From: a virus
Lineage: Duplodnaviria; Heunggongvirae; Uroviricota; Caudoviricetes
IMG/VR virus record: IMGVR_UViG_3300028887_000082
DNA: 64,000 bases
Strand: one strand, 5' to 3'
Shown: positions 1 to 64,000 of the stretch, one piece after another
Layout: every line of letters starts with the position of its first letter
How positions within the stretch are numbered: position 1 is the stretch's first letter
Translations under genes and position numbers: made by a program
Notes under the pieces: generated by a model
Told to the model about the DNA's origin: nothing
Databases searched by the model: none
Seen by the model: the letters and a program-made list of their open reading frames with translations, nothing else

Positions 1-12
1 AAGTAATATTCT

Positions 13-94
13 GGGAGTGTCGCATAGTGGCAATTGCAAGGGTCTGTAACACCCTCGCCTTCGGGCTTCGGAGGTTCGAGTCCTCCCGCTCCCA
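13..94 (+). tRNA. tRNA-Tyr (anticodon GTA), type II
   Basis: Acceptor GGGAGTG/CGCTCCC (one G-U); anticodon stem AGGGT/ACCCT with loop CTGTAAC; long variable arm; T-arm GGAGG-TTCGAGT-CCTCC; discriminator A. Confidence 0.75.
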
Positions 95-110
95 CAAAAA
101 CTTTAAGGTT

Positions 111-443
111 ATGAAAAAGACAGTTAAGTTTTTCAAACAGGATGACAAATGGTATGCAGACATTCCAAACCACACACTGGATGAAAATGAGATGGTGATG
201 GGTTCTGATATTATGTTGGAGATGTTTGCGAACGGTGCGAAGGAACTCACATTAACATTGTCTGATGATGATATGTCTGATGCATTCATAACATTGAGAA
301 GAAAGGAACATGATGAGGATGGTGCCTGGTACACAGTGTTCGGGACAGACTTTGAGGATGTTTGGATATGTAATGTGACACATGATGTCTTCGGTGAACA
401 CCCTGAATGTATCTACATCAGTAAGATAACTCAACATAAATAA
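111..443 (+). CDS. hypothetical protein (110 aa) embedded in tRNA array
   Basis: ORF 27..443 trimmed to the first ATG (MKKTVKFF...), because its upstream part overlaps tRNA-Tyr. Confidence 0.45.
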   Translation: MKKTVKFFKQDDKWYADIPNHTLDENEMVMGSDIMLEMFANGAKELTLTLSDDDMSDAFITLRRKEHDEDGAWYTVFGTDFEDVWICNVTHDVFGEHPECIYISKITQHK

Positions 444-530
444 GGGGATGTGCTGAAACTGGCAGCCAGGCCAGACTTAGGATCTGGTGTCCGGAAGGAC
501 GTATGGGTTCGAGTCCCTTCATCCCTACCA
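444..530 (+). tRNA. tRNA-Leu (anticodon TAG), type II, CCA encoded
   Basis: Acceptor GGGGATG/CATCCCT; anticodon stem CCAGA/TCTGG with loop CTTAGGA; long variable arm; T-arm TGGGTTCGAGTCCC; ends ACCA. Confidence 0.75.
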
Positions 531-607
531 CAGTCTTTCGGGACTTTAAAGAGTTGTAGAAATACAATCCATCGAGGTCAGTCCAGAACCAGTTAATCTG
601 GACATTT

Positions 608-680
608 GCGGCAGTGGCGGAATGGTAGACGCGCCACTTTGAGGGGGTGGTCCGGGCAACCGGGTATGGGTTCGAGTCCC
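608..680 (+). tRNA. tRNA-Leu (anticodon GAG; Ser/TGA reading not excluded), type II
   Basis: Acceptor GCGGCAG/CTGCCGC perfect 7 bp; Leu-type D-loop AATGGTAGA; anticodon stem CCACT/GGTGG with loop TTGAGGG; long variable arm TCCGGGCAACCGGGT; T-arm ATGGG-TTCGAGT-CCCAT. Confidence 0.65.
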
Positions 681-791
681 ATCTGCCGCACAATAAAAAG
701 GGTGGGCCAATCGGAATAAGGCAGGGTAAGTCTCCGGTTCTTCTTTGATGAGGGTGCACCAGTAATCAAAGTTTCTTAAATTACCCAACCC

Positions 792-865
792 GGGCAAGTA
801 ACTCAGTTGGTTAGAGTACCACTCTGATACAGTGGTGGTCGTAGGTTCGAGTCCTACCTTGCCCA
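792..865 (+). tRNA. tRNA-Ile (anticodon GAT)
   Basis: Acceptor GGGCAAG/CTTGCCC perfect; D-arm ACTCAGTTGGTTAGAGT; anticodon stem CCACT/AGTGG with loop CTGATAC; T-arm GTAGG-TTCGAGT-CCTAC. Confidence 0.85.
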
Positions 866-873
866 CAACAAAT

Positions 874-948
874 GCCCCTATCATACTAATAGGTTTAGGT
901 GGCCACCCTCTCAAGGTGGAGATACGGGTTCGAATCCCGTTGGGGGTA
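874..948 (+). tRNA. tRNA-like, possibly tRNA-Glu (anticodon CTC); weak D-arm, possible pseudogene
   Basis: Acceptor GCCCCTA/TGGGGGT pairs only with two G-U pairs; anticodon stem CCACC/GGTGG with loop CTCTCAA; canonical T-arm ACGGG-TTCGAAT-CCCGT; no convincing D-stem. Confidence 0.45.
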
Positions 949-967
949 CAAAAAATATTCAAAAATA

Positions 968-999
968 TTTGGTAGTTTCAAATTTTTTTGTTATCTTTG
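968..999 (+). promoter_or_regulatory. Bacteroidota-type promoter (-33 TTTGG, 20 nt, -7 TATCTTTG)
   Basis: AATATTTGGTAGT ... TATCTTTG; same architecture recurs before many genes in this window. Confidence 0.5.
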
Positions 1000-1169
1000 T
1001 ACTGTAAGTTCATTGAAATATTGATGCACATATAGGAACAACAAGATGGGGTACCTATAAGTCTCACATAAGGATTCTAGATTGAGGGGGTGTGAGAGAA
1101 GGGTACAAATAATGTTAAAGAGGATTCCCGACCCTTAATAGGAGGAGAAAAGCGCTCTCTCCGATCCTC

Positions 1170-1204
1170 TGACAACAGTGACTACGGAAATCTGTTGTGT
1201 TCTT
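1170..1204 (+). ncRNA. hairpin with conserved loop TGACTACGGAAAT (stem ACAACAG/CTGTTGT)
   Basis: 7-bp stem around a 13-nt loop, 4 nt upstream of tRNA-Leu(CAA); the same loop recurs at 1426-1448 with a different stem. Confidence 0.45.
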
Positions 1205-1207
1205 TAT

Positions 1208-1280
1208 GCCCAGGTGGGGGAATGGTAGACCCAGCTGTCTCAAAAGCAGCCGACCATCCGGTCATGTGAGTTCGAGTCTC
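1208..1280 (+). tRNA. tRNA-Leu (anticodon CAA), type II
   Basis: Acceptor GCCCAGG/CCTGGGC perfect; D-loop AATGGTAGA; anticodon stem GCTGT/GCAGC with loop CTCAAAA; long variable arm; T-arm GTGAG-TTCGAGT-CTCAC. Confidence 0.85.
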
Positions 1281-1425
1281 ACCCTGGGCACTTTGATGAA
1301 AATCCTAGGTGGGTGGTATCTATAGCAGACTCCTTTAAAATGGGGAAGGAGGAAAGATACCGAATACTGGACAGGTGGTTTCGTCTAGCATCCTGGTGAG
1401 GGGGAATGTCCTCACAAGACCACTT

Positions 1426-1462
1426 GAGAATGGTGACTACGGAATTCCATTTGTTTTCATTT
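1426..1462 (+). ncRNA. hairpin with conserved loop TGACTACGGAATT (stem AATGG/CCATT) plus T-rich tail
   Basis: Second copy of the TGACTACGGAA loop with a compensatory stem; followed by TTGTTTTCATTTTTTAT, so terminator-like. Confidence 0.4.
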
Positions 1463-1837
1463 TTTATGGTGGGGTTATCAAACTTAACCACCCGCATCCT
1501 TGAAGAGAATGTGTTGCCGAGCCGTGTCAAGTTTATCTTGTATCCGGAGGAGTGAAACTTCCAAGTTGACAGGTTATTGCACTCGCCTGTCAATTATTAC
1601 TGAACCCACCAGTAAGACTGTTAAGCAGTATATCAGTATGGTACATGGGAGTTGTGCATGAGCTGGCTGAAGAGTAGTTTCCGGATATGGTGTTGAAACC
1701 CGGGGAAAATGAAAAGTAAGTCAATAGCAATAGGGAACCGGTGGAGTTACTGTGACTTTGTAATTTTGTCCATTACAGAACCGGGGAAATAATGGAACAC
1801 CAATGTGGCTAAAATGGTAGGGATTCACAAAAATCAG

Positions 1838-1898
1838 TGAAGGTGGCCACACACCTGGACAATCACTGATTACGAAAATTATTTTTTATAAATATATA
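1838..1898 (+). terminator. stem-loop (ATCAGTGA...TCACTGAT) followed by T-rich run, upstream of tRNA-Glu
   Basis: 8-bp stem with a structured 21-nt loop, then TACGAAAATTATTTTTTAT. Confidence 0.4.
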
Positions 1899-1904
1899 AC
1901 AGTT

Positions 1905-1976
1905 GGCGCCCTCGTCTATCGGTTAGGACACGAGATTTTCATTCTCGGAAGAGGGGTTCGATTCCCCTGGGCGCTA
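1905..1976 (+). tRNA. tRNA-Glu (anticodon TTC)
   Basis: Acceptor GGCGCCC/GGGCGCT (G-U at 1:72); D-stem GTCT/GGAC; anticodon stem CGAGA/TCTCG with loop TTTTCAT; T-arm AGGGG-TTCGATT-CCCCT. Confidence 0.8.
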
Positions 1977-2037
1977 CTAATCAACCGGAAGGTTGTTTAC
2001 TATCCAGTCAATAATTCATGAATAAACCTGGGTAGAG

Positions 2038-2111
2038 GTCTGATAGCTCAGATGGTGAGAGTACCACACTGATACTGTGGAGGTCACAAGTTCAAGTCTT
2101 GTTCAGACTAC
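2038..2111 (+). tRNA. tRNA-Ile (anticodon GAT), second copy with imperfect acceptor stem (possible pseudogene)
   Basis: D-arm TAGCTCAGATGGTGAGAGT; anticodon stem CCACA/TGTGG with loop CTGATAC; T-arm ACAAG-TTCAAGT-CTTGT; acceptor GTCCTGA/TCAGACT has two mismatches. Confidence 0.5.
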
Positions 2112-2225
2112 GAAACATATCGCGGGGGAGTGAAACGGATAAGAACATCCCACAAGTTTGTTCAAAGATCATTACAGGCTCATAACCTGTAGATACTGGC
2201 TTCGACTGCCAGACCCGCAACAAAG

Positions 2226-2379
2226 ACCTTTATGAAGCAAGTGGAATTCGGTATTTCAACCTATGCAAGTTATCAGAGTCAGTGTACAATGAATCTGAAG
2301 AACAGTATAAAAGTCAATACTGATAAGTCTTCTGTGGAAATTCAAGCCCAGTTGTCCTGGTTCGAGCCCAGGTAAAGGT
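2226..2379 (+). ncRNA. elongated tRNA-like gene (154 nt) with ~75-nt internal insertion
   Basis: Perfect 7-bp acceptor ACCTTTA...TAAAGGT flanks a canonical T-arm CCTGG-TTCGAGC-CCAGG; TG follows the 5' acceptor strand as in neighbouring tRNAs; internal part not foldable by eye. Confidence 0.4.
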
Positions 2380-2555
2380 CCATATACAACAAAAAACAAC
2401 AAACATGGCAACAGTTAAAAACACATCATTCTCAAGAAGAGAAGTCAAGCATAAGAAACGCCCTGGAATCATTTCCAAGTGTAAGTCTTCAAAGAACAAG
2501 ACATCAAAACACTATGTGAAACCATACAGAGGTCAGGGCAGACCATAAAAACCTT

Positions 2556-2637
2556 CGGGGTGTAACCGGTAGTTGGTTTCCGACCAGTTTTGGGAACTGG
2601 GCCGCAAGGCGCGCAGGTTCGAGTCCTGTTACCCCGA
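2556..2637 (+). tRNA. tRNA-like, probable tRNA-Pro (anticodon TGG) with unusually long variable arm
   Basis: Acceptor CGGGGTG/TACCCCG; anticodon stem CCAGT/ACTGG with loop TTTGGGA (G37); 12-nt variable hairpin GCCGCAAGGCGC; T-arm GCAGG-TTCGAGT-CCTGT; D-stem only 3 bp. Confidence 0.5.
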
Positions 2638-2640
2638 CAA

Positions 2641-2822
2641 CACCTGGTGGACAAATGGTAAAGTCGCCCTATTGGGTAGGGAGGTGTGTAATAGAAGTTT
2701 TCCGGCAGTGAGGAGTAATGGAGTCGCGATCCACCGAAGGCACGGGAACGAGAATAAGCACAGGCCTGGATGTATTCGCGATGCTGAAGGGTGAATGGGG
2801 GTTCAATTCCCCTTCGAGGTGA
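2641..2822 (+). ncRNA. elongated tRNA-like gene (182 nt) with ~110-nt insertion after the anticodon region
   Basis: 5' part CACCTGG-TG-GAC-AATGGTAAA-GTC with stem-loop CCCT-ATTGGGT-AGGG (TGG anticodon-like); 3' part GGGGG-TTCAATT-CCCCT then CGAGGTG, which pairs 6/7 with the 5' acceptor; insert contains two copies of TCGCGAT. Confidence 0.4.
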
Positions 2823-3129
2823 CAAAGATTGTTGTGGTGTTGCAGAACTTTAAAAGGAACAACACAGGTGTAGAGGGAAACTTTAATGGGTAATTTTTTT
2901 TACCAGCTAACCTTCAGAGACCTCACCAAGGATGATGCTTCATCATGGAGGGCACTCCAAGATGACAAAAAGATAGTTACAGTGAGAGTCTTATTGAGAA
3001 CTGTTCGACCCAGGAGGAGTGATGTTTTAGAGCATGTTTGACTGTACGGGGATAAACGGTGGCGACCGGTGAGTTTTTCTGGGCACTTCTCAGAACAAAA
3101 ACAAAGAAAATTAACAAAACAGTCTTTAA

Positions 3130-3204
3130 GGGTGTTTAGCGCAGCTGGTTCAGAGCATCTCGTTTACACCGAGAAGGTCGGGGGTTCGAATCCCTCATCA
3201 CCCA
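3130..3204 (+). tRNA. tRNA-Val (anticodon TAC)
   Basis: Acceptor GGGTGTT/ATCACCC (one mismatch); D-arm TAGCGCAGCTGGTTCAGAGC; anticodon stem TCTCG/CGAGA with loop TTTACAC; T-arm GGGGG-TTCGAAT-CCCTC. Confidence 0.75.
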
Positions 3205-3342
3205 CAAAGAGATACTTGAAGAAGCTACGGGTGTAAGATACTAGTAAAGATTACACATAGGGGCCTACCATATTGTAGTTTATGTGTTCTAAAACATCAA
3301 GTAACAACATAGAGGACTTCGAATTAATCTATGGCTCTTAAT

Positions 3343-3414
3343 GCCGATGTAGCTCAGTGGCAGAGCAGGGGTTTTGTAAACCTCAGGTCGAGATCTCGGT
3401 ATTCTCCATCGGCT
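3343..3414 (+). tRNA. tRNA-Thr (anticodon TGT) with non-canonical T-loop
   Basis: Acceptor GCCGATG/CATCGGC perfect; D-arm TAGCTCAGTGGCAGAGC; anticodon stem GGGGT/ACCTC with loop TTTGTAA; T-arm GAGAT-CTCGGTA-TTCTC (4 bp, unusual loop). Confidence 0.65.
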
Positions 3415-3472
3415 CAAAATTATTGAACTTGAACTTTCATAAATACTTTATAAGGATTATAAAAGTTCAACT

Positions 3473-4066
3473 ATGACAAACTGGGAAGATAGAAAAGATA
3501 CCCTGGTAGATTTGATACAGGTTCAGAAATTACCATATGAACAGATTGGTAGAATGTTCAATTGTTCAGGTAATAACATCAAGAAAGTTGCAAAAAAACT
3601 TGGTATTGAATTAGTCCAGAAAAGAAAGATAAATGAAAGTGAAACTTTCAATAAAGGAAAAGGTAATAAGGGTATCTGTTTAAACTGTGGATGTGAATAT
3701 AACATTTACAGGTCTTCAAAAGGAAAGTTCTGCTCAAACAAATGTCAGGGAGAGTATGAATATAAAGAGTTCATTGAAAAATGGAAAAAGGGTGAAGAAT
3801 CTGGATTGACAGGAGAATATGGAATTTCTCGTCACATAAGGAGATACCTTTTTAATAAGTACAAATGTAGTTGTCAAATTTGTGGATGGAGTGAAGTAAA
3901 TCCATTTACTGGTAATGTTCCTTTGGAAATTCATCATATAGATGGCAATTACGTAAATAATAAAGAGGAAAATTTACAACTCCTTTGTCCAAATCATCAC
4001 TCACTGACTGAAACCTTTAAGAACCATAATAAAAATGGTAGAAAAGGTAGAAGGAAGTACAATTGA
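3473..4066 (+). CDS. HNH homing-type endonuclease (free-standing, inside tRNA array)
   Basis: C-terminal HNH motif ...EIHHIDGNYVNNKEENLQLLCPNHH; Cys-rich Zn-binding stretches CLNCGCEY...CSNKCQ and CQICGW; N-terminal HTH-like segment. Confidence 0.85.
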   Translation: MTNWEDRKDTLVDLIQVQKLPYEQIGRMFNCSGNNIKKVAKKLGIELVQKRKINESETFNKGKGNKGICLNCGCEYNIYRSSKGKFCSNKCQGEYEYKEFIEKWKKGEESGLTGEYGISRHIRRYLFNKYKCSCQICGWSEVNPFTGNVPLEIHHIDGNYVNNKEENLQLLCPNHHSLTETFKNHNKNGRKGRRKYN

Positions 4067-4072
4067 TAATTT

Positions 4073-4227
4073 GCCCCAGTGGCTCAATGGTAGAGCAACG
4101 CACTTGTATAGATGGCGAAATTCCATTTTAAAAACTATGACTACATCAAAAGGCTCATAGGAGTGAGGGTTCGATTCCCTTATGTAGTCCAATGCGTAGG
4201 TTGCTGGTTCGATTCCGGCCTGGGGCT
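4073..4227 (+). tRNA. interrupted tRNA gene: 5' half + ~90-nt insertion in anticodon loop + 3' half; insertion contains a nested T-arm/acceptor minihelix
   Basis: Outer acceptor GCCCCAG...CTGGGGC perfect 7 bp; D-arm TGGCTCAATGGTAGAGC; anticodon stem ACGCA (4098-4102) pairs with TGCGT (4193-4197); T-arm GCTGG-TTCGATT-CCGGC; insert 4103-4192 begins CTTGTAT (TGT-like); nested ACTACAT...GAGGG-TTCGATT-CCCTT-ATGTAGT-CCA at 4140-4191. Confidence 0.6.
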
Positions 4228-4285
4228 CAAGAAAAAGGATTTTGGCCTGTTAGTTAAAATCCATATAAAATAAAAAGTCAAATTT

Positions 4286-4906
4286 ATGTCAAAATTAATG
4301 AAACCAGAAGAGAGGGATCAGCAGATCAAGGATTTGATGATTACCATTAGAAGGAACACACAGGGTTCCAAATGTATTGAGATCTTTGAAAATCTTTTGA
4401 ATGAGGTTGAGGACAAAGAGTTTGTTGATACTGTTATAGCAGACACTCACAAATTCATCTCTGAGTTCTCAAGACTATGTAAGGATGTGGACAATATGAA
4501 GAATCTGGATTATATCTCCAGAATCCTCACACATGAGTTCATACTTCCCCACAAGTATTTCCGTAAGTCACAGAATATGGCGAAGGTATACTTGCTGATG
4601 TATGACAGACTTGTGAAGATATATTCACATCCTGTATATGATGTTGAGAAAGGTATCATCCTTTCCAATGTCAACTTCCTGGGTACAATTCACCACAAGG
4701 AAGACCTCACTGCAAATGATGTGATTGCAGTGTTCAAGTATTTCGGTGACCTTTCAGGACTTTCCGTTGACCAGGTAAAGGAAAAGAAGGAAGAAGCCAG
4801 GATGGTCATCTTACTCTACAATTATCTGCCTGCCATAGTGAAGGCACTTATTCAGACCAAGAGGAGAAGCTTGAATCTTGACAAGAACTCCAAGAAGTTT
4901 GAATAA
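4286..4906 (+). CDS. hypothetical protein (206 aa)
   Basis: Long + strand ORF between the tRNA block and tRNA-Ala. Confidence 0.6.
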   Translation: MSKLMKPEERDQQIKDLMITIRRNTQGSKCIEIFENLLNEVEDKEFVDTVIADTHKFISEFSRLCKDVDNMKNLDYISRILTHEFILPHKYFRKSQNMAKVYLLMYDRLVKIYSHPVYDVEKGIILSNVNFLGTIHHKEDLTANDVIAVFKYFGDLSGLSVDQVKEKKEEARMVILLYNYLPAIVKALIQTKRRSLNLDKNSKKFE

Positions 4907-4934
4907 ATAACAGAACTAACAGGCTGGAATCTTT

Positions 4935-5001
4935 GGGGGATTAGCTCAGCTGACTAGAGCACCTGATTTGCACTCAGGAGGTCATGGGTTTGAATCCCAT
5001 A
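4935..5001 (+). tRNA. tRNA-Ala (anticodon TGC), CCA encoded
   Basis: Acceptor GGGGGAT/ATCCTCC (G-U at 4:69); D-arm TAGCTCAGCTGACTAGAGC; anticodon stem CCTGA/TCAGG with loop TTTGCAC; T-arm ATGGG-TTTGAAT-CCCAT; ends ACCA. Confidence 0.8.
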
Positions 5002-5043
5002 TCCTCCACCAAAAAAGGACAATTATTTGCTGGGATACTGTGA

Positions 5044-6132
5044 GTGTCCCTTTTTTATTCAATGAAAAGAATATTTATATTCATTGTATTTTTATTCCTT
5101 GGTATGACATCACTGCAATCGCAGAATGTCGTATCATCTACTGTTGAGTTTTTATTCAACACAGATGAGTTTGTACAGAATGAGAAATATGACAATTTCA
5201 TAAACACAATTGTACCTTATATCAACAGCAACAAGGATAATATTGAGAGTATCCTGTTGGTGGGATCTGCATCCCCAGAAGGAAACAAGGAATGGAATGA
5301 CTACCTTGCTGTCACCAGGGCCGAAAAGGTACACTCATATTTTATGGACAGTATTCCAAGACAGAAGGTCAATGTCATCAATGACTATGACCTATTCCTG
5401 GAAAAGACAGGTTATGATGAGAAGAACTGGAAAAGGTTGAGGGCAACTTATATTGAAATCCAACTCAAAAAAGCACCTGAAACCATAACCCTGTTTGACA
5501 CCATATATATAAAGGAGATGGATACAATCTACCAGTGCTGTGGCACTGATACTGTATATATCAAACAGGAACCGGAAAGGATACCTCTTCTTGCAGTAAA
5601 GACAAATCTCCTTTCTGATGTTCTCATCACCCCCAGTATTCAAGCTGAACTCTACACACATCTCTGGGGACTCTCACTTGAATTTGACTACACATTCCCC
5701 TGGTATCACAATGATGATGTATATTGGTATTACCAGATCCTCAATGGTACTGTTGGAATAAGGAAGTACTTGAACAATGAGTACTATGGTCATTACTTTG
5801 GAATATATGGAAACACTTTCACATATGACATCTGTTTTGATGCAGATAATGGATACCAGGGTGAGGGTAATGGAATCAGTATAGGTTATGGATATGTGTT
5901 CAGGAGTAAGAAACATCCCAAACTGAAGTTTGAACCTTATGTCAGGTTGGGTTATCTGTATTCAAGATTTGACACATATCATGCCTCTAATCCCTGGGAT
6001 GGAAAGTATTACTACAACTGGCATAAGAAGGCCAGTGAATTTACTCCCAGGAGACTTGAACTTAATTATTTCGGACCTACTGCAATAGGTTTCAATATAA
6101 CATACGACTTGATATGGTTAAGAAAGTATTAG
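5044..6132 (+). CDS. secreted outer-membrane beta-barrel-like protein (DUF3575-like, OmpA-like segment)
   Basis: Signal peptide MKRIFIFIVFLFLGMTSLQSQ; segment AVKTNLLSDVLITPSIQAE resembles the DUF3575 core found beside Bacteroidales fimbrillin genes; GSASPEGNKEWNDYLAVTRAEKV is OmpA-C-like; aromatic C-terminus. Confidence 0.5.
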   Translation: MSLFYSMKRIFIFIVFLFLGMTSLQSQNVVSSTVEFLFNTDEFVQNEKYDNFINTIVPYINSNKDNIESILLVGSASPEGNKEWNDYLAVTRAEKVHSYFMDSIPRQKVNVINDYDLFLEKTGYDEKNWKRLRATYIEIQLKKAPETITLFDTIYIKEMDTIYQCCGTDTVYIKQEPERIPLLAVKTNLLSDVLITPSIQAELYTHLWGLSLEFDYTFPWYHNDDVYWYYQILNGTVGIRKYLNNEYYGHYFGIYGNTFTYDICFDADNGYQGEGNGISIGYGYVFRSKKHPKLKFEPYVRLGYLYSRFDTYHASNPWDGKYYYNWHKKASEFTPRRLELNYFGPTAIGFNITYDLIWLRKY

Positions 6133-7178
6133 TTTTTATTGTTTCACTGTTGTTAGTTTTTTCTGCTTGTGATAAGAAACCTCTATATCTTCAGGGTGAT
6201 GCAGCAGTCACCGTTAATGTACAGACTCAGGTATCAATAGAAGCATATTGGAATACAAACATTCAAAGTACATTAAGATATGACTGGGACACCACTTTGT
6301 ATGGACCAATAGGTTATTCAAAGGTGGATAATGTTGACCTTGTGATATTCAACAACAAAAAGATAATAGAAAGGAAGACATTAAACACAGGAAAACGTCA
6401 ACTGATAGATATTGAATTAGGTAATACATATGACTTTTTGATTTTCAATAAAACAGAAAACACCGAGGATTTTTATATAGACAACAAGTTTTTAATAAGT
6501 ACAACCACTCCTGGTACAAAGTCTGTTGTTGAAGATGTATATTATGATTTGACAAACCAACCTGGTGAGATATTTTGTGTTTATCAAAAGAATGTATTTT
6601 TGTCAGATGATTTGTCTCAATATAAAGAGGTATATGATCATGACAAGTTAATATATGTGTATGACATCAATACTGAATTAAAACCGGTATCATACATCTA
6701 CCTTATACAGTTTATTATTGTAAAGGATGACAGTTTGGATATTGATGTGAAAGGTATTCCGGAATACAGAATAACCGGTGTGAGTTCCTCAAAGAATCTT
6801 TTCACCAACACTCCTGTATATACCGGAAAGAAAGAAATCAGGTCAACTGACATCAAACCCCCACAGGTGGTAGAGGATAGTTTGATTTTTGCGTCAAAAT
6901 TCACTATATTGAACTTGGGTAGTGATGATGAACAAAGTTCATGGGAGACTCCTGATAATTATATATACAACTGTTTGATAAATATTGAGACTGAGAAATC
7001 AGGAAGTTTTAATGGAATTGTCAATATTACAGACCAACTTAAAAAACAACCACAAGGAGGAATAATAACAATAAGGATTAACAGTTCAACATTGAGAAGG
7101 AAGGATCAGGACAGTGGTGGAATTAATGTTGATGTTGAACCCTGGCAAGAGGAAGAGGTTCAAGAAATAGAAATATAA
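6114..7178 (+). CDS. lipoprotein (354 aa), pilus-accessory-like
   Basis: Lipobox MVKKVLVFIVSLLLVFSAC-DKK; beta-rich N/T/D-rich composition; sits between the DUF3575-like and fimbrillin-like genes. Confidence 0.55.
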   Translation: MVKKVLVFIVSLLLVFSACDKKPLYLQGDAAVTVNVQTQVSIEAYWNTNIQSTLRYDWDTTLYGPIGYSKVDNVDLVIFNNKKIIERKTLNTGKRQLIDIELGNTYDFLIFNKTENTEDFYIDNKFLISTTTPGTKSVVEDVYYDLTNQPGEIFCVYQKNVFLSDDLSQYKEVYDHDKLIYVYDINTELKPVSYIYLIQFIIVKDDSLDIDVKGIPEYRITGVSSSKNLFTNTPVYTGKKEIRSTDIKPPQVVEDSLIFASKFTILNLGSDDEQSSWETPDNYIYNCLINIETEKSGSFNGIVNITDQLKKQPQGGIITIRINSSTLRRKDQDSGGINVDVEPWQEEEVQEIEI

Positions 7179-7220
7179 TACATAAATAATACATAAATAA
7201 TAATAAAAAACTTAATTGAA

Positions 7221-8405
7221 ATGAAAAAGATTTTATTCACATTATTAACCATATTAATGGTAATCGTATCATGTGCAAAAATAGATATTGTACCTGATAC
7301 ATATAATTCTCGTAATGAGAATGTGGAGATTGTTTTCGGTGCCCATGCAGGCAAGGGTTTGATGACAAGAGCAGTCATTAATGGTGATACTTTACCAGAT
7401 GGATCAGAGTTTGGTGTTTATTCATACTATGCAGCAGGAACCAATCATTTGTTGATTGACAATGGTCACTATGCAGTAAACAAGGATACAGCCAGGGCTA
7501 CTGGTGGTGAAAAGTATTATTGGCCAAAGTCAGATAACAATAATGTCACAAAGGATAGTATTGACTTCTTGGCAATTTATCCATATAGTACAACTGATTA
7601 TTCTCGTTCAGGAAACACTGTTACTATTACACTTAATGCATCAACAACAGATAGTACTTCTACAAAGGATGTTCTTTATGCAATAGCTGATAATCAGTAT
7701 CATCAGACAGTTGGAACTTATAACAATACTACACCAAATAAGTATTATGTTCCATTGACATTTAAGCATGCATTGACATTGGTTGAGTTCCAGGGTAAAC
7801 ATGCTGGAGCAACAAATAACATTGATACTATAACTGTTACAGAGATTGCTTTCTTGAATAGTGATGGTACTGCATATGCTATTTACACTGGTGGTTCAAT
7901 ATCATTTGATATATCTAAAATAACTGCAACCACAAAACCTGATACAACTTTTACAGGTGGTACAACAAACAATACTTTAAACTTTGCTAATAATTGTGGT
8001 CTTACATCATCAAAATACACAACAATATCAAAGGCAATAATGGTTCCTCAGGCTGTACCTAATAAGGTTCGCATAACTTATAATATAACCATTAAGAATA
8101 CTAATGGTGAAAAAGTGGAGTTCACTGGTCGTCAGGTAGTAAAAGAAATTAATACCGGTAGTGATATGACAAATAATACTCCTAGAAATTATGTATCTAA
8201 CTGGTATTCTGGTAAGCATTATGTTTACAGGTATTATATAACTGCTGAAGCTATTGAGTTTACTGTAACAGTTGATGACTGGGATCTTCCTGATGGTTGG
8301 CAGATTTGGGATCATGATGTAGCATCATATGTTGACCGTTTTTTCGAGAAGGCTTCAACAATCATGGGGAACTGTATAGAGGTGCAGAACCACATAATGG
8401 CGTAA
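7221..8405 (+). CDS. fimbrillin-like (type V pilus Mfa/FimA-like) lipoprotein; reading continues in -1 frame to 8980 across a T6 tract
   Basis: Lipobox MKKILFTLLTILMVIVSC-AK; candidate Arg maturation site LMTR|A near residue 50; T/S/N-rich beta-rich body; the -1 frame is open from 8336 to 8980 with no start codon before 8669. Confidence 0.5.
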   Translation: MKKILFTLLTILMVIVSCAKIDIVPDTYNSRNENVEIVFGAHAGKGLMTRAVINGDTLPDGSEFGVYSYYAAGTNHLLIDNGHYAVNKDTARATGGEKYYWPKSDNNNVTKDSIDFLAIYPYSTTDYSRSGNTVTITLNASTTDSTSTKDVLYAIADNQYHQTVGTYNNTTPNKYYVPLTFKHALTLVEFQGKHAGATNNIDTITVTEIAFLNSDGTAYAIYTGGSISFDISKITATTKPDTTFTGGTTNNTLNFANNCGLTSSKYTTISKAIMVPQAVPNKVRITYNITIKNTNGEKVEFTGRQVVKEINTGSDMTNNTPRNYVSNWYSGKHYVYRYYITAEAIEFTVTVDDWDLPDGWQIWDHDVASYVDRFFEKASTIMGNCIEVQNHIMA

Positions 8406-8668
8406 AATTTTCAAATAGCGTAAAGGGCCTTGATTTTAGTAGAGGAGATTACATTGAAGCCAAAATAGATTTACGCAATTTAAATAGAGCAAAGCAGAAC
8501 ATCATCTCTATTGGAGAAGATATAGCCAACTGGACCCCAAGTGGTAGTGGAGAAAAATATAATCTTCATATTTATTATCCCAATGATGTTAACGATTTAC
8601 GAATAAGATTTTCTGCATTAAGCAGTAATAGAATTAAGATTGGTAATACCACTTATAATCGTAGAACA

Positions 8669-8980
8669 ATGGGAATTGTTGATTCAGATATATTTTATTT
8701 TGATGAGGATACTAATTATGAAGTTACTATAAAATTTGACAAAGATGGATTTTATGTCAATGACCACTTGATAACCAGAGATGATTTTGAATCTGTTGAA
8801 CCAAGTAAAATACCTGAGTGGCCAACAAATCCAAGTGGTACTGGAACAGATGTTTGGACATATCCAGATTATTTCATGTTACATTTCCAAAATAAAGTAA
8901 GTGTTAGTTTTGGAAGCATGGAAGGTAGTACACGAAGTTACGCTTATTATGAATACATAAAATATCATCATGTACTATAA
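8669..8980 (+). CDS. C-terminal segment of the frameshifted fimbrillin-like gene (listed as separate 103-aa ORF)
   Basis: In-frame, stop-free extension from 8336 upstream of this ATG; probably not independently translated. Confidence 0.35.
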   Translation: MGIVDSDIFYFDEDTNYEVTIKFDKDGFYVNDHLITRDDFESVEPSKIPEWPTNPSGTGTDVWTYPDYFMLHFQNKVSVSFGSMEGSTRSYAYYEYIKYHHVL

Positions 8981-8981
8981 A

Positions 8982-9008
8982 AGAGAGGATAAAACATCCT
9001 CTCTTTTG
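8982..9008 (+). terminator. rho-independent terminator (AGAGAGGAT-AAAAC-ATCCTCTCT-TTTG)
   Basis: Perfect 9-bp stem with T-run directly after the stop at 8980. Confidence 0.7.
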
Positions 9009-9031
9009 TACATAAATATTTTATAAAAACT

Positions 9032-9268
9032 TTGTTATATTTAATATACAAAATAAGTTATATGAGTATGAATGATTTGAAATACTTTGGTAAGGTGGTT
9101 GCCTTGTTTCTTGCAGGATTCATTGCCATCATCACAGCATCAGGTGTTTGGAATGGTGTAGCAGAAGGATGTGTTGATTCCTTCTATGGTTGGGTTGCTG
9201 GTATCAACTTCATCATCCAGGGATTTGGTATCTATTCACTTTATAAGAAATTATTCCCAAAAGAATAA
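9032..9268 (+). CDS. small membrane protein (78 aa)
   Basis: Two predicted TM helices (VVALFLAGFIAIITASGVW; AGINFIIQGFGIYSLY). Confidence 0.45.
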   Translation: MLYLIYKISYMSMNDLKYFGKVVALFLAGFIAIITASGVWNGVAEGCVDSFYGWVAGINFIIQGFGIYSLYKKLFPKE

Positions 9269-9465
9269 TACAATATGCTCTCTGGTGAGTTTATGGGTGT
9301 CTTGATTAACTTCATATATGACCCATAAATAAAAGTGGTATAAGTGCAGTATATTCCAGGAGTACATACTGCAACGGTTCATAGTTCAGCCGGGAAACGT
9401 ACGAAACTATGCGTGGGATCCATAACAGACGGAGAAGCATACGGTCACTTGAAAGTCTGTTTTTC

Positions 9466-9553
9466 GGAGGGTTGCCTGAGTGGACGAAAGGGGCTGCCTG
9501 CTAAGCAGTTGAACCCTTTATGGGTTCCAGAGGTTCGAATCCTCTACCCTCCG
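9466..9553 (+). tRNA. tRNA-Ser (anticodon GCT), type II
   Basis: Acceptor GGAGGGT/ACCCTCC perfect; Ser-type D-arm CCTGAGTGGACGAAAGG; anticodon stem GCTGC/GCAGT with loop CTGCTAA; long variable arm; T-arm AGAGG-TTCGAAT-CCTCT; ORF 9344..9649 over it is spurious. Confidence 0.85.
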
Positions 9554-9671
9554 CACATAAATACTATGAATATACAATGTTTTTGGTCCAGAGGATTCCG
9601 GAACCTTTTGAGTGTTAATAAAAGACACGAATGGATTAGAGACAGTTAAATACAAAATAATTTAATAAAGT

Positions 9672-10508
9672 ATGTCTAATTTTATCGTTAAAGACTCATT
9701 GGCAAAGATTGCCATCCAAAAAAATCTAATCAAGGAATACAAGACTTCTGAATCTGACAGAACAGTGTACCTCAATGATGGTACTGAATTCCAAATCTAT
9801 CTCAAAAATCCTTATCAGACACATCTGGGTATTAAGATTTCTGTGAACAACAAGTCCATAGGTAATATGCTTGTGTTGAAACCAGGTCAGAGTTTCTGGC
9901 TTGACAGGTTTGTAAATGAGAACAGTAAGTTCTTATTCTCTACATACCAGGTTGAAAACACAGGTGAGATGAAGTATGCAACCAGTAACAATGGTAAGGT
10001 AAAGATTGAGTTCTACCATGAAAGGGAAAACACTTTCAGTTTCTGTCGAGGTGTCTCAACAGTTTATGATGGTTATAATGGTTGGAGTAGTGGTACCAAA
10101 TTATACAACAATGACAATATAACCTGTTATTACAGTGCTTCAACCATCACAGGTTCAGCAGCAACACCTGATACAGTTCTTACAGCAAGTTCTGCTTGCT
10201 TGGATTCAAGTTCTCGTTCAAGAAGTCTCAAAAAGGAGATTGACAAGAGTGCAAACAAGAAAGTTGATCATGACCTTACAATGGAGACAGGTAGGGTAGA
10301 AAAAGGTGGAAGATCAGACCAGGAATTTACAACCTGTGACATTAATTTTGATTACTATCCATTCCAGACAGAGAACATCCTTATCCTTCCAAATTCAAGG
10401 AAGCAGATAAGGGTTGAGGATACCAGAAGAAGATATTGCAGTCAGTGCGGAAAGAAGGTAAGTCCAAAGGATAAGTTCTGTTCCAACTGTGGTGCGAAAC
10501 TCTACTAA
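9672..10508 (+). CDS. hypothetical protein with C-terminal zinc ribbon (278 aa)
   Basis: C-terminus CSQCGKKVSPKDKFCSNCGAKLY; followed by a terminator. Confidence 0.6.
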   Translation: MSNFIVKDSLAKIAIQKNLIKEYKTSESDRTVYLNDGTEFQIYLKNPYQTHLGIKISVNNKSIGNMLVLKPGQSFWLDRFVNENSKFLFSTYQVENTGEMKYATSNNGKVKIEFYHERENTFSFCRGVSTVYDGYNGWSSGTKLYNNDNITCYYSASTITGSAATPDTVLTASSACLDSSSRSRSLKKEIDKSANKKVDHDLTMETGRVEKGGRSDQEFTTCDINFDYYPFQTENILILPNSRKQIRVEDTRRRYCSQCGKKVSPKDKFCSNCGAKLY

Positions 10509-10513
10509 ACAAA

Positions 10514-10541
10514 ATCCCGGATGAAAGTCCGGGATTTTTCG
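10514..10541 (+). terminator. rho-independent terminator (ATCCCGGA-TGAAAG-TCCGGGAT-TTTTT)
   Basis: Perfect 8-bp GC-rich stem plus T5. Confidence 0.8.
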
Positions 10542-10551
10542 TAAATATAGT

Positions 10552-10932
10552 ATGAAAAGATTTACAAACAGTGAGATTACATTTGGTGAGGAGATCCAAA
10601 TCAATGACTGGCAGGTCAGACTTCCTGTCATTGTTGATGGTAAGGAGATGTCTGTTGATGATGTGAACTTCATCATAGAACCTCATTATGTGTCAGGAGA
10701 GACATTGTATCAACCTCATATATTCATTGATGAAAGACTCCGGGACCAAGGTCTGGGATATGGAATCTACAAGGCATTCATACATGAGTTCGGGAACATA
10801 TACAGTTCCCACTGGTGTAGGACAAACAACAAGGAAATTATATCCATCTTCAACAAACTTGCACTGGAAGATGACATAGTGGTGGAGAAAAACAACAAAT
10901 ATTATTTCGCATATCTAAAGGGTTCAAGATAA
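10552..10932 (+). CDS. hypothetical protein (126 aa)
   Basis: + strand ORF bounded by terminators at 10514-10541 and 10921-10946. Confidence 0.55.
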   Translation: MKRFTNSEITFGEEIQINDWQVRLPVIVDGKEMSVDDVNFIIEPHYVSGETLYQPHIFIDERLRDQGLGYGIYKAFIHEFGNIYSSHWCRTNNKEIISIFNKLALEDDIVVEKNNKYYFAYLKGSR

Positions 10933-10946
10933 TTTGAACCTTTTTT
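10921..10946 (+). terminator. rho-independent terminator (GGTTCAA-GATAAT-TTGAACC-TTTTTT)
   Basis: Perfect 7-bp stem plus T6. Confidence 0.75.
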
Positions 10947-10978
10947 GTTATATTTAATCTGGATTATTTAATTGAATT

Positions 10979-12109
10979 ATGCAGATTATAGACAATGTAC
11001 AACTTGACTTCAGTGATGTTCTCATTAAACCCAGGAGGTCAAGTATTGATTCGAGAAGTAAGGTAGATATTACCAGGGAGTACAAATTCAAATGGTGTCC
11101 ATATAAAATCACAGGTACTGGTATTATGCAGGCCAATATGGGAACCATAGGTAACTTTAAAGTGAGTGAGAAACTGTTGGAGAATGGTATGTTTGCTTGC
11201 CTTCACAAATATCATGATACTGACAAACTGATTGATTTCTACAAGAAACTCATCCACAAAGGTGACGGAAGTATGAGAAGATGTCTCCTTGCAATAGGAT
11301 TGAGAGATAATGGTATTGAGAAACTGAGGGAAATAAACAAGGCAACCGGTGAACAGATTGGTGTGAAGTTTGATGTTCCCAATGGATATATTCCCCAGGT
11401 AAAGGAAAGAGTCATTGAACTCAGGAAGGAGTTTCCAGATATGTTCATTATGGTTGGTAATGTGGTTACTGGTGATATCACAGAAGACCTGATTCTGTCA
11501 GGTGCAGACTGTGTTGCAGTAGGTATCGGTAATGGTGCCCAGTGTCTCACAAGAAGACAGACAGGTTGCGGAAGACCACAGTTCTCCGCTGTCGTAGAGT
11601 GTGCAGATGCAGCTCACCAGGTCGGAGGTATGGTTTGTTCTGATGGTGGTATCACCTGTCCTGGAGATTTGGGTAAGGCATTTGGTGCCGGTGCGGATTT
11701 CATTATGATAGGAAGTCTGTTTGCAGGAACTGATGAGGCAGATGGTGAGACTGTTGAGAAGTATGTCTTCAATGGTGAGTATGACAAAATATTATATAAT
11801 CCTGGTTATGTGTTTGATCCCCATCTTGATAAGAAACAGTTCAAACAGTTCTATGGTATGAGTTCAACTCTGGCCCAGGAAAAGTTTGGTAATGGTAAAC
11901 CCAGTTACCGTGCGAGTGAAGGTCGTGTAACTCTGATGCCTTATACAGGATCTGTTTGTGATGTGATTGAGGAACTCCTTGGAGGATTGAGGTCAACAAT
12001 GACTTATATAGGTGCATGGAAACTCAAGAATATTCCTAAACAGTGTGTGTTCTATAAGGTTCACAACCAACTGAACCAGACATATGAGAGATTTACAGTA
12101 GGTAAATAA
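10979..12109 (+). CDS. guaC: GMP reductase (IMPDH/GMPR family)
   Basis: N-terminus ...LDFSDVLIKPRRSSIDSRSKVDITREYKFKW... parallels E. coli GuaC ([31 protein letters not shown]); catalytic-loop motif GIGNGAQCLTRRQTGCGRPQFSAV; ~375 aa. Confidence 0.8.
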   Translation: MQIIDNVQLDFSDVLIKPRRSSIDSRSKVDITREYKFKWCPYKITGTGIMQANMGTIGNFKVSEKLLENGMFACLHKYHDTDKLIDFYKKLIHKGDGSMRRCLLAIGLRDNGIEKLREINKATGEQIGVKFDVPNGYIPQVKERVIELRKEFPDMFIMVGNVVTGDITEDLILSGADCVAVGIGNGAQCLTRRQTGCGRPQFSAVVECADAAHQVGGMVCSDGGITCPGDLGKAFGAGADFIMIGSLFAGTDEADGETVEKYVFNGEYDKILYNPGYVFDPHLDKKQFKQFYGMSSTLAQEKFGNGKPSYRASEGRVTLMPYTGSVCDVIEELLGGLRSTMTYIGAWKLKNIPKQCVFYKVHNQLNQTYERFTVGK

Positions 12110-12141
12110 AAAAATGAGAGGTTGTTGCCTCTCATTTTTAT
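12108..12141. terminator. bidirectional terminator (ATGAGAGG-TTGTTG-CCTCTCAT flanked by A-run and T-run)
   Basis: 8-bp perfect stem between the convergent guaC (+) and 12143..13075 (-) genes. Confidence 0.75.
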
Positions 12142-12142
12142 T

Positions 12143-13075
12143 TTAATCACCCCAGTATGTACCTGGTCTTGAACAATTAATTTCAACTTCATATTTATAT
12201 CCTTTTGAGAAGTTGTCATCATTGACATATCTCATAACAGTCTTGACATCATAAGGACTCATTGAGATGAACTCATCATATTTGACATAAGGTGCATCCA
12301 TATAATCATCAGATTTCAGTGCATCTGCAATTTCCTTTGGAACATCCTGGGCAGCAATCTCCTCATAGTTGTCAGGATTTGCCTCAACATCTGCCTTGAG
12401 TGCCTCAACCCTTGCATCATATGCTTCTTTCTTTGCCTTCTCTGCGGCAGTCCTGGCTTCCTCCTCTTCTTTTTCTATTCTTCTCTTTTCCTCCTCTTCC
12501 CTCTGCTTTTCAAGATATTTGTCATAAAGTTCATCCACTTCCTTTGTAACTTCCTCAAGACCTGATGTCCTGATTTTGATGAACATTTCCAGAAAACCTA
12601 TTGCATCATTGTTACTGCTGTAATATGATTTTGAATCTATTGTTGTGAAATAGAAGTATTTGTTTTCCTCATTCCAAAGAACATAATAGAGGTCACCCTT
12701 GTTTGTGAAGCATGATTTAACTTTCTCAATATTGGGTTCTGACAATACTTCAAGGAGTCTGTCCACTTTACCTTCTGTACCGAATGTATGTGTGTCCAAA
12801 TATGCCTTACTTGGTTTATGAGAAATATAATCTCTACCTCCACATTCATATAATTTATCACATATTTCATCAGGAACAACAGCCTTGATTTCCTTATATG
12901 CAAAATTATTAAAAGTTTTTACTTTGAAAGATATGTTTCCCAGGAACTCATAATCCTTTGAAAGGAAACCATTCTTCATCTGTGAATAACTCAGATTCCT
13001 GATGTTTCCATTTTCAAGTTCCTTTATTGAAATAGATTCCTTAAGAAAGTTGTAACTATTAAAGTTTGGTACCAT
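12143..13075 (-). CDS. hypothetical protein with E/K-rich coiled coil (310 aa); one of two minus-strand genes
   Basis: Long minus-strand ORF ending at the bidirectional terminator; contains ...EEEKRRIEKEEEEARTAAEKAKKEAYDARVEALKAD... Confidence 0.6.
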   Translation of the reverse strand: MVPNFNSYNFLKESISIKELENGNIRNLSYSQMKNGFLSKDYEFLGNISFKVKTFNNFAYKEIKAVVPDEICDKLYECGGRDYISHKPSKAYLDTHTFGTEGKVDRLLEVLSEPNIEKVKSCFTNKGDLYYVLWNEENKYFYFTTIDSKSYYSSNNDAIGFLEMFIKIRTSGLEEVTKEVDELYDKYLEKQREEEEKRRIEKEEEEARTAAEKAKKEAYDARVEALKADVEANPDNYEEIAAQDVPKEIADALKSDDYMDAPYVKYDEFISMSPYDVKTVMRYVNDDNFSKGYKYEVEINCSRPGTYWGD

Positions 13076-13105
13076 ATTTTTGTTATATTTATAATTGAAC
13101 TTATA

Positions 13106-14206
13106 ATGTATTTATGTATGAATAAGAATTTTTTAGAAGATTTTTTGAAGACTTACAGACCTTCAGGGTTTGAACAGGAAGGTGCTGAAGTGTTTGTCAG
13201 TAATGCCTGTGGACTCAAAGGAGTCAAGAAAGAGTTTATTGATAAGATGTGGAATGCATGTGTGAGTGTGGGTAGTGAAAAGGAGGATGCACTGAAAATC
13301 CTCATCTCCGGTCACTCTGATCAGAACTGTCTCATTGTGACTGAAATCACAAAGAATGGTTTCCTCAAGTATGCAACCCAGGGTGGATTCTCTCCAAGGA
13401 CAGTAATTGATTCAGACCTCTTTGTCATCACAAACAATGATGGTGTGAAGAAACTTATCCCCTGCTTCTGTAGTTATAAAGCAATACATATAGAAAAACC
13501 GGATGACAGAAAGAAATGTCCAGAACATAAGGATCTCTATCTTGATTTGGGATGTACATCCAGGGAACAGGTTGAGAAACTCGGTGTACATATAGGTGAC
13601 CTGGTTGTATTCAACAACAGTGGTCTGAATATGGACTTTGGTCCTGATGGCAACTACATTGTAGGTTCAGGTCTTGATGATGGTGTTGCTTGCGGAATCG
13701 TTTATGATGTCCTGAAGAAACTTGATGAGAATGAACTCAAGGAGATGAACATCAGGGTATATGGTGCATGCATCACATCAGAGGAAACTGGTGCCAGGGG
13801 TGTTGGTCCTGTAGTAAGAAAGGTTCAGCCACATATCTCCATAGATATTGATGTATGTCATGACTGCACCAAGGAGATTGGTGAGGATGAAGGCCGGATT
13901 GCAAAGATGGGTGATGGTGCTGTCCTGAACTATGGTCCTGACAAATACAGACCTCTCAATGAAGACTTGAGACAGATTGCAAAGGATTATGACATCAAGT
14001 TGCAACTCATTGCCGGCAAGGCAGGAGGTACAAACACCAACAACATCCAGATGATGTCAGACAACTGTGCCACAACCCTGTTGAGTATCCCTTGCAGATA
14101 TATGCACAGCGGAACACATGAGATGGTCAATAAGGATGACATTGATGGTTGTGGTCAGCTCATATACAAGTTCATCAACAAGGTAGATCCAAAGAAGTAT
14201 GTATAA
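13106..14206 (+). CDS. M42-family metallo-aminopeptidase-like protein
   Basis: KILISGHSDQNCLIVTEITKNGFLKYATQGGFSPRTV parallels the M42 motif around the metal-binding His-x-Asp; downstream GSGLDDGVACGIV and D/E/H ligand-like residues. Confidence 0.65.
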   Translation: MYLCMNKNFLEDFLKTYRPSGFEQEGAEVFVSNACGLKGVKKEFIDKMWNACVSVGSEKEDALKILISGHSDQNCLIVTEITKNGFLKYATQGGFSPRTVIDSDLFVITNNDGVKKLIPCFCSYKAIHIEKPDDRKKCPEHKDLYLDLGCTSREQVEKLGVHIGDLVVFNNSGLNMDFGPDGNYIVGSGLDDGVACGIVYDVLKKLDENELKEMNIRVYGACITSEETGARGVGPVVRKVQPHISIDIDVCHDCTKEIGEDEGRIAKMGDGAVLNYGPDKYRPLNEDLRQIAKDYDIKLQLIAGKAGGTNTNNIQMMSDNCATTLLSIPCRYMHSGTHEMVNKDDIDGCGQLIYKFINKVDPKKYV

Positions 14207-14678
14207 GTCTGAAATCACAGATGATATGCCTGAACTTGAGAAGTTTGTCAGGCAAGAGGCAGCTGCCTATGTCAATTCCACAATCTTCTTGAGTTGTATT
14301 TCAACCAGTCACAAGAACATTGACAGTGTTGTTGAGAAAGGTAAGGATGTTGTACCATATGTAATTAAACTATACAAGGAGAATGGTGAATACTCCAACC
14401 AGAATATGTACACACATTTCTTCCTGATTGTCATGCAGAGACTCTATGGTAACCCATTTGATGGATATGTAGGTATGAACTTTGCAGAGAGGTATTGGTT
14501 GAAGAGATATGAGCATGGCATGCTGGATGACTATGATGAGAATACAGACAAGAAAAAGGAAGAGAATTTCATACTTGACCTGTTCCAGTGTAAGTCTATG
14601 GAAGAACTGAAGGCATTTTTTAAACCTGATTCAGTAGCATCTTATGGAGGAGGAAACAAAAACATACAGGACTCCTAA
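14199..14678 (+). CDS. hypothetical protein (159 aa)
   Basis: + strand ORF overlapping its neighbours by a few nt, as in phage operons. Confidence 0.5.
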   Translation: MYKSEITDDMPELEKFVRQEAAAYVNSTIFLSCISTSHKNIDSVVEKGKDVVPYVIKLYKENGEYSNQNMYTHFFLIVMQRLYGNPFDGYVGMNFAERYWLKRYEHGMLDDYDENTDKKKEENFILDLFQCKSMEELKAFFKPDSVASYGGGNKNIQDS

Positions 14679-15069
14679 ATGGAGAGAGTATTACAGTATC
14701 ATCCTCTGGTGGATGAATGAAAAGTTCCATGACCAGAATAATCTGTCTGGTTATGATGCCACACCTGTACAAAAATCCATTGATGGTAATGAGGAATATT
14801 ACTCATTCTGGGTTGAGATAGGTAATCAGGTATATGAGAAAGGTCATGAAGATTATATGAAAGACAATCCTGAAGCTGGAAAATTCTATGAAATACTCAA
14901 TCCTATGAAGAAGGTTACACTGGATGACCTACAGGAACTCAATCTCAAACTGAAGGAAGCGGGTGCTGATGAGGTGTATATTCAGACAAAAGAGATGTAT
15001 GTGCATGGTCAAGCAGCTTTGTACAATTACATAAGTCCGAATATCCTACAGTTACTCATCAAAAAATAA
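14644..15069 (+). CDS. hypothetical protein (141 aa; true start may be an internal Met)
   Basis: + strand ORF; 35-nt overlap with the upstream gene suggests a later start. Confidence 0.45.
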   Translation: MEEETKTYRTPKWREYYSIILWWMNEKFHDQNNLSGYDATPVQKSIDGNEEYYSFWVEIGNQVYEKGHEDYMKDNPEAGKFYEILNPMKKVTLDDLQELNLKLKEAGADEVYIQTKEMYVHGQAALYNYISPNILQLLIKK

Positions 15070-15705
15070 TTGAAGAAAGAGTCAGGAAAACCTGACTCTT
15101 TTGTTATTTTTATGTTGTCAAAAAATGTATTTATTATGAGCAGACCAAACAAATGTATCAAGGATGAGAATGGAAAGGATCAGTGGATCTCCCGCAGTAC
15201 TGTGGTAATACCTATTGTATTCAAGATAGACAATGAAACCGGAGACATCTACACTATTGTGGAACAGAGAGGTAATGCAGTAACCCATCCTGGTGAATGG
15301 TGTTGTCCCTGTGGATTTATAGACTGGGATGAGACTCTTGAAGAGGCCTGTCAGAGGGAAGTGAGGGAAGAGACCGGAATCATCCTCAATCAGGAAAACA
15401 TCCATTTTATGTATGTCTATAGTGACCCCAAGAGTACCAATCAGACTGTTGACTTGTGGTATATGTGCTGGACAGATGCAGACATAGACACATCAAAGAT
15501 TGAAACAAAGGAAGAGGTTATGGATGTAAGGTGGCTGAAGGTCGGTAAGTTATACCGGGGTAGTACATTGTTCATCTTCAACACATCAATCAAAAACTGT
15601 TATGGTACCTGGGCATTTAAGACACATGCCGGCAGAGTCATAGAGATGTTGAAAACAATTGTCAAAGATGCCAAGAATGGTAGAGTGGTTGAAGTAAATG
15701 ATTAA
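15070..15705 (+). CDS. Nudix hydrolase (true start probably a downstream Met, e.g. ~15112/15136)
   Basis: Nudix box [23 protein letters not shown] (Gx5Ex7REVxEExGI). Confidence 0.75.
15076..15104 (+). terminator. terminator hairpin (AGAGTCAGG-AAAA-CCTGACTCT-TTTG) inside the 5' end of the next ORF call
   Basis: Perfect 9-bp stem plus T-run; implies the Nudix gene starts at a downstream Met. Confidence 0.7.
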
Positions 15706-17197
15706 GAAAGGCAAATATGAGAATATCCTGGATCATGGATATACAGTCTGGCTTGACTTCTTGCTGAATGACCAGCAGAAGGATGTCATCAAGCAGATAA
15801 ATGACTTCATAACAAGTCCTACTGAATTTGCTATGACCATATCCGGATGGGCTGGAACAGGTAAGACCACCCTGATGGAAATTGTCAACAAGAGGTACTG
15901 GATGAGTCATACTGTTCATTTTGCAGCCACTACACACAAGGCAGCAGGTGTACTCAAGGAGAAAGTAGGAAAGAAGGTATTTACTGTCAATTCACTCTTT
16001 GGAATCATGATTGAAACCGATATGGAGGGTGAAACATATGATGTGTCCAAGAAAGCAAGGAAACTATCTGATGACAAAGTGAAACCAAACTCAATCATCA
16101 TTATTGATGAGGCATCTATGCTTTCCATCCAGAACTATATTGATGTGATTCTCAAGGCAAGAGAAAGAAAGTGCAAGATAATCTTCATAGGTGATTCAGC
16201 ACAGTTGTCTCCTGTCAATGAGGATGACATCTCCATTGTGTTCAGAAATACAGATCACAGGATAGTGGAACTCACCAAAGTGATGAGAACTGATGATGAC
16301 TCCATCCTGAATGAATCCACTTCTGTAAGAACAGGTGATGGATTCACATATGAAACTCACATCAATGAAGAGGGAGATGGTGTCAGATATATCTCAAGTA
16401 AGGATACAAAAGCAATTCTTGATGTAATTGACAATCATATTGAAGGTCTGAAAGATGATCCCAATTACTTCAGGGTACTTACATACACCAATGCCAATGT
16501 GGAGAAACTGAACAGGATGATCCGCAAGAAACTTGGTTATGACGGTCTGAATCCACAACCTGGGGAACCATTGATGGCATACAGTAACTGGGGGTATCAG
16601 GGTATGGGTCTATCAGGTGCTGTATATGTTGTGGTCAATTCGGAGGCATATACAGTCAAGAGTGTTCCTGAAATGTATGATGTCATTGTCCATAAAGAGG
16701 ATGTAAGCAGAATGATAACATACACCAATGAATCAAGATTGGATGACTACAACCTTGAAATCATTGACCTTGAGATTGAAGACTCACTGGGTATTCCTAT
16801 TGATGTTCCTTTGATTGATGTCAAGAACAACTCTCACAACAGGGAGATAGTGGTTGCCCTTGCATATGAGAAAGTCCATCAGTGGAATCTCTACAGGGAA
16901 GCGGAAAACAAAAATGACAAACTGACCTGTCTTGATAAGATAAATGCCATTGATGACTTCCTGTTTGTCAATGACAATGTATATGACAAGTATGGAACTC
17001 TGATCCAGGCCAAGGTGATTGACTATGGTTATGCCCATACAATCCACAAGAGTCAGGGAAGTACCTTCAGGCATGTTCTCATCAATGATGATGACATCAA
17101 CCGCTGTCTTGACAAGAATGTAAAAAAGCAGCTCAGGTATGTGGCTGTTACCAGGGCACAGAAATCAGCAAATATTATTACATCACATGTTGTTTAA
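15698..17197 (+). CDS. Dda/RecD-like superfamily 1 DNA helicase
   Basis: Walker [12 protein letters not shown]; Walker [11 protein letters not shown]; C-terminal motif [11 protein letters not shown]. Confidence 0.85.
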
Positions 17198-17199
17198 TT

Positions 17200-17811
17200 A
17201 TGAGTTATAAGATTAGTTTATACAGATGTCCAAAGAAGGATGTTGATTCAATAAGGGACATCACAGATGAGGAGTTTGAGGTCAATTATGACAAGATATA
17301 TGCCACACTTGAAAAGGAGAAAATCAAGTATGACACCCTTGCAAATATACTTGACACTGGTATGGAGGTTAGGGAAAACCTATGCAGCAGAATCTTCACA
17401 AACAAACTGAAGTGTGAAGAGGATGTATCTTTCTACACAATATCCAAAGACCAGCTCAGGAATATCATAGAAAAAATCAGGCAGCGCACCTTTGAATATG
17501 AATGGGGAAACACCATTGATTATGACAATAAAATAATAGGTGAAAAGATACATGGAGATTTGTCCTGGGAGAAACCTACCTGGGATGAAGCCATCAAACA
17601 TGTATGTCGTGAATCAAGGTTTGACGCAAGGATGTGGGCAGACTATCTGGAGAATGAAGACGGTACTAAAAGATACACCAATGTAGATACCAGTGACAAT
17701 AAGTGGTGGATTACCAATGGGTTTGGTTACAAGTACTGCATATTCAACTTTGTGCATATCCTGAAGTGTTTTGACTGGGAAAATGACTATCTTGTCGCAA
17801 TCGGCGGATAA
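17200..17811 (+). CDS. hypothetical protein (203 aa)
   Basis: + strand ORF adjoining the helicase stop. Confidence 0.55.
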   Translation: MSYKISLYRCPKKDVDSIRDITDEEFEVNYDKIYATLEKEKIKYDTLANILDTGMEVRENLCSRIFTNKLKCEEDVSFYTISKDQLRNIIEKIRQRTFEYEWGNTIDYDNKIIGEKIHGDLSWEKPTWDEAIKHVCRESRFDARMWADYLENEDGTKRYTNVDTSDNKWWITNGFGYKYCIFNFVHILKCFDWENDYLVAIGG

Positions 17812-17839
17812 ATTATTTTTCAATTTACATAAATAACGT

Positions 17840-18280
17840 ATGGGAAAATATAGAATGTACAGCTTGGTGCTGAGGCAACTAAACCCAATTCAAAAAGGTG
17901 TTCAATCAGCACACTCAATCGTCGAATACGCAAAGAAATTCTACAAATCCACTGAATATATACAGTGGGTTAATGTGGATAAGACCATTATCATACTTGA
18001 TGGTGGAACATATCCTGAATTGAAAGAATGTAGGGACACCCTCATCGATTTAGGTGTACCTTATATGGCTTTCTATGAAGAAGATCTTGGTGATGTGATG
18101 ACTTCAATATCATTCCTGGTTGAAGACAAGGTCTGGGATTCGAAGTCATATCCTTCTTATGAAGATGAACTTGATGAGAATTCATCTGAATCCGAAAATC
18201 CGGTATGGCTCATTATGATGGGTGGAAAACGGAATCTTGAATTAAGGAAATTCCTGATGAGTAAAAGACTTTCAGCATAA
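17840..18280 (+). CDS. hypothetical protein; weak resemblance to PTH2-type peptidyl-tRNA hydrolase
   Basis: LVLRQLNPIQKGVQSAHSIVEY resembles the PTH2 motif (MxxGKxxAQxxHA); only a short segment matches. Confidence 0.35.
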   Translation: MGKYRMYSLVLRQLNPIQKGVQSAHSIVEYAKKFYKSTEYIQWVNVDKTIIILDGGTYPELKECRDTLIDLGVPYMAFYEEDLGDVMTSISFLVEDKVWDSKSYPSYEDELDENSSESENPVWLIMMGGKRNLELRKFLMSKRLSA

Positions 18281-18311
18281 AAGTGATGAACAAAAGTTCA
18301 TCACTTTTTTG
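18280..18311 (+). terminator. rho-independent terminator (AGTGATGAAC-AAAA-GTTCATCACT-TTTTT)
   Basis: Perfect 10-bp stem plus T6; followed by GTTATATTT. Confidence 0.8.
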
Positions 18312-18654
18312 TTATATTTACTTTATAATACTTAAGGTTATGACTGATAATGAACTGTTCCACTATATCTGTATGTATGTGACCGATGATGTCTTCACAT
18401 TTGAGGAAAGGAGGAGTATGAGTGTGGAGGATTTCCACCAGTATGTAAGAGAACACTTCATACCCATACCCAAATCAGAACTCATCACAGGTGTAATTTA
18501 TGATGGATATTGCCGGAACACCAACAGGGCAACATGGGATGGGGAGGAATTTCATTATAAAAGACATAAGTTCGGTACCACATTTGATGACACAATCAAC
18601 CATTATGAAGATGATGAAGGTTATGATGTGTTTGTACCCATAAAGGAGATTTGA
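18283..18654 (+). CDS. hypothetical protein (true start probably MTDNELFHY at ~18340)
   Basis: The ORF's 5' end overlaps the terminator hairpin, so the internal ATG is more likely. Confidence 0.5.
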   Translation: MMNKSSSLFCYIYFIILKVMTDNELFHYICMYVTDDVFTFEERRSMSVEDFHQYVREHFIPIPKSELITGVIYDGYCRNTNRATWDGEEFHYKRHKFGTTFDDTINHYEDDEGYDVFVPIKEI

Positions 18655-18655
18655 T

Positions 18656-19021
18656 ATGGAGAAATATAAAGCAAAAGGTTTGTATGGTGAAGGGGATGTT
18701 TATGTCCTCAAGACTATGGAAGACTGGGATGAACTTGAAAGAATAAAGAGATCAAGATCCCCGGAATTTCCAAAATGGACTCCTGCCTTCTTTGACATCA
18801 AGGAGGATTTCCGTAAATTCATTGGAAAGATTTGGCAGGATAAGGAGAAACTCAGGTACCTATATAATGGTGAACCGGTTTATGTCCAGTATAGAATAAT
18901 TGCCATTGAAGATAACGATCCAATGGCAGACTTCTATTGGGTAGTACAGAATGTAGATGATGACAGGGATATTAAGTATATCAATGTCCTTACACCAATC
19001 AGGAATGATATAATCTTTTAA
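18656..19021 (+). CDS. hypothetical protein (121 aa)
   Basis: + strand ORF, 1-nt spacing from the upstream gene. Confidence 0.5.
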   Translation: MEKYKAKGLYGEGDVYVLKTMEDWDELERIKRSRSPEFPKWTPAFFDIKEDFRKFIGKIWQDKEKLRYLYNGEPVYVQYRIIAIEDNDPMADFYWVVQNVDDDRDIKYINVLTPIRNDIIF

Positions 19022-19176
19022 ACATATGGATACATTTAGATACAAGGTCATTAAGACTTCTACAGAATTGAGTGAAGCGAAACTCAACGAATTCGGCCGC
19101 AGAGGATTTGAACTTGTCAGTGTTGATTCTGATGAGTATGGTCACAGATATTATTTCAAAGTAAAGGTGGAGAACA

Positions 19177-19746
19177 ATGGGTAAACTGACATTCACTTAT
19201 GCCTGTATGGGTGCCGGCAAAACAACCCAGATGCTCACAATGTTTGACCAATATAAGAGGAGAAAGAAGAAACCCATCATTGTCAAACCCTGTATAGATG
19301 TGAGGGAAGGTGTGTTCACTGGTTGGGGTATCACAAAGTCACGAATTACGAAGAACGAGGAACCGACCTATTACTACAAGAATCTGAAAGAAGAGTTGGA
19401 GAAACTTGACTATGGTGTTCTCTTTGTGGATGAGGTACAGTTCCTATCCAGGGAAGATGTCCTGACACTCTGTGATGTATGTGACAAAAAGGATGTTGAT
19501 GTGTTCTGTTTTGGACTCAAGACTGATGTGACTGGTAATCTCTTTGAAGGGAGCAGATACCTGTTGGCCCTGGCAGATAACCTCAATGAAATCCAGACTC
19601 CCTGTGAGATAGAAGGATGTAACTGTAATGCAACCTGTCATATCAGATATATAAATGGTGTGAGGGATACAGATGGAAGAACTGTCGCAATAGAGACGGG
19701 AGATGTGACATATAAGGCAGTGTGTAGGAAACACTGGAAGTTATAA
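19177..19746 (+). CDS. tdk: thymidine kinase
   Basis: P-loop ACMGAGKTTQML; FVDEVQFL; FCFGLKTDVTGNLFEGSRYLLALADNLNEIQTPCE with C-terminal Cys cluster; ~190 aa. Confidence 0.85.
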   Translation: MGKLTFTYACMGAGKTTQMLTMFDQYKRRKKKPIIVKPCIDVREGVFTGWGITKSRITKNEEPTYYYKNLKEELEKLDYGVLFVDEVQFLSREDVLTLCDVCDKKDVDVFCFGLKTDVTGNLFEGSRYLLALADNLNEIQTPCEIEGCNCNATCHIRYINGVRDTDGRTVAIETGDVTYKAVCRKHWKL

Positions 19747-19767
19747 AATATGTGAAAAATATCATGA

Positions 19768-19796
19768 AAAGTGGAGATATACTCTCCACTTTTGTT
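19768..19796 (+). terminator. rho-independent terminator (GTGGAGA-TATAC-TCTCCAC-TTTTG)
   Basis: Perfect 7-bp stem plus T-run after tdk. Confidence 0.7.
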
Positions 19797-19823
19797 ATTT
19801 TTATAATGAAAAATTATTGAGTT

Positions 19824-20045
19824 ATGAAAATATATGGAATTAAATGCATCCAGTCTGAATGGGATGGATGCAATGGTTGTGAAACAGACAGTTATTTGTT
19901 GGACTATTTTTTCAGCACAAGAGAAAAAGCAGAAGAAAATCTTTTAGAAGATGTACATAGTGCTGGGTACAGAAAAAGGTATGAGGTTGCTGAAATAGAC
20001 CTTGACAGATATACTACAAGACCTGAATACCGCAGAAAGAAATGA
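19824..20045 (+). CDS. hypothetical small protein (73 aa, Cys-containing)
   Basis: + strand ORF. Confidence 0.4.
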   Translation: MKIYGIKCIQSEWDGCNGCETDSYLLDYFFSTREKAEENLLEDVHSAGYRKRYEVAEIDLDRYTTRPEYRRKK

Positions 20046-20500
20046 AAGAATTGACAGAGACCGAAAAGCAGTATGTATGGTTACATGAGTTCTATGAACT
20101 TGAGGACAAAACCAAGTCAAGATCATATGATAACTATGATTCCAAGAGATCTGCTGTTGCCATATTAAAATGTACAGGTAAGATAAAGTATGGTCTTTAT
20201 GAAGCAACTGTAATAGACATAGTTTCAAAAGAGGAGTTCAGGGTTATGGGGACTCTGTCTGAATATACCCAGCAGTACAGGATAGGTCAGAAGATACAGT
20301 TGAGACAACACAGGGAACAACCTACAAGAAGTTCCTTTTCAGACCACCATCACCACTTCTGGTATAATCCAGAACACAGGGACACCTTCCAGGGTGAGAG
20401 ATATGAACTGTTGCAGTATGAAGCACAGTGTATCAACTACAAGATAGATGATGTAACAAAATATACAACAATGGAATTGATTCCAGTTTCTAACAGATAA
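20042..20500 (+). CDS. hypothetical protein (152 aa)
   Basis: + strand ORF; 4-nt overlap with the upstream gene (ATGA). Confidence 0.5.
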   Translation: MKELTETEKQYVWLHEFYELEDKTKSRSYDNYDSKRSAVAILKCTGKIKYGLYEATVIDIVSKEEFRVMGTLSEYTQQYRIGQKIQLRQHREQPTRSSFSDHHHHFWYNPEHRDTFQGERYELLQYEAQCINYKIDDVTKYTTMELIPVSNR

Positions 20501-20505
20501 ACATT

Positions 20506-20697
20506 ATGTACATAGGATTTAAACATTACAAGACATTTCAGTGGATTGAGGAAAAGACCTCTGATGAGTTACCAATTGTTCCAGACAAGGGAGATGTTGT
20601 CTGGTTAAAGGGTCATCAATACAAGGTCAAGTCTAAACTGTTCAACATCATTGATGGAAAGCATTCATTGATGTTCATATTTGTAAAAGAGGTATGA
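20506..20697 (+). CDS. hypothetical small protein (63 aa)
   Basis: + strand ORF. Confidence 0.4.
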   Translation: MYIGFKHYKTFQWIEEKTSDELPIVPDKGDVVWLKGHQYKVKSKLFNIIDGKHSLMFIFVKEV

Positions 20698-20870
20698 GTA
20701 TGTGGGAATTAATATGTTTAGCATTATTTGTTGGAATTGCTACTCTTCTTGCATTTATAATTATATTTGGTATAGGTTATACTATCTATATTGGTATAGA
20801 ATATTTCATTCACAGGAAGAAACTTATGAGGAAGTTAAGAGATGTTGATCTTGAACATTTTGATTGAGAT

Positions 20871-21056
20871 ATGATGACAAAGGAATTAGAAGAGTGGTTG
20901 AGGTATCACTGGAGAAGGGATAACCACCCCAAATATCAGAGATATTTTGAAGAGTGGATGGCAAATCTTCTGCCAACACAGATAGAGTATTTCAAGAAAC
21001 AGATGTACAATGAGAAGAATGGAATCCTGGGTAAGACAATGACAAATAAGAAATGA
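20871..21056 (+). CDS. hypothetical small protein (61 aa)
   Basis: + strand ORF. Confidence 0.4.
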   Translation: MMTKELEEWLRYHWRRDNHPKYQRYFEEWMANLLPTQIEYFKKQMYNEKNGILGKTMTNKK

Positions 21057-21057
21057 T

Positions 21058-21267
21058 ATGAATAACAGTATAAAAGTGATAATAAGTCCTCTTGTCGGAA
21101 CAAAGAATTACAGTATGCATGAAGGTAAGGAATTGGTTCTACCTTGTGTACCTCAAATTGGATCAGTCATTGAAATTGGCAGTGACAACCTTGAAGTCAA
21201 AAGAGTGTTTTATATATATAAAGAAGGTGAATATAAAGTTTATTTAAGTGTAACTGACTGGAATTAA
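21058..21267 (+). CDS. hypothetical small protein (69 aa)
   Basis: + strand ORF, 1-nt spacing. Confidence 0.4.
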   Translation: MNNSIKVIISPLVGTKNYSMHEGKELVLPCVPQIGSVIEIGSDNLEVKRVFYIYKEGEYKVYLSVTDWN

Positions 21268-21268
21268 T

Positions 21269-21472
21269 ATGACTAAATTTACATTAATCCCAATACACTG
21301 TAAGGTCCTCAGGATTTATTATTCCAAGATGTGTTATAATGGATACTGTGATAAATCTGTTCTCAAAGATAAGGAATGGGTTGTGGGAAAATACTTTGTT
21401 GCTGAACATTCAAAGACACCAGGTCTTAAAGAGGGTGACAGTTTTATAATCAAAGAAATATATACTGATTGA
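21269..21472 (+). CDS. hypothetical small protein (67 aa)
   Basis: + strand ORF, 1-nt spacing. Confidence 0.4.
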   Translation: MTKFTLIPIHCKVLRIYYSKMCYNGYCDKSVLKDKEWVVGKYFVAEHSKTPGLKEGDSFIIKEIYTD

Positions 21473-21903
21473 GATATGGATAACAGTACATTAATCACTT
21501 TATTTATTTTTGGTGCAGGATTTCTTTTGGGGTTTTGGATTAGTGACAAGATGTCAAATAACAAAAGAAGAAATTAGTATGAAACTATTGAATGTATTTA
21601 AATGGATGTGGTATGAACTCGGTATTATGGGAACCCTGATTGATGATTATGGAGATCCCGACGGAGCACAGAAACTCCGTATTGAACTATATAAAAAACA
21701 GGATGAACTAAAATGAAAATACTTTGTGTTATATTTTTGATTTACCTAATTGTAGGAACACTTGCGTTTATAGGTGGATCCATATATGCTATACTAACAT
21801 ATAAAAGAGATAAATCCAAAAAGAGTAATTATGGTTATCCATATCTGGGATTCAACAATCCCCTTATGGATGGGTTTGAATAATAGAATATAAAAAAGAT
21901 ATA

Positions 21904-22422
21904 ATGGAAAAGAAAGGTAATATGGATGAGTACATAGACAGACTCATCAGGGAACTTCCAGGTGTCCATACCTATGAGTATGGTCAGAGTTGGCACAAGG
22001 GTACATATGAAGGTTTGGCTGCCTTTGCCAAACTTCTTATAGAATATGGTATTGAACTTGGTCACACAGAAGCAGATGTGGAATCCAAAATGACAAGTAT
22101 ATACAGCAAACCTCTGGATGAGGCTGCAAGAAAATATGAGGATTATTATGATGCATGTGATGAGACACCATACCTGTACTGTATGAGAGGTGATATGGAA
22201 CAGGCATACAAGGCCGGTGCAGAATGGCAGAGAATCCATGACATAGAGGGAAGAGGTGTTGATATAGAGTCAGGTAAGGAGATTATGAAGATGGAGTTGA
22301 TGAAGGATGCAAAAGAATGTACTGTTTTCATCAGTGATGGAAAGAAAGTTATCAACCCTGGTAATATAGAGGTTGATGCAGATTTTGGTGATAAAGTTAA
22401 ACTTGTAATTATAAAGGAGTGA
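21904..22422 (+). CDS. paralog family A protein (172 aa) with C-terminal GDKVKLVIIKE motif
   Basis: Shares xGAxWQ and ...DGxxx...(F/V)GDKVKL(I/V)IxK(D/E) with 22427..23140 and 28781..29599. Confidence 0.55.
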   Translation: MEKKGNMDEYIDRLIRELPGVHTYEYGQSWHKGTYEGLAAFAKLLIEYGIELGHTEADVESKMTSIYSKPLDEAARKYEDYYDACDETPYLYCMRGDMEQAYKAGAEWQRIHDIEGRGVDIESGKEIMKMELMKDAKECTVFISDGKKVINPGNIEVDADFGDKVKLVIIKE

Positions 22423-22426
22423 GATT

Positions 22427-23140
22427 ATGATTGATGATAAGGATATAGAACAGTTAGTTCAGGATTATATTGGTGATGATGATATTGGGGATGATTTAGG
22501 AGATATCCTTGATGGATTTGGCAGATACTTGCGTGACAAGATATTATCAAAGGGGGCATATGAAGGAGATGACCTGGAAAGGGCAGCAGAGAAATATGAA
22601 CACAACAGAGCCTATGAGAATGAGATGGAGAGGTATGCCAATTACCTTGAAGGTCTTGAAGAAGATGAAACCCCAAGAATGAAAGAACCATCACCAGATA
22701 CAGAGTATATATTAAATGCTGATATGATTGATTCTTTTATAGCTGGTGCCCAATGGATGGAATCAAAGATGATAGGAGATTACAGATGGATGACTCCTCA
22801 CAAGACCAAGATAATCCAGAAGTCCTGGTATCTGGAAGGATGGCATGACCACAAATATAACCAGAAACCCCAGTTTGAACCTGGTCCGGACTTGGAACAG
22901 AAATACCGACCCTGTCATATGACTGGTGATGAAGTACAGGAACTGTGTAACAGGAACTATGAGAATGGTAAAAAGGATAAGGAGGAGGAGATAATGAAAG
23001 ATGCCATTCATTGTAAAGTGTTCTGGCATGATGGTCCACTGTTAGATTATACCCAGGAACAACAGGATGATGCTCTTGAAAAGATAGGAGCAGAAGTCGG
23101 TGACAAGGTGAAACTTATAATTGTTAAAGACAATGAGTGA
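22427..23140 (+). CDS. paralog family A protein (237 aa), acidic N-terminus, C-terminal VGDKVKLIIVKDNE
   Basis: FIAGAQWMESK and CKVFWHDGPL...VGDKVKLIIVKD parallel 21904..22422 (AGAEWQRIH; CTVFISDGKKV...FGDKVKLVIIKE). Confidence 0.55.
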   Translation: MIDDKDIEQLVQDYIGDDDIGDDLGDILDGFGRYLRDKILSKGAYEGDDLERAAEKYEHNRAYENEMERYANYLEGLEEDETPRMKEPSPDTEYILNADMIDSFIAGAQWMESKMIGDYRWMTPHKTKIIQKSWYLEGWHDHKYNQKPQFEPGPDLEQKYRPCHMTGDEVQELCNRNYENGKKDKEEEIMKDAIHCKVFWHDGPLLDYTQEQQDDALEKIGAEVGDKVKLIIVKDNE

Positions 23141-23690
23141 TTCCAAATCCCTACATTACCAACTTTGTCTGGAAGGTGCCAAGTGGTTACATAGGAAAAA
23201 GAATGACTACAAGAAGTGCCCAAATAAAGACTGTCACTTGAAGTTCTGCCGGAACTGTGAGACTTACGATTACGTTGCGGTGGAACTCTGTGTATATGGT
23301 GCAGAGAACACTGATGTATGGGGTTACTCATGTGGAAGTCATACCAGTGCAGTCATTGAAGTAAAGACATCTCATTCCGATTTTCTGGCAGATCAGAAGA
23401 AATGGTGGAGAAGTAAGGAAGCAGAGAATGGTGGGTTCCAGGCTGGACAAAGGAGATGGTATCTATGTCCGGAAGGTGTCATCAAACCTGATGAACTTCC
23501 CGAGGGTTGGGGACTTCTTTACTGGGATGGCAAGAAGGTATATCATGTGGTGAATCCTGTTATGACAGACAGGAAAACATCCAGGGCAGATATGATAATG
23601 CTGACATCTATATTGAGGCGAGAGAATTTCCCCAAGAAGATTTACAACTACAGATACACTAATCCAAATTTCCAAAATGATTTGGAATAA
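23121..23690 (+). CDS. hypothetical Cys-rich protein (189 aa)
   Basis: CPNKDCHLKFCRNCETYDY...C...C cluster suggests a Zn-binding module. Confidence 0.5.
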   Translation: MLKTMSDSKSLHYQLCLEGAKWLHRKKNDYKKCPNKDCHLKFCRNCETYDYVAVELCVYGAENTDVWGYSCGSHTSAVIEVKTSHSDFLADQKKWWRSKEAENGGFQAGQRRWYLCPEGVIKPDELPEGWGLLYWDGKKVYHVVNPVMTDRKTSRADMIMLTSILRRENFPKKIYNYRYTNPNFQNDLE

Positions 23691-23712
23691 CAAGAAAAAA
23701 TCATTATCTTTG
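23681..23712 (+). promoter_or_regulatory. Bacteroidota-type promoter (TTTGG, 20 nt, TATCTTTG)
   Basis: TTTGGAATAACAAGAAAAAATCATTATCTTTGTAATGG upstream of ORF ~23726. Confidence 0.5.
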
Positions 23713-23823
23713 TAATGGAGAAATAATGTTTAAGAATATGTGGATAGTATTATTACTGTTGATTGGATTGATAGCTTGCCTTTGGAAAGGTGAAGGTAGT
23801 AAGTAATTTTAAAAAATATAATT

Positions 23824-24039
23824 ATGGCTTGGTATTGGATTGTAGCAATTATCATTGGCTACTTTATTTTTGGTAGCACCCTTACAGCTCTTGCAGTAAG
23901 ATTTGACATTGTTGAAGACAATGAGGAAGCTGGCTTCTGTATTGTGTTCTGGCCAGTTTACACACCGGTGAGATTTATATTCTGGTTGTGCGCAACTATC
24001 TATTGTGAAATTGCATTCCCAAAAAACAAAAGAAAATGA
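23824..24039 (+). CDS. small membrane protein, MAWY family (71 aa)
   Basis: N-terminus MAWYWIVAIIIGYFIFGSTLTALAV parallels 25130..25321 (MAWYFIVLIVLGYFIIGGITAGLYK); two TM helices. Confidence 0.5.
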   Translation: MAWYWIVAIIIGYFIFGSTLTALAVRFDIVEDNEEAGFCIVFWPVYTPVRFIFWLCATIYCEIAFPKNKRK

Positions 24040-24260
24040 AAAGAATTGATTTTAGAGTTCTGTTGAAGTCAATAGGACTGTTTATTCTGGTGATTGGAGC
24101 AATCATAGGATTTTGCTTTTTTACAACTTTTTATCCTGTGGCGGGGTGTTGTATTTTCATTATATGTGTATCAGTAGTTTGTATCTGGTGTATATATGAT
24201 ATAGTACTTGATTCTGAACGTCGTATAAAAAACCACACCAAGGATCCTGGATCAATGTAA
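24036..24260 (+). CDS. small membrane protein (74 aa)
   Basis: Two hydrophobic helices; 4-nt overlap with the upstream gene. Confidence 0.45.
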   Translation: MKRIDFRVLLKSIGLFILVIGAIIGFCFFTTFYPVAGCCIFIICVSVVCIWCIYDIVLDSERRIKNHTKDPGSM

Positions 24261-24269
24261 ATTAAAGTT

Positions 24270-24587
24270 ATGAAAGTAAAAGTAATTAAAACAGGAGAAA
24301 TCATAGATGTCGAGTGTTTATACTCCACTGTATATTCAAGATTGGACGGTAATGGTAAAATCTTTGAAGAATACTATGATGATGAGATTGAAATTCTCCA
24401 TGACGGTGAAGAAACACTTGGCGCACGTTTAAGAAACCTTCTCACACCTTACAAGAACCTTATCCAGTTGAATAAGGATGGTAGGGATGTCAGTGGTTAT
24501 CTTGAGGATGTGGAGAAAAACTTCAAAGACTTGTTGGAGTTTTCTGAATTATGGACAATGGAAAACCACTACTTAAAGAAAAAGTGA
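24270..24587 (+). CDS. hypothetical protein (105 aa)
   Basis: + strand ORF. Confidence 0.45.
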   Translation: MKVKVIKTGEIIDVECLYSTVYSRLDGNGKIFEEYYDDEIEILHDGEETLGARLRNLLTPYKNLIQLNKDGRDVSGYLEDVEKNFKDLLEFSELWTMENHYLKKK

Positions 24588-24588
24588 T

Positions 24589-24828
24589 ATGACCAGCACA
24601 GAAGAAAGATGGGCAGCAAAGGCAAAGGATGCTGAACAGAATCTATATGACCTTATTCCCAGGTTCAAGGGTGCTCATGGCAGGTATCTTGCAGAACGTG
24701 ACTTCTATTCATTGAGAAACCTGGCAATGATGGCAGAAAATGTCAAACGGGATTGTATTGACATAATGAGAACATTCAGGGGTCCTGATGTTGAAGAGGA
24801 AATAAGAAAATTAGAAAACTATGACTAA
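24589..24828 (+). CDS. hypothetical protein (79 aa)
   Basis: + strand ORF, 1-nt spacing. Confidence 0.45.
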   Translation: MTSTEERWAAKAKDAEQNLYDLIPRFKGAHGRYLAERDFYSLRNLAMMAENVKRDCIDIMRTFRGPDVEEEIRKLENYD

Positions 24829-25129
24829 TTTCTTTATAAATGGCGTGGTCATAAAGGCGGAGACCGAACAAAAGGCATTGGAAAGATATGCCCGGGAGTA
24901 TGGTCACCACTATGAGGAATATGAAGATGAACTTTATGAAGATGAGATATGAGAAAAGAAGACATTGTAATTGGTAAGAAGGTTTATTACCATCCTATCA
25001 TTGGTGGATCTGAAAAGAAGGAGGCTACTATCACCAGTGAAGTGTTTGTAATTGGAGGTACAGATTGTTGTATGGTTGACACTGTATCCGGTTGTGTTGC
25101 TATTGAGGCATTAAGTAAAAGAGAATAAT

Positions 25130-25321
25130 ATGGCGTGGTATTTTATAGTTTTAATTGTTCTGGGATATTTTATTATTGGTGGTATTACCGCAGGATTATA
25201 CAAAAGATATTTTGAACAACCAGTAGTTGGTGATTTAACTATGGTCATAGGTTTTTTATGGCCTATATTTATAATACCAATGTTTATAGTAATTATTTCT
25301 GACTGGGTATCAAATATATAA
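25130..25321 (+). CDS. small membrane protein, MAWY family (63 aa)
   Basis: Paralog of 23824..24039. Confidence 0.5.
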   Translation: MAWYFIVLIVLGYFIIGGITAGLYKRYFEQPVVGDLTMVIGFLWPIFIIPMFIVIISDWVSNI

Positions 25322-25324
25322 ACC

Positions 25325-25606
25325 ATGAACATAACAAAGGGGAAACTGAAGGTTGAATGGAATGATACCCACACATGGAAGGTCACCAAGAGATACAATA
25401 AAGAAGGAAAGGTGATTGCTATGAAGTTTATGGGCGAGTGGTATTACCCCAGAAAGGATTACAGTGGAAGAGATTGGATGTATGGAAGCTGGTATATCGC
25501 CAGTGATGTCTGTGACAACTGTGCCCTTGAAAAATATTGTAAAGGAGATAATCCAATCTGGAATGCATGTAATGGTGCAGATCAATCAGAAATAAATTGG
25601 CATTAA
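25325..25606 (+). CDS. hypothetical protein (93 aa), Cys-containing
   Basis: + strand ORF. Confidence 0.45.
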   Translation: MNITKGKLKVEWNDTHTWKVTKRYNKEGKVIAMKFMGEWYYPRKDYSGRDWMYGSWYIASDVCDNCALEKYCKGDNPIWNACNGADQSEINWH

Positions 25607-25609
25607 GAT

Positions 25610-26191
25610 ATGAATATTGAAATTTCACAAGAGGATTATGAATTCCTGAAGGAGTTACAGCATGAACTGAACACTCAGGAGAATGATGGAAATGCTGACC
25701 CTGTATTCTGGGGTGTGGAAGAGACTGTTGAAGAGTGCAGAGGTGGTGATGGTGAATATGGTGGAGACCCATATATTCATTATGATGATGGTGACTGGAC
25801 ACTTGAAGAGGCAATTGAAGAGGTTGAGAATGCATTCAAGGATGAGGACAACTATGGTCCATATGATGAAGATACCCGTGAAGCATGGAAGGAGGTTGAC
25901 AAGACCTGCGCAGAGGATGTCTATGATTTTATGACAGAAGAACTTGGATGGAATTTTGTCTATGGTGTTGTTTATGTTGAAAAGGTACCGAGGGTGACTC
26001 CCTATACTGGAGCATTCATCACCAAGAGGGCTTGTAAAAACTATATTGAGAGATTTGGTTACAATCACAACAATCCTCACACATATGCTATGACAGCATA
26101 CAGGAACTTTGAGTTGGCAAGACTGATAAAGATTCTCAAGACTATGAACTTTAAAGATTCAGACAATGGGGGAAAAGAAGCAGATGCATGA
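25610..26191 (+). CDS. hypothetical acidic protein (193 aa)
   Basis: Strongly acidic N-terminal half (D/E-rich). Confidence 0.5.
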   Translation: MNIEISQEDYEFLKELQHELNTQENDGNADPVFWGVEETVEECRGGDGEYGGDPYIHYDDGDWTLEEAIEEVENAFKDEDNYGPYDEDTREAWKEVDKTCAEDVYDFMTEELGWNFVYGVVYVEKVPRVTPYTGAFITKRACKNYIERFGYNHNNPHTYAMTAYRNFELARLIKILKTMNFKDSDNGGKEADA

Positions 26192-26356
26192 ATGGGAGAT
26201 ATATGAGAAAGACCTCCCCTGGTGGTTTTTCCTCATTCACCCCGGTGATGCTATTGTGTTCCAACACTATGGTTCAGTATGTTATGGTGGATACACTATT
26301 GAAGATGTCCCAAAGGAGTACAGGAAACATGCAAGAAAAATAATTCAGATAAAGTA

Positions 26357-27250
26357 ATGACAAAGAAAGCGGAATATATCGGTGATAACCATCCTCAGGT
26401 CTATGGATTTGAGGTTGGTCATATCTATTTATACAGAGACTTTGGTAGAGGGGTTGAAGTCTATTACTCCAAAGAGGGTGGTACTTCCCTGGCAATGGGT
26501 TACAATATGTTCAATGCCTGCTTCAGGGGTGTGGAAGATAAAGTGTTCAAGAAGGAGGGTAGACTCCAGCACATCACTTTCACAGGTATTGATTGGAAGA
26601 CTGACTTGAATGAACTGTCAGAAATCCAGAAGCAGTATCCCTATGTGGAATGGGGAGTACTTGTATCAAAAAATTGGAAGACCAATGGTAACAGGTATTT
26701 CAACCCCTCATTCATAGAAGCACTTGACAGTAACCTCAACCTATCTGCACATATGTGTGGAAGGATTGCAAGGGAAGCAGTCAGAGGAAACCTGAATCCA
26801 TTCCTGGATTGGGTAAATGGATATGGTTACATCTTCAAGAGATGTCAACTCAACATATCAGGAAGTGAGACCAACCCAGAGAAGTTTGAATACAAGGGTG
26901 ATTTGTCAGATTACTTTGATGAAGTCATACTTCAACAGAAGGGAGTCAATAACTGTGACCTGTTTATGAAGAGCAAGGGAAACAGACATGTGTCCATACT
27001 CCTGGATGCATCCGGTGGAAATGGAATCAACACTGACATTGAACTCCTCAATGTCAGGTCAAAGGTTGGTTATGCTGGAGGTATCAATGCCGACAATGTG
27101 GCAGAGAAACTAACATATCTTGAAGAGAACTGCAAGACTCCATATTGGATTGATATGGAAGCAGGTGTAAGAACCAATGACTGGTTTGACACAGAGAAGG
27201 TGAGAAAGGTTCTGGAGATTTGTGATGGTATAATCAATAAAAAGAAATGA
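26357..27250 (+). CDS. hypothetical protein (297 aa)
   Basis: Long + strand ORF; no confident motif. Confidence 0.55.
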   Translation: MTKKAEYIGDNHPQVYGFEVGHIYLYRDFGRGVEVYYSKEGGTSLAMGYNMFNACFRGVEDKVFKKEGRLQHITFTGIDWKTDLNELSEIQKQYPYVEWGVLVSKNWKTNGNRYFNPSFIEALDSNLNLSAHMCGRIAREAVRGNLNPFLDWVNGYGYIFKRCQLNISGSETNPEKFEYKGDLSDYFDEVILQQKGVNNCDLFMKSKGNRHVSILLDASGGNGINTDIELLNVRSKVGYAGGINADNVAEKLTYLEENCKTPYWIDMEAGVRTNDWFDTEKVRKVLEICDGIINKKK

Positions 27251-27251
27251 C

Positions 27252-27713
27252 ATGGATCCAAATGATGTAAAACGTGGAGACTGGGTATTCTCCAATACTA
27301 TGAACCAACCCTGTAAGGTACTGGGAATCATCCCGGAGGAGACAGAGGAGGGTGAGAAAATTGTGTTCAAACTCACAAATGGTACATCAACATTCCTTGT
27401 CTATAACACAAGTGTGGATCCTCTTGACATAAGTGATGACTTCCTTTTAAAGAATGATTTCCAACCAATCAAAGGTGTAGACAACAATACCATAAAATAT
27501 ATTTTGATTGAAGATGGAAGAAGAGAAGGATGTGTTATAGAGATTACTCCTTACAATCCTCCTCATATGGGTGTGAAATTCCTGGTCTCAATCCACACAG
27601 AATCAACACACGATAATGGTGTAAACAGGATACACAATTGTGATATTGAGTATGTACACCAACTTCAGCATGCATTTAAGATTTGTAAAATTAAAAAAGA
27701 TTTTATTGTATGA
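27252..27713 (+). CDS. hypothetical protein (153 aa)
   Basis: + strand ORF, 1-nt spacing. Confidence 0.5.
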   Translation: MDPNDVKRGDWVFSNTMNQPCKVLGIIPEETEEGEKIVFKLTNGTSTFLVYNTSVDPLDISDDFLLKNDFQPIKGVDNNTIKYILIEDGRREGCVIEITPYNPPHMGVKFLVSIHTESTHDNGVNRIHNCDIEYVHQLQHAFKICKIKKDFIV

Positions 27714-28225
27714 AAGCATTTTACTTTGGTGGTCAGTTCAGGTTCAGATACAAGGACTGTAATCCTGATTTACTGGCAAAGGATTACCGGTCACTCCTAC
27801 TTGGAGACAAGAAGGATATATGGATTAACAGACCTGAATGGGGATATGTGGAAATCAATGATAGTGTATTATATAATGGTCCATTCTACTTCTATGACCA
27901 GATTGATTCAGAGACTGTTGTCAAGGTTGAATCAGAAAGTATAAGTGGTTCAACTGACTGTGTGTTTGTGTTGAGTAATGATGATGCACCTGGAACAGTC
28001 ACAGAGATAATCCAGGCAACAATGTTAAAGAAGAATGTGTACATATTCTTTGAGAAGAAAGATTTGCCAAAGGAAGAGGTGGATACCAAATATCCTTCAA
28101 ACCTTTGGTATGTAATAACATTTGCCTGTATGAATAATAACCCCAATGTCAAATACTGTATGGGATTTGATACGTATGATGATGCAGTTAAAGCATGTGT
28201 TAACTATTTCAAAGGAGTATTATGA
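27710..28225 (+). CDS. hypothetical protein; possibly nucleoside 2-deoxyribosyltransferase-like Rossmann protein
   Basis: MKAFYFGGQF and GTVTEIIQA loosely resemble the NDT-family motifs YLAGPFF and GTxFExG; weak. Confidence 0.35.
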   Translation: MKAFYFGGQFRFRYKDCNPDLLAKDYRSLLLGDKKDIWINRPEWGYVEINDSVLYNGPFYFYDQIDSETVVKVESESISGSTDCVFVLSNDDAPGTVTEIIQATMLKKNVYIFFEKKDLPKEEVDTKYPSNLWYVITFACMNNNPNVKYCMGFDTYDDAVKACVNYFKGVL

Positions 28226-28776
28226 TTGAGTTTATTTGTGCAATACTTGGTCTGGCACAGGGAGTTCTGGCCTGGCTTAACAAGAGAATCAACTGGCTTG
28301 TATATGCAGTGATGATGGTGTTTCTAATCATATTCTCTGCTGCCAACAATCTATGGGCAGATGTTTTTCAGAACTCAATATATGCAGCAATATGTCTTTA
28401 TTCATACTTCATAATGTGGAACAAAGGTTCTGATTTTGACCACATATCAAAGATGAGTAATGAAAATAGATATTGGACTGTTGCGATAGTATTGTTGGCA
28501 ACACTCCTGCTTGGTGTGTTGTTAAAGGGTACCAATGACCCCTTACCTGTGATTGATGCATTTACCACAGTTACTACATTTGGAGCCCTGATACTGATGT
28601 CACGACACAAGATAGAATGTTGGATTATGTGGTTAATCAATGACATTGCTTACATTGTCCAGTACTATATGTTACCGGACCAGGCATGGTATTTGATATT
28701 CCTGTATATAATATGGACAGGATTTGCCATTGGTTCATTGATAACTTGGAGAAAGCAAATGATAACTAATTCTTAA
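28222..28776 (+). CDS. pnuC: PnuC-like nicotinamide riboside/NMN transporter
   Basis: IEFICAILGLAQGVLAWLNKRINWLVYAVMMV and AAICLYSYFIMWNKG align segment by segment with E. coli PnuC (IEAVGTIAGLLCIGLASLEKISNYFFGLINV; AANIYGWYAWSRQ); repeated WLINDIAYIV.../W-rich helices. Confidence 0.65.
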   Translation: MIEFICAILGLAQGVLAWLNKRINWLVYAVMMVFLIIFSAANNLWADVFQNSIYAAICLYSYFIMWNKGSDFDHISKMSNENRYWTVAIVLLATLLLGVLLKGTNDPLPVIDAFTTVTTFGALILMSRHKIECWIMWLINDIAYIVQYYMLPDQAWYLIFLYIIWTGFAIGSLITWRKQMITNS

Positions 28777-28780
28777 GAAT

Positions 28781-29599
28781 ATGTCAAAAGAGAAGGAAAT
28801 AAAGAACTATATGGGTTACAAGGAAGCCCTCCTTGAAGCAAGGAAAGAGGTGGAGGGTCTCATCAGTAGATATGAATCCATCAAGGCAAAAGATTCATAC
28901 AGTGAGACATTCCAGAAAGCAAGGGTGATGGGATACAGGGATGTACTCTACAGAATAGGTAACCTGATTGCAAAGTATGACAATGAAGGTCATAATTATA
29001 CTGCACTCAATGAAATCAATGAGGCAGCAGACAACTATGTTGGTCATCCAGAGGAAGTTGATGAAGGTATCACAGTATCCGGAAGGAGAGATGCCTTCAA
29101 GGATGGTGCCAAGTGGCAGATGAAGAAAGACTTTGATTTCTTCACAGGACAGATGGGTTTGTATGATCCGAATATGGAAGTGACTGATGAGGAGAAAATA
29201 GAAGCATTGAGGTTTGCTTATGACCTGGATGCTTATATGGAAGGTGAAGGTCCCAACATCACTGATGTGGTGAATGGTTACTATGGAGGTCTCCTTGCAC
29301 AGAAGAAAAAGGATAGGACAGAACATCTTGCATACCCTGTGACAGATACAACAAAGGATAAGATTGAACATTATATTGCTTCCACATTCCACACAGAAAG
29401 ACCTGAACCTGTTCTCATTGAAACAGTGGAAGAGGGTGTCAGACTCGGAAGACAGGAGTATAGGGATGAGATGATGAAGGATGCACTTGATGGATATATC
29501 TCTGTTGGTGGTAAAAGAAGACTCATAACAATCCTGGATGGTATGAAGGACTTCAAGTTTGGTGAAAAGATTAAGGCAATTATATTAAAGGATAAGTAA
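28781..29599 (+). CDS. paralog family A protein (272 aa), C-terminal FGEKIKAIILKDK
   Basis: DAFKDGAKWQMKK and ITILDGMKDFKFGEKIKAIILKD parallel 21904 and 22427. Confidence 0.55.
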   Translation: MSKEKEIKNYMGYKEALLEARKEVEGLISRYESIKAKDSYSETFQKARVMGYRDVLYRIGNLIAKYDNEGHNYTALNEINEAADNYVGHPEEVDEGITVSGRRDAFKDGAKWQMKKDFDFFTGQMGLYDPNMEVTDEEKIEALRFAYDLDAYMEGEGPNITDVVNGYYGGLLAQKKKDRTEHLAYPVTDTTKDKIEHYIASTFHTERPEPVLIETVEEGVRLGRQEYRDEMMKDALDGYISVGGKRRLITILDGMKDFKFGEKIKAIILKDK

Positions 29600-29899
29600 A
29601 TGGGATTTCTTGAAAAACCAAAATTGAGTGAACCAAATGAATTGGGATATCAGTTCGGTATAAATGAATCACTCACAAAATATGCACATGATAAACAAAT
29701 GCAGAGTGCCAATACATACCTTCCGGGTGTCAAGATCACTGTAATGGAAGTATGGAAGGATGATAAACTGGTGGCATATCTTTTGGTTGATGAGAAGACA
29801 AACCAACCACTGAAGGAAGCACAGGGGTATGAAGCAGCTGCGGTTGATATTGATGCATACAAAATATTAGCTCAATCAAAACAACTTGAGAAGAATTAA
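29600..29899 (+). CDS. hypothetical protein (99 aa)
   Basis: + strand ORF, 1-nt spacing. Confidence 0.45.
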   Translation: MGFLEKPKLSEPNELGYQFGINESLTKYAHDKQMQSANTYLPGVKITVMEVWKDDKLVAYLLVDEKTNQPLKEAQGYEAAAVDIDAYKILAQSKQLEKN

Positions 29900-30163
29900 T
29901 TATGAGTAAGGAGGATGCCATTCAGGAGTTGGAAGAGTTACTCTATTACTGGAGACATATAAAGTTTTACAACAACAAATCTGAACAGGACGCTGTTGAG
30001 TTTGCAATTAACTACTTAAAAGAGAATTGATTATGAATGATGAGATTAAAAATTATCTCAAGAGTCATCTTGGTTTGAGATGGGAAGTTAATCGTCATGG
30101 AGATTATTTTCTGGATCTCACACTGGATAATGAGACAATAAGTAAGGTACCGTTTCATATGGA

Positions 30164-30382
30164 TTGATTATGAACAGAGAAGAATTTATAGAGATGCTGG
30201 TTAAGCTTGCCAGAATAAGGTACAACCTGTCAGAAACTGAACTCAATGAGTTCAGGACAGTGTTGGAAATGATGCCGGACAGGGAATCATTGGATACAAG
30301 TATCCAACAGGTCAAACCAAAGAAGAATCCCTGGCCACAGAACTTTGATAACATACCACTTATGTATGGACCCCCAAGATGA
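30164..30382 (+). CDS. hypothetical small protein (72 aa)
   Basis: + strand ORF. Confidence 0.4.
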   Translation: MIMNREEFIEMLVKLARIRYNLSETELNEFRTVLEMMPDRESLDTSIQQVKPKKNPWPQNFDNIPLMYGPPR

Positions 30383-30488
30383 TGACTATGTGTTTAAGTG
30401 CAGGTATTTTAATTGTAGGTATGCTGGCAGTCATATGTATATGTGTTGTGGAAATGTTTGATGACTGCGAAAATGACGATGACGAAGA

Positions 30489-30677
30489 ATGAAAGCTACA
30501 TTTGAAGATTGTATGGATTGTCCATTCTGCCTGGTGAGCAAGAAGGACAGAAAGTATGCCAATGTGTTTTGTCATGGTTTGGACAAAGTGGTGGCTCAAG
30601 TACTGATAAAAGATGTCTTGGATAAGACAGCAAAAGCAGGACTTCCGCCAAACTGTCCATACATTGATAAGGATTAA
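30489..30677 (+). CDS. hypothetical small Cys-containing protein (62 aa)
   Basis: CMDCPFC...C pattern. Confidence 0.4.
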   Translation: MKATFEDCMDCPFCLVSKKDRKYANVFCHGLDKVVAQVLIKDVLDKTAKAGLPPNCPYIDKD

Positions 30678-30691
30678 AAAATGCGAAAAAA

Positions 30692-30722
30692 TTTGTTGGT
30701 TCAGATTTTTTTATTATCTTTG
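30692..30722 (+). promoter_or_regulatory. Bacteroidota-type promoter (TTTGTTGG, 19 nt, TATCTTTG)
   Basis: Upstream of 30744..31349. Confidence 0.5.
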
Positions 30723-30743
30723 TAATAGAAATAGAAAGGATTT

Positions 30744-31349
30744 ATGAATAAAGATGATATTATCAAGATAGGTAGTCACAACAGTTGGTCTTTCAATCCA
30801 ATAAAGCAGTTGTGGCTTAAACCTTTTTCATGGGTGGCAAGGTGTCAAAGAGTCACCATACTTGAACAGTATTTTGATTATGGGGTGAGAGTGTTTGATC
30901 TCAGACTCCGTTATGACAAGAGATCCAAGTCATTTAAGGTCGCACATGGACTTGCTATATTCAAGTGTGATTGGGAGAATGACCTCAAGGATTTAAATGC
31001 CCTGGCTGCCCTCGATACCATCTATTGTAGGGTTTTACTGGAAGATGATGAAAACCAGAAAGACCAGAAGGAGAATGATGAGAGGTTCAAGGCAGAGTGT
31101 CAGAGACTGGCAGAGAAGTATAAGAAGGTAATATTCTTTGGTGGTTTCCCGGCAAGATACAGGTGGAGAAAGGTCATATATGACTTCAAGACCAAAGAAC
31201 CCACCCTGCATGACAAGTATTCATCATCAAAACTGGTGAATGGAAACAAGGTATGGCCTTGGCTCTATGCTTTCAACCACAACAAGAAAAACCTGAAAAT
31301 GGGAACTAATTTTGATTTCCTTTTCATTGATTATGTTGACATTAGATAA
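30744..31349 (+). CDS. hypothetical protein (201 aa)
   Basis: + strand ORF with its own promoter. Confidence 0.5.
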   Translation: MNKDDIIKIGSHNSWSFNPIKQLWLKPFSWVARCQRVTILEQYFDYGVRVFDLRLRYDKRSKSFKVAHGLAIFKCDWENDLKDLNALAALDTIYCRVLLEDDENQKDQKENDERFKAECQRLAEKYKKVIFFGGFPARYRWRKVIYDFKTKEPTLHDKYSSSKLVNGNKVWPWLYAFNHNKKNLKMGTNFDFLFIDYVDIR

Positions 31350-31358
31350 AGATAAGAT

Positions 31359-31964
31359 ATGCTGACAGTAGATGAAATGAAGTCCAATTCTGAACTCTAC
31401 ACATTGAGGGAAAGTCTTGGAAGACACACCCAACCGGTGATGTTGGATTACAGAATAGGTGATGCCCTTGTGAGTGATGACCTCACACACAGGGGAAGAA
31501 AGTATGATATGGATGTTTATCTTGAGAAATACAAGACAAACCTTCAGCGTCCTTATGTATGGACATATCCACAGCAGAATGCTTTCATCCAGTCTGTCCT
31601 TTATGACAAGGTTGTATCTCCATTTGTTGTAATCATGCACTCTTTGAGTAATGATGGTCTTGGTGACAAGATTGTATATGTCATTGATGGCAAGCAGAGG
31701 CTCACTACTGTCCATAAGTTTATGCACAATGAGTTTCCTGTTGAGGTTGGTGGTGAGAAATATTACTACAAGGATTTTGATGATGACTTGAAGACCTATT
31801 TCAACAGAAACCTTGACCGCTTTGTGGCAATTGTGTATTACAGTTACCCTTATGAACCGGTCACTGATGATGAGAAGATCCAGATCTTCAACTTCTACAA
31901 CTTCACAGGTACTCCCCAGGCAGAGGAACACAAGATTAAGTTACAGAACCTTTTGAAGAAATAA
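31359..31964 (+). CDS. hypothetical protein (201 aa)
   Basis: + strand ORF. Confidence 0.5.
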   Translation: MLTVDEMKSNSELYTLRESLGRHTQPVMLDYRIGDALVSDDLTHRGRKYDMDVYLEKYKTNLQRPYVWTYPQQNAFIQSVLYDKVVSPFVVIMHSLSNDGLGDKIVYVIDGKQRLTTVHKFMHNEFPVEVGGEKYYYKDFDDDLKTYFNRNLDRFVAIVYYSYPYEPVTDDEKIQIFNFYNFTGTPQAEEHKIKLQNLLKK

Positions 31965-31966
31965 CT

Positions 31967-32338
31967 ATGTGCCTTTTATCAACATCTATTAAACCCAAGA
32001 AGGCCAAAGAGGATATTGTCTGCTACAAGTTCTTTTTTAAACGTAATGGACGCCTGATATCTCCCTGGACTCATTTTGAATGGAGAACAAATGTGACATA
32101 CACTGCCAGAAAGGCTAAACCAATGTATCCTAATGAGATAAAGGATGGATACTTCCATAGTTTTACAACAAATGAAATAGCAGATGAGATGGCAGATCAT
32201 TACTCTGGTATACGTCATTGTTATGTATATGAGTGTGTAATCCCAAAGGGTACTTACTACTATACTGGTGAACATCGAGGACTTTCTGGATATGCATCCA
32301 AGAAATTGATTATCAAAAAGAATGTAAGTGTATTTTAA
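31967..32338 (+). CDS. hypothetical protein (123 aa)
   Basis: + strand ORF. Confidence 0.45.
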   Translation: MCLLSTSIKPKKAKEDIVCYKFFFKRNGRLISPWTHFEWRTNVTYTARKAKPMYPNEIKDGYFHSFTTNEIADEMADHYSGIRHCYVYECVIPKGTYYYTGEHRGLSGYASKKLIIKKNVSVF

Positions 32339-32350
32339 GTTCCTAACATT

Positions 32351-32593
32351 ATGATGTACATACTTGCAGGAAGAAGTTATCAATTATATGGCATCTTCTC
32401 CACAAAGGAGAAACTCAATGAGGCCATCGCAGTCGTAAGGAAACATGACCCTTACACACATCTCTATTGGCAGGAGGTAGAGGTTGACAACTTTGACACA
32501 ACCATTGCCTCATTCTTTACAATGCATCCGGAAAAACTTATAGAAATAGAAAAAGACACAGATTATGAAATTTCTGATACAGACAGTAAATAA
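32351..32593 (+). CDS. hypothetical small protein (80 aa)
   Basis: + strand ORF. Confidence 0.4.
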   Translation: MMYILAGRSYQLYGIFSTKEKLNEAIAVVRKHDPYTHLYWQEVEVDNFDTTIASFFTMHPEKLIEIEKDTDYEISDTDSK

Positions 32594-33290
32594 ACAGATT
32601 ACATATGACTTCATTTTTGAGTTGACCATATGTAAGGAATACTTTGATTGGATTGGAAGGGATTTCAAACTCAAGAAACATGAAGGTCTGAACTTTGATG
32701 ATATAAAGAACCCGGACCAGTATGTCCCTGTTGGTTCTGTTGAGTTTGTATCAGAGTATTTGAGGAAGTTTTACCCCCAGGCAGAGAAAGCACTCATACC
32801 TATCAATGTTCCAGAACAGTTGTTCCCATTTGCCGGCAGAACCATTGCCAACATAACCAAACCGGAGGATATGAATGGGTTTGATTGTCTTGTGTACAGA
32901 AAGTCTTTGGATACAATAAAGGATCCCAACAATGGATGGTGGGGATTTCCTGAATATGAATGGTGTAAGGGTTACCAGGTTTCCACTCCAATTGATAACA
33001 TTATTTCTGAATGGAGAGTATTTGTATTCAATGATGTAATTGTGGATGCAAAAAACTACAGGGGTGACTTTTTCGTATGTCCGGATGAAGAAACAGTTTC
33101 CAATATGGTGAAAGCATATAAGAATTCACCCAGAGCATATACGCTTGATGTAGCAGTCACAAGTGAAGGTAAAACTGTAGTGATTGAGTGTCACCGGTTC
33201 TTTTCATGTGGTCTGTATGGATTTTGTGAGCATGATAAATATCCTGTAATGCTTTCACAGGAATGGTTTGAAATGAAAAATATGAGATAA
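32565..33290 (+). CDS. ATP-grasp fold enzyme (amidoligase-like)
   Basis: EWRVFVFNDVIVDAKNY and LDVAVTSEGKTVVIECHRF resemble ATP-grasp motifs (ExxRxF; DxxxxxxGxxxVIExN). Confidence 0.45.
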   Translation: MKFLIQTVNKQITYDFIFELTICKEYFDWIGRDFKLKKHEGLNFDDIKNPDQYVPVGSVEFVSEYLRKFYPQAEKALIPINVPEQLFPFAGRTIANITKPEDMNGFDCLVYRKSLDTIKDPNNGWWGFPEYEWCKGYQVSTPIDNIISEWRVFVFNDVIVDAKNYRGDFFVCPDEETVSNMVKAYKNSPRAYTLDVAVTSEGKTVVIECHRFFSCGLYGFCEHDKYPVMLSQEWFEMKNMR

Positions 33291-33292
33291 TT

Positions 33293-33595
33293 ATGAACAC
33301 TAAAAAAAGAAATGTATTCTTTGATTTGTTTTACAAGAAATACAAATCCATTGATAAAATGAACTACATCAAAAATGTTATGGACTCTTGTGAGACAAAA
33401 GTACAATTGGATTCAGCGTATTCATGGGGAATTGAAATCATTTGGAAAACATGTAGTGCAATGAGAGAAATACTTGATAATGAATATGGTAGTATCTTTG
33501 CATTTCCTATTGAAGATAAAATAATGGATATGTGTAAAGAAATATCAGATGAAATTACCAATCATTATAATAACATACTAAAAAGAAAGATATAA
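33293..33595 (+). CDS. hypothetical protein (100 aa)
   Basis: + strand ORF. Confidence 0.4.
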   Translation: MNTKKRNVFFDLFYKKYKSIDKMNYIKNVMDSCETKVQLDSAYSWGIEIIWKTCSAMREILDNEYGSIFAFPIEDKIMDMCKEISDEITNHYNNILKRKI

Positions 33596-33604
33596 AAGAA
33601 TGAT

Positions 33605-33901
33605 ATGATAGGTATTTTTATTTTCCCGGCAAAACCAAACAAGGATTACCTGTTCTACAAAGAACCCAGAAAAGTTCTTGAAATGAGTGATGATGAAATC
33701 ATATCATCAAAAAATTCATCAAGGGGTATTTTCTATAACATACATTATGACAATGAATGGGAAGGACTCAGTGATGCAGAAATTGTTGATAAGTGGAATG
33801 AAAAAGCGATAAACCTCCAAATTCAGATTGGTAACAGAAAATCCGGACTTGGTTATACATCAGTAGATAAGACTAAATTTATTAGAATAATAAGGAAATG
33901 A
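33605..33901 (+). CDS. hypothetical protein (98 aa)
   Basis: + strand ORF. Confidence 0.4.
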   Translation: MIGIFIFPAKPNKDYLFYKEPRKVLEMSDDEIISSKNSSRGIFYNIHYDNEWEGLSDAEIVDKWNEKAINLQIQIGNRKSGLGYTSVDKTKFIRIIRK

Positions 33902-34575
33902 AACACTATGACAGTATTCCCAGACTCCAGGATGATGGAACACTGAAAGGAGAGATGGTCGCCGGGTACAACAAACTTGACGGTCAGAACTTCTGTGTCA
34001 CATATAATTGTAGAAAGAAAACCTGGGGACCTTATGGATCCAGGACTGTCACTGTTGATGAGAACTCTGAACAGTTTGGGGACACGGTTAGATTCTTCAA
34101 CAACTCCGGTTACAAGGAGATACTTGGAAATATCATCAAGGAGTATTCAGGTAAGGGAGATGTGTTCAATGGTGTTGAAGAAGTCACATTCTTCTTTGAG
34201 TGGTATGGGTGGAACTCATTCGCTGGCAAACACAAGGAAGGTGACAAGATGCACCTGGCACTCATTGATGTGTTCCTGAAGAAGAGAGGTTATATGGAAC
34301 CCAAATCATATGAGATGTGTTTCAGAAATTGCGGAATTGAACTTCCTGATCTCATATATTCCGGACCACTCAATGCAGACATTATAGAAAAGGTTCAGAA
34401 CAATGACTGGACAGACCCGGATTGTTGGAATTCCAAAGTACATGAGGGTGTTGTCTTCAAAAGAACAACACTCCTGAAAGGACAGAGGAGACCATCAGTC
34501 AAGGTGAAGACCAAATGGTGGTTGGACACTCTCCACTCACTTTATACAGAAGAGGAATGTAAGAAACTTGAGTGA
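33898..34575 (+). CDS. ATP-dependent RNA ligase-like nucleotidyltransferase (Rnl family)
   Basis: Motif I AGYNKLDGQN (KxDG, lysine adenylylation site); motif IV EGVVFK; motif V KVKTK; ~225 aa. Confidence 0.6.
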   Translation: MKHYDSIPRLQDDGTLKGEMVAGYNKLDGQNFCVTYNCRKKTWGPYGSRTVTVDENSEQFGDTVRFFNNSGYKEILGNIIKEYSGKGDVFNGVEEVTFFFEWYGWNSFAGKHKEGDKMHLALIDVFLKKRGYMEPKSYEMCFRNCGIELPDLIYSGPLNADIIEKVQNNDWTDPDCWNSKVHEGVVFKRTTLLKGQRRPSVKVKTKWWLDTLHSLYTEEECKKLE

Positions 34576-35428
34576 TATGGAAGGATACAGTATAAATCCA
34601 TTAGACTATCTTAACCAGGCACTTAATTATGCACATCGTTGGAAACTTGATGTCAATCTTGAAAATCCGACCACAATACAGGACAAACTGTTCTGGTTGA
34701 ATTTCTATGACCAGGACATCAGAAAGTCCAGATGTGCAGATAAACTGTTAGTCAGGGAGTATGCAAAAGAAAAACTTGGTTTTGACATCAACATACCAAT
34801 ATTAAAGGTGTATGACAGTGTTGATGACATAAACCTGGATGAACTCCCAGATAAGTTTGTCATAAAGTGTAATCATGGAAGTTCAATGAACATTGTTGTC
34901 AAAGACAAGAGTTCATTTGACTTTGAAAAAGCAAAGGACAAACTCAGGAAATGGATGAGTATTGATTATGCACTATATAATCATTATGAGTTCCATTACC
35001 ATGACATACAACACAAGATTCTGATTGAGGAATACAAGGAAGATCTCAAGACCAATGAACTCAGGGATTACAAGTTCAGCTGTTTCAATGGTGTTCCCAA
35101 AGTTATGTGTGCAATCACAAACCTGTTCAAACACAATGAGACAACCAACTATTATGATATGGATTTCAATCCATTGACTGATATGTCCCTGATATATCAT
35201 CCTGCAAACTACAATGTCCAGATTGATAAACCCAAAGGGTTTGAAAAGATGATAGAGTATGCCACAAAACTCTCCCAGGACTTTAAGTATGTCAGGGTAG
35301 ATTTCTTCAGTATCAATGGTGATGTGTATCTGAGTGAGATGACATTCACACCACATGCCATAATCTGGTTGAGATTCAATAACCCCAAATATGACCTTGA
35401 ACTGGGTAATATGCTTAATATAAAGTAA
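34568..35428 (+). CDS. ATP-grasp enzyme (TupA-like)
   Basis: KFVIKCNHGSS...; ILIEEYKED; YVRVDFFSINGDVYLSEMTFTP. Confidence 0.5.
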   Translation: MSDMEGYSINPLDYLNQALNYAHRWKLDVNLENPTTIQDKLFWLNFYDQDIRKSRCADKLLVREYAKEKLGFDINIPILKVYDSVDDINLDELPDKFVIKCNHGSSMNIVVKDKSSFDFEKAKDKLRKWMSIDYALYNHYEFHYHDIQHKILIEEYKEDLKTNELRDYKFSCFNGVPKVMCAITNLFKHNETTNYYDMDFNPLTDMSLIYHPANYNVQIDKPKGFEKMIEYATKLSQDFKYVRVDFFSINGDVYLSEMTFTPHAIIWLRFNNPKYDLELGNMLNIK

Positions 35429-35429
35429 T

Positions 35430-35672
35430 ATGAATACAAGTTTCATTTATAAGGTGATATCTGAATCAGAAAGGTGGCAGGTAAGACGCAAGAGAAAGAT
35501 CGAGAGGATGAAATTTCTGATGAAAGTTCTTGAAGACAGAAACCTTAACCTCCCTGAAAGATTTTATGGTATGCTGGCAAGGTGGGAGTCAGAATATAGA
35601 AGAGAATGTGAGGAATATCAGCAACTACTTAACATAACCAAGAATGAAAAGAAAGAAGAAAGAATACAGTAA
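35430..35672 (+). CDS. hypothetical protein (80 aa)
   Basis: + strand ORF. Confidence 0.4.
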   Translation: MNTSFIYKVISESERWQVRRKRKIERMKFLMKVLEDRNLNLPERFYGMLARWESEYRRECEEYQQLLNITKNEKKEERIQ

Positions 35673-35913
35673 CATCTGTGATATGAATGGGGAACTCATC
35701 CCATATGGTGTCCCTATTGACTTCACATGGTGGGCATACTATGGGACAGAAGTTGAACTCCACCTGGTTGCGAAGATACGAAAGCGAAAATCCGGTGACA
35801 TCTTTGAGTTCATAAAGGATGAACATGGAAGAGATTGTTTCTTCACTCACAGACTGACATCACTCAATTGGGAACCGGCAGATTTGGAAATATTAAATGA
35901 AAATGAGTTATGA
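35644..35913 (+). CDS. hypothetical protein (89 aa)
   Basis: + strand ORF. Confidence 0.4.
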   Translation: MKRKKKEYSNICDMNGELIPYGVPIDFTWWAYYGTEVELHLVAKIRKRKSGDIFEFIKDEHGRDCFFTHRLTSLNWEPADLEILNENEL

Positions 35914-36185
35914 ACAACATCTTTAATTATATCTTTAATTTTGGACCGGTAATTGTCTCCCTCATCCTCCTTATCTGGATGAGATGTTGTTGTGTATTCA
36001 CAGAGAACATCAAGTTCCCGACAAGAGGACATATTGTACTGATTACACTGTTGTCAGCAATCCCCATTATAGGAATTATAACAGTGGCGGGTATGATTGC
36101 ATTCTATATTGGATTCAGAGTGACAGGTGATTTACGTCTTAAAAGTAATAGATTTACTAAATTTTGGTTTGACATAGATGAATGA
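35910..36185 (+). CDS. small membrane protein (91 aa)
   Basis: Two hydrophobic helices. Confidence 0.4.
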   Translation: MNNIFNYIFNFGPVIVSLILLIWMRCCCVFTENIKFPTRGHIVLITLLSAIPIIGIITVAGMIAFYIGFRVTGDLRLKSNRFTKFWFDIDE

Positions 36186-36705
36186 TTTTAAGAAAATAGT
36201 TTTCCTGGATATAGATGGTGTATTGGCATCCATCCAATTCTTGTGTGATCATCCCAAGTCATCAGGAATTGATCCGGAAAAGTGTAAACTCCTCAACACC
36301 CTTTCTGAAATAGGTGCTGAAATTGTCATATCCTCTTCCTGGGGACACGACAATGGCAGAACTGAAAAGACATTGAGACAATGTGGGTTGACCCTTCCAA
36401 TCATAGGTTACACCCAACATTTTTCCCAGGACTGGATATGTAGGGGTAATGAAATTGAGAAGTGGTTGACAGAGATGTATGGTGGTATGGGTACCAAGTT
36501 TGGTTACGATTGCGATACGGGTGAACCATACTACAGGGAACACTTTAGTGATAATGATGTTGATTATGAGTATGTTATCTTTGATGATGACACTGATTTC
36601 CTGCTTGGACAAAAAGACAACTTCATCAAAATAGATGAAAAGACAGGTCTGACAGAAGAGGACATCAACAAAGCAATTAAGATACTTACAAGAAGTGGCG
36701 AATAA
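36178..36705 (+). CDS. HAD-superfamily phosphatase (polynucleotide 3'-phosphatase-like)
   Basis: Motif I VFLDIDGVLAS (DxDGxL); motif II IVISSSW; lies 1.6 kb downstream of the RNA ligase. Confidence 0.55.
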   Translation: MNDFKKIVFLDIDGVLASIQFLCDHPKSSGIDPEKCKLLNTLSEIGAEIVISSSWGHDNGRTEKTLRQCGLTLPIIGYTQHFSQDWICRGNEIEKWLTEMYGGMGTKFGYDCDTGEPYYREHFSDNDVDYEYVIFDDDTDFLLGQKDNFIKIDEKTGLTEEDINKAIKILTRSGE

Positions 36706-36726
36706 ATTTCGCCATTTTTTTTTTGT
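36697..36726 (+). terminator. rho-independent terminator (GGCGAA-ATAAAT-TTCGCC-TTTTTTTTTT)
   Basis: Perfect 6-bp GC stem plus T10, overlapping the gene's stop. Confidence 0.75.
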
Positions 36727-36752
36727 TATTTCAAAAAAATATATTATCTTTG
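36722..36752 (+). promoter_or_regulatory. Bacteroidota-type promoter (TTTG, 19 nt, TATCTTTG)
   Basis: TTTTGTTATTTCAAAAAAATATATTATCTTTGTAATAG upstream of 36775. Confidence 0.55.
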
Positions 36753-36774
36753 TAATAGATATAAACAAACAGAT

Positions 36775-37380
36775 ATGAAACTGATTGAATTAGGTACCCA
36801 GTATCTCACCCGTAAGGATGAGGAAGAGGCTGCCAGACAGGCTGCCCAGAAGATTATGGAAGAGATTGAAACCCTGTGTCCTCACAAGGTTGGTGAGATA
36901 ATCAAGTGGATTGGATCCAAGTGCAAGAAGGTTGGTCCGGTACATGATTCATATTGGACAACCGGTGACAAGGTTGAGAAGAAAGCTATGCTTTCCAAGG
37001 TTCAACCTGACATCTTCAAAACTCCTGATGGTGAGGTCAAGGTCAATTTCATATATACTTTCCGACCCATCACATCCAAGGGCAACCTGAGTCATATACA
37101 TACTTCACCTGAAGAAGAATTTGAATGGACAGGGGAAATGTATGAGAACCCCAACAAGAAGGATTACACATCTGACTTTGAGCAGTTCAAGAATGAACAC
37201 CCGGGTTGGGATAAGTATGGTATCACTGATTCAATGGCATATGACCTGATGGATTGGTATGATATAAAGCACAACATCACACTTGAACTGGATGAAGATG
37301 GTGAGGCAATATGTGCAAGTGATGAGGGACATGAGTTCGCAAGATATGTCTGGACTGAGATTCTCGGTCTTGTATGGTAA
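36775..37380 (+). CDS. hypothetical protein (201 aa)
   Basis: + strand ORF with its own promoter. Confidence 0.5.
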   Translation: MKLIELGTQYLTRKDEEEAARQAAQKIMEEIETLCPHKVGEIIKWIGSKCKKVGPVHDSYWTTGDKVEKKAMLSKVQPDIFKTPDGEVKVNFIYTFRPITSKGNLSHIHTSPEEEFEWTGEMYENPNKKDYTSDFEQFKNEHPGWDKYGITDSMAYDLMDWYDIKHNITLELDEDGEAICASDEGHEFARYVWTEILGLVW

Positions 37381-37399
37381 ACAATTAAACACTAAGGAT

Positions 37400-37732
37400 A
37401 TGAAGAAGATTTTATTTTTACTTTGTCTTATGTTGTGTCTGGTCTCTTGCGGGCCATTAGGCAGATGTGACTATAAGAGTACAATCACATACAAACTGGA
37501 TGGAGTATCCCATACAGAATCAATATTGATGGAAGACATACAAGAGTATTCTGTTCCATCTTATTCCTGTAGTCCAAAGGGGTTACAGATAATTGCTTCT
37601 AATGGTCCATACATCACCTACCGTAAAAAGATATACACAGGAAATCTTCCCATTGAGGTTGAAAAATTTGAATACAAGACATTGAGAACATACAAGGTTT
37701 CCGCATGGAGTGGAAAGGAAATTAAGAAATAA
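37400..37732 (+). CDS. small lipoprotein (~110 aa)
   Basis: Lipobox MKKILFLLCLMLCLVSC-GP at the internal ATG of ORF 37283..37732. Confidence 0.5.
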   Translation: MKKILFLLCLMLCLVSCGPLGRCDYKSTITYKLDGVSHTESILMEDIQEYSVPSYSCSPKGLQIIASNGPYITYRKKIYTGNLPIEVEKFEYKTLRTYKVSAWSGKEIKK

Positions 37733-38027
37733 TCATATGTTTGGAGATACAATAGATGATATGATGGTCATTATGGACAATGGTGTAAAGTCAAACCAGT
37801 CTGTCTATTCCGATCGCCTTTGGCAGATGAACCCCAAGAAGTATGACTCCTGTTGTATGAAGGTGTGGGGTAATGAAGGTCAGACTTTCTATGGCAGAGA
37901 GTTCAATGACATTGAGAAGTTCCTGAAACTCTATACAGAAAACAATGACCTGATACTGTGTAGAGTACTCCAGACAGAGAATGTCTCCAATGGTTACCCG
38001 CTGTGGAGATTTGATTACAAGATATAA
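37710..38027 (+). CDS. hypothetical protein (true start probably MFGDTIDD, ~37737)
   Basis: + strand ORF. Confidence 0.4.
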   Translation: MERKLRNNHMFGDTIDDMMVIMDNGVKSNQSVYSDRLWQMNPKKYDSCCMKVWGNEGQTFYGREFNDIEKFLKLYTENNDLILCRVLQTENVSNGYPLWRFDYKI

Positions 38028-38286
38028 AAAAGTTATGGCAGCATCAAAATTACCTAAAATCAATGTAGTTCGCATCACAAAGAACTATGTAACATTCAAG
38101 AGGGAAGACTTTGAAGCATTGAAGGCTGCATATCTTGATTTGTATAATGAACACAAGAATGACCCCAATGTCGGTAAGTCTGTCAAGGATCAATGGCTTG
38201 GACACTATCTGATGTTGTCTGAGATTTGTGGTAAATGGTCATTTCCCACTTTAGAAACAAAACCGGAAACAAATAAAACAAAATAA
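37981..38286 (+). CDS. hypothetical protein (101 aa)
   Basis: + strand ORF. Confidence 0.4.
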   Translation: MSPMVTRCGDLITRYKKVMAASKLPKINVVRITKNYVTFKREDFEALKAAYLDLYNEHKNDPNVGKSVKDQWLGHYLMLSEICGKWSFPTLETKPETNKTK

Positions 38287-38288
38287 TT

Positions 38289-38849
38289 ATGGCTTATAAA
38301 GGAGACCCCGAAAAGGATTTGATGGTCCAGTTTCTTGACCAGAAAACAATGTCATTCCAGACATTAATAGATGGTGTTGAGAATTTCAAACACAACTGTG
38401 AGTTAAACCATATTGACCCCAGGAATGTTCCATTTGTCATAGAGACAGATGGTCTCAAATATGCTGTACCCTGGTATGGTATCAGTCTTGGTATAGGAAA
38501 GGGTACAAGAGTTGCTGTGGAGTTTTCCAAGGATAAAAAGTGCATGCCCATTGTACCTGATGTAAGACCTGAGGGTGAGGGTGAGTACTGGAGTTCAAGA
38601 GGTCCAGGTTACCCGGACATATCCGGTTTCGTAAAGAGCAAGCAGGCCGGTGAGAGAATTGATGCTATGGTTGACAGGGTACTTGGTACCAAGAATCACA
38701 AGACCTGGCTTGATTACAGGGAGTTTGAACCCACCTGGATCCAATACAAGTTCCACAAGGATGAGTTTGATATGGAGAAACTGGACAAACTGACCAAGGA
38801 TAATGATTATATCATCACTGAAGAAATCATAAGGAGGTGTAAAAGATGA
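38289..38849 (+). CDS. hypothetical protein (186 aa)
   Basis: + strand ORF. Confidence 0.5.
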   Translation: MAYKGDPEKDLMVQFLDQKTMSFQTLIDGVENFKHNCELNHIDPRNVPFVIETDGLKYAVPWYGISLGIGKGTRVAVEFSKDKKCMPIVPDVRPEGEGEYWSSRGPGYPDISGFVKSKQAGERIDAMVDRVLGTKNHKTWLDYREFEPTWIQYKFHKDEFDMEKLDKLTKDNDYIITEEIIRRCKR

Positions 38850-39064
38850 AAGGAAAGGCAAGACTGATACGAAAGGAAGATGGCAGATATTATGTCTATG
38901 CAAAGGACTTCTGGTTTCAGAGGTGGAAGCCATTGACATACAGTGAGAATAGTGATGTACAGATTTCATTCAAGGACTTTGCTGAATTTGGGGAGGTAAC
39001 CCAGATTGAAACTTTTGATGTCATCACATTATCTTATGACAAGTTTTCAGGAATGAGAGGTTGA
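38846..39064 (+). CDS. hypothetical small protein (72 aa)
   Basis: + strand ORF, ATGA overlap. Confidence 0.4.
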   Translation: MKGKARLIRKEDGRYYVYAKDFWFQRWKPLTYSENSDVQISFKDFAEFGEVTQIETFDVITLSYDKFSGMRG

Positions 39065-39087
39065 CTATGTAACATAAAGAAATAACT

Positions 39088-39723
39088 ATGAGAAAGTTCA
39101 AAGAGGGTGATGTAATCAAGTATGATGGTATAGGTCACAATGTATATATCATCAAGGAGGTTCATAGATCCCATTATGTAAACAGTTTGGGTAACTGTAT
39201 GGATGGTGCTTACACAGATGCTAATTTCGTTTTCTGTGAAAGATGTAAACCGAACACTCGGATCGGAGAACTTGAAAAACTGATAAAAGAAAAGGAATCT
39301 GAATTGGGAAAACTCCGCCAGGAATTGCATGAACTGGAAGAGAACATCAATTACGGCAACATCAATTTCTTAATAAAGTGTTCAAATGATTCATCCATAC
39401 TTGCAAAGAATACAGATGAAGGTGACATTCTGATTGACTCTTATGTGGACAACAATGGTAAGGTTCATGCCCGTTCTGGAAAAGAAAGAAGGGAATATGC
39501 TTCTGACATCTTCCTGGAATATCTTGGAACAGGAAACAAATACACTATCTGTACTTGCAGTGATGAGGCATTGAATGCTATTGGAAACCTATTGATGGAA
39601 TACAATGTCATACCCAACAATATAGAGGTACTTATGTTCTCTAAGGAACATCCGGAAGGTAAGGTCAGTCACTACACAAGAGAAGGATACCTGACCAACT
39701 GGGAGATTGGTTTCCTGGGTTAA
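39088..39723 (+). CDS. hypothetical protein (211 aa) with short coiled coil
   Basis: ELEKLIKEKESELGKLRQELHELEENI segment. Confidence 0.5.
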   Translation: MRKFKEGDVIKYDGIGHNVYIIKEVHRSHYVNSLGNCMDGAYTDANFVFCERCKPNTRIGELEKLIKEKESELGKLRQELHELEENINYGNINFLIKCSNDSSILAKNTDEGDILIDSYVDNNGKVHARSGKERREYASDIFLEYLGTGNKYTICTCSDEALNAIGNLLMEYNVIPNNIEVLMFSKEHPEGKVSHYTREGYLTNWEIGFLG

Positions 39724-39734
39724 AAAATACAACT

Positions 39735-40058
39735 ATGGTAGCATACAAGACAAGTAAAGACTATAAACACCTCATAGAGTTACTCAACAAAGGTGTTGAG
39801 GTGGTATGTTTCTACACTTATGACTGGAATATGCTCAGACCTGGAGAGAAACAGGAAGACCATGAACCAATGATGGTAACTGATGTATGTACTGCAAAAC
39901 TGATGTATAAGGACAGTAAATATGAGCAGTATGTCATCTCGTGTAGAGGATCCCAGTTCATAAGTTACTGGGTACATGATTTCCCTTACACATACACATT
40001 TGAGGAATTGCTTAAAGCAAGAGATATAGAATATATTGAACCCAATAACATCCAATGA
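39735..40058 (+). CDS. hypothetical protein (107 aa)
   Basis: + strand ORF. Confidence 0.45.
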   Translation: MVAYKTSKDYKHLIELLNKGVEVVCFYTYDWNMLRPGEKQEDHEPMMVTDVCTAKLMYKDSKYEQYVISCRGSQFISYWVHDFPYTYTFEELLKARDIEYIEPNNIQ

Positions 40059-40326
40059 TATGGAAGTAATTATAGATGGAGTAAAATATCTTCCTTCCAA
40101 TGTGGCACAACCCACAATGGAGGAACTGAAACAGTATCTGGAGGAACTGAAAGGTAAAAGTCATCTGGTTGCTGAACAGAAAGTCCCTGCTGAATATGTA
40201 AGAGATGATGACAGAGGCAGACCCTTTGACAAGGCATATGACAAGAGAGACTGTTATGAAAGGGGATATGACTATGCCTTATTGGAGATTTTATACTGGG
40301 TAAATGAACACACTAATAATAAGTAA
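40036..40326 (+). CDS. hypothetical protein (96 aa)
   Basis: + strand ORF. Confidence 0.4.
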   Translation: MNPITSNDMEVIIDGVKYLPSNVAQPTMEELKQYLEELKGKSHLVAEQKVPAEYVRDDDRGRPFDKAYDKRDCYERGYDYALLEILYWVNEHTNNK

Positions 40327-40711
40327 TATGGATAGAGAAAAATTATTGACAGTATTCAATTTGAGTAACAGTGCATTGATATTCACCTCATTTGGTGTAT
40401 TCAATATGGCAATAAACAACCACAAGGGTGCATTCATCCTGTTCGGTATTGCCCTGGTGGAACTCCTGGCGATGTCCATCACACTCGGAATTGGAGTGTT
40501 TGGAAAGAATAAATGAACATCCAATGGAAGGAAAGAAGTTAGGCAGGAAGGATAAGGAAATGCTCAAGTCGGCACTTGGTGCCATCCACTTCGCAGATGA
40601 CAGGTATTACTTTGATGGTGGAGAATACACATCCATTGATGTAATATCCTGACTGACTGATCTGGTCCTGAATAAATGACTTAATTTGGTATATTTATAT
40701 AAAGGTAAGAT

Positions 40712-40912
40712 ATGACAAAAGAAGAATTCAATAATGAGATATCAGTCGGTGATGTAGTAAGAATCATTGGAACTGACAAAGAGGAAGACTGTGTGGTTCA
40801 ACACAAGACAGAATATGCAGTCAATCTCCTGACTGTTGAATTAGGTCCGAGCGGTCTTCCGCGCGGAAGTTTCTATCGCACATATGATGAGATAATTTCA
40901 AAAGTAAAATAA
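40712..40912 (+). CDS. hypothetical small protein (66 aa)
   Basis: + strand ORF. Confidence 0.4.
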   Translation: MTKEEFNNEISVGDVVRIIGTDKEEDCVVQHKTEYAVNLLTVELGPSGLPRGSFYRTYDEIISKVK

Positions 40913-40913
40913 T

Positions 40914-41114
40914 ATGGGTAATAAAAACAAATTAAAGGGTGAAGGTACTGCCACAATCATACAGACCAAACAAAACCTGGGTCTCTTCTTTGAGAATGGC
41001 AGATTCTACACCATGTACTCCAATAGTTCATATGGTCCCATACTTGAAAAGGAGGATGTGACCGATGAAATTGCAAAGGTACTGAAACCATATTTCACAT
41101 CTAATCCGGATTGA
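40914..41114 (+). CDS. hypothetical small protein (66 aa)
   Basis: + strand ORF. Confidence 0.4.
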   Translation: MGNKNKLKGEGTATIIQTKQNLGLFFENGRFYTMYSNSSYGPILEKEDVTDEIAKVLKPYFTSNPD

Positions 41115-41584
41115 CAATGATCCCTGTACTCACATTAGACACAGATGCCATCACCAAGAACTGGAAGGGTGACCAGGAGTCCATTGACTGGGTAAAGAAG
41201 TACTGTAACGCTGTTTATGCAGAGAACAGTACCATCCCATTGTATCAATGTGATGAGAACTATGTTGATATGGAAGTCTTCAAGGAGTTCAAAAAGATTT
41301 GTACTATGAGGGATTTCCATGACTATGGTTACTGTGACAATGAGGAGTCCCTGGTGAAATATCTCCAGAAGTATGTTGATGACAAAGACAACAACTACTT
41401 TGTCCATTTTGGTTTTATGAGTATGGACTATGAGAAGTACTACAAGAATGGGACATACATCAACAAGGATGGTATTGATACTGATCAGGACTACTATCTC
41501 TATATAGATCAACATCCGGAGATGAAGATTGACCAGGAGTTTGAGAACAAATGGATAACATATACAGTAAGAAAACTGAAATAA
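41111..41584 (+). CDS. hypothetical protein (157 aa)
   Basis: + strand ORF. Confidence 0.5.
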   Translation: MTMIPVLTLDTDAITKNWKGDQESIDWVKKYCNAVYAENSTIPLYQCDENYVDMEVFKEFKKICTMRDFHDYGYCDNEESLVKYLQKYVDDKDNNYFVHFGFMSMDYEKYYKNGTYINKDGIDTDQDYYLYIDQHPEMKIDQEFENKWITYTVRKLK

Positions 41585-41599
41585 TCAAAATAAACAACT

Positions 41600-42391
41600 A
41601 TGGCAAAAAAGAAGGAGAATGAAGAGGAGAAGACAATCTCTCCAAGTCAGTACTTTGATTTCTTGAAGGGAGCAAAGAACATCATCACAACCGAGGCACT
41701 CAAGGAGTCATATGATGTGTTCATAAAACTGGCTGAAAAGTACCAAAAGATAGGTCAGGTGGAGTCTCTCAAGAAGCTTTGCTTCCTTGCAGACACACTG
41801 GTGAAGGAGGAGAAACTCATTGAGATGGGAATCAACACATTCATCTATAAGGACACCATTGAGGACTACATTGAGAATGTGGCAGGTAAGACCGTCAAGA
41901 TTGTGGAACTCTCCAGATATATGAGAGAGGTTCCGGATGAACTGGTGGAGACCATTGAAAAGACCAAGAGTCTCTTCAATGAGTTCTATGTAATCTTCAC
42001 AGACTATACCGGTAAGGAAGAGAGAAAGATTGAGAAGGAGAGAAGGGATAAGGATCCCATCCTGTTCGGTGTGTTCAAAGACAACACCAATGTATCTGAC
42101 CGCTTCTACTTCCTGGGTGACTGGGTGGATGAGTATTGTGACCTCACCCTTGACAAGATGGTTGAGCAGTACAAGTCAAAGAAGAATGTCTCACCTGTTG
42201 TAACCACAGAGATACCCAAGGATAGTGATGAACTTGTTTCAATCCTCAAGACATACAAGATTGAGGAGAAGAAGGGTAACAGTTACATAACCCTTACACC
42301 CAATGATCCGCTTCCTGTTGCCAATTACAAGGTAGAGGGTGAAAAGAAACCCGGATTCTTTAAGAAGGTCTTCAGTGTATTTAAGAACTAA
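41600..42391 (+). CDS. hypothetical protein (263 aa)
   Basis: + strand ORF. Confidence 0.55.
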   Translation: MAKKKENEEEKTISPSQYFDFLKGAKNIITTEALKESYDVFIKLAEKYQKIGQVESLKKLCFLADTLVKEEKLIEMGINTFIYKDTIEDYIENVAGKTVKIVELSRYMREVPDELVETIEKTKSLFNEFYVIFTDYTGKEERKIEKERRDKDPILFGVFKDNTNVSDRFYFLGDWVDEYCDLTLDKMVEQYKSKKNVSPVVTTEIPKDSDELVSILKTYKIEEKKGNSYITLTPNDPLPVANYKVEGEKKPGFFKKVFSVFKN

Positions 42392-42393
42392 GT

Positions 42394-42798
42394 ATGCTTC
42401 CGAGAAACATTGATCTCACCGAGAATAGAGACTTTGGTGGTGATGGAGAATTGGATGGACTTGACATATCACTCTGGTGGGATGATGATGAATTGATAAC
42501 TCCTGCCCAGTGGCACAATAGTGTAAGGTTTCAGAGTTTCTTTGGGAAAAGAATCCACAAGAATGAGAAGGATAAAATCTTCACTCATATGGATCTTCCA
42601 TTTCTCACAGGTGATGAAGGTAGATGTACCAAGTGTGGTCGCTTATTAGTCCCCTGGAATAGGTTTCACGGATTCTGTATGGGATGTAAAGATGAAATGG
42701 AAAAGTTCACACCAAAGGACATTCCTTGGCGGAACAATGAACTAAGAATAGTTAGAGCTGGTGACAGAGGTCAGGGAGATTTATTCAATTTAAGATGA
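42394..42798 (+). CDS. hypothetical protein with zinc-ribbon (134 aa); C-terminus ends ...RAGDRGQGDLFNLR
   Basis: CTKCGRLLVPWNRFHGFCMGCKDE; its C-terminal GDRGQGD echoes the N-terminal tag of the downstream array. Confidence 0.5.
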   Translation: MLPRNIDLTENRDFGGDGELDGLDISLWWDDDELITPAQWHNSVRFQSFFGKRIHKNEKDKIFTHMDLPFLTGDEGRCTKCGRLLVPWNRFHGFCMGCKDEMEKFTPKDIPWRNNELRIVRAGDRGQGDLFNLR

Positions 42799-42971
42799 GT
42801 ATCTGGGGTGATATGCTTGACAAAGGTCAGGGAGATATGGAGAGAGGAGAAGACCTTCCACATATCAGAAGTCTTTATCCCTCAGTGTTTGGTAAGAAAA
42901 ATCCCACAAGAAAGGATTTGGAAGACTATAGAGAAATGTGTGAAAACTTAAATAAAATATTTGGACTATGA
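42795..42971 (+). CDS. tandem-array member 1 (58 aa): N-terminus MSIWGDMLDKGQGD...
   Basis: Shares the N-terminal MS(I/V)WGDMLD(R/K)G.G motif with the next four genes. Confidence 0.5.
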   Translation: MSIWGDMLDKGQGDMERGEDLPHIRSLYPSVFGKKNPTRKDLEDYREMCENLNKIFGL

Positions 42972-43237
42972 GTATCTGGGGTGACATGCTTGACCGGGGA
43001 ACCGGGGAGAAAATAAAGAAGGAGGATATCATCCCCTTTCCTAACTTTGATGAACTTTTTTATCCTGATATTACTATTAATCCCAAATCATTTACTGTAG
43101 ATTATTTAGACCAATTAAGAGATTTCTCAAAGAAAACATCAGATATAGAAAGTAAACTATCAGATGTGGAAAAGAAACTCAAGGAACTTGGAGTTACAAT
43201 AAATGATTTTACCAAATCATGTAGATTACCATTATGA
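42968..43237 (+). CDS. tandem-array member 2 (89 aa): MSIWGDMLDRGTGEKIKKEDIIPF...
   Basis: First ~60 nt nearly identical to member 5; C-terminus unrelated. Confidence 0.6.
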   Translation: MSIWGDMLDRGTGEKIKKEDIIPFPNFDELFYPDITINPKSFTVDYLDQLRDFSKKTSDIESKLSDVEKKLKELGVTINDFTKSCRLPL

Positions 43238-43494
43238 GTGTCTGGGGTGACATGCTTGACAGAGGTAGAGGTATAAGAGAAAAGAAAGAAGATGATTACC
43301 TCTCCAAAATGAAAAGTGCGGGTGTATATAAACCTGTATTTGTACCCTGGTGGAAGAATTTTGACTCTACTGATATTGATATTGATGAAGATGCAATAAA
43401 GGAGATGAACAATTTCAGCTGGGATAAAATGTGGAAGAAACAGAATATCAATGATGAATATTCAAGAGACCTTTTATCCAAACTGTACAAATAA
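43234..43494 (+). CDS. tandem-array member 3 (86 aa): MSVWGDMLDRGRGIREKKEDDYL...
   Basis: Conserved N-terminal 20 aa, divergent remainder. Confidence 0.6.
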   Translation: MSVWGDMLDRGRGIREKKEDDYLSKMKSAGVYKPVFVPWWKNFDSTDIDIDEDAIKEMNNFSWDKMWKKQNINDEYSRDLLSKLYK

Positions 43495-43499
43495 ATCTT

Positions 43500-43817
43500 A
43501 TGGGAGTCTGGGGAAAAATACTTGACCAAGGTTGTGGTATAAAGATTAAGAAGGAGAATGAATATTTGGAGAATCTGAAAAGGATGATTAGAGATGTCCT
43601 ATCTTCCCATAAGGTTTGTCCAGATGGTGACCCACCAATCAAAAATTTCTTTATTGAGGTTGAAGAAGATGGAGGAGTACAAAGATATTCCATTACCCTT
43701 GCAGCCTTGGAACACAAAGATGAATATGGACAAATAACAAGAGATTTTAATAGTCTTGATAATTTGGAAAGCATCCTTAAACTACTTAAAAAAGGAAAAA
43801 TAATATATGTATTTTAA
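43500..43817 (+). CDS. tandem-array member 4 (105 aa): MGVWGKILDQGCGIKIKKENEYL...
   Basis: Most divergent copy of the N-terminal motif. Confidence 0.55.
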   Translation: MGVWGKILDQGCGIKIKKENEYLENLKRMIRDVLSSHKVCPDGDPPIKNFFIEVEEDGGVQRYSITLAALEHKDEYGQITRDFNSLDNLESILKLLKKGKIIYVF

Positions 43818-43819
43818 TT

Positions 43820-44233
43820 ATGAGTATCTGGGGTGATATGCTTGACCGGGGAACCGGTGAAAAGATAAAGAAGGAGGATCTCATTGCCGATCCACTGGGG
43901 ACACTTGAAAAAAGTGTTATAGTGTATATAGGACCTGTGGACAGAACAGTGTTTCCCACAATGCCGGCGGAAAAAGGACAACTGTACTATGTAAAGGATG
44001 AGGTAACCATTGAAGGTGTAACCTTTCCAGCAGGTTCAGGTATAGTCTATGATGGAACCAAGTGGGTAAATGTAGGTGGTTACACTGTTGAAAGGGTAGA
44101 TGCCAATATCGATTACCTTAAACCTGATTCTGGTTTGGAATATATCCCTGAGCCGCCGCGAATTACAATAGCAGCATATGACGATGACGGAGTATATGTA
44201 CCAAAGTCAATAGGATGGAAAAATAATTTTTGA
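43820..44233 (+). CDS. tandem-array member 5 (137 aa): MSIWGDMLDRGTGEKIKKEDLIAD...
   Basis: N-terminal motif; unrelated beta-rich C-terminal domain. Confidence 0.6.
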   Translation: MSIWGDMLDRGTGEKIKKEDLIADPLGTLEKSVIVYIGPVDRTVFPTMPAEKGQLYYVKDEVTIEGVTFPAGSGIVYDGTKWVNVGGYTVERVDANIDYLKPDSGLEYIPEPPRITIAAYDDDGVYVPKSIGWKNNF

Positions 44234-44259
44234 TTAATCAAGAAAAATCATTATATTTG
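44229..44259 (+). promoter_or_regulatory. Bacteroidota-type promoter (TTTG, 19 nt, TATATTTG)
   Basis: TTTTGATTAATCAAGAAAAATCATTATATTTGTAAGAG upstream of 44286. Confidence 0.5.
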
Positions 44260-44285
44260 TAAGAGAAGAGACATTTAATCTTATT

Positions 44286-45605
44286 ATGAAACTAACATTA
44301 GAGAATATTACAATCAAAGACCACAAGATTTATGACCCGGAAGGAAACTTCAGGGGAGAAATCTTGTATGAGTACATTCGTGGTTCTCATCTGTATTCAA
44401 CCAATGTGGAGACATCAGATGAAGACCAGGGAGGTATCTACATTATGCCTAACAGCACCATATTGGGTCTTGGTCTTGACTATCAGAATGAGATAAAGGA
44501 TAAGAGTAATGACAAGTGCATCTGGGAGTTGGGAAGATTCCTGGAACTTGCCCTGTCTTCAAACCCAACTGTCCTGGAGGCACTCTTTGTTCCTGGTGAT
44601 AAGGTCATCTATGAACATCCTGTCATCAAGGAGATCCGTTCACACCGTGATGAGTTTATCACCAAGAAGTGTTTTGCACCATTTGGAGGTTATGCTTCAA
44701 GTCAGATAAAGAAGGCTCAGGGTCAGAACAAGAAGATCCACTGGGATATTGCCCAGATGGTAAGGAAGACTCCTATGGACTTCTGTTATACCTTGAAGAA
44801 CCAGGGTAGTCAGCCTATGCAGGACTGGTTGGATGAAAGAGGACTTGATCAGAGAAACTGTGGTCTGGTCAATATTCCCAATATGCCTGATATGTTCGGT
44901 GTGTATTATGACTGGGGTCAGCACATCAGACTTGCCGGTATCACCAAGGAGTATTTCACCAATAAGGAGAATTACTACAAGGATAAGTTTATCAAGACTA
45001 TGGACATGTATCTTGGAAATGAATATATCCTCCATGAGGATGGAAACCTTGAGGATGAACTTGAATATATCTGGGATCATCACTCTGAACCTCATGGTGG
45101 TTACTGTGGAATCATCTCACCCAATGAGGATTCCAACACAGTAAGGTTCTCTTCTGTTGTCAAGGGTGAGAAACCCATCTGTTATATGTCTTACAATGCC
45201 AATGCATATATATCACATTGTAAGGAGTATAGGGAGTATGAGGACTGGAAGGAACACAGAAATCCAGCAAGGTATGAATCCAATATGGAGGGAGAGAAGT
45301 CAGGCAATGCAGATATGAAATATGACTGCAAGAATATGATGCACTGCTTCAGGTTGATGGCAATGGCAAAGGAGATTGCAGAAGGAAAGGGTGTGATCCT
45401 GGATCGCGCTGGTATTGACAGGGAGTTTCTCCTGGATGTTAGAAACCGTAAGTATGGTTATTCTGAACTCCAGAAGAAGATGCTTGACCTGAAGGATGAG
45501 ATGGATGCTGCCATTGAGAAATCTACCATCAAGGATGAGATTGATCCCCAAATGGTCAATGACCTCCTCCTGGAAGCAAGAAAACATTTTAATTCAAAAG
45601 ATTAA
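44286..45605 (+). CDS. Pol-beta superfamily nucleotidyltransferase (439 aa)
   Basis: N-terminal hG[GS]x9-13Dh[DE]h motif: IRGSHLYSTNVETSDEDQGGIYI; substrate specificity not determinable from sequence. Confidence 0.5.
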   Translation: MKLTLENITIKDHKIYDPEGNFRGEILYEYIRGSHLYSTNVETSDEDQGGIYIMPNSTILGLGLDYQNEIKDKSNDKCIWELGRFLELALSSNPTVLEALFVPGDKVIYEHPVIKEIRSHRDEFITKKCFAPFGGYASSQIKKAQGQNKKIHWDIAQMVRKTPMDFCYTLKNQGSQPMQDWLDERGLDQRNCGLVNIPNMPDMFGVYYDWGQHIRLAGITKEYFTNKENYYKDKFIKTMDMYLGNEYILHEDGNLEDELEYIWDHHSEPHGGYCGIISPNEDSNTVRFSSVVKGEKPICYMSYNANAYISHCKEYREYEDWKEHRNPARYESNMEGEKSGNADMKYDCKNMMHCFRLMAMAKEIAEGKGVILDRAGIDREFLLDVRNRKYGYSELQKKMLDLKDEMDAAIEKSTIKDEIDPQMVNDLLLEARKHFNSKD

Positions 45606-45622
45606 CTTTAAAAAATAACACT

Positions 45623-45898
45623 ATGTTTGGAATTATTTTATCATTAGTAGCTGCACTTCTATGTGCAATTTCATGTGGTATTTACATTCTTGAAAAGAAA
45701 CCGGTGGGTGCCACATTTTTTGGATTCTTGTCAATTTTAAATCTTGTTTTCTTTTTTCTTAATCTTGTGAACTATAATTCAAATGAAATTGAGAAACATG
45801 AGATTGAAAATGTTATAAAGTATGATGTTGACAGTACCATGACAATATCCGGAAAGGACACTACAAAGACATACACAATTTATTACTACAAATATTAA
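45623..45898 (+). CDS. small membrane protein (91 aa)
   Basis: Two TM helices. Confidence 0.4.
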   Translation: MFGIILSLVAALLCAISCGIYILEKKPVGATFFGFLSILNLVFFFLNLVNYNSNEIEKHEIENVIKYDVDSTMTISGKDTTKTYTIYYYKY

Positions 45899-45902
45899 AA
45901 TT

Positions 45903-46352
45903 ATGAAACCGGAGAATAGGAATACATTGAAGAAAAGTGTGGAAGCTCTCACTACCCTTGGGTTCAAACCTGAAAACATTATGGTAACCGGAAGTATAGC
46001 TCTGGATATTGTTGGAGTACTTCCCCCGAACAGATGGACTCATGACATTGATTTCATCATCAAAATGGATGACAAGTCTTGGCATTGCATGAAACTGCTT
46101 GAAGCAATTGAAAAGGCAGATATGGGTAAGGATAGCAAGTATCCTGATGACAAGAATATGGTCTTCCTGAAGTTAAAGGGTATCAGTACTAACATATGGA
46201 GACACACTCCCAACTTTGACTGGTCAACCATCAAGGATACAGAGACTGGTGTTATGGTGGCAACAGTGTCTCATATTATTCAGGCAAAGAAGGCATATGG
46301 TCGCCAAAAGGACTATGAGGATCTTGCCGCCATTTGCAAATACATTCTTTGA
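45903..46352 (+). CDS. hypothetical protein (149 aa)
   Basis: + strand ORF. Confidence 0.5.
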   Translation: MKPENRNTLKKSVEALTTLGFKPENIMVTGSIALDIVGVLPPNRWTHDIDFIIKMDDKSWHCMKLLEAIEKADMGKDSKYPDDKNMVFLKLKGISTNIWRHTPNFDWSTIKDTETGVMVATVSHIIQAKKAYGRQKDYEDLAAICKYIL

Positions 46353-46354
46353 TA

Positions 46355-46573
46355 ATGATATTCAAGTTCAATGGAGGTAGAGGTGCCATCCTTTGTGACA
46401 AATGTGGAATCATCCTCAAGTCAGGAGATGACATTCCAAAATATGTCTGGGATGCAGTCAGGAAAGGTACTGTAAGTGACCTCCCTGGTATGTGTTGTGA
46501 TGACAACTGTGAAAGAAGTAAGAAAATTCTTGGAGACATCTACACAGGTAACACCAAAGATGTAGGACAATAA
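46355..46573 (+). CDS. small Cys-rich protein (~72 aa; internal ATG of ORF 46334..46573)
   Basis: CDKCG...CCDDNCERSKK pattern. Confidence 0.4.
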   Translation: MIFKFNGGRGAILCDKCGIILKSGDDIPKYVWDAVRKGTVSDLPGMCCDDNCERSKKILGDIYTGNTKDVGQ

Positions 46574-46583
46574 AATTAAGATT

Positions 46584-47429
46584 ATGTATTTCAAAAACCT
46601 AAAAGAAAAGTGCGAATATTACCGTTCGCTTACTGATTATAAACTGATGTCAAACTCTTATGTCCTGGTGATGGTGGATGGTCACTGTTTCAGCAAGATG
46701 ATCAAGAATAAGTTTGACAAACCATTTGATGATGAGTTCATCAATATGATGAATGAGACTGCAAAGTATCTGTGTGAACAGGTACAGGGAGTTAAGTTTG
46801 CATACACACAGTCTGATGAGATTTCACTTCTCATCACAGACTTTGACACACCAGTAACCGATGCATACTTTAGTTTCAGACTCTGTAAGATGCAGTCACT
46901 CATTGCTGCACTGGCAACTGCCAAGTTCAACCAGTTATATGCCATCCATAACATTGGTAAGGAAGTGAGTGGTGGCAGCAACAAGATTGAACTTAAGAAG
47001 ACTATTCCACTCTGTACATTTGACTGTAAGGTATGGACTGTTCCAAATGCAAATGACGCCTATGCCTGGTTCCTCTACAGACAGACTGACTGTATCAAGA
47101 ACTCAAAGGCACAGACAGCCCAGACATATCTTCCACACAAACAGTTGGTGGGTCTGACAGCAGATGATATGATTGCCAAACTCAAGGATGAGCAGAACAT
47201 TGACTGGTATGAGTTTGTCAATGGTAAGAAGTATGGAAGACTCATCAGGAAAGTGGAGACTCCTATGGAGAAAGACCTTTCCAATGGACTACACATTGAA
47301 TACATAAGGAATGTATGGACACCTGTTGAGATAACAGACTTGAGAGAGGATGGGTCACAAGTGAGAGATCTGATTCCTGAACTGTTCAGACCTGGTGTTA
47401 ATATAAAAGAAGAAATCACAGAAGAATGA
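46584..47429 (+). CDS. Thg1-like protein (tRNA-His guanylyltransferase family, 3'-5' nucleotide addition)
   Basis: YVLVMVDGHCFSKMIKNKFDKPFDDEFINMMNETAKYLCEQVQGVKFAYTQSDEISLLI parallels the Thg1 catalytic core (...VVRIDGRGFHKF...KPND...LMN.....FAYGQSDEYSF). Confidence 0.7.
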   Translation: MYFKNLKEKCEYYRSLTDYKLMSNSYVLVMVDGHCFSKMIKNKFDKPFDDEFINMMNETAKYLCEQVQGVKFAYTQSDEISLLITDFDTPVTDAYFSFRLCKMQSLIAALATAKFNQLYAIHNIGKEVSGGSNKIELKKTIPLCTFDCKVWTVPNANDAYAWFLYRQTDCIKNSKAQTAQTYLPHKQLVGLTADDMIAKLKDEQNIDWYEFVNGKKYGRLIRKVETPMEKDLSNGLHIEYIRNVWTPVEITDLREDGSQVRDLIPELFRPGVNIKEEITEE

Positions 47430-47806
47430 TTATAGGTATAGATTTTGATGGGACATGTGTAAAGCATGCATATCCCAATATAGGAGATGACATTGGTGCT
47501 GTTCCAGTACTCAAGGAATTCATAAGACAGGGACACAAACTGGTTCTCATCTCAATGAGGTCCGGGGAACTCCTGGACAATGCCGTACAGTGGTTTAAGG
47601 AGAGAGGAATTGAACTCTATGGAGTAAACCACAATCCTGATCAGGACAGTTGGACTAAGTCACCAAAGATTTATGCACAACTGTATATAGATGATGCCGG
47701 ACTTGGTTGCCCCACTAATTTTGACCAGAGAACCGGAAGACCTTATGTGGATTGGAAAGTAATTGCACAGGCATTCGGTTACAAATATGATGAACTTCCA
47801 AAATAA
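47426..47806 (+). CDS. small HAD-superfamily phosphatase (126 aa)
   Basis: Motif I IGIDFDGTCV (DxDGT); motif II LVLISMRSG; overlaps the Thg1-like stop by 4 nt. Confidence 0.5.
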   Translation: MIIGIDFDGTCVKHAYPNIGDDIGAVPVLKEFIRQGHKLVLISMRSGELLDNAVQWFKERGIELYGVNHNPDQDSWTKSPKIYAQLYIDDAGLGCPTNFDQRTGRPYVDWKVIAQAFGYKYDELPK

Positions 47807-47816
47807 TATTTGATTT

Positions 47817-48536
47817 ATGGATACTACCAATACCAATTATTATTATATGATGAGAGATGAGATAGACAGTATTGACAATCCTGAAATCAGGAGGTTTGCC
47901 AACACACTGTTGAACAGAGTCCCCGATTATTTTTTCAAGGTACCCGCATCTTCATCAGGTAAGTATCACCCAAAGAATGACCTGGGTGAGGGTGGATTGG
48001 TCAGACACTCCATCAGTGTAAAGAGAATGCTTGTACATCTCCTTGAACTGGACTGTTATAGTTTCTCTGATGATGAGAAGGATCTCCTGATTGTTGCGGC
48101 TCTGTTCCATGACTGTATGAAGTCAGGAACACAGGAGGAGTATAAGAAAAACAACAGAACCAAATTCCTCCATCCTGTCCTGGCTGCCAACTTCATTATC
48201 ACCACATCTGTGATAGATGGGTTCAAATATGATTGGGCATTGTATATTGCTGATGCTGTGATTTCACATATGGGTCAGTGGAACACCAACAAGAGTGAGG
48301 ATGGTGAACTCCCTGTCCCTGTTAATCCGGCACAAAGAATCCTCCATCTTGCAGACTATCTTGTCTCAAGAAAGGACATCAATATGGTCCTCAGGGAAGA
48401 TGATGAGATTATTGACAATGAAGTAATTGTAACCCAGGATGACAACAAGGATGAACCTGGAGATGTTCCTGAACACAAGGAGAATGGTGAGGACACCAAG
48501 ACAGCACCAGGAACAACTATGGAAATGTCAGACTGA
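47817..48536 (+). CDS. HD-domain phosphohydrolase
   Basis: GKYHPKNDLGEGGLVRHSISV ... IVAALFHDCMKSG (H...HD metal-binding motif). Confidence 0.55.
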   Translation: MDTTNTNYYYMMRDEIDSIDNPEIRRFANTLLNRVPDYFFKVPASSSGKYHPKNDLGEGGLVRHSISVKRMLVHLLELDCYSFSDDEKDLLIVAALFHDCMKSGTQEEYKKNNRTKFLHPVLAANFIITTSVIDGFKYDWALYIADAVISHMGQWNTNKSEDGELPVPVNPAQRILHLADYLVSRKDINMVLREDDEIIDNEVIVTQDDNKDEPGDVPEHKENGEDTKTAPGTTMEMSD

Positions 48537-48562
48537 TTGCTGCGATAGCGGTTGCGACAATA

Positions 48563-48596
48563 AAAAAGAGGGTGAATGATTTCATCCTCTTTTGTT
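48563..48596. terminator. bidirectional terminator (AGAGGGTGAA-TGAT-TTCATCCTCT, flanked by A6 and T-run)
   Basis: Lies between convergent genes 47817..48536 (+) and 48598..48895 (-). Confidence 0.65.
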
Positions 48597-48597
48597 T

Positions 48598-48895
48598 TTA
48601 AATACCATCACATCCTTCTTCACCAGAATCAACTTCTGCATAGTCCTCACCTTTGGGGATTGGGTCTTTAAACCTCTTCTCAAACACACCTATACCCAGG
48701 AGGGCAAATGCACCAATCATCATGGTCATTATTGCCTCACCAAGCCAAACTGCCTGAACATTCCTGAACACACTGATTACAATGACAGTGAGTAAGACAA
48801 TAAGAATGAATGTACCCAACACTCTCTTGGATGACACTCTTCCATTCGCACCGGTGAACATTGTGTCAAAGAATCTGACCTTTTTGTTTTTCATG
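48598..48895 (-). CDS. small membrane protein (~98 aa), minus strand
   Basis: Internal Met MKNKKVRFFDTMF... of minus ORF 48598..49056; two TM helices; ends at the bidirectional terminator. Confidence 0.5.
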
Positions 48896-48930
48896 TTGTA
48901 TGTGTTTATTATAAAATATTTATGTGAATA

Positions 48931-48962
48931 TTTGGATATTTCAAAAAAACATATTATATTTG
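48931..48962 (+). promoter_or_regulatory. Bacteroidota-type promoter (TTTGG, 20 nt, TATATTTG)
   Basis: TTTGGATATTTCAAAAAAACATATTATATTTGTAG upstream of 48986. Confidence 0.5.
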
Positions 48963-48985
48963 TAGTAAGAATAAAAATATAAACT

Positions 48986-49444
48986 ATGTATTGGAAATTT
49001 ATATACAGGTGGTGGTACACCGCACAGGCATCAGTAATGTATGTTTGTGCAGACAATGCAAAGGATGCTGAGAAGGAATTTGACTCCCACTTCGGTTATG
49101 AGGATGTGGATATAGTCAGTTACAGTGAAATATCCAAGGAGGATATGCTGAAGGAAATGGTGAAGGGTTACAAGGGTGATGATACCGACAAGAAACTCTA
49201 TCAAGTCTTTGAGGTGGACACCACCATTGAAGAATATAATATGGAATATTGTCTTATTGGTGCCAATAATTTGGAAGATCTCATCCAGCATCTTCCAGAC
49301 ATTCTGAAAGAATATAAAAATATATCCAAAAAAGAAATAAGGGGACTGATGAAGAACTATGAGATATACCCACCTAAACCAGTTGTGGGTACATACACAA
49401 ACAAACCATATTCTGTCTTAACTATGTTTGGTTATATGGAATAA
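48986..49444 (+). CDS. hypothetical protein (152 aa)
   Basis: + strand ORF with its own promoter. Confidence 0.5.
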   Translation: MYWKFIYRWWYTAQASVMYVCADNAKDAEKEFDSHFGYEDVDIVSYSEISKEDMLKEMVKGYKGDDTDKKLYQVFEVDTTIEEYNMEYCLIGANNLEDLIQHLPDILKEYKNISKKEIRGLMKNYEIYPPKPVVGTYTNKPYSVLTMFGYME

Positions 49445-49653
49445 CGGACGATTACGAACGACAAAATAAAAGGCATTATGTTTTATATTTATAAAAAGAA
49501 CTTGAACACAGGCAAGTCCTCATTCTTTATGAAGACTGCTGATAACAAACTGGCTGAGTCCAGGATTAGGGAACTGAATGCCGAGTCATTGTATGATGAT
49601 GAGTACTACTACATTTCAGAGACACCTATCAATGGTTAAAAAATCTAAAAATA

Positions 49654-49685
49654 TTTGGTAGTATCGATTTTTTGTTTTATATTTG
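49654..49685 (+). promoter_or_regulatory. Bacteroidota-type promoter (AATATTTGGTAGT, 20 nt, TATATTTG)
   Basis: Extended -33 AATATTTGGTAG shared with promoters at 968, 51855, 59112, 62661. Confidence 0.5.
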
Positions 49686-49713
49686 TATCAGAAACCAAAA
49701 ACAATAAACAATT

Positions 49714-49899
49714 ATGAACGACGATCAACTCTTCATAGAGGTATTCAGGAACTTCCAGGAACATTATTATGGTCTGGATATGAGAGGTACACTTGTTTAT
49801 TACAAGGGTGAGTGTAAATTCAACATAGAGGGTTACAACCTCTGTTATAATCTCCTCCGACTCACAAGGATGCTTGAAGAGGCTGGAGAACTCAGGTAA
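49714..49899 (+). CDS. hypothetical small protein (61 aa)
   Basis: + strand ORF. Confidence 0.4.
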   Translation: MNDDQLFIEVFRNFQEHYYGLDMRGTLVYYKGECKFNIEGYNLCYNLLRLTRMLEEAGELR

Positions 49900-49919
49900 C
49901 AACTTAAAACATCAAAATT

Positions 49920-50138
49920 ATGAAACTTATCAATGTAAATGACAGAGATGGGGATACTTACATAATCAATCCCATCCATGTGGAGGAAGTCAAAGTCACA
50001 CGTTCAAGTCACAATAATGACTGGTGTATTGTGATTTCCGTTGGGGAGAACAGGACACACACAATCTTGTGTCATTCAGAATCAGAGAAGGACAAACATG
50101 TTCTTGAAATCAATGCAGCAATGGAGTCAATTTCTTAA
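49920..50138 (+). CDS. hypothetical small protein (72 aa)
   Basis: + strand ORF. Confidence 0.4.
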   Translation: MKLINVNDRDGDTYIINPIHVEEVKVTRSSHNNDWCIVISVGENRTHTILCHSESEKDKHVLEINAAMESIS

Positions 50139-50254
50139 TCCTGACAACTATGAACTGGACAAATTTTTGGTTGTTCCTCATTGTACTTGTACTTTATGGA
50201 ATAGGGGATGAAATCCATAAGTTGAACAACAAAAACAAAGACTAATTTGAGATT

Positions 50255-50860
50255 ATGAAGAATATCCGTATAATTTTCAATGTCATAGCGACACTTTTGT
50301 GTATGGCTCTTGCCTTTTTGTTGATATATCCCTTCCTTGGGAATCCAAAAGAAAAGGAACTGAGAAAAATGGTGAATGTATACTATGAGACTCATGATTT
50401 CACCAACTTTGAAGAGTATCAGTCCATCCGCCTGTGTGATGAGGTTGAGCAACAGATTAAGGTTATGAACACCAAACTGAACTGGGATAAGAGTTTCTGT
50501 GAGGCATACCGGGAAAATCTTGATGGTGAGGTGGAGAGTACACTTTCAGAGGATGAGGTTGTATTCAGTTATAACTACTATAAACATGAGATAGAGAAGG
50601 ATGAAAAGATGCTTGAATATCTCAAGTATGTAAATCTGCTTTACCCGGAGAAATATAATGAGGTATCATACACTACATACAGAATAACATACCTTGGGAA
50701 AGATAAGGATGGAAATGTAATCCATGACAGATGTTATGGGAAATTTGACAATGACGGTGTGATGGTCGCATACAGAATGTCTGACACCGCCGAGTGGAAG
50801 GTTACTTATAAAGGTGAAACCACATCCATCCCAAAGTACCGTGAAATGCTTTTACAATGA
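50255..50860 (+). CDS. membrane-anchored protein (201 aa)
   Basis: N-terminal TM helix IIFNVIATLLCMALAFLLIYPFLG. Confidence 0.5.
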   Translation: MKNIRIIFNVIATLLCMALAFLLIYPFLGNPKEKELRKMVNVYYETHDFTNFEEYQSIRLCDEVEQQIKVMNTKLNWDKSFCEAYRENLDGEVESTLSEDEVVFSYNYYKHEIEKDEKMLEYLKYVNLLYPEKYNEVSYTTYRITYLGKDKDGNVIHDRCYGKFDNDGVMVAYRMSDTAEWKVTYKGETTSIPKYREMLLQ

Positions 50861-50874
50861 TTAATAGAAGTACA

Positions 50875-50912
50875 TTTGAAGAAGGTTGTCTGTGAAGATA
50901 ACCTTTTTTGTT
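50875..50912 (+). terminator. terminator hairpin (AAGGTT-GTCTGTGAAGAT-AACCTT-TTTTG)
   Basis: 6-bp stem, 12-nt loop, T-run; followed by GTTATATTT. Confidence 0.5.
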
Positions 50913-50925
50913 ATATTTACATATA

Positions 50926-51788
50926 TGATTATACCCCCAATTAAAATACAAGGAAAGAAGACCAAACTGGTTCCGAGAATAATGGAGATTGCCCAGGACC
51001 AACTGGATACACATCCGGAGATTGACACCTGGGTTGAACCCTTCCTGGGATCTGGAGTGGTGGCCTTCAACTGTCCGGACAGAATAAAGAATGTCATAGT
51101 CAATGACATCAACCCCCATATCATCAATCTATACAAACAGATTGCATGTGGATTTATCACCCCCGAAATGGTGAAAACTGTATTCTCACAACACAATGAT
51201 GCACTACTGAAAGGAGGATATACATACTATAATAAAATCAAAGACAGATTCAATAATTATTTTGATCCTATGGATTTCCTCTTCCTTACCAGGACTGGAT
51301 TCAATGGGGTGATGAGATTCAATGGTTCAGGAAAATGGAATGTCCCATTCTGTAAACTCAACAACAGGTTGTCCACAAAAGTCATAGAAGACCTTTCCAG
51401 CTCCATAGAGGAACTTTCTCACCTCTTCCTGAGCAAGTCATTCACTTTCTATAACACTTCGTTTGAGAAGGTTTTAGAGGCCTCTCCTGCCAATTCAATT
51501 TTCTATTGTGATCCTCCTTATTATGGACTCCAGGTTCAGTACTTCAAAGGGTGGGAAAAGGAAGATGAAATAAGACTCAATGAAATGTTAAAGGATAAGG
51601 TGTTCATCTACTCAACCTGGCTTAATGATGGAAAGAAAGACAACCCTATGATAGATGAATACTGGAAAGACTTTGTGGTGGAGAAGATACCTCACAAATA
51701 CAATGTGGCAGAGAAGTCCACAGAGAGAAACCAAGTGTTTGAGGGACTCATATACAGACCGGCGGAAAACAAGTTTTCATTGTTCTAA
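50926..51788 (+). CDS. dam: DNA N6-adenine methyltransferase (Dam-like)
   Basis: IIPPIKIQGKKTKLVPRI (KWAGGK-like); catalytic motif IV FYCDPPYYG; start moved to ATG 50926 because ORF start 50886 overlaps the terminator. Confidence 0.8.
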
Positions 51789-51811
51789 ACCTTGCGGTCA
51801 CGACCTTACGA

Positions 51812-51847
51812 AAGATGAAGAAACAAAAAATCTTCATCTTTTTTTTC
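51812..51847 (+). terminator. rho-independent terminator (AAGATGAAG-AAACAAAAAAT-CTTCATCTT-TTTTTTT)
   Basis: Perfect 9-bp stem plus T8. Confidence 0.75.
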
Positions 51848-51854
51848 ATTTTTA

Positions 51855-51886
51855 TTTGGTAGTTTCAAAAAAAACCTTTATATTTG
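51855..51886 (+). promoter_or_regulatory. Bacteroidota-type promoter (TTTATTTGGTAGT, 20 nt, TATATTTG)
   Basis: Upstream of 51911. Confidence 0.5.
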
Positions 51887-51910
51887 TAGTGTAAATCAAG
51901 TAACAAAGTT

Positions 51911-52234
51911 ATGAAACACTCTTACACGATTTTTCAACTTGATGATGAGAACATCAAAGTTCTCAAGGAACACAAACTCTTTGAGTCTTGGGAATTTCTC
52001 AACAGACGTTCAGAGTTTGACTTTAACCAGTATAAGAAGGTATATGAGAATGAGATCGATGGTGAAACCCCGGCAGGTATTCTTGAAGACCTGTTTCAGA
52101 AGTTCAATCTTCACATCCCGAAGGGTTTCAGAGGTCACTCCCTCTCTGTGTCTGATGTTGTCATTCTTGATGATGTCAAGTACTACTGTGACTGTTATGG
52201 TTGGGTAAATGTAGAGACAGGTAAGAAAGTCTAA
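51911..52234 (+). CDS. hypothetical protein (107 aa)
   Basis: + strand ORF. Confidence 0.45.
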   Translation: MKHSYTIFQLDDENIKVLKEHKLFESWEFLNRRSEFDFNQYKKVYENEIDGETPAGILEDLFQKFNLHIPKGFRGHSLSVSDVVILDDVKYYCDCYGWVNVETGKKV

Positions 52235-52244
52235 ACACATCATT

Positions 52245-52778
52245 ATGGAAAGGATTAATATTAGATTTAAGATAACACTCCTGATGCTTGCGATATCGCT
52301 CGCAGTAAATGTGTACTTCATATCAACCAAGGAACAGAAACATCCTGGTAATGAAGATTCATATCCTGTTGTGGTGCAGAACAATGTCTTTTACTCAATG
52401 CCTGACACCCTGTCAGACTGGAGTACCCTTCAGTTGGCAATAGCAATGACTGAGTCTGAATTCAAACCGGATGCAGTCGGAAAGACAAAGGATTATGGTA
52501 TCTATCAAATCACTCCCATTTATGTGGAAGAAATCAACAGACTCCTGGGTGAACAGATTTATACCCATAACCAGGCATTTGACATAGAAAAGTCTGTTGA
52601 AATGTTCAATGTTATGCAGGAGTTCAAGAATCCTGATCATGACATTGAGACTGCCATATACTATCACAACAAGGCCTCCTGGTATAAGAAGAAGGTGTTG
52701 AGAAACTATGAGACAGTCAAGAGGTATGAGGAGTTGAGATCCATATTACAAGATTATAACAAATCACAGAACATATGA
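52245..52778 (+). CDS. membrane-anchored lytic transglycosylase / lysozyme-like protein
   Basis: N-terminal TM helix; SLT motif LAIAMTESEFKPDAVGKTKDYGIYQIT (E-S...G..GLMQ pattern). Confidence 0.55.
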   Translation: MERINIRFKITLLMLAISLAVNVYFISTKEQKHPGNEDSYPVVVQNNVFYSMPDTLSDWSTLQLAIAMTESEFKPDAVGKTKDYGIYQITPIYVEEINRLLGEQIYTHNQAFDIEKSVEMFNVMQEFKNPDHDIETAIYYHNKASWYKKKVLRNYETVKRYEELRSILQDYNKSQNI

Positions 52779-53059
52779 GAATAGAAAAAAGGCAGAAGAC
52801 AGTGGTTGTAGACTATAATGTCTATATTGCCAATGATGGTCAGGAGTTTGCAAGTGCGGAACTGTGTCGTGATCATGAGAAGATGCTTGATGGTACCAGG
52901 ATCACCTGTCCAGAATGTGATGGAAAGAAAGGATACCGAGGTAAGTGGATAGAACCATATGATCATTGGGATGGACCAATGGGTGGTTATTATGAATGGC
53001 ATACATGTTCAAGATGTGGAGGTAAGGGTTACCTTGAAAAGAAAACAACCTGGGAATAA
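52775..53059 (+). CDS. DnaJ-type zinc-finger protein (94 aa)
   Basis: CPECDGKKGYRGK...CSRCGGKGY (CxxCxGxG repeats). Confidence 0.45.
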   Translation: MRIEKRQKTVVVDYNVYIANDGQEFASAELCRDHEKMLDGTRITCPECDGKKGYRGKWIEPYDHWDGPMGGYYEWHTCSRCGGKGYLEKKTTWE

Positions 53060-53211
53060 CTATGGCACACATATTAACACAGAAGGAAACTGAAACAAGT
53101 TCGGTGTATGTTATGCCAGCAAAAGAAAAATGCAAAACATGCATATACAAACATCATGATTGTTCAAGTGACCCGGACAACAAGTGTCAAGTAACTTATT
53201 AACCGAAGAAT

Positions 53212-53514
53212 ATGACAACTAAATCATTCAAAGAATTACTCAACAAATCCTTTGAGATAGGATTTAATGATGAGAAAAGAATCATTTGGTTTATCAATGA
53301 TTGCCCCTGGCTCAATATTGAGTGGAAAGAAGGAAATGGGTTTATCTTTGATTATAAAAAGAATACATTTGTTGCTCATATTACCATTGACAGTGTTCCA
53401 AGACTTGTGGATGCTCTAAATCTTTGTGGACTGTCAGTGTTGGCAAAACAGGTAACATATAACTTTATAGACTCCGGTAGATGTCCGGAAATAAAAGAAG
53501 ACATTGTAAAATGA
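53212..53514 (+). CDS. hypothetical protein (100 aa)
   Basis: + strand ORF. Confidence 0.4.
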   Translation: MTTKSFKELLNKSFEIGFNDEKRIIWFINDCPWLNIEWKEGNGFIFDYKKNTFVAHITIDSVPRLVDALNLCGLSVLAKQVTYNFIDSGRCPEIKEDIVK

Positions 53515-54008
53515 TAAGAAGAATAGTAGTTGACGGTAATGACGGAACAGGAAAGACTGCAACCATTAACAAGTTGAAGTTCCTATTCCCTGGTATTGAA
53601 ATACAGGACAGAGGTCTGTTCTCTGAAGCGACTCTCAATGATGAGTTGTTCAAGGAGTATGAGGAAGAGAGTAAAAGGAGGGAAAATAACCCGAATTTAT
53701 TTCTAAACTTTGGTATGAATATTGATAACCAACAGGTGAACAAAAACATCATGAATTTCCTGTTGAGTCTCAGTGAAATCCCAGAATGTGATACACTCTT
53801 TATCATATGTGTTGCAGACCCGGAGGTATGTCAACAGAGAATTGCTGCCAGAGGTGACTCCATTGAGGAGGAATATCACACAATGGAAGACTTGAAAAAG
53901 TTTGACTACCGTTTCAGAATACTGTGCAGACTTGCCGATTACAAACAGAACATAATGTTGGTTGACACAACAAACAGGACAAACCCGGATACTTGTGATC
54001 TGGTATAA
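53511..54008 (+). CDS. (d)NMP/thymidylate-kinase-like P-loop kinase
   Basis: MIRRIVVDGNDGTGKTAT parallels the Tmk P-loop (EGxDGxGKST); start taken at the internal ATG of ORF 53481..54008. Confidence 0.5.
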   Translation: MIRRIVVDGNDGTGKTATINKLKFLFPGIEIQDRGLFSEATLNDELFKEYEEESKRRENNPNLFLNFGMNIDNQQVNKNIMNFLLSLSEIPECDTLFIICVADPEVCQQRIAARGDSIEEEYHTMEDLKKFDYRFRILCRLADYKQNIMLVDTTNRTNPDTCDLV

Positions 54009-54031
54009 AAATAATATGTAAAGTTAAAGAT

Positions 54032-54304
54032 ATGGATAAAGCAAAAGAAAAAGCATTGAAGGCATACCCAGATTATGTTGGGTTCAATGACCCTAACACC
54101 ATAAACCATGTGAGAAAAGCATATGAAGATGGTTACAATGAAGGTCATAAAGACTCGGCTGTCACCACAGAGGACATAGCCAGGATAAAGGACTTGCTGG
54201 ACATCGTTCGTGCAGTCAAGGGTGTTTCAATACCTCAGGACCAGTTCTATGAGGAGGTGTTGAAGAGATACAACAACTGGAAAGAAAACAAATCAAAAAA
54301 TTGA
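54032..54304 (+). CDS. hypothetical protein (90 aa)
   Basis: + strand ORF. Confidence 0.4.
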   Translation: MDKAKEKALKAYPDYVGFNDPNTINHVRKAYEDGYNEGHKDSAVTTEDIARIKDLLDIVRAVKGVSIPQDQFYEEVLKRYNNWKENKSKN

Positions 54305-54311
54305 AAATAGT

Positions 54312-54794
54312 ATGAAGGTATTTTTCCCGGGGACTTTTGATCCCTTTACAATTGGTCATGAAGACCTTGTTAAGCGTGCATTGGCAATGGGTTTTGAGGT
54401 GGTAATCGGTATTGGCATCAATGAGAAGAAGGAACCTCTCTTCACCATAACAGAAAGACTTGATGCCATCCGTAAACATTTTGCTGGTTACACCCGTGTT
54501 GGTGTTGTTCAGTATGAGGGACTCACTGTTGATGCTGCCAGGGCAAATGGTTGCCAGGCAATCCTGAGGGGTGTCCGCTCAGTGGTAGACTTTGAGTATG
54601 AGAGAGGTCTGGCAGACATCAATGACAAGATTGACGGTATAGAGACCATCCTACTGGTATCCAAACTTGATCTCCAGTATGTGAGTAGCAGTTTTGTCAG
54701 AGAACTCATCCACTTTGGTCGCAACCCCAAGGATATGGTGATTGACACATTCCAACCGGATGTGGAACTCAAGGCATACTACAATAAGTCATAA
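54312..54794 (+). CDS. coaD: phosphopantetheine adenylyltransferase-like nucleotidyltransferase
   Basis: FPGTFDPFTIGHEDLV (GTFDPxTxGH); ILRGVRSVVDFEYERGLADIN parallels CoaD ([21 protein letters not shown]); ISSSFVRE; ~160 aa. Confidence 0.75.
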   Translation: MKVFFPGTFDPFTIGHEDLVKRALAMGFEVVIGIGINEKKEPLFTITERLDAIRKHFAGYTRVGVVQYEGLTVDAARANGCQAILRGVRSVVDFEYERGLADINDKIDGIETILLVSKLDLQYVSSSFVRELIHFGRNPKDMVIDTFQPDVELKAYYNKS

Positions 54795-54798
54795 AGTT

Positions 54799-55212
54799 AT
54801 GAAAAAGAAAAGATTATGGAAGGTCATCAAGACCGGACTCACATACAGCAAGGCATTGAGTATTTTCAAGGCCCAGGCAATTGAGGGAAAGCAGTATGAA
54901 GACCTTGCTATCCAGGTTGGTGACAAGTTCTTTTCACGCAATTCCAATCCGGAACTGGAACAGTACTTCCCATCGGAATTACTCAATGACACATGGGAGG
55001 TGTTGGTACCCGACACTGATGAGGAGGCAAAGTGTGACAAGATCCGTCAGGCAGTCAAGGACTCAAACTGTTCAGGACTCAACTATGCACAGATAGACAA
55101 TATGACTATCCCTGAACTGTTTGAAAGAATTATGTCTGGTCTGAATAATGATCAGATGTATAAAGTTCTCAAAGCATTCTATAATGAAGAGATATACAAA
55201 ACAAAAAATTAA
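54799..55212 (+). CDS. hypothetical protein (137 aa; internal ATG of ORF 54742..55212)
   Basis: + strand ORF starting MKKKRLWKVIK. Confidence 0.45.
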   Translation: MKKKRLWKVIKTGLTYSKALSIFKAQAIEGKQYEDLAIQVGDKFFSRNSNPELEQYFPSELLNDTWEVLVPDTDEEAKCDKIRQAVKDSNCSGLNYAQIDNMTIPELFERIMSGLNNDQMYKVLKAFYNEEIYKTKN

Positions 55213-55467
55213 CAAATTCAAAAAGTTATGATTTACACTATTGTAATTGGCCTGTTGGTATTGGCCGTAGCACTTTACTACATTTTCTGTTTTCTGGAAA
55301 TCTTCGGTGTGATAGATTTCACCGGTGAGAAGACCACAGTTAAGGTTCCCCAGATGTTCATCCCCTTCTATTACCTCATCCATGAGGATAAGGATTCCAA
55401 AGAGAAGGAAAACAAATCAAAAGACAAATCAAAAAAGTAATTAACAATCAATTTAACAAAAAGTATT

Positions 55468-56685
55468 ATGATTAAACTTACAAAAGGTAAAGTTACCGCT
55501 ATCATTTGCGGTGTGTTCACAATCATCGTTCTCTGTCTGTTGGGCAGTATAGGTGAGGATGTAAAGAACAAGACAATCGTTGTTAACCAGTATCCCATTT
55601 CAGGTCGTATGGCCTATTGGACTGAACCTGGTTTCAAGTGGCAGTTGTTCGGTAAGACAACTACTTATTACAAGACCGAGCAGTTGTGGTTCGGTGGTAA
55701 GGACATCAATGACAACCCCATTGGATCTCCCATCCCGGTGAAGTTCTATGACGGTTCTGATGGTATGATTTATGGTTCTCTCCGTGTTGAGCTTCCTACA
55801 GACACAAAGTATCTGGCAAAGATTCAGAGAGAGTATGACAGTATGGACCGACTCATGAATGACCTGGTTAAGCAGACAGTAAGTAAGGTTATATATGCGA
55901 CAGGTGCTTTGATGACAGGATTTGAGTCTTATGCAGAGAAAAAGAATGACTTCTTGGAGTATGTTCAGGACCAGCTCGCTCATGGTGTATATAAGACAAA
56001 TGTTAGGATAGAAGAGGTTAAGGACCAGGCAGGTAATATAGAGAAACTCAAGATTGCCAGTCTTATACCCGACACAGCATCTGCAAATGGTTACAAGAGA
56101 TCTGAGACTTCACCCTTTATGGATTATGGAATTAAGGTGAACCAGGTATCTATTTCAACAATTGACTATTCACAGAAGGTTAAGGACCAGATTGCACAGC
56201 AGCAGGAGTCAAATATGTTGGCACAGACTGCAAAGGCCAAGGCTGCAGCCGCAGCACAGGAGGCAATCCGTGCAGAGGAGGAAGGTAAGGCAAAGGCTGC
56301 TCAGGCAAAGTGGGCACAGGAGACCATCAAGGCTACAGAGGTGACAAAGGCAGAGCAGGAGTATGAGGTTGCCGTCACCCAGGCAAAGCAGCAGAGGGAG
56401 ACCGCCAAGCTTGCAGCAGAGAAGGCAGAGTTTGATAAGAAGAGAATTATCGCCCAGGGTGAGGCTGAGGCCGCAGCTAACAGAGCAAAGGTCAATGCTG
56501 GTCTGACTCCTCAGGAGAGGGCAGAGTGGGACTTCAAGACCAAGGTTGGTGTCGCAGAGGCAATCTCCAAGGTTAATCTTCCTACAATCGTAATGACCGG
56601 TTCAGGTTCAAATGGTAGCTCATCAGCACTGGATGCAATGGGTCTGAAGATGCTGACCGATCTGGCAGACAAAATGTCCAAGTAA
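55468..56685 (+). CDS. SPFH/band-7-like membrane protein with Ala/Glu-rich coiled-coil tail
   Basis: N-terminal TM anchor (VTAIICGVFTIIVLCLLG); long A/E/K/Q-rich helical C-terminus (AKAKAAAAAQEAIRAEEEGKAKAAQAK...) as in HflK/C and QmcA relatives; the SPFH core itself is weak. Confidence 0.4.
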   Translation: MIKLTKGKVTAIICGVFTIIVLCLLGSIGEDVKNKTIVVNQYPISGRMAYWTEPGFKWQLFGKTTTYYKTEQLWFGGKDINDNPIGSPIPVKFYDGSDGMIYGSLRVELPTDTKYLAKIQREYDSMDRLMNDLVKQTVSKVIYATGALMTGFESYAEKKNDFLEYVQDQLAHGVYKTNVRIEEVKDQAGNIEKLKIASLIPDTASANGYKRSETSPFMDYGIKVNQVSISTIDYSQKVKDQIAQQQESNMLAQTAKAKAAAAAQEAIRAEEEGKAKAAQAKWAQETIKATEVTKAEQEYEVAVTQAKQQRETAKLAAEKAEFDKKRIIAQGEAEAAANRAKVNAGLTPQERAEWDFKTKVGVAEAISKVNLPTIVMTGSGSNGSSSALDAMGLKMLTDLADKMSK

Positions 56686-56703
56686 CTATAAGTAAAACTT
56701 GAA

Positions 56704-56735
56704 AAAAGACCATCCGAAAGGGTGGTCTTTTTTTG
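56704..56735 (+). terminator. rho-independent terminator (AGACCATCC-GAAA-GGGTGGTCT-TTTTTTT)
   Basis: 9-bp stem (one G-U) plus T7. Confidence 0.75.
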
Positions 56736-56790
56736 TTATATTTTTTATAAAATGACATAAATATCTATATAGTGTTTATAAGTTTTTCAA

Positions 56791-57063
56791 ATGGCAGACG
56801 ATATTGAAACCATATCTTACATAAACCCTGGTGACGGACAGAATCATCCCATTGATGCTGTTACAGTTGGAGGTAAAACCATACCGGGTGCAACATCTCT
56901 CCTTCCATCAGTGTCTAATTCAGACAATGGAAAGGTGTTGAGAGTTGTCAATGGACAGTGGGTCATTGTTACTCCTGCCATCATCTACACAGGTGATGGT
57001 GAGCCATCCGACAGTGAAGGAAATGATGGAGACATCTACATACAAACAAATATAGAGATCTAA
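56791..57063 (+). CDS. hypothetical protein (90 aa)
   Basis: + strand ORF. Confidence 0.4.
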   Translation: MADDIETISYINPGDGQNHPIDAVTVGGKTIPGATSLLPSVSNSDNGKVLRVVNGQWVIVTPAIIYTGDGEPSDSEGNDGDIYIQTNIEI

Positions 57064-57065
57064 TT

Positions 57066-59036
57066 TTGGCACAGTATATCAAGATAGGAGGTAGATGGAA
57101 ACAAATCAGGTCTGTCTATAAGAAGGTAAACGGTACCTGGATCCCCCAAGAGTATTATAATTTTGATGACAATATCCACTTCTTTAATGCAGCAGAGGTG
57201 GATGTTGATGTTTTCACTATTGTATCAGAAGACTCTTATACCGGTAAACAGTTCTATCTTGTTGCAAAGTTCAATGGTACAAGAGTGTATCCTACCTGGT
57301 CAATCACATCAGGAAATGAATATGCCACAGTCAACAGTAATGGTAAGGTGACCATACTTGCCGGAGCCCACAATAACACTATCACAGTTCATGCTTCACT
57401 CAATGGTCTGGGAAAGTCCAAGACCATCACAGTGTCTTACAGCAACCAGTTGTCAATTGAGGGTGCTGACACAATGTCAGGAACATCGGGTAACCTGATT
57501 GCCCTTTACAACTCAACCATAGTTGTTCCTACCTGGTCAATCACATCAGGAAGTCAGTATGCCGAGATATATCCGACAGGTCAAATCTCCATTATGGATT
57601 CAGGACAGATTACAGTATCTGCCACATATGATGGGTATACTGCAACCAAGGTCATCACTCTTGTCTATGATGAGAACAGTTCAGCATATACAGATGTTGA
57701 TCCCGACACCGGTGCAGTCACAACAACCGAGACTACAACAACAGTTGACCCGGAGACAGGTGCAACAATAGAGACAACAACATCTACAACAACCAACACT
57801 GACGGTTCTACATCAGAGACATCAACAGAGACAACAACAAACACTGATGGTTCTACAACAACCACAGAGACAACTACCAATTCAGATGGTAGCAGCAGTT
57901 CATCAACCACATCAGTGTCTTCAGCAGATTCAGATGGTGCAGTCACAACAGAGACCAGCACCACAACCAATAATGCAGATGGTACATCAACAGAGACCAA
58001 CTCTACAACAGTTGAGAATGAAGACGGATCTTCAACATCAACATCATCCACTGTAAACTATGATGAGAATGGAAATGAGACATCATCATCCTCATCAACA
58101 GTGAATGTTTCATCAGCAGATTCTGACGGTGCGGTTACGACAGAGACCAGCACAACAACAAACAATGCTGACGGTACATCATCAGAAAGTACATCCACAC
58201 TGGTGGAGAATGAGGATGGTTCATCATCATCACAGTCACAAACAGTCAACTATGATGAGAATGGTGACACCACAGGATCTACAACCAATGAGACCAATGT
58301 CAATTCTGACGGTTCATCACAGAGTTCTACAACAAACTATGATGCATCAGGTGACCCGACAGACACAACCAATGTGGGAACAGACACCACAGGTAATGTG
58401 GACACCCAGAACATCGAGTATGATGAGGAGGGTAACCAGACAGTAACAGGTTATGACATCAACACAGAGGCAAGTGAAGGTGAAGGTAAGGAGATTAGTG
58501 GTGATGGAGTCAATACAGAGTTTGTTCCTTTTGATGACCAGGGTTCAGGATTCATCTGCCACATCAGATTCAAGACTGTTCAGTCAGAACAGCCGAGACC
58601 TCCTCTTGTTGAGGACATAGATGACAGTGGTACAAACTATCTTTATAATGTAATGTCTGCCAAGTCACCTACAAAGATTGGTAACTACTATCCTGGCTTT
58701 GACATAAGATGGGCAATCTCCAAGACCAATGCTTCCAGTGGAGTAATCCAGTTCAGGTATGCCCCCGCCAATTCAGGAAACACCCAGACTAACCTCACAC
58801 CATATGGAGATAATGAGTATGACATCACAGTGACTTATGATCCCCATAAGTTATACAACAATTACAAGCTCAGGGTCACATCAGCACTGGGAAGTATCCA
58901 GACCATTCAGGCAGACAAGGAGTTTTCCACACTGAATATGGACTTCACAATAGGTTGCGCCCTTTCATCACAAGGTACACCATACAGACATGCCAATGTG
59001 ACAATATATGAGTTCACGATAACCAAGTTACATTAA
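57066..59036 (+). CDS. large Ig-like (Big_2-type) repeat protein with mucin-like T/S-rich repeats; probable virion fiber/decoration protein
   Basis: Two Big_2-like repeats (...YPTWSITSGNEYATVNSNGKVTILAGAHNNTITVHASLNG... and ...VPTWSITSGSQYAEIYPTGQISIMDSGQITVSATYDG...); ~230-aa T/S/D/G repeats with a duplicated ~45-aa unit; beta-rich C-terminal domain. Confidence 0.6.
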   Translation: MAQYIKIGGRWKQIRSVYKKVNGTWIPQEYYNFDDNIHFFNAAEVDVDVFTIVSEDSYTGKQFYLVAKFNGTRVYPTWSITSGNEYATVNSNGKVTILAGAHNNTITVHASLNGLGKSKTITVSYSNQLSIEGADTMSGTSGNLIALYNSTIVVPTWSITSGSQYAEIYPTGQISIMDSGQITVSATYDGYTATKVITLVYDENSSAYTDVDPDTGAVTTTETTTTVDPETGATIETTTSTTTNTDGSTSETSTETTTNTDGSTTTTETTTNSDGSSSSSTTSVSSADSDGAVTTETSTTTNNADGTSTETNSTTVENEDGSSTSTSSTVNYDENGNETSSSSSTVNVSSADSDGAVTTETSTTTNNADGTSSESTSTLVENEDGSSSSQSQTVNYDENGDTTGSTTNETNVNSDGSSQSSTTNYDASGDPTDTTNVGTDTTGNVDTQNIEYDEEGNQTVTGYDINTEASEGEGKEISGDGVNTEFVPFDDQGSGFICHIRFKTVQSEQPRPPLVEDIDDSGTNYLYNVMSAKSPTKIGNYYPGFDIRWAISKTNASSGVIQFRYAPANSGNTQTNLTPYGDNEYDITVTYDPHKLYNNYKLRVTSALGSIQTIQADKEFSTLNMDFTIGCALSSQGTPYRHANVTIYEFTITKLH

Positions 59037-59057
59037 AACGGTTGCGACAACGAAGCA

Positions 59058-59095
59058 CGAATCACCAATTCCAAAAGGAGTTGGTGATTTTTTTG
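59058..59095 (+). terminator. rho-independent terminator (AATCACCAA-...-TTGGTGATT-TTTTTTG)
   Basis: 9-bp stem plus T7, downstream of the GC-rich post-stop motif. Confidence 0.7.
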
Positions 59096-59111
59096 TTAAA
59101 AAGTACGAAAA

Positions 59112-59145
59112 TATTTGGAGGTATCAAATATTTCTTGTATATTCG
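59112..59145 (+). promoter_or_regulatory. Bacteroidota-type promoter (AATATTTGGAGGT, 20 nt, TATATTCG variant)
   Basis: Upstream of 59176. Confidence 0.4.
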
Positions 59146-59175
59146 TGACAGAAACCAATAAGAAAGAGGGTATAT

Positions 59176-59382
59176 ATGAATACAAAGGAAGAGATAATTG
59201 AGTTCATCAAGAATGTGAAGACAACCTCTGCAAGAAACAGTATGGGTTGTTCTGAGAACTGGTACAATGCATATTTTGCAATCTCTAAAACATTCACAAT
59301 GGAGGAAATTGAGGCGATGAGTGAGAAGGAACTGAATAATCTGGTCAAACTGGCCGACAATATTGCAGAAGGTTTATATTAA
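59176..59382 (+). CDS. hypothetical small protein (68 aa)
   Basis: + strand ORF. Confidence 0.4.
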   Translation: MNTKEEIIEFIKNVKTTSARNSMGCSENWYNAYFAISKTFTMEEIEAMSEKELNNLVKLADNIAEGLY

Positions 59383-59393
59383 AACTGACAATT

Positions 59394-59606
59394 ATGACAA
59401 AGAAATCAATCCTGGTGCGCAAGATGCGCAGGGCATACAACAATAAGCACAACAGAGAGTATTCATTATTCAAGGGTTACCCCAGTGACACATACTTTGG
59501 TTACTACTCCTTTGATGAAATGAAGAAGAGTGTACTCAAAGATTTCAGAGAGTATTATGGAAAGGGATTGAAGAGATACAGATTCAAAAAATTAACACAT
59601 TGCTGA
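59394..59606 (+). CDS. hypothetical small basic protein (70 aa)
   Basis: K/R-rich. Confidence 0.4.
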   Translation: MTKKSILVRKMRRAYNNKHNREYSLFKGYPSDTYFGYYSFDEMKKSVLKDFREYYGKGLKRYRFKKLTHC

Positions 59607-59674
59607 CAATCTGTCATACAAACCCGACGGTACAGCATTTGTATTATATATTGAGGATTTAAAACAACAAAGAT

Positions 59675-60514
59675 ATGGTTATAAATTACACCAACCTTAA
59701 TGAGAACATCAACATCTATTTCAAGGAGATCCGCAACTTCGCATCCCTGACAAGAGAAGATGAGGTAAGACTGTTCTCAAGAATCAAGACAGGTGACAAG
59801 TCAGCACAGGCTGAAATCTTCAACAGGATGGCCAAGCTGGCGGTCAACATTGCCAAGACATACACAGGTGATGCAGACCTTTTGGAAGATCTCATCCAGG
59901 AGGCAAACATTGGTATCCTTACCGCCATTGACAAGTTTGACCTCAATTCCGGTTTCAGATTTTCATCATATGCCCGTTACTGGATGAAGGCCGCCATTTC
60001 CAAGTATCTTGATGAAATGGGTGTGGTACGTCACTGCAATCCCCATCTTGTTGACCTGGCCAACAAAATCCGTGAGAAGTTCTACAAGGAGAACCAAAGG
60101 GATATCACCAGTGTGGAACTGATGGATATGTTGGAGGATGCAGGTGAGGTGGTTGATGACATCAAGTCAATCACCAGCATCACCAATGTGAGGATTGATC
60201 TTCCTTATGATTGTGATGAGTCCGGAAAGCCAAAGGGCGAATATGGAGACTTCGCAGACCGTACTGCCTGTGACAATGGGTTTGTAGAAAAGGAAAGAGC
60301 CGAGGAACTTTCAGAAGACATCAGACGAAGACTCTCAAGACTCACTCCGAGGGAGCAGCAGTTGGTCCTGTTGATGTACGGTTTCGTCACCGGAGAAGAA
60401 ATGGGTTATGACGCTGTTACAGAAAGGTGGAATGAAGGTAAGCCCGAGAAGGAACAGCTCACACAGGAGAGAGTCCGTCAGATCATCAAGGGTGCACTCA
60501 AAAAGATGAAGTAA
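59675..60514 (+). CDS. RNA polymerase sigma-70 family factor
   Basis: Region 2: LIQEANIGILTAIDKFDLNSGFRFSSYARYWMKAAISKYL; region-4-like LTPREQQLVLLMYGF...; 279 aa. Confidence 0.8.
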   Translation: MVINYTNLNENINIYFKEIRNFASLTREDEVRLFSRIKTGDKSAQAEIFNRMAKLAVNIAKTYTGDADLLEDLIQEANIGILTAIDKFDLNSGFRFSSYARYWMKAAISKYLDEMGVVRHCNPHLVDLANKIREKFYKENQRDITSVELMDMLEDAGEVVDDIKSITSITNVRIDLPYDCDESGKPKGEYGDFADRTACDNGFVEKERAEELSEDIRRRLSRLTPREQQLVLLMYGFVTGEEMGYDAVTERWNEGKPEKEQLTQERVRQIIKGALKKMK

Positions 60515-60701
60515 TGACACAGGTTCAGATACAAATGCTTGAGAGTGCAATCCAGACTCATCAGAGTTCCCTTTACAGGGATGCGGAGGCATACAAGCGT
60601 CAGAACAACACTGAAGCAGTCAAGGACTGTCTTGCTGAGATAAAGAAGTTTGAAGACTTGAAAAAGTCACTTAAATCAATCCCTGTAGAAAAGTAATCAC
60701 T

Positions 60702-60980
60702 ATGTTCCCATTTTTTATCATCCCCTGGATACACTGGGCAATCAACAGAGAGGATCTCCCGGAGATAGACTCATCAAAAGAAACATTAAAGACAGCTATA
60801 TATTTTGCCATCATCACCCCCATATGGTTTGGATTGGGCATATGGTTCATTCCGAATATAGTAAGTGCCGGCAACCCGACTTTTGATATCGGACTGATTA
60901 AAATGGTAATATGTATATTGGTATGGTTAGCAGTCTATGCTGCCGCAGGTGTAATAGGAATCAAGAAGATATTCAAATAA
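60702..60980 (+). CDS. small membrane protein (92 aa)
   Basis: Three hydrophobic helices. Confidence 0.4.
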   Translation: MFPFFIIPWIHWAINREDLPEIDSSKETLKTAIYFAIITPIWFGLGIWFIPNIVSAGNPTFDIGLIKMVICILVWLAVYAAAGVIGIKKIFK

Positions 60981-61017
60981 TAAATTGTAAATAACTTTTG
61001 CTCACCTTATAAACGAG

Positions 61018-61341
61018 GTGAGCAAAATAAAACAGATAGGAAATATGGAAATAGAGGACATTACAGATCTCAATCCGGAGGAAGTACAGAATCTGGAGGT
61101 AAAGGAGTCAATTGAGGGGTGTGGTTTTGTTGCAAGAGACAAGTGTGGAGACTTGTATTTCTTCAACACTTTTGAGAAACCCATAAGAGATAAGTTTCTT
61201 GGTATCAAGAGTGGTAGATGGGTTTCAGTGAAAAGATGTCTTGTATTCAGACTGAATCCCAAAAGTTTCAAGAATGTTACCTGGGAGTCAGAGCCATTGA
61301 TGGTGACACTGACAATAAAACCTAATGACTGGACAAAATGA
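61018..61341 (+). CDS. hypothetical protein (107 aa)
   Basis: + strand ORF. Confidence 0.45.
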   Translation: MSKIKQIGNMEIEDITDLNPEEVQNLEVKESIEGCGFVARDKCGDLYFFNTFEKPIRDKFLGIKSGRWVSVKRCLVFRLNPKSFKNVTWESEPLMVTLTIKPNDWTK

Positions 61342-61568
61342 CAGACAAAAAGAAAAAAATTAGGGATATTCTCCTGCCTACACTGGTACTCCAGATGTTC
61401 GCTCATAAGACTTCTGATGAAACATTGGAGGAAATTACAGATTCCTTCAATGATGACATCAAGAAACTTGAAGAACAGATGAAGCAGTCAATCATTGATG
61501 AGAAAATCTCCAATGACAGGTACAACAAGGAACAGATGAAATTCAGAAAAAGGTTTTATAAGAAATGA
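61338..61568 (+). CDS. hypothetical small protein (76 aa)
   Basis: + strand ORF. Confidence 0.4.
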   Translation: MTDKKKKIRDILLPTLVLQMFAHKTSDETLEEITDSFNDDIKKLEEQMKQSIIDEKISNDRYNKEQMKFRKRFYKK

Positions 61569-61900
61569 ACAACTTTACAAGTATAGAGGAAGGTTACACC
61601 CTGTTACACCTGGGTGTCAATAGGATCAGTGCAGATATGTACTATGGTTACAAGAGGGAGAAACCCGTTCCTCTTCCATACAATGATGTGGAGATAACCC
61701 ATTTATGTACACCTTGCTGGACAGTTGGGGCACTGTTGGAAATCCTGCCGTCAGGTAGTTCAATTGTCAAGAAAAGTGAGGGTGCATATTACTGCACATG
61801 TCCACTGAAGAAGGATGAGGTTCCCACAACATATGAGACTCCTGTCAAGGCAGCATATGAAATGGTGGTCTGGTTGTTGAAAAAGAAAAGAAACAAGTAA
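61565..61900 (+). CDS. hypothetical protein (111 aa)
   Basis: + strand ORF. Confidence 0.45.
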   Translation: MNNFTSIEEGYTLLHLGVNRISADMYYGYKREKPVPLPYNDVEITHLCTPCWTVGALLEILPSGSSIVKKSEGAYYCTCPLKKDEVPTTYETPVKAAYEMVVWLLKKKRNK

Positions 61901-62154
61901 TGTCAAGGGAATGGATAGAACATCAGGACAACAGTGGTGAAACCATCTTCAGGGTGGGAGACACTGTTGAGGCAGGTGACATCAGATATGAACTGGGAAC
62001 CTGTTTCAGACCTGGTATATCCATCATTGAAATCAACATCACAAGGAGATCAATCACAACCCACAATGAAGGGTTTGGAAATTTCCAGATGACATACAGT
62101 AAGAATATGTCCGAAGAGGACTTCTATAATGAAATCAAAAAGAGACTGATATGA
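61900..62154 (+). CDS. hypothetical protein (84 aa)
   Basis: + strand ORF. Confidence 0.4.
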   Translation: MSREWIEHQDNSGETIFRVGDTVEAGDIRYELGTCFRPGISIIEINITRRSITTHNEGFGNFQMTYSKNMSEEDFYNEIKKRLI

Positions 62155-62594
62155 AAGAGATAACATACAGTAACAGTATGAATAATGTCTACCTGGCAGA
62201 CAAGGGTGAATACAAGGGAGTCAAGTACTTCATCATTGCTGGTGGTATCCATCCCTGTGCATATGTCATGTGTGACGAGGAGTTTGTCAACAACCACAGG
62301 AATGAGTGGGGAGACCTGGACTGCATCAGTGTGCATGGTGGCGTCACCTGGTTGGAAGATGCCGACCATCTGAAGTGTCACCCTGATGACTGCACAGGTA
62401 TATGCTTCGGTTGGGACTATGGTCATGCCGGTGACTGGGCAGGTTACCATCAGGATGTGGAGAATATGGTCTATGAGAACCACAAATACACTCTGATGGA
62501 AATCCAGTATCACTGTAAGGATGCCATTGACCAGTACCTGAAAGCAATCAGGAAAGAGAGAAGAGGTGACAACTACAACAAAAGTGAAAAGTGA
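62151..62594 (+). CDS. hypothetical Cys/His-rich protein (147 aa)
   Basis: Multiple C/H residues (CAYVMCDEEFVNNH...CHPDDCTGICFGWDYGH), possibly metal-binding. Confidence 0.5.
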   Translation: MKEITYSNSMNNVYLADKGEYKGVKYFIIAGGIHPCAYVMCDEEFVNNHRNEWGDLDCISVHGGVTWLEDADHLKCHPDDCTGICFGWDYGHAGDWAGYHQDVENMVYENHKYTLMEIQYHCKDAIDQYLKAIRKERRGDNYNKSEK

Positions 62595-62660
62595 TATGAA
62601 ACCTTGCGATAACGACCCGCGATAAACCCTTTGTGTTAAAAAGTCTAAAAATATCAGGAA

Positions 62661-62695
62661 ATATTTGGTGGTTCCGAAAATATATTGTATCTTTA
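62661..62695 (+). promoter_or_regulatory. Bacteroidota-type promoter (AATATTTGGTGGT, 20 nt, TATCTTTA variant)
   Basis: Upstream of 62728. Confidence 0.4.
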
Positions 62696-62727
62696 CATCA
62701 GAAACAAGAAACAAAAACATAAAAGAT

Positions 62728-63297
62728 ATGAGTACAACAAACTACAACTTCAAGAGAATGGATGAGGATGAGAAGATCCTTGCTATGGTAGAGTTGCTTG
62801 GCGCAAATTCCCCAGAGACAGCAGTCACAATGGAGCAGATAATCGCCAAGGGTATCGAGACAGGAGCCACTGAAGACTATTTCAGAGAGAACTGGCATGG
62901 TTACAAGGAGGGAGATCATCCCTGGTGGCAGAAGGTCGCCCCTATGATGGGTGTAGGCACAATCGAGGAGGTCAGAGCACATGACTGTCCCCATCTTCAC
63001 CGCCGTCAGGTCAAGGAAATGAAGAATGACCGCAAGACCAATGTCATGAGATACTGGATTGATGAGTCAATGACTCACAAACAGGTCATCAGACAGAAGA
63101 AGGTCAAGACAAAGGTCAATGTTCTTCCTGAGATTCCACCTATGGAGGTAAGGTTCAGAGGTGAGGATGGTGCACAGCAGAAGGCTAAGGAGAATCCAGA
63201 CTGGATTGCCATCAATGGAAGGGTTTACAGCCGCCAGTTCATCCTGGATCACCCAGAGAAATTCAATTCTGTTGAGATTGCTATGGCCAGACAGTAA
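62728..63297 (+). CDS. hypothetical protein (189 aa; internal ATG of ORF 62665..63297)
   Basis: Starts MSTTNYNFKRM downstream of the promoter. Confidence 0.5.
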   Translation: MSTTNYNFKRMDEDEKILAMVELLGANSPETAVTMEQIIAKGIETGATEDYFRENWHGYKEGDHPWWQKVAPMMGVGTIEEVRAHDCPHLHRRQVKEMKNDRKTNVMRYWIDESMTHKQVIRQKKVKTKVNVLPEIPPMEVRFRGEDGAQQKAKENPDWIAINGRVYSRQFILDHPEKFNSVEIAMARQ

Positions 63298-63433
63298 CAC
63301 TTAAATCATCACAATATGAAAAAGGGAAGCAAAACAATCCTGGGAGAGTACACAATATCTGACAATCCCATTGAAGGAAGACGAGTGGCAGTCCATTACA
63401 GTGACGGTTCCACAAAAATAATCTGCAAATAAT

Positions 63434-63464
63434 TTGGAATATCCGAAAAGATCCATTATATTTG
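63434..63464 (+). promoter_or_regulatory. Bacteroidota-type promoter (TTTGG, 20 nt, TATATTTG)
   Basis: AATTTGGAATATCCGAAAAGATCCATTATATTTGTAATG upstream of 63484. Confidence 0.5.
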
Positions 63465-63483
63465 TAATGTAAGGGAATAAGAT

Positions 63484-63699
63484 ATGAAGAAAAGATTCAA
63501 TGTTATCAGACAGGTCCTCGTCACAACAGAGGACATCTGGGAGGCAGAGTCAGAACAGGAGATCCTGGACAGGCTTGAGGATGGAACATCACTTGCCGGG
63601 GAAATATCTCTCTTGGGACTCAAGTCAAGACCGGGAAGGATTGTCAAGTATCAGTTCCCGACTGATCCAAAAGTAAAAGAGTTAAATAAACCGTTGTGA
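63484..63699 (+). CDS. hypothetical small protein (71 aa)
   Basis: + strand ORF with its own promoter. Confidence 0.4.
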   Translation: MKKRFNVIRQVLVTTEDIWEAESEQEILDRLEDGTSLAGEISLLGLKSRPGRIVKYQFPTDPKVKELNKPL

Positions 63700-63817
63700 T
63701 GTTGTTTTAAGTCCTAAAGATTCATACCGCAATCATCAAAAATAAAATATTGATTATTACTTTTAAGAATCTTGTTAATCCGCTTTAAGACAACATCACA
63801 ACATAAAAATCAAAACA

Positions 63818-64000
63818 ATGGCAATACGAAAAGTAACAAATGAGGAACTTCGTCAGATGATGAAGGAGGGAAAGGTGACTTTCCAGTACAAGAAGAAGGA
63901 CGGTTCAATCCGTCAGGCAACAGGTACACTCAAACCTGAGCTCATTGAGAAGAAATCACAAGGAGGTCCTTGTTATCCCAAGGAGCAGGATATTCAGTCT
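63818..64000 (+). CDS. hypothetical protein, 3'-truncated by window end
   Basis: MAIRKVTNEELRQMMKEGKVTFQYKKKDGSIRQATGTL...; continues past position 64000. Confidence 0.4.
   Translation, partial: MAIRKVTNEELRQMMKEGKVTFQYKKKDGSIRQATGTLKPELIEKKSQGGPCYPKEQDIQS

Follow-up and report, generated by a model that had tools for sequence, protein, structure and literature searches.

Bacteroidota-type -33/-7 promoters and two further classes of intergenic element at the gene starts of a very large uncultured phage

Short intergenic motifs recur in front of the genes of a very large uncultured phage, raising the question of which RNA polymerase holoenzyme reads them. We analyzed a 64,000-nucleotide stretch of its DNA, hereafter the window. 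A sequence-only reading had described at least 11 sites with TTTG(G), a gap of 19-21 nt and TAnnTTTG, typically lying directly behind a hairpin terminator followed by GTTATATTT. It had taken them for Bacteroidota primary-sigma promoters, and five of them, with the longer -33 block AATATTTGGTAG(T), for a possible temporal class, perhaps one that the phage-encoded sigma factor recognizes. That observation was confirmed in part, in that the sites are real, while the details on terminators, GTTATATTT and AATATTTGGTAG did not hold. Its interpretation is likewise partly supported, for the promoter type, and not for the terminator–GTTATATTT arrangement, the temporal class or the sigma link. The best explanation, to which we assign a probability of about 0.75, is that the 11 sites are Bacteroidota primary-sigma promoters read by the host, within a three-class temporal programme that involves phage factors.

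A search of the whole window with TTTG-N18-22-TANNTTTG gave 11 matches compared to 1.9 expected, and none of 100 shuffled sequences reached 11; nine of the 11 matches were intergenic and on the + strand. With the + strand only and spacers of 19-21 nt, 9 matches were found versus 0.42 expected, and 0/300 shuffles reached 4. When a weight matrix was built from 41 sites of eight related phage loci alone, with the window excluded, it found 11 + strand sites in the window with scores of 10-51, compared to 0-1 per shuffled sequence (mean about 0.1), and no class 1 site on the minus strand. All 11 of these class 1 sites are on the coding strand, their -33 TTTG starting at 968, 23681, 30692, 36722, 44229, 48931, 49654, 51855, 59114, 62664 and 63433, and the first and last fit the previously given span of 963..63464. 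They share an A-rich tract, TTTG(G), a spacer of 19-20 nt, TAT(C/A)TTTG and a TA(G)T(G/A) start region. The number of sites stood as claimed, but TAnnTTTG occurs in only 9/11, the -7 boxes at 59138 and 62688 being TATATTCG and TATCTTTA. Measured from where the -7 box ends, the ATG follows after 13-32 nt (19-32 nt at 9 of the 10 gene-proximal sites, 13 nt at 23705); the exception is the site at 968-999, which has a tRNA cluster downstream and not a start codon.

The primary-sigma consensus of Bacteroidota is -33 TTTG / -7 TANNTTTG, with the -7 box refined to TAHHTTTG (T-12, A-11, T-8, T-7, T-6, G-5) (PMC6847099), and the window sites are as expected for such promoters in sequence, spacing, strand and position. 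A Bacteroidales rpoD promoter, examined as a host control, has the layout of phage class 1, TTTG-N20-TAACTTTG-TAG, and its spacer is A-rich. Promoters of the -33/-7 type from Bacteroides phages function with the host machinery and serve as strong constitutive parts (PMC11554821; bioRxiv 10.1101/2025.03.18.644028), and criteria for predicting them have been published (PMC13139388).

The site with the top matrix score (51.0) occupies 956..1004 (+), with TTTG at 968-971, a 20-nt spacer and TATCTTTG at 992-999; it lies between a tRNA-Glu gene and the next block of tRNA genes (tRNA-Leu at 1208). At 23669..23717 (+, score 27.2), TTTG 23681 and TATCTTTG 23705-23712 stand before an ORF for a 26-aa membrane peptide (23726) and then small ORFs in series, and at 30680..30727 (+, 31.1), TTTG 30692, a 19-nt spacer and TATCTTTG 30715-30722 precede ATG 30744. 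Terminator and promoter are fused at 36690..36757 (+): behind a hairpin at 36690-36720 (-15.8 kcal/mol, z -6.0), the end of the T-run is itself the TTTG at 36722-36725, followed by TATCTTTG at 36745-36752 and ATG 36775 (score 13.8). The weakest site (10.2), at 44217..44264 (+), has TTTG 44229, a 19-nt spacer and TATATTTG 44252-44259 in front of a nucleotidyltransferase gene (ATG 44286). Further downstream lie 48919..48967 (+, 35.4; TTTG 48931, TATATTTG 48955-48962, ATG 48986) and 49642..49690 (+, 48.1; AATATTTGGTAGT block, TTTG 49654, TATATTTG 49678-49685, ATG 49714).

Three class 1 promoters belong to modules with a CGA-repeat element. The module at 51793..51891 (+), 3' of a methyltransferase gene, consists of the repeat (51793-51815), a weak hairpin and a promoter (TTTG 51855, TATATTTG 51879-51886, ATG 51911; score 42.2) with orthologous promoters in two relatives, L004 and L007. 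The module before the sigma-gene operon, at 59042..59150 (+), joins the repeat (59042-59062) and a hairpin at 59059-59090 (-20 kcal/mol, z -6.8) to a promoter (TTTG 59114, ATG 59176; score 34.2) whose weakened -7 box, TATATTCG at 59138-59145, is a TTCG variant kept in L002, L004, L005 and L007. In the third, at 62604..62700 (+, 33.1), the repeat (62604-62625) is followed by TTTG 62664, the variant -7 box TATCTTTA at 62688-62695 and ATG 62728. The last promoter, 63421..63469 (+, 36.8), has TTTG 63433, TATATTTG 63457-63464 and ATG 63484; TTTGGAAWATCC(A/G) promoters resembling it are found upstream of WYL_2-domain genes in seven relatives. The WYL_2 gene of this phage lies past the window end.

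A hairpin with a T-run directly precedes only 3/11 of these promoters (36690-36720, 59059-59090 and a hairpin ending near 51840), contrary to the arrangement first described. The related proposal of many short, insulated transcription units fits 44-64 kb and 9-20 kb, but 24-30, 31-36.7 and 37-44 kb are runs of 5-7 kb of packed genes without a signal.

Across the relatives, which differ in base composition (G+C 32-50%), class 1 was seen 41 times as a conserved module of about 50 nt, with a C conserved 11 nt past the TTTG start as well as the A-tract upstream. Its consensus exceeds that of the textbook host promoter (TTTGG, the C within the spacer, a run of A or T, and AAAAAAGT upstream), and orthologous promoters retain their own spacer sub-variant. 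Because the consensus is longer than the host's and these sub-variants are kept, a phage factor or an operator could be involved.

The GTTATATTT element, assigned earlier to these same promoters, was found at other sites and forms a separate class. It occurs at 8 + strand intergenic sites apart from class 1, once more within a gene (+ strand) and once on the minus strand; the sites mostly adjoin hairpins, and TAnnTTTG is absent downstream. TGTTAT[AT]TTT has 9 matches on the + strand versus 0.23 expected. Class 2, a hairpin plus TTTTGTTATATTT, comprises nine window sites, none with a -33/-7 promoter behind it. Its consensus, TTTTG-T-TATATTT-A, has the register of a -7 box, yet carries A and not G at -5, has TG at -15/-14 and lacks a -33 element. 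The window and relatives together hold 23 copies, and the distance from the hexamer end to the ATG is mostly 16-28 nt (outliers 1, 7 and 48 nt). The hairpins, at -11 to -21 kcal/mol and z -3.3 to -7.1, are with their T-runs intrinsic terminators, to most of which the class 2 box is fused.

All class 2 sites described here are on the + strand. At 8983..9042, a hairpin, CATAAATA (9011-9018) and TTTGTTATATTT (9031-9042) precede ATG 9062. The module at 10917..10955 (hairpin 10917-10944, z -3.3; TTTGTTATATTT 10944-10955) stands before an IMPDH-like dehydrogenase gene (ATG 10979), as the same module does before its orthologue in the distant relative L035. Also kept in L035 are 15075..15111, before a NUDIX gene (hairpin 15075-15102, z -5.3; TTTGTTATTTTT 15100-15111), and 18279..18319 (hairpin 18279-18308, z -7.1; TTTGTTATATTT 18308-18319; ATG 18340). 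At 19767..19802, a hairpin (19767-19793, z -5.1) and TTTGTTATTTTT (19791-19802) precede ATG 19824. Two window copies are without a hairpin: 13079..13090, in a 30-nt divergent intergenic region before an M42 peptidase gene (ATG 13106), and the variant TTTGGTATATTT at 40685..40696 (ATG 40712). The module at 50877..50918 (hairpin 50877-50910, z -6.0; TTTGTTATATTT 50907-50918), kept in L004 and L020, precedes the methyltransferase gene, and because its ATG (50925) is only 6 nt past the 12-nt box, this mRNA probably has no leader or almost none. At 56700..56763, a hairpin (56700-56735, z -6.5), a class 2 box (56732-56743) and CATAAATA (56756-56763) lie upstream of a 90-aa ORF (ATG 56791) and then a 656-aa ORF; in relatives, this module faces large opposite-strand glycosidase-like or LRR genes with their own CATAAATA.

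The class 3 box CATAAATA has 11 copies in the window, 10 of them non-coding, and ranks top among 168 composition-matched 8-mers. Its orientation follows the gene on both strands; it precedes both opposite-strand genes of the window and, in relatives, tail-fibre-like genes. The box at 17828..17835 (+) starts 12 nt before the A of the ATG of a hydrolase gene (17840), with the same spacing and sequence in L035, and the same distance, 12 nt, applies to the variant CGTAAATA at 10540-10547 (+) and ATG 10552. On the minus strand, the copy at 13109..13116 starts 41 nt before the ATG of a 310-aa gene (12143-13075) and is kept in L035, and the one at 48917-48924 faces the gene at 48598-48894, opposite the 48931 promoter. 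Another + strand copy (3438..3445) is 35 nt before ATG 3473; more are found at 7181 and 7192 (before 7221), 9324 and 9556, while a doubtful one at 435 adjoins a tRNA.

A Bacteroidota host fits evidence that is independent of the promoters, though indirect, and the earlier prediction of the host phylum is backed by it. Upstream of start codons, A is enriched at -13 (0.65), -12 (0.58), -6 (0.56) and -3 (0.53), with a further peak at -11; A-3, A-6, A-12 and A-13 are the positive start-context determinants of Flavobacterium johnsoniae (PMC6847099). Shine-Dalgarno enrichment is absent, SD-like words occurring in 11% of upstream regions versus 19% in the background. The window includes a DUF3575/OmpA gene, and BACON and Fib_succ_major domains are present in relatives. 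A genome scan found neither a prophage nor a close relative of the phage sigma.

The phage sigma-70-family gene (59675..60514, +; 279 aa), directly preceded by a conserved GTATTATATA box (59641-59652), encodes regions 1.2, 2 and 4 and lacks region 1.1, as does Bacteroidota sigma-A (PMC6847099). Its product shares 30-32% identity with Bacteroidales sigma-A and 29% with B. subtilis SigA. Compared with host sigma-A, it is altered at the residues reading -12 and -35/-33: in region 2.4 it has K-A where both Bacteroidales sigma-A and SigA have R-Q, and in region 4.2 its TRERxRQ helix has Q where both have R, besides an insertion in the turn of the helix-turn-helix. The phage sigma family does not conserve the equivalents of H455/E458, the residues through which classical sigmas read an extended -10 TG, even though TG is invariant in class 2; this counts against the explanation favoured here.

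These differences bear on two readings that give the phage sigma a part in class 1. The proposal that AATATTTGGTAG(T) promoters are a temporal class for the phage sigma, leaving the other -33/-7 promoters to host sigma-A, seems to us very improbable. A TTTGG-T-R-G-T sub-variant does occur in 5 window sites, 3/5 of them with a CGA-repeat element upstream, and in about 1/3 of the relatives' sites, and most relatives keep it at the sigma-operon promoter. However, of the five promoters said to carry AATATTTGGTAG, only two have it exactly (964 and 49650), and five are reached at 1-2 mismatches; at two mismatches there are 14 matches in total, not above chance (9.7), while AATATTTGG alone is found in five promoters and TTTGGTAGT in three. 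The block is the clade consensus, its sites being simply the best matrix matches (51, 48, 42), and it co-varies with neither spacer type nor -7 box type. Nor is it retained at every orthologous promoter: that of the SLT gene has GGTAGT in the window versus GGACAA in L004. Because the residues reading -12 and -35/-33 differ, it is unlikely that both sigmas share an otherwise identical promoter, which also argues against the phage sigma reading a near-perfect host-type one. The same altered regions 2.4 and 4.2 weigh against the phage sigma as a sigma-A-like copy that is the main reader of all class 1, boosting or taking over transcription, so that the extended conservation would reflect its specificity and not the host's. 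This we consider improbable in both parts, despite the very uniform consensus (spacer of exactly 20 nt in 41/41 sites of the relatives), the missing region 1.1 and the slightly closer identity to Bacteroidales sigma-A. The sigma gene is itself behind a class 1 promoter, and something else must therefore fire class 1 first; the layout recurs in the host rpoD promoter, phage -33/-7 promoters are active in uninfected Bacteroides (PMC11554821), and TTTGG...TATCTTTGTA-like sites were retrieved by motif alone on other viral contigs.

Host-read promoters within a three-class programme must also be weighed against readings in which the motifs do not start transcription. It is possible, but rather unlikely, that the GTTATATTT box is a terminator extension (a U-rich tail, a pause or an RNA-end signal), and equally so that the downstream genes are expressed by read-through or other signals. 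About 19/22 gene-strand copies directly adjoin a hairpin and T-run (flanks read by eye, not counted by a tool), a similar TTTTT-GTTATG tail closes one host terminator (TTTTT-GTTATGTATT, upstream of rpoD), and the terminators in front of class 1 promoters likewise finish with TTTTTGTTA or TTTTTGTAA. Against this, the box is invariant over 13 columns in 8 sites from 4 phages while the hairpins vary, its distance to most start codons is constrained, and conserved copies in divergent intergenic regions are hairpin-less (13079 with its L035 orthologue, and L002 7144). FKBP orthologues have a GTGA start-region register common to class 2 and class 1 boxes, and for several genes the stretch from a strong terminator to the ATG contains no other candidate signal. 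That the motifs stem from an intergenic cassette, mobile or duplicated recently, and are not selected signals, is extremely improbable: some sites are highly similar (968, 49654 and 51855), but conservation is limited to motif positions while flanks, hairpin sequences and leaders differ, orthologous sites are retained at 55-65% protein identity and 32-50% G+C, and strand and start-codon distance are strictly constrained.

Orthologous sites keep their class in relatives, including the distant L035, and on this basis we interpret the three classes as parts of a temporal programme, with class 1 likely host-driven and classes 2 and 3 probably dependent on phage factors. Since no structural gene lies within the window, the temporal labels are drawn from gene content and from neighbours in the relatives. 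The operon with the sigma gene follows a class 1 promoter with what appears to be a deliberately weakened -7 box, and the sigma itself would be a likelier reader of class 2 and/or class 3 than of any AATATTTGGTAG subclass, judging from its sequence. For class 1, we infer early timing and host sigma-A as the recognizing factor. Most likely, these promoters need only the host RNA polymerase holoenzyme and no phage factor, and they would start host-dependent, probably early, units of this very large uncultured phage, for which Bacteroidota-type promoters are an ordinary means to start genes.

The proposal that the phage carries host-type Bacteroidota promoters was well supported, with counts far above chance. 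The motif pattern put forward from the sequence alone, TTTG(G) followed after 19-21 nt by TAnnTTTG, gave 11 matches where 1.9 were expected, nine of them intergenic and on the + strand; with a 19-21 nt spacer, nine were observed on the + strand against 0.42 expected from dinucleotide shuffles. We call these sites class 1 (-33 TTTG(G), a 19-20 nt spacer and -7 TAT(C/A)TTTG). As a test independent of the window, we used loci around homologues of the phage sigma gene from eight relatives of 32-50% G+C, and built a two-block weight matrix from their 41 TTTGG-N-TAnnTT(T/C)G sites, all of which (41/41) have a spacer of 20 nt. On the window, this matrix picked out exactly 11 sites, all on the + strand and with scores of 10-51; the minus strand had none, and shuffles gave 0-1 each. 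These 11 sites, from 968 to 63464, cover the interval first described for them; the TAnnTTTG box is exact in nine, and the remaining two, at 59138 (TATATTCG) and 62688 (TATCTTTA), carry one-base variants of it. No G is found at the middle positions of the -7 box in any of the 11, and the spacer is 20 nt at eight sites and 19 nt at three. All are intergenic, on the + strand and upstream of + strand genes or tRNAs, with 13-32 nt between the -7 box and the ATG (19-32 nt in nine of the ten gene-proximal sites); the exception, at 968-999, stands before the next tRNA block. In the relatives the class 1 consensus consists of an A-rich tract, TTTGG, (A/T)A(R)(T/A)TT, C, (A/G), an A- or T-run, TATCTTTG and TA-t-a-aA, and several orthologous promoters carry a AAAAAAGT tract farther upstream. 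A scan for E. coli-type -35/-10 promoters found no part of the window above shuffles. Searching IMG/VR with the exact class 1 pattern yielded 11 contigs, found by motif alone, with generic -33/-7 sites.

Promoters of the Bacteroidota primary sigma (sigma-ABfr) reportedly have -33 TTTG and -7 TAnnTTTG (Bayley 2000 and later work). In F. johnsoniae the -7 element was refined to TAHHTTTG and the -33 element is weak; the published consensus joins -33 TTTG to -7 TANNTTTG, with T-12, A-11, T-8, T-7, T-6 and G-5, no G at -10/-9 and AT-rich spacer motifs (PMC6847099). Class 1 resembles these promoters in both elements, in the 19-21 nt spacing, in the lack of a middle G and in the AT-rich spacer, and leaders are short and without a Shine-Dalgarno sequence in both. 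The phage sites are, however, far more uniform than host promoters: TTTGG is fully conserved at -33, where the F. johnsoniae element is weak, and a conserved spacer C, an A- or T-run and the upstream tract come in addition. As a host control, Bacteroidales primary sigmas were found with a probe sequence that showed 93-100% identity to database proteins, some of them named RpoD/SigA of Prevotellaceae, Paludibacteraceae and Phocaeicola. The Bacteroidales rpoD promoter, read at one genomic locus, is TTTG-N20-TAACTTTG-TAG with an A-rich spacer. Given this layout and the match to the published consensus, the class 1 sites are well-supported candidates for near-optimal host-type promoters. Similar elements are known from Bacteroides phages: PMC11554821 and bioRxiv 10.1101/2025.03.18.644028 present P_BfP1E6, from a B. 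fragilis phage (Whitaker et al. 2017), as a strong promoter used as a genetic part, and -33/-7 promoters were predicted in B. fragilis phage Bf12P1 (PMC13139388). Compared in the two core elements, these are, like class 1, phage-borne -33/-7 promoters for the host polymerase, and some Bacteroides phage promoters precede early, middle and late clusters. The B. fragilis phages compared are small and have no reported sigma factor, unlike this phage.

One protein of the window (5062-6132) combines an OmpA-like part with a beta-barrel domain, DUF3575. Such domains are typically found in the outer membranes of Bacteroidota, and the gene is unusual phage cargo and a clue to the host. Relatives encode BACON and Fib_succ_major domains. 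At 117 start codons the frequency of A is 0.65 at -13, 0.58 at -12, 0.56 at -11, 0.56 at -6 and 0.53 at -3, and Shine-Dalgarno-like words are not enriched upstream (11% vs 19% background). A-3, A-6, A-12 and A-13 together with the absence of Shine-Dalgarno sequences form the F. johnsoniae / Bacteroidetes signature (PMC6847099). The start-codon context, the missing Shine-Dalgarno sequence, DUF3575, the relatives' domains and the best helicase match, a crAss-like phage at 34% identity, argue indirectly for a Bacteroidota host. When 185,579 species genomes were scanned with the sigma-family alignment, neither a host nor an origin of the sigma was found: no Bacteroidota match and no prophage appeared, and the only matches were short region-2 matches in alphaproteobacterial MAGs. 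No CRISPR link to a host was seen either.

The window (64 kb, 39% G+C) carries nearly every gene on its + strand, and 12-13 tRNA genes lie within its first 9.5 kb. Among its other products are proteins of RNA repair and nucleotide metabolism: Thg1, an RlaP-like nucleotidyltransferase, an HD protein, an RNA ligase, a NUDIX hydrolase, an IMPDH-like dehydrogenase, a Dda-like helicase, a D12 methyltransferase, an M42 peptidase and a sigma-70-family protein of 279 aa; no recognisable virion gene was found within the 64 kb, and a 656-aa protein matches no family and nothing in the PDB. There was no DNA match to a close GenBank phage relative. At the protein level the sigma and the helicase matched GenBank phages at only 26-34% identity, with a crAss-like phage as the best match of the helicase (34%), and a single-protein search of IMG/VR returned no relative of the sigma. 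The sigma and a 310-aa protein both belong to large metagenome-only families on contigs of 113-378 kb, and the 310-aa protein encoded in the window comes from a contig of 153.6 kb. The phage thus belongs to an uncultured clade whose members are very large. Rfam found only tRNAs in the window and no match for the intergenic elements; it added a tRNA at 3343-3414 that ARAGORN had missed, and a tRNA-like fragment lies at ~4070-4110, within 4067-4111. Long stretches between tRNA genes lack an assignment (1292-1904, 2112-2555 and 2639-3129). The predicted class 1 transcript of the tRNA region (1000-1060) opens with a conserved GTAAGTTCATTGA(A/T)ATTG leader, separated from tRNA-Leu by ~200 nt without assignment; the same leader follows two tRNA-region class 1 promoters of a distant relative, L035 (~17640-17690 and ~17960-18010, minus strand).

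Five of the promoters had been thought to share a longer -33 block, AATATTTGGTAG, and to form a temporal subclass perhaps read by the phage sigma. The 12-mer has two exact copies, its two-mismatch count is at chance, and the block is lost at the orthologous SLT promoter. Since the TTTGGTAGT sites are the three that score highest with the clade matrix, the block is the consensus and not a class marker. Reading of this subclass by the phage sigma was not supported either, the DNA-reading residues of the sigma being changed. Some orthologous promoters keep sub-variants (TTTGGAAAATCCAG ahead of WYL_2 genes, TTTGGT(G/A)GTCTCGTTTTTTTG ahead of the sigma operon), which suggests that fine structure inside class 1 is under selection, possibly through overlapping operators. 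Directly upstream of the -33 element of the WYL_2-gene promoter lies a hairpin (~17720-17760 in L005, ~14490-14530 in L019, ~12220-12260 in L020 and ~17590-17630 in L021) whose stems vary among the phages and stay complementary (GGGGAAC/GTTCCCC, GGGGGAC/GTCCCCC, CCAGGGAA/TTCCCTGG and CCTGGGGC/GCCCCAGG); its loop is A-rich and contains AAAAAAGT. A CG-rich element of three CGA/CGR repeats ~6-7 nt apart (e.g. TTGCGATAACGACCCGCGATAA) is found just past stop codons, 25-55 nt upstream of a class 1 -33 element and with or without a hairpin between. It occurs in the window at 59042-59062, 62604-62625 and 48540-48560, as variants at 51793-51815 and 49447-49465, and in relatives at 9176 and 13904 (L002), 8923 and 9601 (L004), 8689 (L005), and 169, 9619, 11545, 13923 and 16708 (L007). 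The element has no Rfam match and may serve to bind a regulator or act as an RNA element at 3' ends.

The predicted intrinsic terminators consist of a G+C-containing hairpin with a T-run directly behind it, past a stop codon. For eight hairpins the folding energy is -11 to -21 kcal/mol (z -3.3 to -7.1), and T-runs of 4-10 follow. The sequence-only reading had placed the -33/-7 promoters, as a rule, directly behind such terminators, a coupling that did not hold: only three class 1 sites lie behind a hairpin (36690-36720, 59059-59090 and a weaker one ending at ~51840), and the GTTATATTT box at the terminators marks another set of sites, none of which has a -33/-7 promoter downstream. These class 2 boxes stand on the + strand at 9031, 10944, 13079, 15100, 18308, 19791, 50907 and 56732, with a variant at 40685, and no relaxed -7 box was seen by eye 19-21 nt after their TTTG. 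In the Bacteroidales genome locus L033, two modules resemble those of the phage: a terminator with the tail TTTTT-GTTATGTATT at 9986-10024, and at ~11034-11070 a hairpin followed by TTTTTTTA-TATCTTTG, a -7 box right after a terminator and without a -33 element.

The pattern TGTTAT[AT]TTT occurs nine times on the + strand against 0.23 expected. Across eight class 2 sites from four phages, TTTTGTTATATTT is the sole invariant block, the hairpin sequences being variable. The window and its relatives together hold 23 class 2 copies; about 19 of the 22 gene-strand copies adjoin a hairpin, as read by eye from the flanks, and hairpin-less ones exist in divergent intergenic regions and are conserved there. 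In the -7 register the box reads TATATTT-A, with A/T where the host has a near-invariant G-5 and with TG at -15/-14; read as an extended -10 element (TGnTATAAT), TG-T-TATATT never varies, and hairpins of variable sequence occupy the -35 position. The (A/G)TG(A) start region after the class 2 box of FKBP-gene orthologues matches that of class 1. In three phages the methyltransferase ATG lies 6 nt past the 12-nt box (50907-50927 in the window, 8040-8062 in L004 and 1494-1516 in L020), which suggests that the methyltransferase mRNA is leaderless or nearly so; the N-terminus of the D12 enzyme, MI(I/V)PPIKIQGKK, is common to the window and L004. We propose that the class 2 modules would be terminators fused to a second class of promoter. 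The box could instead be a mere terminator tail (TTTTTGTTAT), an explanation that we consider improbable and keep in the account because one host terminator ends in TTTTT-GTTATG; the comparison is to be set beside the invariance of the box next to changing hairpins and its conservation where no hairpin adjoins it.

A third box, CATAAATA (class 3; e.g. 13109..13116 on the minus strand, 17828..17835 and 56756-56763 on the + strand), is present in 11 copies, ten of them non-coding, the top non-coding count among 168 8-mers of the same composition (mean 1.4). Both minus-strand genes of the window have it on their own strand 30-41 nt upstream, counted from box start to ATG; in two class 3 cases this distance is exactly 12 nt, and one such spacing is kept in a distant relative. 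In relatives the box occurs on both strands between divergent genes for 1048-1359-aa glycosidase-like/LRR proteins and a 90-aa/~600-aa module, which in the window occupies 56791-59036. Its place beside the glycosidase-like/LRR genes hints at late timing of class 3. The 310-aa protein (12143-13075, minus strand), whose gene lies behind one class 3 box, is clade-wide, with at least 55% identity among the matches listed (at least 120 homologues) and on contigs of up to 378 kb; it lacks a Pfam domain, and its confident AlphaFold model (pLDDT 81) includes a 60-residue helix. Had this been a capsid gene, class 3 would have been dated as late; we rejected that reading, as the match to the PHROG 'major head protein' was weak (E 9e-5), no PDB sequence matched and the AlphaFold model had no PDB fold match at E <= 0.001.

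Orthologous genes keep their signal class in relatives at 55-65% protein identity. Class 2 is kept at the IMPDH-like, M42, NUDIX and methyltransferase genes, the 104-aa ORF at 18340 and the FKBP gene past the window end; class 3 at the 310-aa gene, the hydrolase gene and the 90-aa module; and class 1 at the SLT-like gene, the sigma operon and the WYL_2 gene. No class switch was seen at orthologous sites between the window and its relatives. Because orthologous sites hold their class, the three boxes are likely to be functionally distinct, and this stability is the strongest computational argument for it.

The phage sigma (59675..60514, + strand) matches Pfam Sigma70_r1_2, Sigma70_r2 and Sigma70_r4 above cut-offs (regions 1.2, 2 and 4) and aligns full-length to RpoD/RpoS models and to solved SigA chains, in keeping with a group 1/2-like factor of the sigma-70 family. 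Its identity is 30-32% with Bacteroidales sigma-A and 29% with SigA of B. subtilis. We rejected an orthologue of sigma-ABfr, since the identity is about equal to that with SigA and the recognition residues of Bacteroidales RpoD are not kept. Region 2.4 reads WMKA against WIRQS in Bacteroidales, with K-A where both Bacteroidales sigma-A and SigA have R-Q, and region 4.2 reads TQER against TRER, with Q where both have R, and carries an inserted loop; the changed residues we take to be R436/Q437 and R584 of E. coli. Most family members have an insertion in the turn of the region 4.2 helix-turn-helix. With regions 2.4 and 4.2 altered in this way, the phage sigma is unlikely to read a promoter of near-perfect host consensus. 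The equivalents of E. coli H455/E458, the TG-contact residues of region 3.0, are H and D in the phage sigma, V/K, R/W, S/Y and R/T in the family and N/G in host sigma-A; they are not conserved in the family alignment, which counts against a classical extended -10 mechanism. The sigma gene itself takes the third place in an operon headed by a class 1 promoter, and in five phages the -7 element of that promoter is weakened to TTCG. A GTATTATATA box just upstream of the gene (59641-59652) is absent from every other intergenic site of the window. As GTA(T)TATATA(G/T) it is conserved in eight of nine phages (the window, L002, L004, L005, L007, L018, L019 and L021), 25-35 nt ahead of the start codon of the sigma; it may be a private promoter or operator of the sigma gene.

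Phage SPO1 runs a sigma programme of its own with gp28 and gp33/34, and T4 late promoters carry TATAAATA, which gp55 recognises together with gp33 and the sliding clamp. A phage sigma programme with the motif TAATGTATA is described for phiEco32 and 7-11 (PMC4331800), and group 2 jumbo phages encode complete RpoD-like sigmas (PMC7824862). By analogy with phiEco32, 7-11, SPO1 and T4, the phage sigma would be expected to read class 2 and/or class 3. Here, as in such programmes, promoters of the host type would serve the early genes, among them that of the sigma, later genes would be preceded by short boxes specific to the phage and lacking a clear -35 element, and a mostly one-stranded genome is divided into many units. 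Unlike in phiEco32, 7-11, SPO1 and the jumbo phages, the primary sigma of the host phylum is non-canonical; the candidate boxes of the phage, TTTTGTTATATTTA and CATAAATA, have new sequences, and their pairing with the sigma is putative, and no anti-sigma factor was identified here, in contrast to the programmes compared. The third box is the same as T4 TATAAATA at seven of eight positions, has no upstream element and, like T4 late promoters, precedes likely virion genes in the relatives. It differs from T4 in that the phage sigma is full-length and RpoD-like and that a TATAA half-motif is frequent ~3 nt past CATAAATA, and the window ORFs scanned contained no gp55 or gp33 homologue. A more far-reaching and tentative reading, with a probability of roughly 0.35, is that the phage sigma steers the host core polymerase to promoters that the Bacteroidota primary sigma could not use, either the terminator-fused TTTTG-T-TATATTT-A box, a TATAAT-like extended -10, or the CATAAATA box. 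To our knowledge, no phage sigma/promoter pair has yet been described for Bacteroidota, and reading of class 2 or 3 by the phage sigma would be the first.

Taken as given, a Bacteroidota phage with Bacteroidota-type promoters is an ordinary finding. The promoter type and the start-codon context together point to a probable phylum-level host for a clade of very large uncultured phages without a cultured relative. Of more interest are the three apparently separable, conserved signal classes beside a divergent phage sigma gene, a testable arrangement that makes a concrete and cheap experiment possible, with host core polymerase and either the host or the phage sigma. If the reading of class 2 or 3 by the phage sigma is true, it would reveal a three-tier switch in a clade of huge Bacteroidota phages (up to about 375 kb), and would supply a ready orthogonal sigma/promoter pair for Bacteroides engineering, a candidate expression system for gut Bacteroides.

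Follow-up and report, generated by a model that had tools for sequence, protein, structure and literature searches.

Bacteriophage T4 encodes, within its tRNA cluster, the stable RNAs species 1 and 2 (rnaC and rnaD), which are not tRNAs; they are dispensable, are co-transcribed with the tRNAs, and are matured by the tRNA-processing enzymes. The non-decoding tRNA-like folds of MALAT1 (mascRNA) and of the TMERs of MHV68 recruit RNase P or RNase Z, and the ends of the RNAs are thereby defined. A minihelix composed of the acceptor stem and the T-arm suffices for RNase P, RNase Z, and the CCA-adding enzyme, and T4 species 1 and 2 RNAs, mascRNA, and the plant mitochondrial t-elements are all matured via such a tRNA-like structure. 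The t-elements have a tRNA-like fold without decoding, and they define RNA ends via RNase P and RNase Z (PMC1920247). The tRNA introns of the Lak megaphages, which were termed “enigmatic,” vary in presence between strains; some are predicted to specify a tRNA of their own, one of them “may encode a tRNA,” and a possible tRNA was likewise reported within a Thr intron (Devoto et al. 2019, PMC6784885).

The element described here lies on the plus strand at positions 2225–2382 of the window, by which we mean the whole 64,000-nt stretch of phage DNA that was analyzed. Its putative product would be of a kind already known, namely, tRNA-like RNAs in phage tRNA clusters, although in a new form. Comparison with the described systems revealed that (i) similar to T4 species 1 and 2, the element would encode a non-tRNA small RNA within a phage tRNA cluster and is dispensable, with putative co-transcription and processing; however, it has no sequence relationship to the T4 RNAs, which come from another host phylum and phage lineage; (ii) similar to mascRNA, the TMERs, and the t-elements, it has a non-decoding tRNA-like fold and is located 22 nt upstream of a start codon; however, those systems are eukaryotic or organellar, and in the genomes that lack the element, the small open reading frame (ORF) is still directly preceded by a tRNA or tRNA-like gene, which makes the element unnecessary for an end-defining role; (iii) the order of its parts (acceptor strand, unpaired D-loop-like strand, long helix, T-arm, and acceptor strand) resembles that of the tRNA-like domain of tmRNA, but tmRNA is about 350 nt long versus 158 nt for the element; and (iv) similar to the Lak introns, it is found among the clustered tRNA genes of a Bacteroidota phage of very large size and is present or absent between strains.

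The tRNA array of the window (positions 1–9,600) contains 12 tRNAs called by ARAGORN and 1 more called by Rfam, and is syntenic with the arrays of related phages. The nearest relatives found of the window phage are contigs of 345–416 kb, and for several related ENA contigs, the sample labels (STEW19 and XIEF21), by their names alone, suggest a rumen or ruminant-gut origin. The plus strand carries nearly all genes of the window, in which Bacteroidota-type promoter matches (TTTG...TAnnTTTG) number 11 versus 1.9 expected. The nearest such match upstream of the element, at 968–999 on the plus strand, is a candidate start of a transcript containing the element; between the two there is no further promoter match of that type, and the sole plus-strand terminator-like site (1982–1995) is weak. 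The upstream neighbor (2121–2220, plus strand) is a conserved tRNA-like gene whose anticodon loop contains CAT and whose D region is expanded; it stops 5 nt before the element, and compensatory changes are present in its stems in L038, one of the related loci (denoted by L numbers below). The downstream neighbor, a conserved gene for a 47-aa basic protein (2405–2548, plus strand), starts 22 nt past the element, and a tRNA-Pro begins 7 nt past its stop codon; Pfam, NCBIfam, PHROG, and PDB gave no match to the protein. Other genes of the window encode a Thg1-like enzyme (46584–47429; Pfam 2.9e-26; PDB 4kgk 1e-32), an RNA ligase (33898–34575), an RlaP nucleotidyltransferase, HD and HAD_SAK_2 domains, and an R2K ATP-grasp protein. 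These RNA-repair genes provide context for the element, and any action of their products on it would be only hypothetical.

The outer frame of the element is tRNA-like. The octamer GACCTTTA (2225–2232) pairs perfectly with TAAAGGTC (2373–2380) to form an 8-bp acceptor-type stem, which includes the perfect pair ACCTTTA (2226–2232)/TAAAGGT (2373–2379) of the original prediction and is lengthened by G2225:C2380. The register of the stem is ambiguous: it could be read as G-1 plus A1–A7, or as G1–T7 plus an extra A:T pair. No change occurs in the 5′ strand among the window, L028, and L038; the 3′ strand together with the CA that follows it (2373–2382) is likewise invariant. The canonical T-arm CCTGG-TTCGAGC-CCAGG, which had been predicted before the 3′ strand, was located at 2356–2372; it consists of a 5-bp stem, a closing pair of the G53–C61 type, and a 7-nt TTCRANN loop, and it is invariant in the homologues. 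Because the T-stem ends at 2372, the 3′ stem strand adjoins it directly, so that a 7-bp acceptor (2226–2232/2373–2379) is placed right after the T-stem as in a canonical tRNA. The TG noted earlier after the 5′ strand is present in the sequence. The 5′ strand is followed by a D-loop-like strand TGAAGCAAGTGGAATTC (2233–2249), which has residues of the A14/R15/G18G19/A21 type (A14, G18G19, and A21 are visible in AAGTGGAA) and differs by 1 substitution across the 3 homologues. A D-stem in the standard register is unpaired; a weak 3-bp GAA/TTC D-stem can be drawn in a shifted register only, and 1 of its pairs is lost in L038.

This combination is not a product of chance, which had been argued for the perfect 7-mer pair beside the T-arm and is borne out by 300 first-order Markov randomizations of the window: on both strands, perfect T-arm motifs occurred at 0.39 per 64 kb, and T-arms with a perfect 7-bp partner at 0.017 per 64 kb. 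The 5′ stem strand and the T-arm enclose 123 nt, in place of the approximately 75 nt of extra sequence originally proposed. The element is a real and inherited feature, and its unit is best drawn as 2225–2382 (158 nt) instead of the earlier 2226–2379 (154 nt).

In place of the anticodon arm, minimum-free-energy and RNAalifold folds predicted a long hairpin of approximately 76 nt (2248–2323), closed by an 8-bp stem between 2248–2255 and 2316–2323. Five one-sided wobble-compatible changes and 1 break occur in this hairpin among the 3 homologues. The 24-nt hairpin tip, TCAGTGTACAATGAATCTGAAGAA (2279–2302), is identical in the 3 homologues though the flanking stem varies; a search for an antisense target of the tip revealed no complementary site in the 64-kb window. 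The inverted repeat CAGTAT (2303–2308)/ATACTG (2317–2322), earlier described as an internal hairpin, is present as an alternative local pairing (2303–2322), but it competes for bases with the 2248–2255/2316–2323 stem and is 1 of several rival pairings. The hairpin is followed by a variable linker (2324–2355) carrying CTTC (2329–2332) and CTGTGGA (2332–2338); in L038, 21 of the 41 alignment columns of the linker are changed, and an additional hairpin of 10 nt precedes the T-arm directly. A D-stem-like pairing between GAAG (2234–2237) and CTTC is possible and shows 1 A-U to U-A double change. Because only 3 distinct homologues are available, covariation is non-significant (160 of 500 shuffles reached the observed score). 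L038 alone favors another fold internally (−46.8 versus −26.8 kcal/mol for the consensus), and the fold z-score is modest (−2.27). Apart from the outer stem, the T-arm, and the hairpin at the tip, no part of the fold is robust.

Related contigs were fetched with the adjacent 47-aa protein as the anchor. Three distinct full-length versions of the element were found, namely that of the window, that of L028/L032 (95% identity), and that of L038 (82% identity), the latter two being located at the same site; all 3 belong to related phages of approximately 350–415 kb with Bacteroidota-type promoters; that is to say, the synteny check suggested in the original prediction yielded homologous loci at the same position. 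Shortened alleles occupy the site in other genomes. In L033, the first 25 nt are joined to the 3′ stem strand, and the GG of the D-loop-like strand is lost by mutation, and L027, L029, L030, and L031 retain only a 14-nt hairpin, GACCTTTATAGGTC. An extra GAT upstream is common to L033 and these 4 minimal alleles, which points to a single deletion lineage. The more distant relatives (L001, L002, L034, L035, and L044–L047) have nothing at the site. Given the internal-deletion alleles of sister genomes and the lack of the element in L001 and L002, the element is dispensable, and it is restricted to one subclade.

Copies elsewhere were sought in several collections. Exact-pattern scans of IMG/VR with the 3′ end and the hairpin tip gave no match; a scan of JGI metagenomes gave 5 unrelated chance matches and no copy; and blastn against GenBank phages gave ordinary tRNA matches only or none, with no copy. 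A scan of GTDB genomes gave one 31-nt near-copy of the 3′ end, without the 5′ partner, in a Flavobacteriaceae MAG, which may be a chance match or a tRNA fragment. Within the window and about 50 fetched loci, blastn and nhmmer revealed no second copies or distant relatives, and the contigs reached via the homologues P0003, P0004, P0006, P0008, P0009, P0016, and P0018 of the 47-aa protein contained no additional copies. A weak match at 21052–21092 was dismissed, as it spans the junction of 2 small ORFs.

The variation among the 3 full-length versions is clustered. The stem, the D-loop-like strand, the T-arm, and the hairpin tip vary at 3 of 81 columns, and the rest of the element varies at 32 of 87 columns (Fisher p about 7e-8, for regions chosen post hoc and with a count inflated by indel columns). 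Between the window and L038, the identity of the element (82%) is close to that of tRNA-Glu (88%) and the small ORF (80%) and higher than that of the CAT tRNA-like gene (73%). The clustering, together with an overall divergence like that of functional neighbors, argues for constraint on the tRNA-like parts, and the divergence pattern, as read from the alignment, is different from that of free decay. The L028 version is a mosaic with an L038-like 5′ half of the hairpin and a window-like linker, as if a window-type half and an L038-type half had recombined; therefore, part of the invariance could reflect recent exchange instead of selection.

Several traits of the element are reminiscent of tRNA-His. 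In one register, the G2225:C2380 pair would correspond to the G-1:C73 pair of tRNA-His (in the other register, which is equally possible, it would be G1:C72 with an extra A:T pair); the heptamer CTGTGGA in the linker is identical to the anticodon loop of tRNA-His in both L002 and L033, and its TGTGG portion is kept in L038; and the T-loop TTCGAGC is that of the L001 tRNA-His. The 8-bp stem closed by G:C recalls tRNA-His and the 8/5 geometry of bacterial tRNA-Sec; unlike in tRNA-His, the CCA of the element is incompletely encoded (C-CA). The CTGTGGA motif and the G:C closing pair suggest descent from, or mimicry of, tRNA-His. This idea has limits: the CTGTGGA motif has no conserved closing 5-bp stem in the homologues, the resemblance of the element to tRNA-His is overall no greater than to other tRNAs (local alignment of the 2 halves of the element did not discriminate among tRNA isotypes), and L033, from the element-bearing group, carries a canonical tRNA-His.

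The 8-bp/5-bp frame recurs in the tRNA inserts of these phages. The tRNA-Thr(tgt) of the window (4073–4228) is a perfect tRNA whose anticodon loop is interrupted by 83 nt. This insert ends in a nested minihelix (4139–4191; G-ACTACAT ... GAGGG-TTCGATT-CCCTT-ATGTAGT-C followed by CA), which consists of an 8-bp stem and a 5-bp T-arm and has the same ending (stem, C, and CA) as the element. Minihelices of 8 bp and 5 bp are also present in the tRNA-Pro inserts of L034, L035, and L044 and in the tRNA-Tyr insert of L033, and the published Lak A1 tRNA-Tyr intron has an 8-bp stem and a 5-bp T-arm. A −1:73-type closing pair occurs in the element and in 3 nested minihelices of tRNA inserts; among the ordinary tRNAs of these loci, it occurs in 14 of 141 (4 of 4 tRNA-His and 10 of 137 others). 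The element thus has the minihelix and the GG-bearing connecting strand in common with the Lak A1 Tyr intron, the Thr insert of the window, and the Pro and Tyr inserts of its relatives; there is no sequence similarity between the element and these minihelices. By contrast with the insert minihelices, which are nested in otherwise complete tRNAs and enclose 15–30 nt, the element stands alone between genes, and its minihelix is an outer frame enclosing 123 nt. Judged by its architecture, the element shares a recurrent 8-bp/5-bp module with the tRNA inserts.

Standard tools did not assign the element to a known class. Default ARAGORN made no call, and Rfam gave no match at the gathering score or at E-values up to 10. 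For tmRNA, neither program gave a match at the element, position 3:70 is C-G instead of G3:U70, and there is no ACCA end, tag frame, or pseudoknot; we therefore rejected this class. Relaxed ARAGORN intron modes (85–90% score thresholds) returned 2 contradictory tRNA models, one for His(gtg), in which a 76-nt insert sits at 30/31, and one for Leu(caa), in which an 82-nt insert sits at 35/36 (ARAGORN numbering). These calls, the insert-bearing tRNAs nearby, and the RNA ligase and Thg1-like enzyme encoded by the phage would be in keeping with a functional intron-containing tRNA (His or Leu), which was one option of the original prediction and in which removal of the insert would give a decoding tRNA. 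We consider this very unlikely, and both models were rejected, because their D and anticodon stems are mismatched even at the lowered thresholds and deteriorate further through the substitutions of L028 and L038. No anticodon arm (5-bp stem, 7-nt loop, U33, and purine 37) exists at the correct position, which agrees with the earlier remark that none was evident. The genuine tRNA inserts of these phages sit at 36/37 or 37/38, as opposed to 30/31, and no single excision, at these positions or elsewhere, yields a cloverleaf from the element; its alternative alleles are deletions without a tRNA, an uninterrupted allele does not exist, and the clade has a canonical tRNA-His. As far as the sequence tells, the element does not act as a tRNA in decoding. 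An ORF that runs from ATG to TAA over 47 codons (2232–2375) spans the element and matches its extent, but a 47-codon protein gene with coincidental tRNA-like ends is scarcely tenable. A 1-nt indel breaks the frame in both L028 and L038, and L038 has in addition a 10-nt indel that shifts the C-terminus; thus, the element is non-coding. In addition, no gene is called over the element in the L028 and L038 records (a 123-aa gene call of L038, which spans tRNA-Glu and the CAT tRNA-like gene, reaches only the first 43 nt of the element), and 47 open codons in one frame are not unusual at the base composition of the window.

A live, if rather unlikely, alternative is a tRNA paralogue in decay, perhaps a copy of tRNA-His that an insertion disrupted; it would be functionless and heading for deletion. 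The lack of a usable anticodon arm, the failure of the canonical models, the G:C closing pair and CTGTGGA, and the canonical tRNA-His found elsewhere in the clade (L033, 1–57, within the element-bearing group) are all compatible with such decay, as are the shortened alleles of L033, L027, and L029–L031 and the empty sites of L001 and L002. However, the retained ends and the tip are nearly invariant beside a linker that has diverged at about 50% of its columns, which is not the pattern of neutral decay; the element as a whole has diverged no faster than the functional genes beside it; and it resembles the clade tRNA-His no better than it resembles other tRNAs. The decayed tRNA of the original prediction therefore stands as a rival in that most of the element has been lost from sister genomes, but the copies that were kept show constraint. 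Less probable, and unlikely in our view, is a mobile or recombination-spread module, related to the minihelix-bearing tRNA inserts, that landed in the loop of an already existing hairpin (GACCT-TTAT-AGGTC). Genomes with an identical small protein P0001 differ in the presence of the element (L028 versus L027), the nested minihelices have the 8-bp/5-bp architecture of the element together with its “C+CA” ending, the element has a mosaic pattern, and tRNA inserts vary between strains in these phages (4073–4228 of the window versus the uninterrupted tRNA-Thr allele of L029, 3869–3941) and in Lak phages (PMC6784885), all of which would fit mobility. On the other hand, L033 keeps the first 25 nt and the shared GAT, which stepwise deletion explains better than insertion; the searches described above revealed no second copy, either within the window or among about 50 related loci, and no copy in IMG/VR, JGI metagenomes, or GenBank phages; and the flanks provide the stem of the element, in contrast to the nested minihelices, each of which brings its own.

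Of the options in the original prediction, a tRNA-derived non-coding RNA fits best, as the ends and the tip are conserved, the rest drifts, and the ORF is not conserved. We tentatively favor the reading that the element is an accessory non-decoding tRNA-like RNA, which would be transcribed together with the array and freed from the transcript by RNase P and 3′ processing. The element would keep the “top half” of a tRNA, that is, the 8-bp acceptor-type stem stacked on the 5-bp T-arm, with the GG-bearing strand, and the anticodon arm would be replaced by the approximately 76-nt hairpin with its invariant tip and by the variable linker. It would be transcribed within the polycistronic tRNA array; host RNase P could recognize the top half and cut at or next to G2225, and the tRNA 3′-end machinery could cut near C2380–A2382. 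The cleavage would yield a stable RNA of about 155 nt, the likely payload of which would be the invariant hairpin tip. The same cleavage may also set the 5′ end of the mRNA that encodes the 47-aa protein.

A further possibility, which we put forward as decidedly improbable, is that the element is a free-standing member of a set of 8-bp/5-bp top-half modules that recruit RNase P and RNase Z, with phage RNA-repair enzymes rejoining or repairing the ends, so that tRNA mimicry would guide excision or splicing. Such modules would act at the 3′ end of anticodon-loop inserts (Thr, Pro, and Tyr here, and Tyr in Lak); host RNase P and RNase Z would cut the RNA at defined points; and the phage RNA ligase, the Thg1-like 3′–5′ polymerase, RlaP, and the HD and HAD domains would finish the ends. 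To our knowledge, RNA excision or splicing by protein enzymes under the guidance of tRNA mimicry is not known in bacteria or phages.

Taken alone, the element is an optional, lineage-restricted putative RNA of moderate individual importance. The tRNA clusters of large gut and rumen phages are usually summarized as tRNA counts, and the element shows that such clusters also hold candidate RNAs that are missed by standard tools and that keep only the part of a tRNA recognized by processing enzymes. The shared 8-bp/5-bp module provides a testable handle on the “enigmatic introns” described for the Lak megaphages in 2019.

The tRNA-Thr(tgt) gene in the tRNA array (window positions 4073–4228) is interrupted by an 83-nt insert that splits its anticodon loop; the 3′ end of the insert is a tRNA-like minihelix composed of an 8-bp stem and a 5-bp T-arm (4139–4191), followed by CA. 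This insert is of the same kind as the "enigmatic introns" in the tRNA genes of Lak megaphages (Devoto et al. 2019, PMC6784885). An HNH endonuclease gene (3473–4066) ends 7 nt upstream of the tRNA gene, and an uninterrupted tRNA-Thr(tgt) allele is present in the related phage locus L029 (3869–3941).

Anticodon-loop inserts with a nested minihelix also occur in tRNA-Pro(tgg) (L035, 3153–3305; L034, approximately 3155–3307; L044, 1201–1355) and tRNA-Tyr(gta) (L033, 1174–1346) of relatives. Between the L035 and L044 tRNA-Pro(tgg) genes, the exon stems have co-varied and the insert is nearly identical. The exons of the L034 gene are mismatched, which suggests that this gene is a recombinant or an assembly chimera. 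The anticodon loop of tRNA-Arg(tct) (L002, 5791–5951; L027, 4175–4333; L038, 3029–3187) carries a different conserved insert of approximately 82 nt, which lacks a T-arm; in L038, an HNH gene adjoins this tRNA gene.

Other tRNA and tRNA-like genes are atypical in different ways. The conserved tRNA-like gene at 2121–2220, for which neither ARAGORN nor Rfam gave a call, has the anticodon loop CTCATAA (CAT), a region of approximately 45 nt in place of the D-arm, and compensatory changes in both the anticodon and T stems in L038. An elongated tRNA-like gene of approximately 183 nt (window 2641–2823; L001, 5133–5313; L002, 5176–5357; L027–L033; L038; L047, approximately 2740–2870) is widely conserved across the clade and has the D-arm GAC-AAATGGTAAA-GTC. 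The loop in place of an anticodon loop varies in sequence (ATTGGGT, GAGCAAT, TGAATGA), which makes decoding by this gene unlikely. In a 117-nt tRNA-like gene (L001, 3146–3262; L047, 1162–1280), the "anticodon" stem is capped by a tetraloop (CCCAG-GAGG-CTGGG in L001) and followed by a variable region of approximately 50 nt. At 83 nt, the tRNA-Pro(tgg) gene of the window (2556–2638) and of L028 is longer than the normal 76-nt gene of L027-type relatives; its D-arm is atypical and its variable region is extended. Relatives L034 (4742–4815) and L046 (3795–3868) have a CTA-anticodon tRNA (amber suppressor), which suggests TAG recoding in part of the phage group.

Also within the array, bordered by tRNA or tRNA-like genes, a gene at 2405–2548 encodes a highly basic 47-aa protein with an invariant C-terminus, SKHYVKPYRGQGR. 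Homologues were recovered in 27 clusters, along with 24 loci in IMG/VR, and the protein had no match in Pfam, NCBIfam, PHROG, or PDB. The mRNA for this protein could be released through tRNA processing. RNA-repair genes are located at 32565–37380, 44286–48536, and 15070–15705, and include an RNA ligase (33898–34575), an RlaP nucleotidyltransferase (44286–45605), a Thg1-like 3′-5′ polymerase (46584–47429), R2K and TupA-like ATP-grasp proteins, HAD_SAK_2, an HD domain protein, and a NUDIX protein.

A 31-nt near-identical copy (TGTCCTTGGTTCGAGCCCAGGTAAAGGCCA) of the 3′ end of the element, the tRNA-like gene at 2225–2382 (+), is intergenic in a Flavobacteriaceae MAG (CAVYHF010000006.1; L050, 1841–1871). 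No 5′ stem partner was found nearby, and approximately 0.27 exact 21-mer matches were expected in the scan; the copy may represent a fragment of a tRNA, or the match may be due to chance.

Long non-coding inter-tRNA stretches (1000–1207, 1292–1466, and 1467–1900), which matched no Rfam family, are kept in L001, L002, L034, and L035, and share a GTGACTACGGAA-type 3′ motif (1178–1189 and 1432–1443) directly upstream of tRNA-Leu(caa). Bacteroidota-type promoter matches (TTTG-N17-21-TAnnTTTG) were enriched in the window (11 observed versus 1.9 expected; 968–999 and ten other sites), and this enrichment points to a Bacteroidota host.

What the first reader, a model, noticed from the sequence alone, without database searches (positions are those of the whole stretch)
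2641..2822. Second elongated tRNA-like gene (182 nt) with ~110-nt internal insertion
A tRNA-like 5' half (acceptor CACCTGG, TG, D-arm GAC-AATGGTAAA-GTC, TGG anticodon-like stem-loop) and a tRNA-like 3' half (GGGGG-TTCAATT-CCCCT T-arm, then CGAGGTG pairing 6/7 with the 5' acceptor) enclose an extra ~110 nt. That segment contains a TCGCGAT direct repeat. It starts 4 nt after the Pro-like tRNA. Three elongated tRNA-like genes in 2 kb suggest a shared mechanism: small introns, inserted mini-elements or deliberately permuted tRNA-like ncRNAs.
Basis: seen in the sequence. Interest (0 to 1): 0.55.

Follow-up and report, generated by a model that had tools for sequence, protein, structure and literature searches.

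The report
Ornate non-decoding tRNA-like phage RNA
Bases 2641-2822 encode a real, conserved RNA of giant uncultivated phages: a tRNA-shaped molecule with no fixed anticodon that carries a 112-base, two-armed folded insert whose two loops bear the same self-complementary sequence, a family not found in Rfam 15 or in my literature searches, and of unknown function.

Summary
Window 2641-2822 (+) is a tRNA-shaped gene with about 112 extra bases, 3 nt after tRNA-Pro. ARAGORN and Rfam do not call it. I found 13 distinct homologs (64-96% identity) in tRNA arrays of related huge-phage contigs. None was found in 185,579 reference bacterial and archaeal genomes, or in the GenBank phage collection.

A tested secondary structure is 98.8% paired, with 20 pairs showing compensatory changes (shifted-register controls give 6 or fewer). 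The structure comprises:
- a 7-bp acceptor stem with a conserved bulged G;
- a tRNA-Leu-like D arm;
- an anticodon-position hairpin;
- two extra arms in the variable region;
- a T arm, A73, and an ACAA trailer (the CAA after the discriminator is shared by several tRNAs of the array).

The "anticodon" loop varies in length (5-8 nt) and sequence, with 0 of 10 columns invariant. So this is not a decoder, and not an intron-split tRNA. Both extra arms end in 7-nt loops reading N-UCGCGA, invariant in all 13. These are the only two TCGCGA sites in the 64-kb window.

Best reading: a tRNA-derived structured ncRNA, matured like a tRNA, whose insert is clamped or dimerised by a UCGCGA·UCGCGA kissing contact. 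Its function is unknown.

The parts
2641..2647 (+). Acceptor stem, 5' strand (CACCUGG)
   Evidence: Pairs with 2814-2821. 5 of the 7 pairs show compensatory changes across 13 homologs, for example CA../..UG to GG../..CC, and CC/GG to GG/CC.
2648..2666 (+). U8-G9, D arm (3-bp stem GAC/GUC plus the A13·A22 mismatch; loop AAUGGUA with A14, A15, G18, G19, A20a, A21) and position 26
   Evidence: The D loop is invariant in 13 homologs. This half is most similar to the tRNA-Leu genes of the same genome.
2667..2681 (+). Hairpin at the anticodon-arm position (CCCUA-UUGGG-UAGGG). The stem is conserved and the loop is unconstrained.
   Evidence: The stem pairs are 100% kept, with U-A changing to C-G. The loop is 5-8 nt, with 0 of 10 columns invariant. 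ARAGORN reads a different 'anticodon' in almost every homolog.
2684..2761 (+). Long extra arm V1. P-a is GUGU 2684-2687 with GCAC 2758-2761. An A-rich internal loop follows (..UAAUA.. against GAAUAA). P-b is 2697-2706 with 2740-2749 (9 bp, bulged U). A purine-rich internal loop follows (AGUGA 2707-2711 against GAAG 2736-2739). Then GG/CC 2712-2713 with 2734-2735, a 5-nt bulge at 2714-2718, and hairpin HP1.
   Evidence: P-b has 5 of 9 pairs with compensatory changes. The P-a pair 52-123 varies among U·G, C-G and U-A. The internal-loop sequences are invariant.
2719..2733 (+). HP1: 4-bp stem (UGGA/UCCA) and 7-nt loop G-UCGCGA (loop 2723-2729; palindrome 2724-2729)
   Evidence: 3 of the 4 stem pairs change on both sides (UGGA/UCCA to CAGU/ACUG). 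UCGCGA is invariant in 13 of 13 homologs, and the first loop base varies between G and U.
2764..2792 (+). Short extra arm V2: P-c (GCCU 2764-2767 with GGGU 2789-2792), a GGA/GAA internal loop, and hairpin HP2 (stem 2771-2774 with 2782-2785; 7-nt loop U-UCGCGA 2775-2781; palindrome 2776-2781)
   Evidence: P-c has 2 of 4 and HP2 2 of 4 pairs with compensatory changes (GGUA/UGCC to UCCA/UGGA). UCGCGA is invariant in 13 of 13 homologs, and the first loop base varies between U and A.
2793..2796 (+). Linker GAAU, ending in the U that occupies position 48 (partner of A15)
   Evidence: UGAAUG is invariant in all 13 homologs.
2797..2813 (+). T arm (GGGGG-UUCAAUU-CCCCU)
   Evidence: 5 bp, 2 pairs with compensatory changes. 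U54, U55, C56 and A58 are invariant.
2814..2822 (+). Acceptor stem 3' strand (UC-[G2816 bulged]-AGGUG) and discriminator A2822. It is followed by CAA, and CCA is not encoded.
   Evidence: The bulged-G register fits better than a G·G mismatch. A73 plus CAA is invariant, and several authentic tRNAs of this array share the same CAA trailer.

Best explanation
This is a gene for a stable, non-decoding, tRNA-derived RNA of about 182 nt (185 nt if CCA is added).

Shown:
- It folds as a class-II, tRNA-Leu-like cloverleaf.
- Its variable region has grown into a 112-nt, two-armed structured domain.
- The hairpin at the anticodon position is only a structural strut, because its loop is free to vary.

Inferred:
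- It is transcribed with the tRNA array.
- It is cut out by the tRNA-processing machinery: RNase P at C2641, and 3' trimming plus CCA addition after A2822. The tRNA body would thus serve as a processing and stability scaffold, and possibly as a handle for tRNA-binding proteins.
- The two arms each present the palindrome UCGCGA in an anticodon-like 7-nt loop. These loops pair with each other in a 6-bp kissing contact. This could happen within one molecule, clamping the long bent arm to the short one, or between molecules.
- The conserved insert (junction, A-rich loop, purine-rich loop) is the working part. It most likely acts in trans as a binding platform for a protein or another RNA in the infected cell.
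For: Real and selected:
- 13 distinct homologs at 64-96% identity, all on the same strand inside tRNA arrays of related huge-phage contigs (345-434 kb where the length is known). In 9 of the 12 homologs where the upstream gene is visible, the element lies 2-8 nt after a tRNA called by ARAGORN: tRNA-Pro in 8 and tRNA-Met in L020. In L016/L022 the gap after tRNA-Pro is about 165 nt. In L029 ARAGORN calls nothing directly upstream. For L034 and L035 ARAGORN was not run, and L017 has no called tRNA.
- Structure: 98.8% of cells paired, and 20 of 52 pairs with compensatory change, against 8.3 in shuffles and 6 or fewer in slid registers.
- Strand: several pairs are G·U in all or most homologs (129-159 and 164-180 are G·U in 11 of the 11 sequences counted). 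They would be C·A on the other strand.
- Non-coding: four homologs have stops in all six frames.

tRNA frame:
- ARAGORN calls a tRNA in 11 of 13 homologs once the insert is deleted.
- The covariance model's next-best hits are the phages' own tRNA-Leu genes, at 31-41 bits.
- The 5' half is most like the co-resident tRNA-Leu.
- U8, A14, A15, G18, G19, A20a, U48, U54, U55, C56, A58 and A73 are all invariant. Together they are the E. coli leucine identity set, which does not include the anticodon or the V arm (PMC9976931).

Not a decoder: the loop at the anticodon position has 0 of 10 columns invariant.

Processing:
- The trailer A73-CAA matches the trailers of authentic tRNAs in the array.
- No terminator-like site lies between tRNA-Pro and the element. 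One lies after the last tRNA of the block, at 5032-5050.

Kissing:
- Both loops are 7 nt with an identical, invariant, self-complementary 6-mer (12 of 12 positions), while their stems covary.
- These are the only two TCGCGA sites in 64 kb of a genome depleted in CpG (observed/expected 0.29), and the only two in three relatives' loci.
- UCGCGA loops are used experimentally as kissing loops in designed RNAs (PMC12873911).

Not a known family: no Rfam 15 match.
Against: - There is no expression, end-mapping or probing data. Transcription, RNase P cleavage and CCA addition are inferred.
- The single-sequence fold is not more stable than shuffles (z = +0.63).
- The loop-loop contact cannot be supported by covariation, because both loops never vary. 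Invariance is equally compatible with each loop binding the same protein or an external RNA.
- All 13 sequences come from one phage lineage, so shuffle statistics are inflated by relatedness. The slid-register control is the fairer one, and it still separates clearly.
- A bulged G in the acceptor stem could impair RNase P, LeuRS or EF-Tu recognition.
- No function is demonstrated.
Confidence: 0.6

Rival explanations
1. It is a functional tRNA gene (tRNA-Pro UGG in this window) interrupted by a small intron or an inserted mobile mini-element. The insert is removed to give a normal decoder.
For: The frame is a good cloverleaf once the insert is removed. In the window the loop can be read as AUUGGGU with UGG. 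The same phages do carry 79-86-nt inserts in the anticodon loops of other tRNAs, and an HNH endonuclease ORF lies nearby at 3473-4066.
Against: - The 'anticodon' differs in almost every homolog (AGA, AUG, GAG, GCA, AUA, UGG, GUG, and loops that yield only 2-nt 'anticodons'). The loop is 5-8 nt and often lacks U33.
- The insert is in the variable region, not the anticodon loop.
- All 13 homologs have it, and no uninterrupted version was found.
- Its helices covary and its loops are invariant, so it is selected as part of the mature RNA.
- No Rfam family matches the insert at E up to 10, which includes the intron models, and 112 nt is too short for a group I core.
- It has no paralog in the window.
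Confidence: 0.04
2. It is an aminoacylatable (leucine-accepting) tRNA mimic that cannot decode. It could work as a decoy or sponge for tRNA-directed host defences or toxins that act on the acceptor end or elbow. It could instead titrate LeuRS or the CCA-adding enzyme, or donate Leu to a non-ribosomal acceptor.
For: The complete bacterial leucine identity set is present and invariant: A73, U8:A14, A15-U48, G18G19, A20a and the T-loop contacts. LeuRS ignores the anticodon and the V arm. The D arm is tRNA-Leu-like. These phages invest heavily in tRNAs and RNA repair: an RlaP-family nucleotidyltransferase at 44286-45602, and an Rnl1-type ligase in L031.
Against: - Most of those positions are universal tRNA-core bases, so the set is only weakly specific.
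- The bulged G in the acceptor stem may block charging.
- The acceptor pairs 1-72 to 4-69 vary freely.
- It does not explain why a 112-nt insert with invariant palindromic loops is conserved.
- No charging data exist.
Confidence: 0.15
3. It is an RNA that self-assembles. This would be a small counterpart of the phage-borne ROOL and GOLLD assemblies.
For: A purely intramolecular HP1·HP2 contact only requires the loops to be complementary. That the shared 6-mer is also a palindrome (a 1 in 64 chance) and is identical in both loops is what symmetric self-pairing requires. ROOL, GOLLD and OLE are phage or prophage RNAs, often near tRNA islands, that form homo-oligomers partly through palindromic kissing loops (PMC12286853). 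Designed RNAs with UCGCGA loops multimerise (PMC12873911).
Against: - If the two loops arose by duplication, identity plus a requirement to pair would also force a palindrome.
- The long arm has a purine-rich internal loop and a 5-nt bulge that could bend it back to reach the short arm, so an intramolecular clamp looks feasible. This is my own estimate and was not modelled.
- There is no covariation and no biophysical data.
Confidence: 0.2
4. It is a reduced tmRNA or another trans-translation RNA.
For: It has tRNA-like ends around an internal domain. There is a weak 15-nt match to the T arm of the tmRNA model. Related phages carry tmRNA genes in their tRNA arrays.
Against: - ARAGORN finds no tmRNA here.
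- There is no G3·U70 pair.
- It has a full D stem and an anticodon-position arm, which tmRNA lacks.
- It has no conserved reading frame or resume codon.
- L020 carries both a permuted tmRNA (2620-2966) and this element (135-322), so the element is not the phage's tmRNA.
Confidence: 0.01
5. It is a decaying tRNA pseudogene or a chance fusion of tRNA fragments, for example a recombination scar or an att site.
For: tRNA arrays in these phages are rearranged often, and the window has other irregular tRNA-like sequences (2121-2222 and 3343-3414).
Against: Thirteen homologs, diverged down to 64% identity, keep every helix through compensatory changes. Junctions and loops are invariant. That is purifying selection on an RNA structure.
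Confidence: 0.01

Closest known systems
Phage T4 RNAC and RNAD (species 1 and 2 stable RNAs of the T4 tRNA region)
   Same: They are small stable non-tRNA RNAs encoded inside a phage tRNA cluster with unknown biological role (PMC3014915). From my own knowledge, they are co-transcribed with tRNAs and matured by the tRNA-processing enzymes thanks to tRNA-like termini.
   Different: There is no sequence similarity: blastn of 2400-3000 against 50,697 phage records found nothing. The T4 RNAs are shorter and, to my knowledge, do not keep a full cloverleaf with D and T arms, an expanded variable region or palindromic loops.
Class II tRNA-Leu
   Same: It shares the cloverleaf order, a 3-bp D stem with an AAUGGUA-type loop, A15-U48, A73, and an extra arm emerging from the variable region. 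The covariance model's best non-self hits are tRNA-Leu genes.
   Different: The variable region is 112 nt with two arms, against roughly 13-21 nt with one arm. There is no conserved anticodon loop. The acceptor stem has a bulged G. Neither ARAGORN nor the Rfam tRNA model recognises it.
ROOL and GOLLD (large ornate phage/prophage RNAs near tRNA islands)
   Same: They are phage-borne, sit in or beside tRNA arrays, have unknown function, and use conserved (partly palindromic) kissing loops. ROOL was first found in rumen metagenomes (PMC12286853). Sample names suggest that these homologs also come from rumen samples, but that is my inference.
   Different: There are no Rfam hits to ROOL or GOLLD. 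This RNA is 3-4 times smaller and is built on a tRNA body. Oligomerisation here is only a hypothesis.
tmRNA
   Same: It is a tRNA-like acceptor/T-arm module flanking a non-tRNA domain, and it is a non-canonical tRNA relative encoded by phages.
   Different: See the membership rows. This element has no G3·U70, no tag ORF and no tmRNA pseudoknot set, it has full D and anticodon-position arms, and it co-occurs with a true tmRNA in L020.
Engineered 'tRNA scaffold' for recombinant RNA expression (own knowledge: Ponchon and Dardel 2007)
   Same: A functional RNA domain is embedded in a tRNA body so that cellular tRNA enzymes process and stabilise it. This is the biogenesis logic I infer here.
   Different: The scaffold is artificial, and its insert replaces the anticodon stem-loop. 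Here the insert is in the variable region and is natural.
Bacterial Y RNA-like YrlA
   Same: It is a non-decoding RNA with a tRNA-mimicking module, and some are phage-encoded (own knowledge).
   Different: In YrlA the 5' and 3' ends form the Ro-binding helix and the tRNA-like part is internal. Here the ends form the acceptor stem. There is no Rfam match.

Membership tests
Canonical decoding tRNA | Cloverleaf with acceptor, D, anticodon and T arms, and the tertiary-core bases (U8, A14, G18G19, U54-U55-C56, A58) | tested here: met
   The helices covary. The core bases are invariant. ARAGORN of 13 homologs after the insert is deleted.
Canonical decoding tRNA | 7-nt anticodon loop with U33 and an anticodon conserved among orthologs | tested here: not met
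   The loop is 5-8 nt with 0 of 10 columns invariant, and the apparent 'anticodon' differs in nearly every homolog.
Canonical decoding tRNA | Length of about 70-95 nt and recognition by the tRNA models | tested here: not met
   It is 182 nt. ARAGORN makes no call. The Rfam tRNA model gives no hit even at E up to 10.
tRNA gene with a self-splicing (group I) intron | Insert located in the anticodon loop of a tRNA that has a conserved anticodon | tested here: not met
   The insert lies between the anticodon-position stem and the T stem (2682-2796). ARAGORN's intron mode does not call it, although it does call 4073-4228.
tRNA gene with a self-splicing (group I) intron | Group I catalytic core (P3-P9) detectable, with intron-less alleles among relatives | tested here: not met
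   No Rfam family matches the insert at E up to 10, which includes the intron models. All 13 homologs carry the insert. At 112 nt it is below known core sizes (own knowledge).
tmRNA | Alanine identity pair G3·U70 in the acceptor stem | tested here: not met
   Pair 3-70 is C-G in 11 homologs and G-C in 2, never G·U.
tmRNA | Internal tag reading frame with a resume codon and stop; pseudoknots; no D stem or anticodon arm | tested here: not met
   No frame is conserved. A D stem and an anticodon-position arm are present. ARAGORN's tmRNA search is negative. A true tmRNA co-occurs in L020.
Phage tRNA-cluster stable RNAs (T4 RNAC/RNAD type) | Encoded within a phage tRNA gene cluster, on the same strand as the tRNAs | tested here: met
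   All 13 homologs lie inside tRNA arrays on the tRNA strand. Where ARAGORN called the upstream tRNA, most lie 2-8 nt after it.
Phage tRNA-cluster stable RNAs (T4 RNAC/RNAD type) | Accumulates as a stable processed RNA, matured by RNase P and 3' tRNA enzymes | not testable with these tools
   No transcript data are available. This is inferred from the acceptor/T-arm geometry and the tRNA-like CAA trailer.
Phage tRNA-cluster stable RNAs (T4 RNAC/RNAD type) | Sequence homology to T4 rnaC or rnaD | tested here: not met
   blastn (word size 11) of 2400-3000 against 50,697 GenBank phage records gave no match.
ROOL / GOLLD | Match to the Rfam covariance models | tested here: not met
   No hit at the gathering score or at E up to 5-10.
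ROOL / GOLLD | Homo-oligomeric assembly through intermolecular kissing loops | not testable with these tools
Leucine-accepting tRNA (bacterial LeuRS substrate) | A73; U8:A14; A15-U48; G18G19; A20a; G18:U55, G19-C56 and U54:A58 (PMC9976931) | tested here: met
   All of these bases are present and invariant in the 13 homologs. Most are universal core bases, so this test is permissive.
Leucine-accepting tRNA (bacterial LeuRS substrate) | Actual aminoacylation by LeuRS | not testable with these tools
   This needs a charging assay. The bulged G2816 may be an antideterminant.

The most novel reading that the evidence does not exclude
The RNA is a self-assembling tRNA mimic. Its two invariant palindromic UCGCGA loops would make symmetric contacts between molecules, so that tRNA-shaped units (possibly CCA-tailed and leucine-accepting) join into dimers, rings or chains. 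That would be a miniature, tRNA-bodied counterpart of the ROOL and GOLLD RNA assemblies that phages also encode beside their tRNA genes. It would display multiple tRNA elbows and acceptor ends to capture a host tRNA-binding factor.
Probability: 0.15. Interest if true: 0.85.

Novelty: new variant of a known kind. Interest (0 to 1): 0.62.

Why it matters
Phage tRNA arrays are usually read as codon-supply or anti-defence cargo. The few non-tRNA RNAs found in them (T4 RNAC/RNAD, ROOL, GOLLD) have resisted functional explanation for years to decades.

This element is a compact (182 nt) example that is easy to synthesise. Its architecture is clear and covariation-supported: an intact tRNA body that has given up decoding, and a conserved insert with two identical palindromic loops. 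It turns vague questions into direct experiments:
- Is the tRNA body only a processing and stability scaffold, or is it charged?
- Do the loops clamp the molecule or join molecules?
- What does the conserved domain bind?

It also warns annotators that the 'long tRNA-like' genes of huge phages are heterogeneous. Some are tRNAs with anticodon-loop inserts, and others, like this one, are a distinct ncRNA family missing from Rfam. A calibrated covariance model (R1) now exists to annotate it.

Tried and rejected
1. ARAGORN and Rfam, at the gathering score and at E up to 10, gave no family.
2. A single-sequence fold was not informative (z = +0.63).
3. blastn against GenBank phages gave no match.
4. 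IMG/VR holds only two contigs with the element, by four DNA patterns and two protein-guided scans.
5. Two scans of the one-genome-per-species bacterial and archaeal collection gave 0 hits, and then 4 hits in GC-rich MAGs. The covariance model rejects all 4, so they are chance matches.
6. The more distant syntenic loci L007, L010, L013, L027 and L036 lack the element within the fetched 15-20 kb. L029 showed that it can sit about 9.5 kb away, so absence from those genomes is not established.
7. The RNAalifold register for P-a (UGUGU/GCACA) and a G·G mismatch in the acceptor stem were replaced by a shifted P-a and a bulged G after L029, L034 and L035 were added.
8. I considered a K-turn or sarcin-ricin reading of the AGUGA/GAAG loop. 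I rejected it by eye: two extra bases lie on the non-bulged strand, and the would-be bulged G is not conserved.
9. A hammerhead or other small ribozyme gave no Rfam hit, and the CUGANGA core is absent.
10. An SRP Alu-like UGUAAU resemblance was judged coincidental.
11. The opposite-strand ORF 2469-2825 (118 aa) was rejected, because no frame is open in all homologs.
12. The sigma-70 promoter scan found no more sites than chance, and it is not valid for Bacteroidota-type promoters.
13. The conserved 300 nt downstream (2826-3129) is a separate module, absent in L002, L018, L022, L023 and L029.
Full report
**What is in the sequence.** Window 2641-2822 (+ strand) lies in a dense tRNA array (12 ARAGORN tRNAs, 11 of them in 1-5011). 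It begins 3 nt after the discriminator of a tRNA-Pro(UGG). ARAGORN does not call it as a tRNA or tmRNA. Rfam 15 gives nothing at the gathering score or at E up to 10, apart from a 15-nt match to a generic T arm. On its own the sequence does not fold better than shuffles (z = +0.63). The case therefore rests on comparative evidence.

**Relatives.**
- A neighbouring 206-aa protein (4286-4903) led to two IMG/VR contigs of 412 kb and 345 kb. Through the protein database it led to further metagenomic contigs of up to 434 kb.
- One exact-pattern scan of metagenome contigs added nine loci.
- This gives 13 distinct copies of the element at 64-96% pairwise identity.
- All lie inside tRNA arrays on the tRNA strand. 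Eight of the 12 copies where the upstream gene is visible sit 2-8 nt after tRNA-Pro(UGG). L020 follows a tRNA-Met directly. L016/L022 lie about 165 nt after tRNA-Pro. In L029, ARAGORN calls nothing directly upstream.
- In L029 the element sits about 9.5 kb from the marker protein, so it moves within arrays.
- No copy was found among 50,697 GenBank phage records. None was found in one genome from each of 185,579 bacterial and archaeal species. The two pattern scans there gave 0 hits and then 4 hits, and the covariance model rejects all 4 as chance.
- The neighbouring genes include DUF3575 and Mfa-like fimbrial proteins. This points to Bacteroidota hosts. Sample names suggest rumen material. Both points are inferences.

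**Structure.** I built the secondary structure by eye and with RNAalifold, and refined it as more divergent sequences arrived. I then tested it by counting pairs.
- 52 pairs are 98.8% paired over 571 cells.
- 20 pairs show changes on both sides. Column shuffles give a mean of 8.3, with 0 of 500 reaching the observed value. Sliding every 3' partner by 1-3 columns gives 6 or fewer.
- The slid control keeps relatedness among the sequences, so it is the fairer test, and it separates cleanly.
- Several pairs are G·U in all or most sequences. That fixes the + strand as the RNA strand.
- Four homologs have stop codons in all six frames.

**The parts, in window coordinates.**
- Acceptor stem: 2641-2647 with 2814-2821, 7 bp with a conserved bulged G (G2816).
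- U8 and G9.
- D arm: 2650-2665.
- Hairpin at the anticodon-arm position: 2667-2681.
- Long arm V1: 2684-2761. It contains P-a, an invariant A-rich internal loop, the 9-bp P-b, an invariant purine-rich internal loop, a 5-nt bulge, and hairpin HP1 at 2719-2733.
- Short arm V2: 2764-2792. It contains P-c, a 3x3 purine loop, and hairpin HP2 at 2771-2785.
- Linker GAAU.
- T arm: 2797-2813.
- Discriminator A2822, followed by CAA.

**It is tRNA-shaped but not a decoder.**
- Deleting alignment columns 48-159 (the V1 and V2 arms with most of their linkers) in silico makes ARAGORN call a tRNA in 11 of 13 homologs. The 'anticodon' it reads differs in almost every one: AGA, AUG, GAG, GCA, AUA, UGG, GUG, and loops that yield only 2 nt.
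- That loop is 5-8 nt long and often lacks U33. It is the least constrained part of the molecule, with 0 of 10 columns invariant. By comparison, 43% of paired columns and 56% of other unpaired columns are invariant.
- This is the opposite of what a decoding tRNA or an intron-split tRNA gene would show. The UGG seen in the window is a coincidence.
- The tertiary-core bases are all invariant: U8, A14, A15, G18, G19, A20a, A21, U48, U54, U55, C56 and A58. So are A73 and the CAA trailer, which several genuine tRNAs of the array share.
- The covariance model R1's best non-self hits are the phages' own class II tRNA-Leu genes, at 31-41 bits. The 5' half is most similar to the co-resident tRNA-Leu.
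- The simplest history is a tRNA-Leu-like gene whose variable arm expanded and whose anticodon was released from selection.

**The insert.**
- Its helices covary: P-b in 5 of 9 pairs, HP1 in 3 of 4, P-c in 2 of 4, HP2 in 2 of 4. Its junctions and internal loops are invariant. This is the usual signature of a folded functional domain.
- Both hairpins end in 7-nt loops of the form N-UCGCGA. The first base varies, and the six-base palindrome is invariant in all 13 copies of both loops, 12 of 12 positions.
- TCGCGA occurs nowhere else in the 64-kb window, against about 8 expected. The genome's CpG observed/expected ratio is 0.29. In three relatives' 17-21-kb loci, the only two sites are also these two.
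- Two identical self-complementary loops on covarying stems argue for RNA-RNA pairing of the loops.
- UCGCGA is used as a kissing-loop sequence in designed RNA nanostars (PMC12873911).
- Whether the contact is within one molecule or between molecules cannot be decided here.
  - Within one molecule, the long arm has two potential hinges that could fold HP1 back onto HP2. This is my own estimate and was not modelled.
  - Between molecules, palindromic loops are exactly what symmetric homo-oligomers use. This has been shown for OLE and GOLLD, and ROOL also has a conserved symmetric kissing loop. ROOL and GOLLD are phage or prophage RNAs, often near tRNA islands (PMC12286853).

**Most likely mechanism.**
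- Shown: this is a conserved, structured, non-coding, non-decoding tRNA-like RNA gene in phage tRNA arrays.
- Inferred, moderately confident: it is co-transcribed with the array. No terminator-like site lies between tRNA-Pro and the element, and one lies at 5032-5050. It is excised by RNase P and the 3' tRNA-maturation enzymes and receives CCA. The tRNA body would thus act as a natural processing and stability scaffold.
- Inferred, less confident: the two loops kiss, and the conserved insert is a trans-acting binding module.
- Speculative: the RNA is leucylated. It carries the full bacterial leucine identity set, which excludes the anticodon and the V arm (PMC9976931). Most of those bases are universal, however, and the bulged G may interfere.

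**Alternatives.**
- An intron or mini-element in a real tRNA is contradicted by five points: the unconserved 'anticodon', the position of the insert, its presence in all homologs, its own covariation, and the lack of any paralog or intron-model hit.
- The same phages do have intron-like inserts, which makes a useful contrast. With intron detection on, ARAGORN calls window 4073-4228 (83-nt insert), L002 5791-5946 and 6793-6945, and L005 2224-2392. All are inserts of 79-86 nt in anticodon loops, and they are present or absent between relatives.
- tmRNA is excluded: there is no G3·U70, no tag frame, and full D and anticodon-position arms are present. L020 has both a permuted tmRNA and this element.
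- A pseudogene or chance fusion is excluded by the covariation.

**Comparison with known RNAs.**
- The nearest known kind is the pair of small stable RNAs of the phage T4 tRNA region, RNAC and RNAD. Their roles are still unknown (PMC3014915). There is no sequence similarity, and this architecture differs: a full cloverleaf, a two-armed variable-region domain and palindromic loops.
- It resembles ROOL and GOLLD in habitat and in using conserved kissing loops, but it is not a member of either family.
- A second, diverged type exists. L007 14213-14397 scores 32.5 bits with R1 and has a 91%-identical copy in a 380-kb IMG/VR contig. It has a similar size and layout, a perfect 7-bp acceptor stem with G3·U70, a different single long insert and no UCGCGA loops. 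tRNA bodies with hypertrophied variable regions may therefore be a wider theme in these phages.

**Verdict.** It is a new family within the known kind 'tRNA-derived or tRNA-cluster stable RNAs'. The structure is well supported and the function is unknown. Interest is moderate to high, because the RNA is small, clearly structured and directly testable, and it may connect to the unexplained ornate RNAs that phages keep beside their tRNAs.

Noticed in passing
window 4073-4228 (HNH ORF just upstream at 3473-4066): This is a tRNA with an 83-nt insert in the anticodon loop (ARAGORN intron mode; Rfam tRNA 23 bits). The insert itself contains a mini tRNA-like unit: a 7-bp stem ACUACAU/AUGUAGU, the T arm GAGGG-UUCGAUU-CCCUU, and then CCA. 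Relatives carry 79-86-nt anticodon-loop inserts in other tRNAs (L002 5791-5946 and 6793-6945, L005 2224-2392), and these are present or absent between genomes. This looks like a mobile mini-intron class, too short for group I.
   Followed up: partly
L007 14213-14397; L044 about 1335-1515: This is a second type of tRNA-like RNA of about 182 nt with an insert of about 100 nt in the variable region. It has a perfect 7-bp acceptor stem with G3·U70, a different insert, and no UCGCGA loops. The two copies are 91% identical, with one compensatory acceptor-stem change (G-C to A-U). They come from phage contigs of 434 kb and 380 kb.
   Followed up: partly
window 2556-2638: The tRNA-Pro(UGG) just upstream is 83 nt, with an extra GC-rich variable arm (GCCGCAAGGCGC) and an altered D arm. 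Relatives have an ordinary tRNA-Pro of 74-77 nt. The Rfam tRNA model does not reach threshold; only tRNA-Sec scores 28.7 bits.
   Followed up: no
window 2121-2222: This tRNA-like sequence has a clean CAU anticodon arm (ACAGG-CUCAUAA-CCUGU), a T arm and part of an acceptor stem. It has about 28 extra nt between the D region and the anticodon arm. Neither ARAGORN nor Rfam calls it.
   Followed up: no
window 1292-1904, and 950-1207: These are long non-coding gaps inside the tRNA array. They are conserved at 67-77% identity in L001 and L002 and could hold further ncRNAs. The motif TGAYTACGRAA occurs three times (1179, 1434, 1867), only in this block, against 0.13 expected. Two of the three copies lie 20-40 nt upstream of a tRNA start, which suggests a promoter or processing signal.
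   Followed up: partly
window 2405-2548: This is a 47-aa, very basic ORF (MATVKNTSFSRREVKHKKRPGIISKCKSSKNKTSKHYVKPYRGQGRP) directly upstream of tRNA-Pro. A 47-aa gene is called at the corresponding position in L005 and L034, and the DNA is conserved in L001 and L002. It has no Pfam hit. It could be a small RNA-binding or ribosomal-type protein.
   Followed up: partly
window 2826-3129: A 300-nt spacer lies downstream of the element. It is conserved in six relatives and absent in five, so it is a separate module. It begins with a conserved hairpin (GUGUUG...CAACAC, about 2836-2865).
   Followed up: partly
L010 10405-10476; L013 3441-3781; L020 2620-2966: Related phages carry an amber-suppressor-type tRNA (anticodon CUA, which ARAGORN labels Pyl) and permuted tmRNA genes with tags such as GNNVYSVNFGAPAQQTQKTMVAFA in their tRNA arrays. 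Stop-codon recoding in part of this clade is possible.
   Followed up: no
window, whole 64 kb: CpG is strongly depleted (observed/expected 0.29). Nearly all genes are on the + strand, with steadily rising cumulative GC skew. The window also encodes an RlaP-family RNA-repair nucleotidyltransferase (44286-45602), a GMP reductase/IMPDH-like protein (10979-12109), an M42 peptidase, a PIF1-type helicase and a D12 adenine methyltransferase.
   Followed up: no
window 3343-3414: Rfam calls this tRNA-Thr(UGU)-like gene at 50 bits, but ARAGORN misses it. Its T arm is irregular, GAGA-UCUCGGUAU-UCUC.
   Followed up: no
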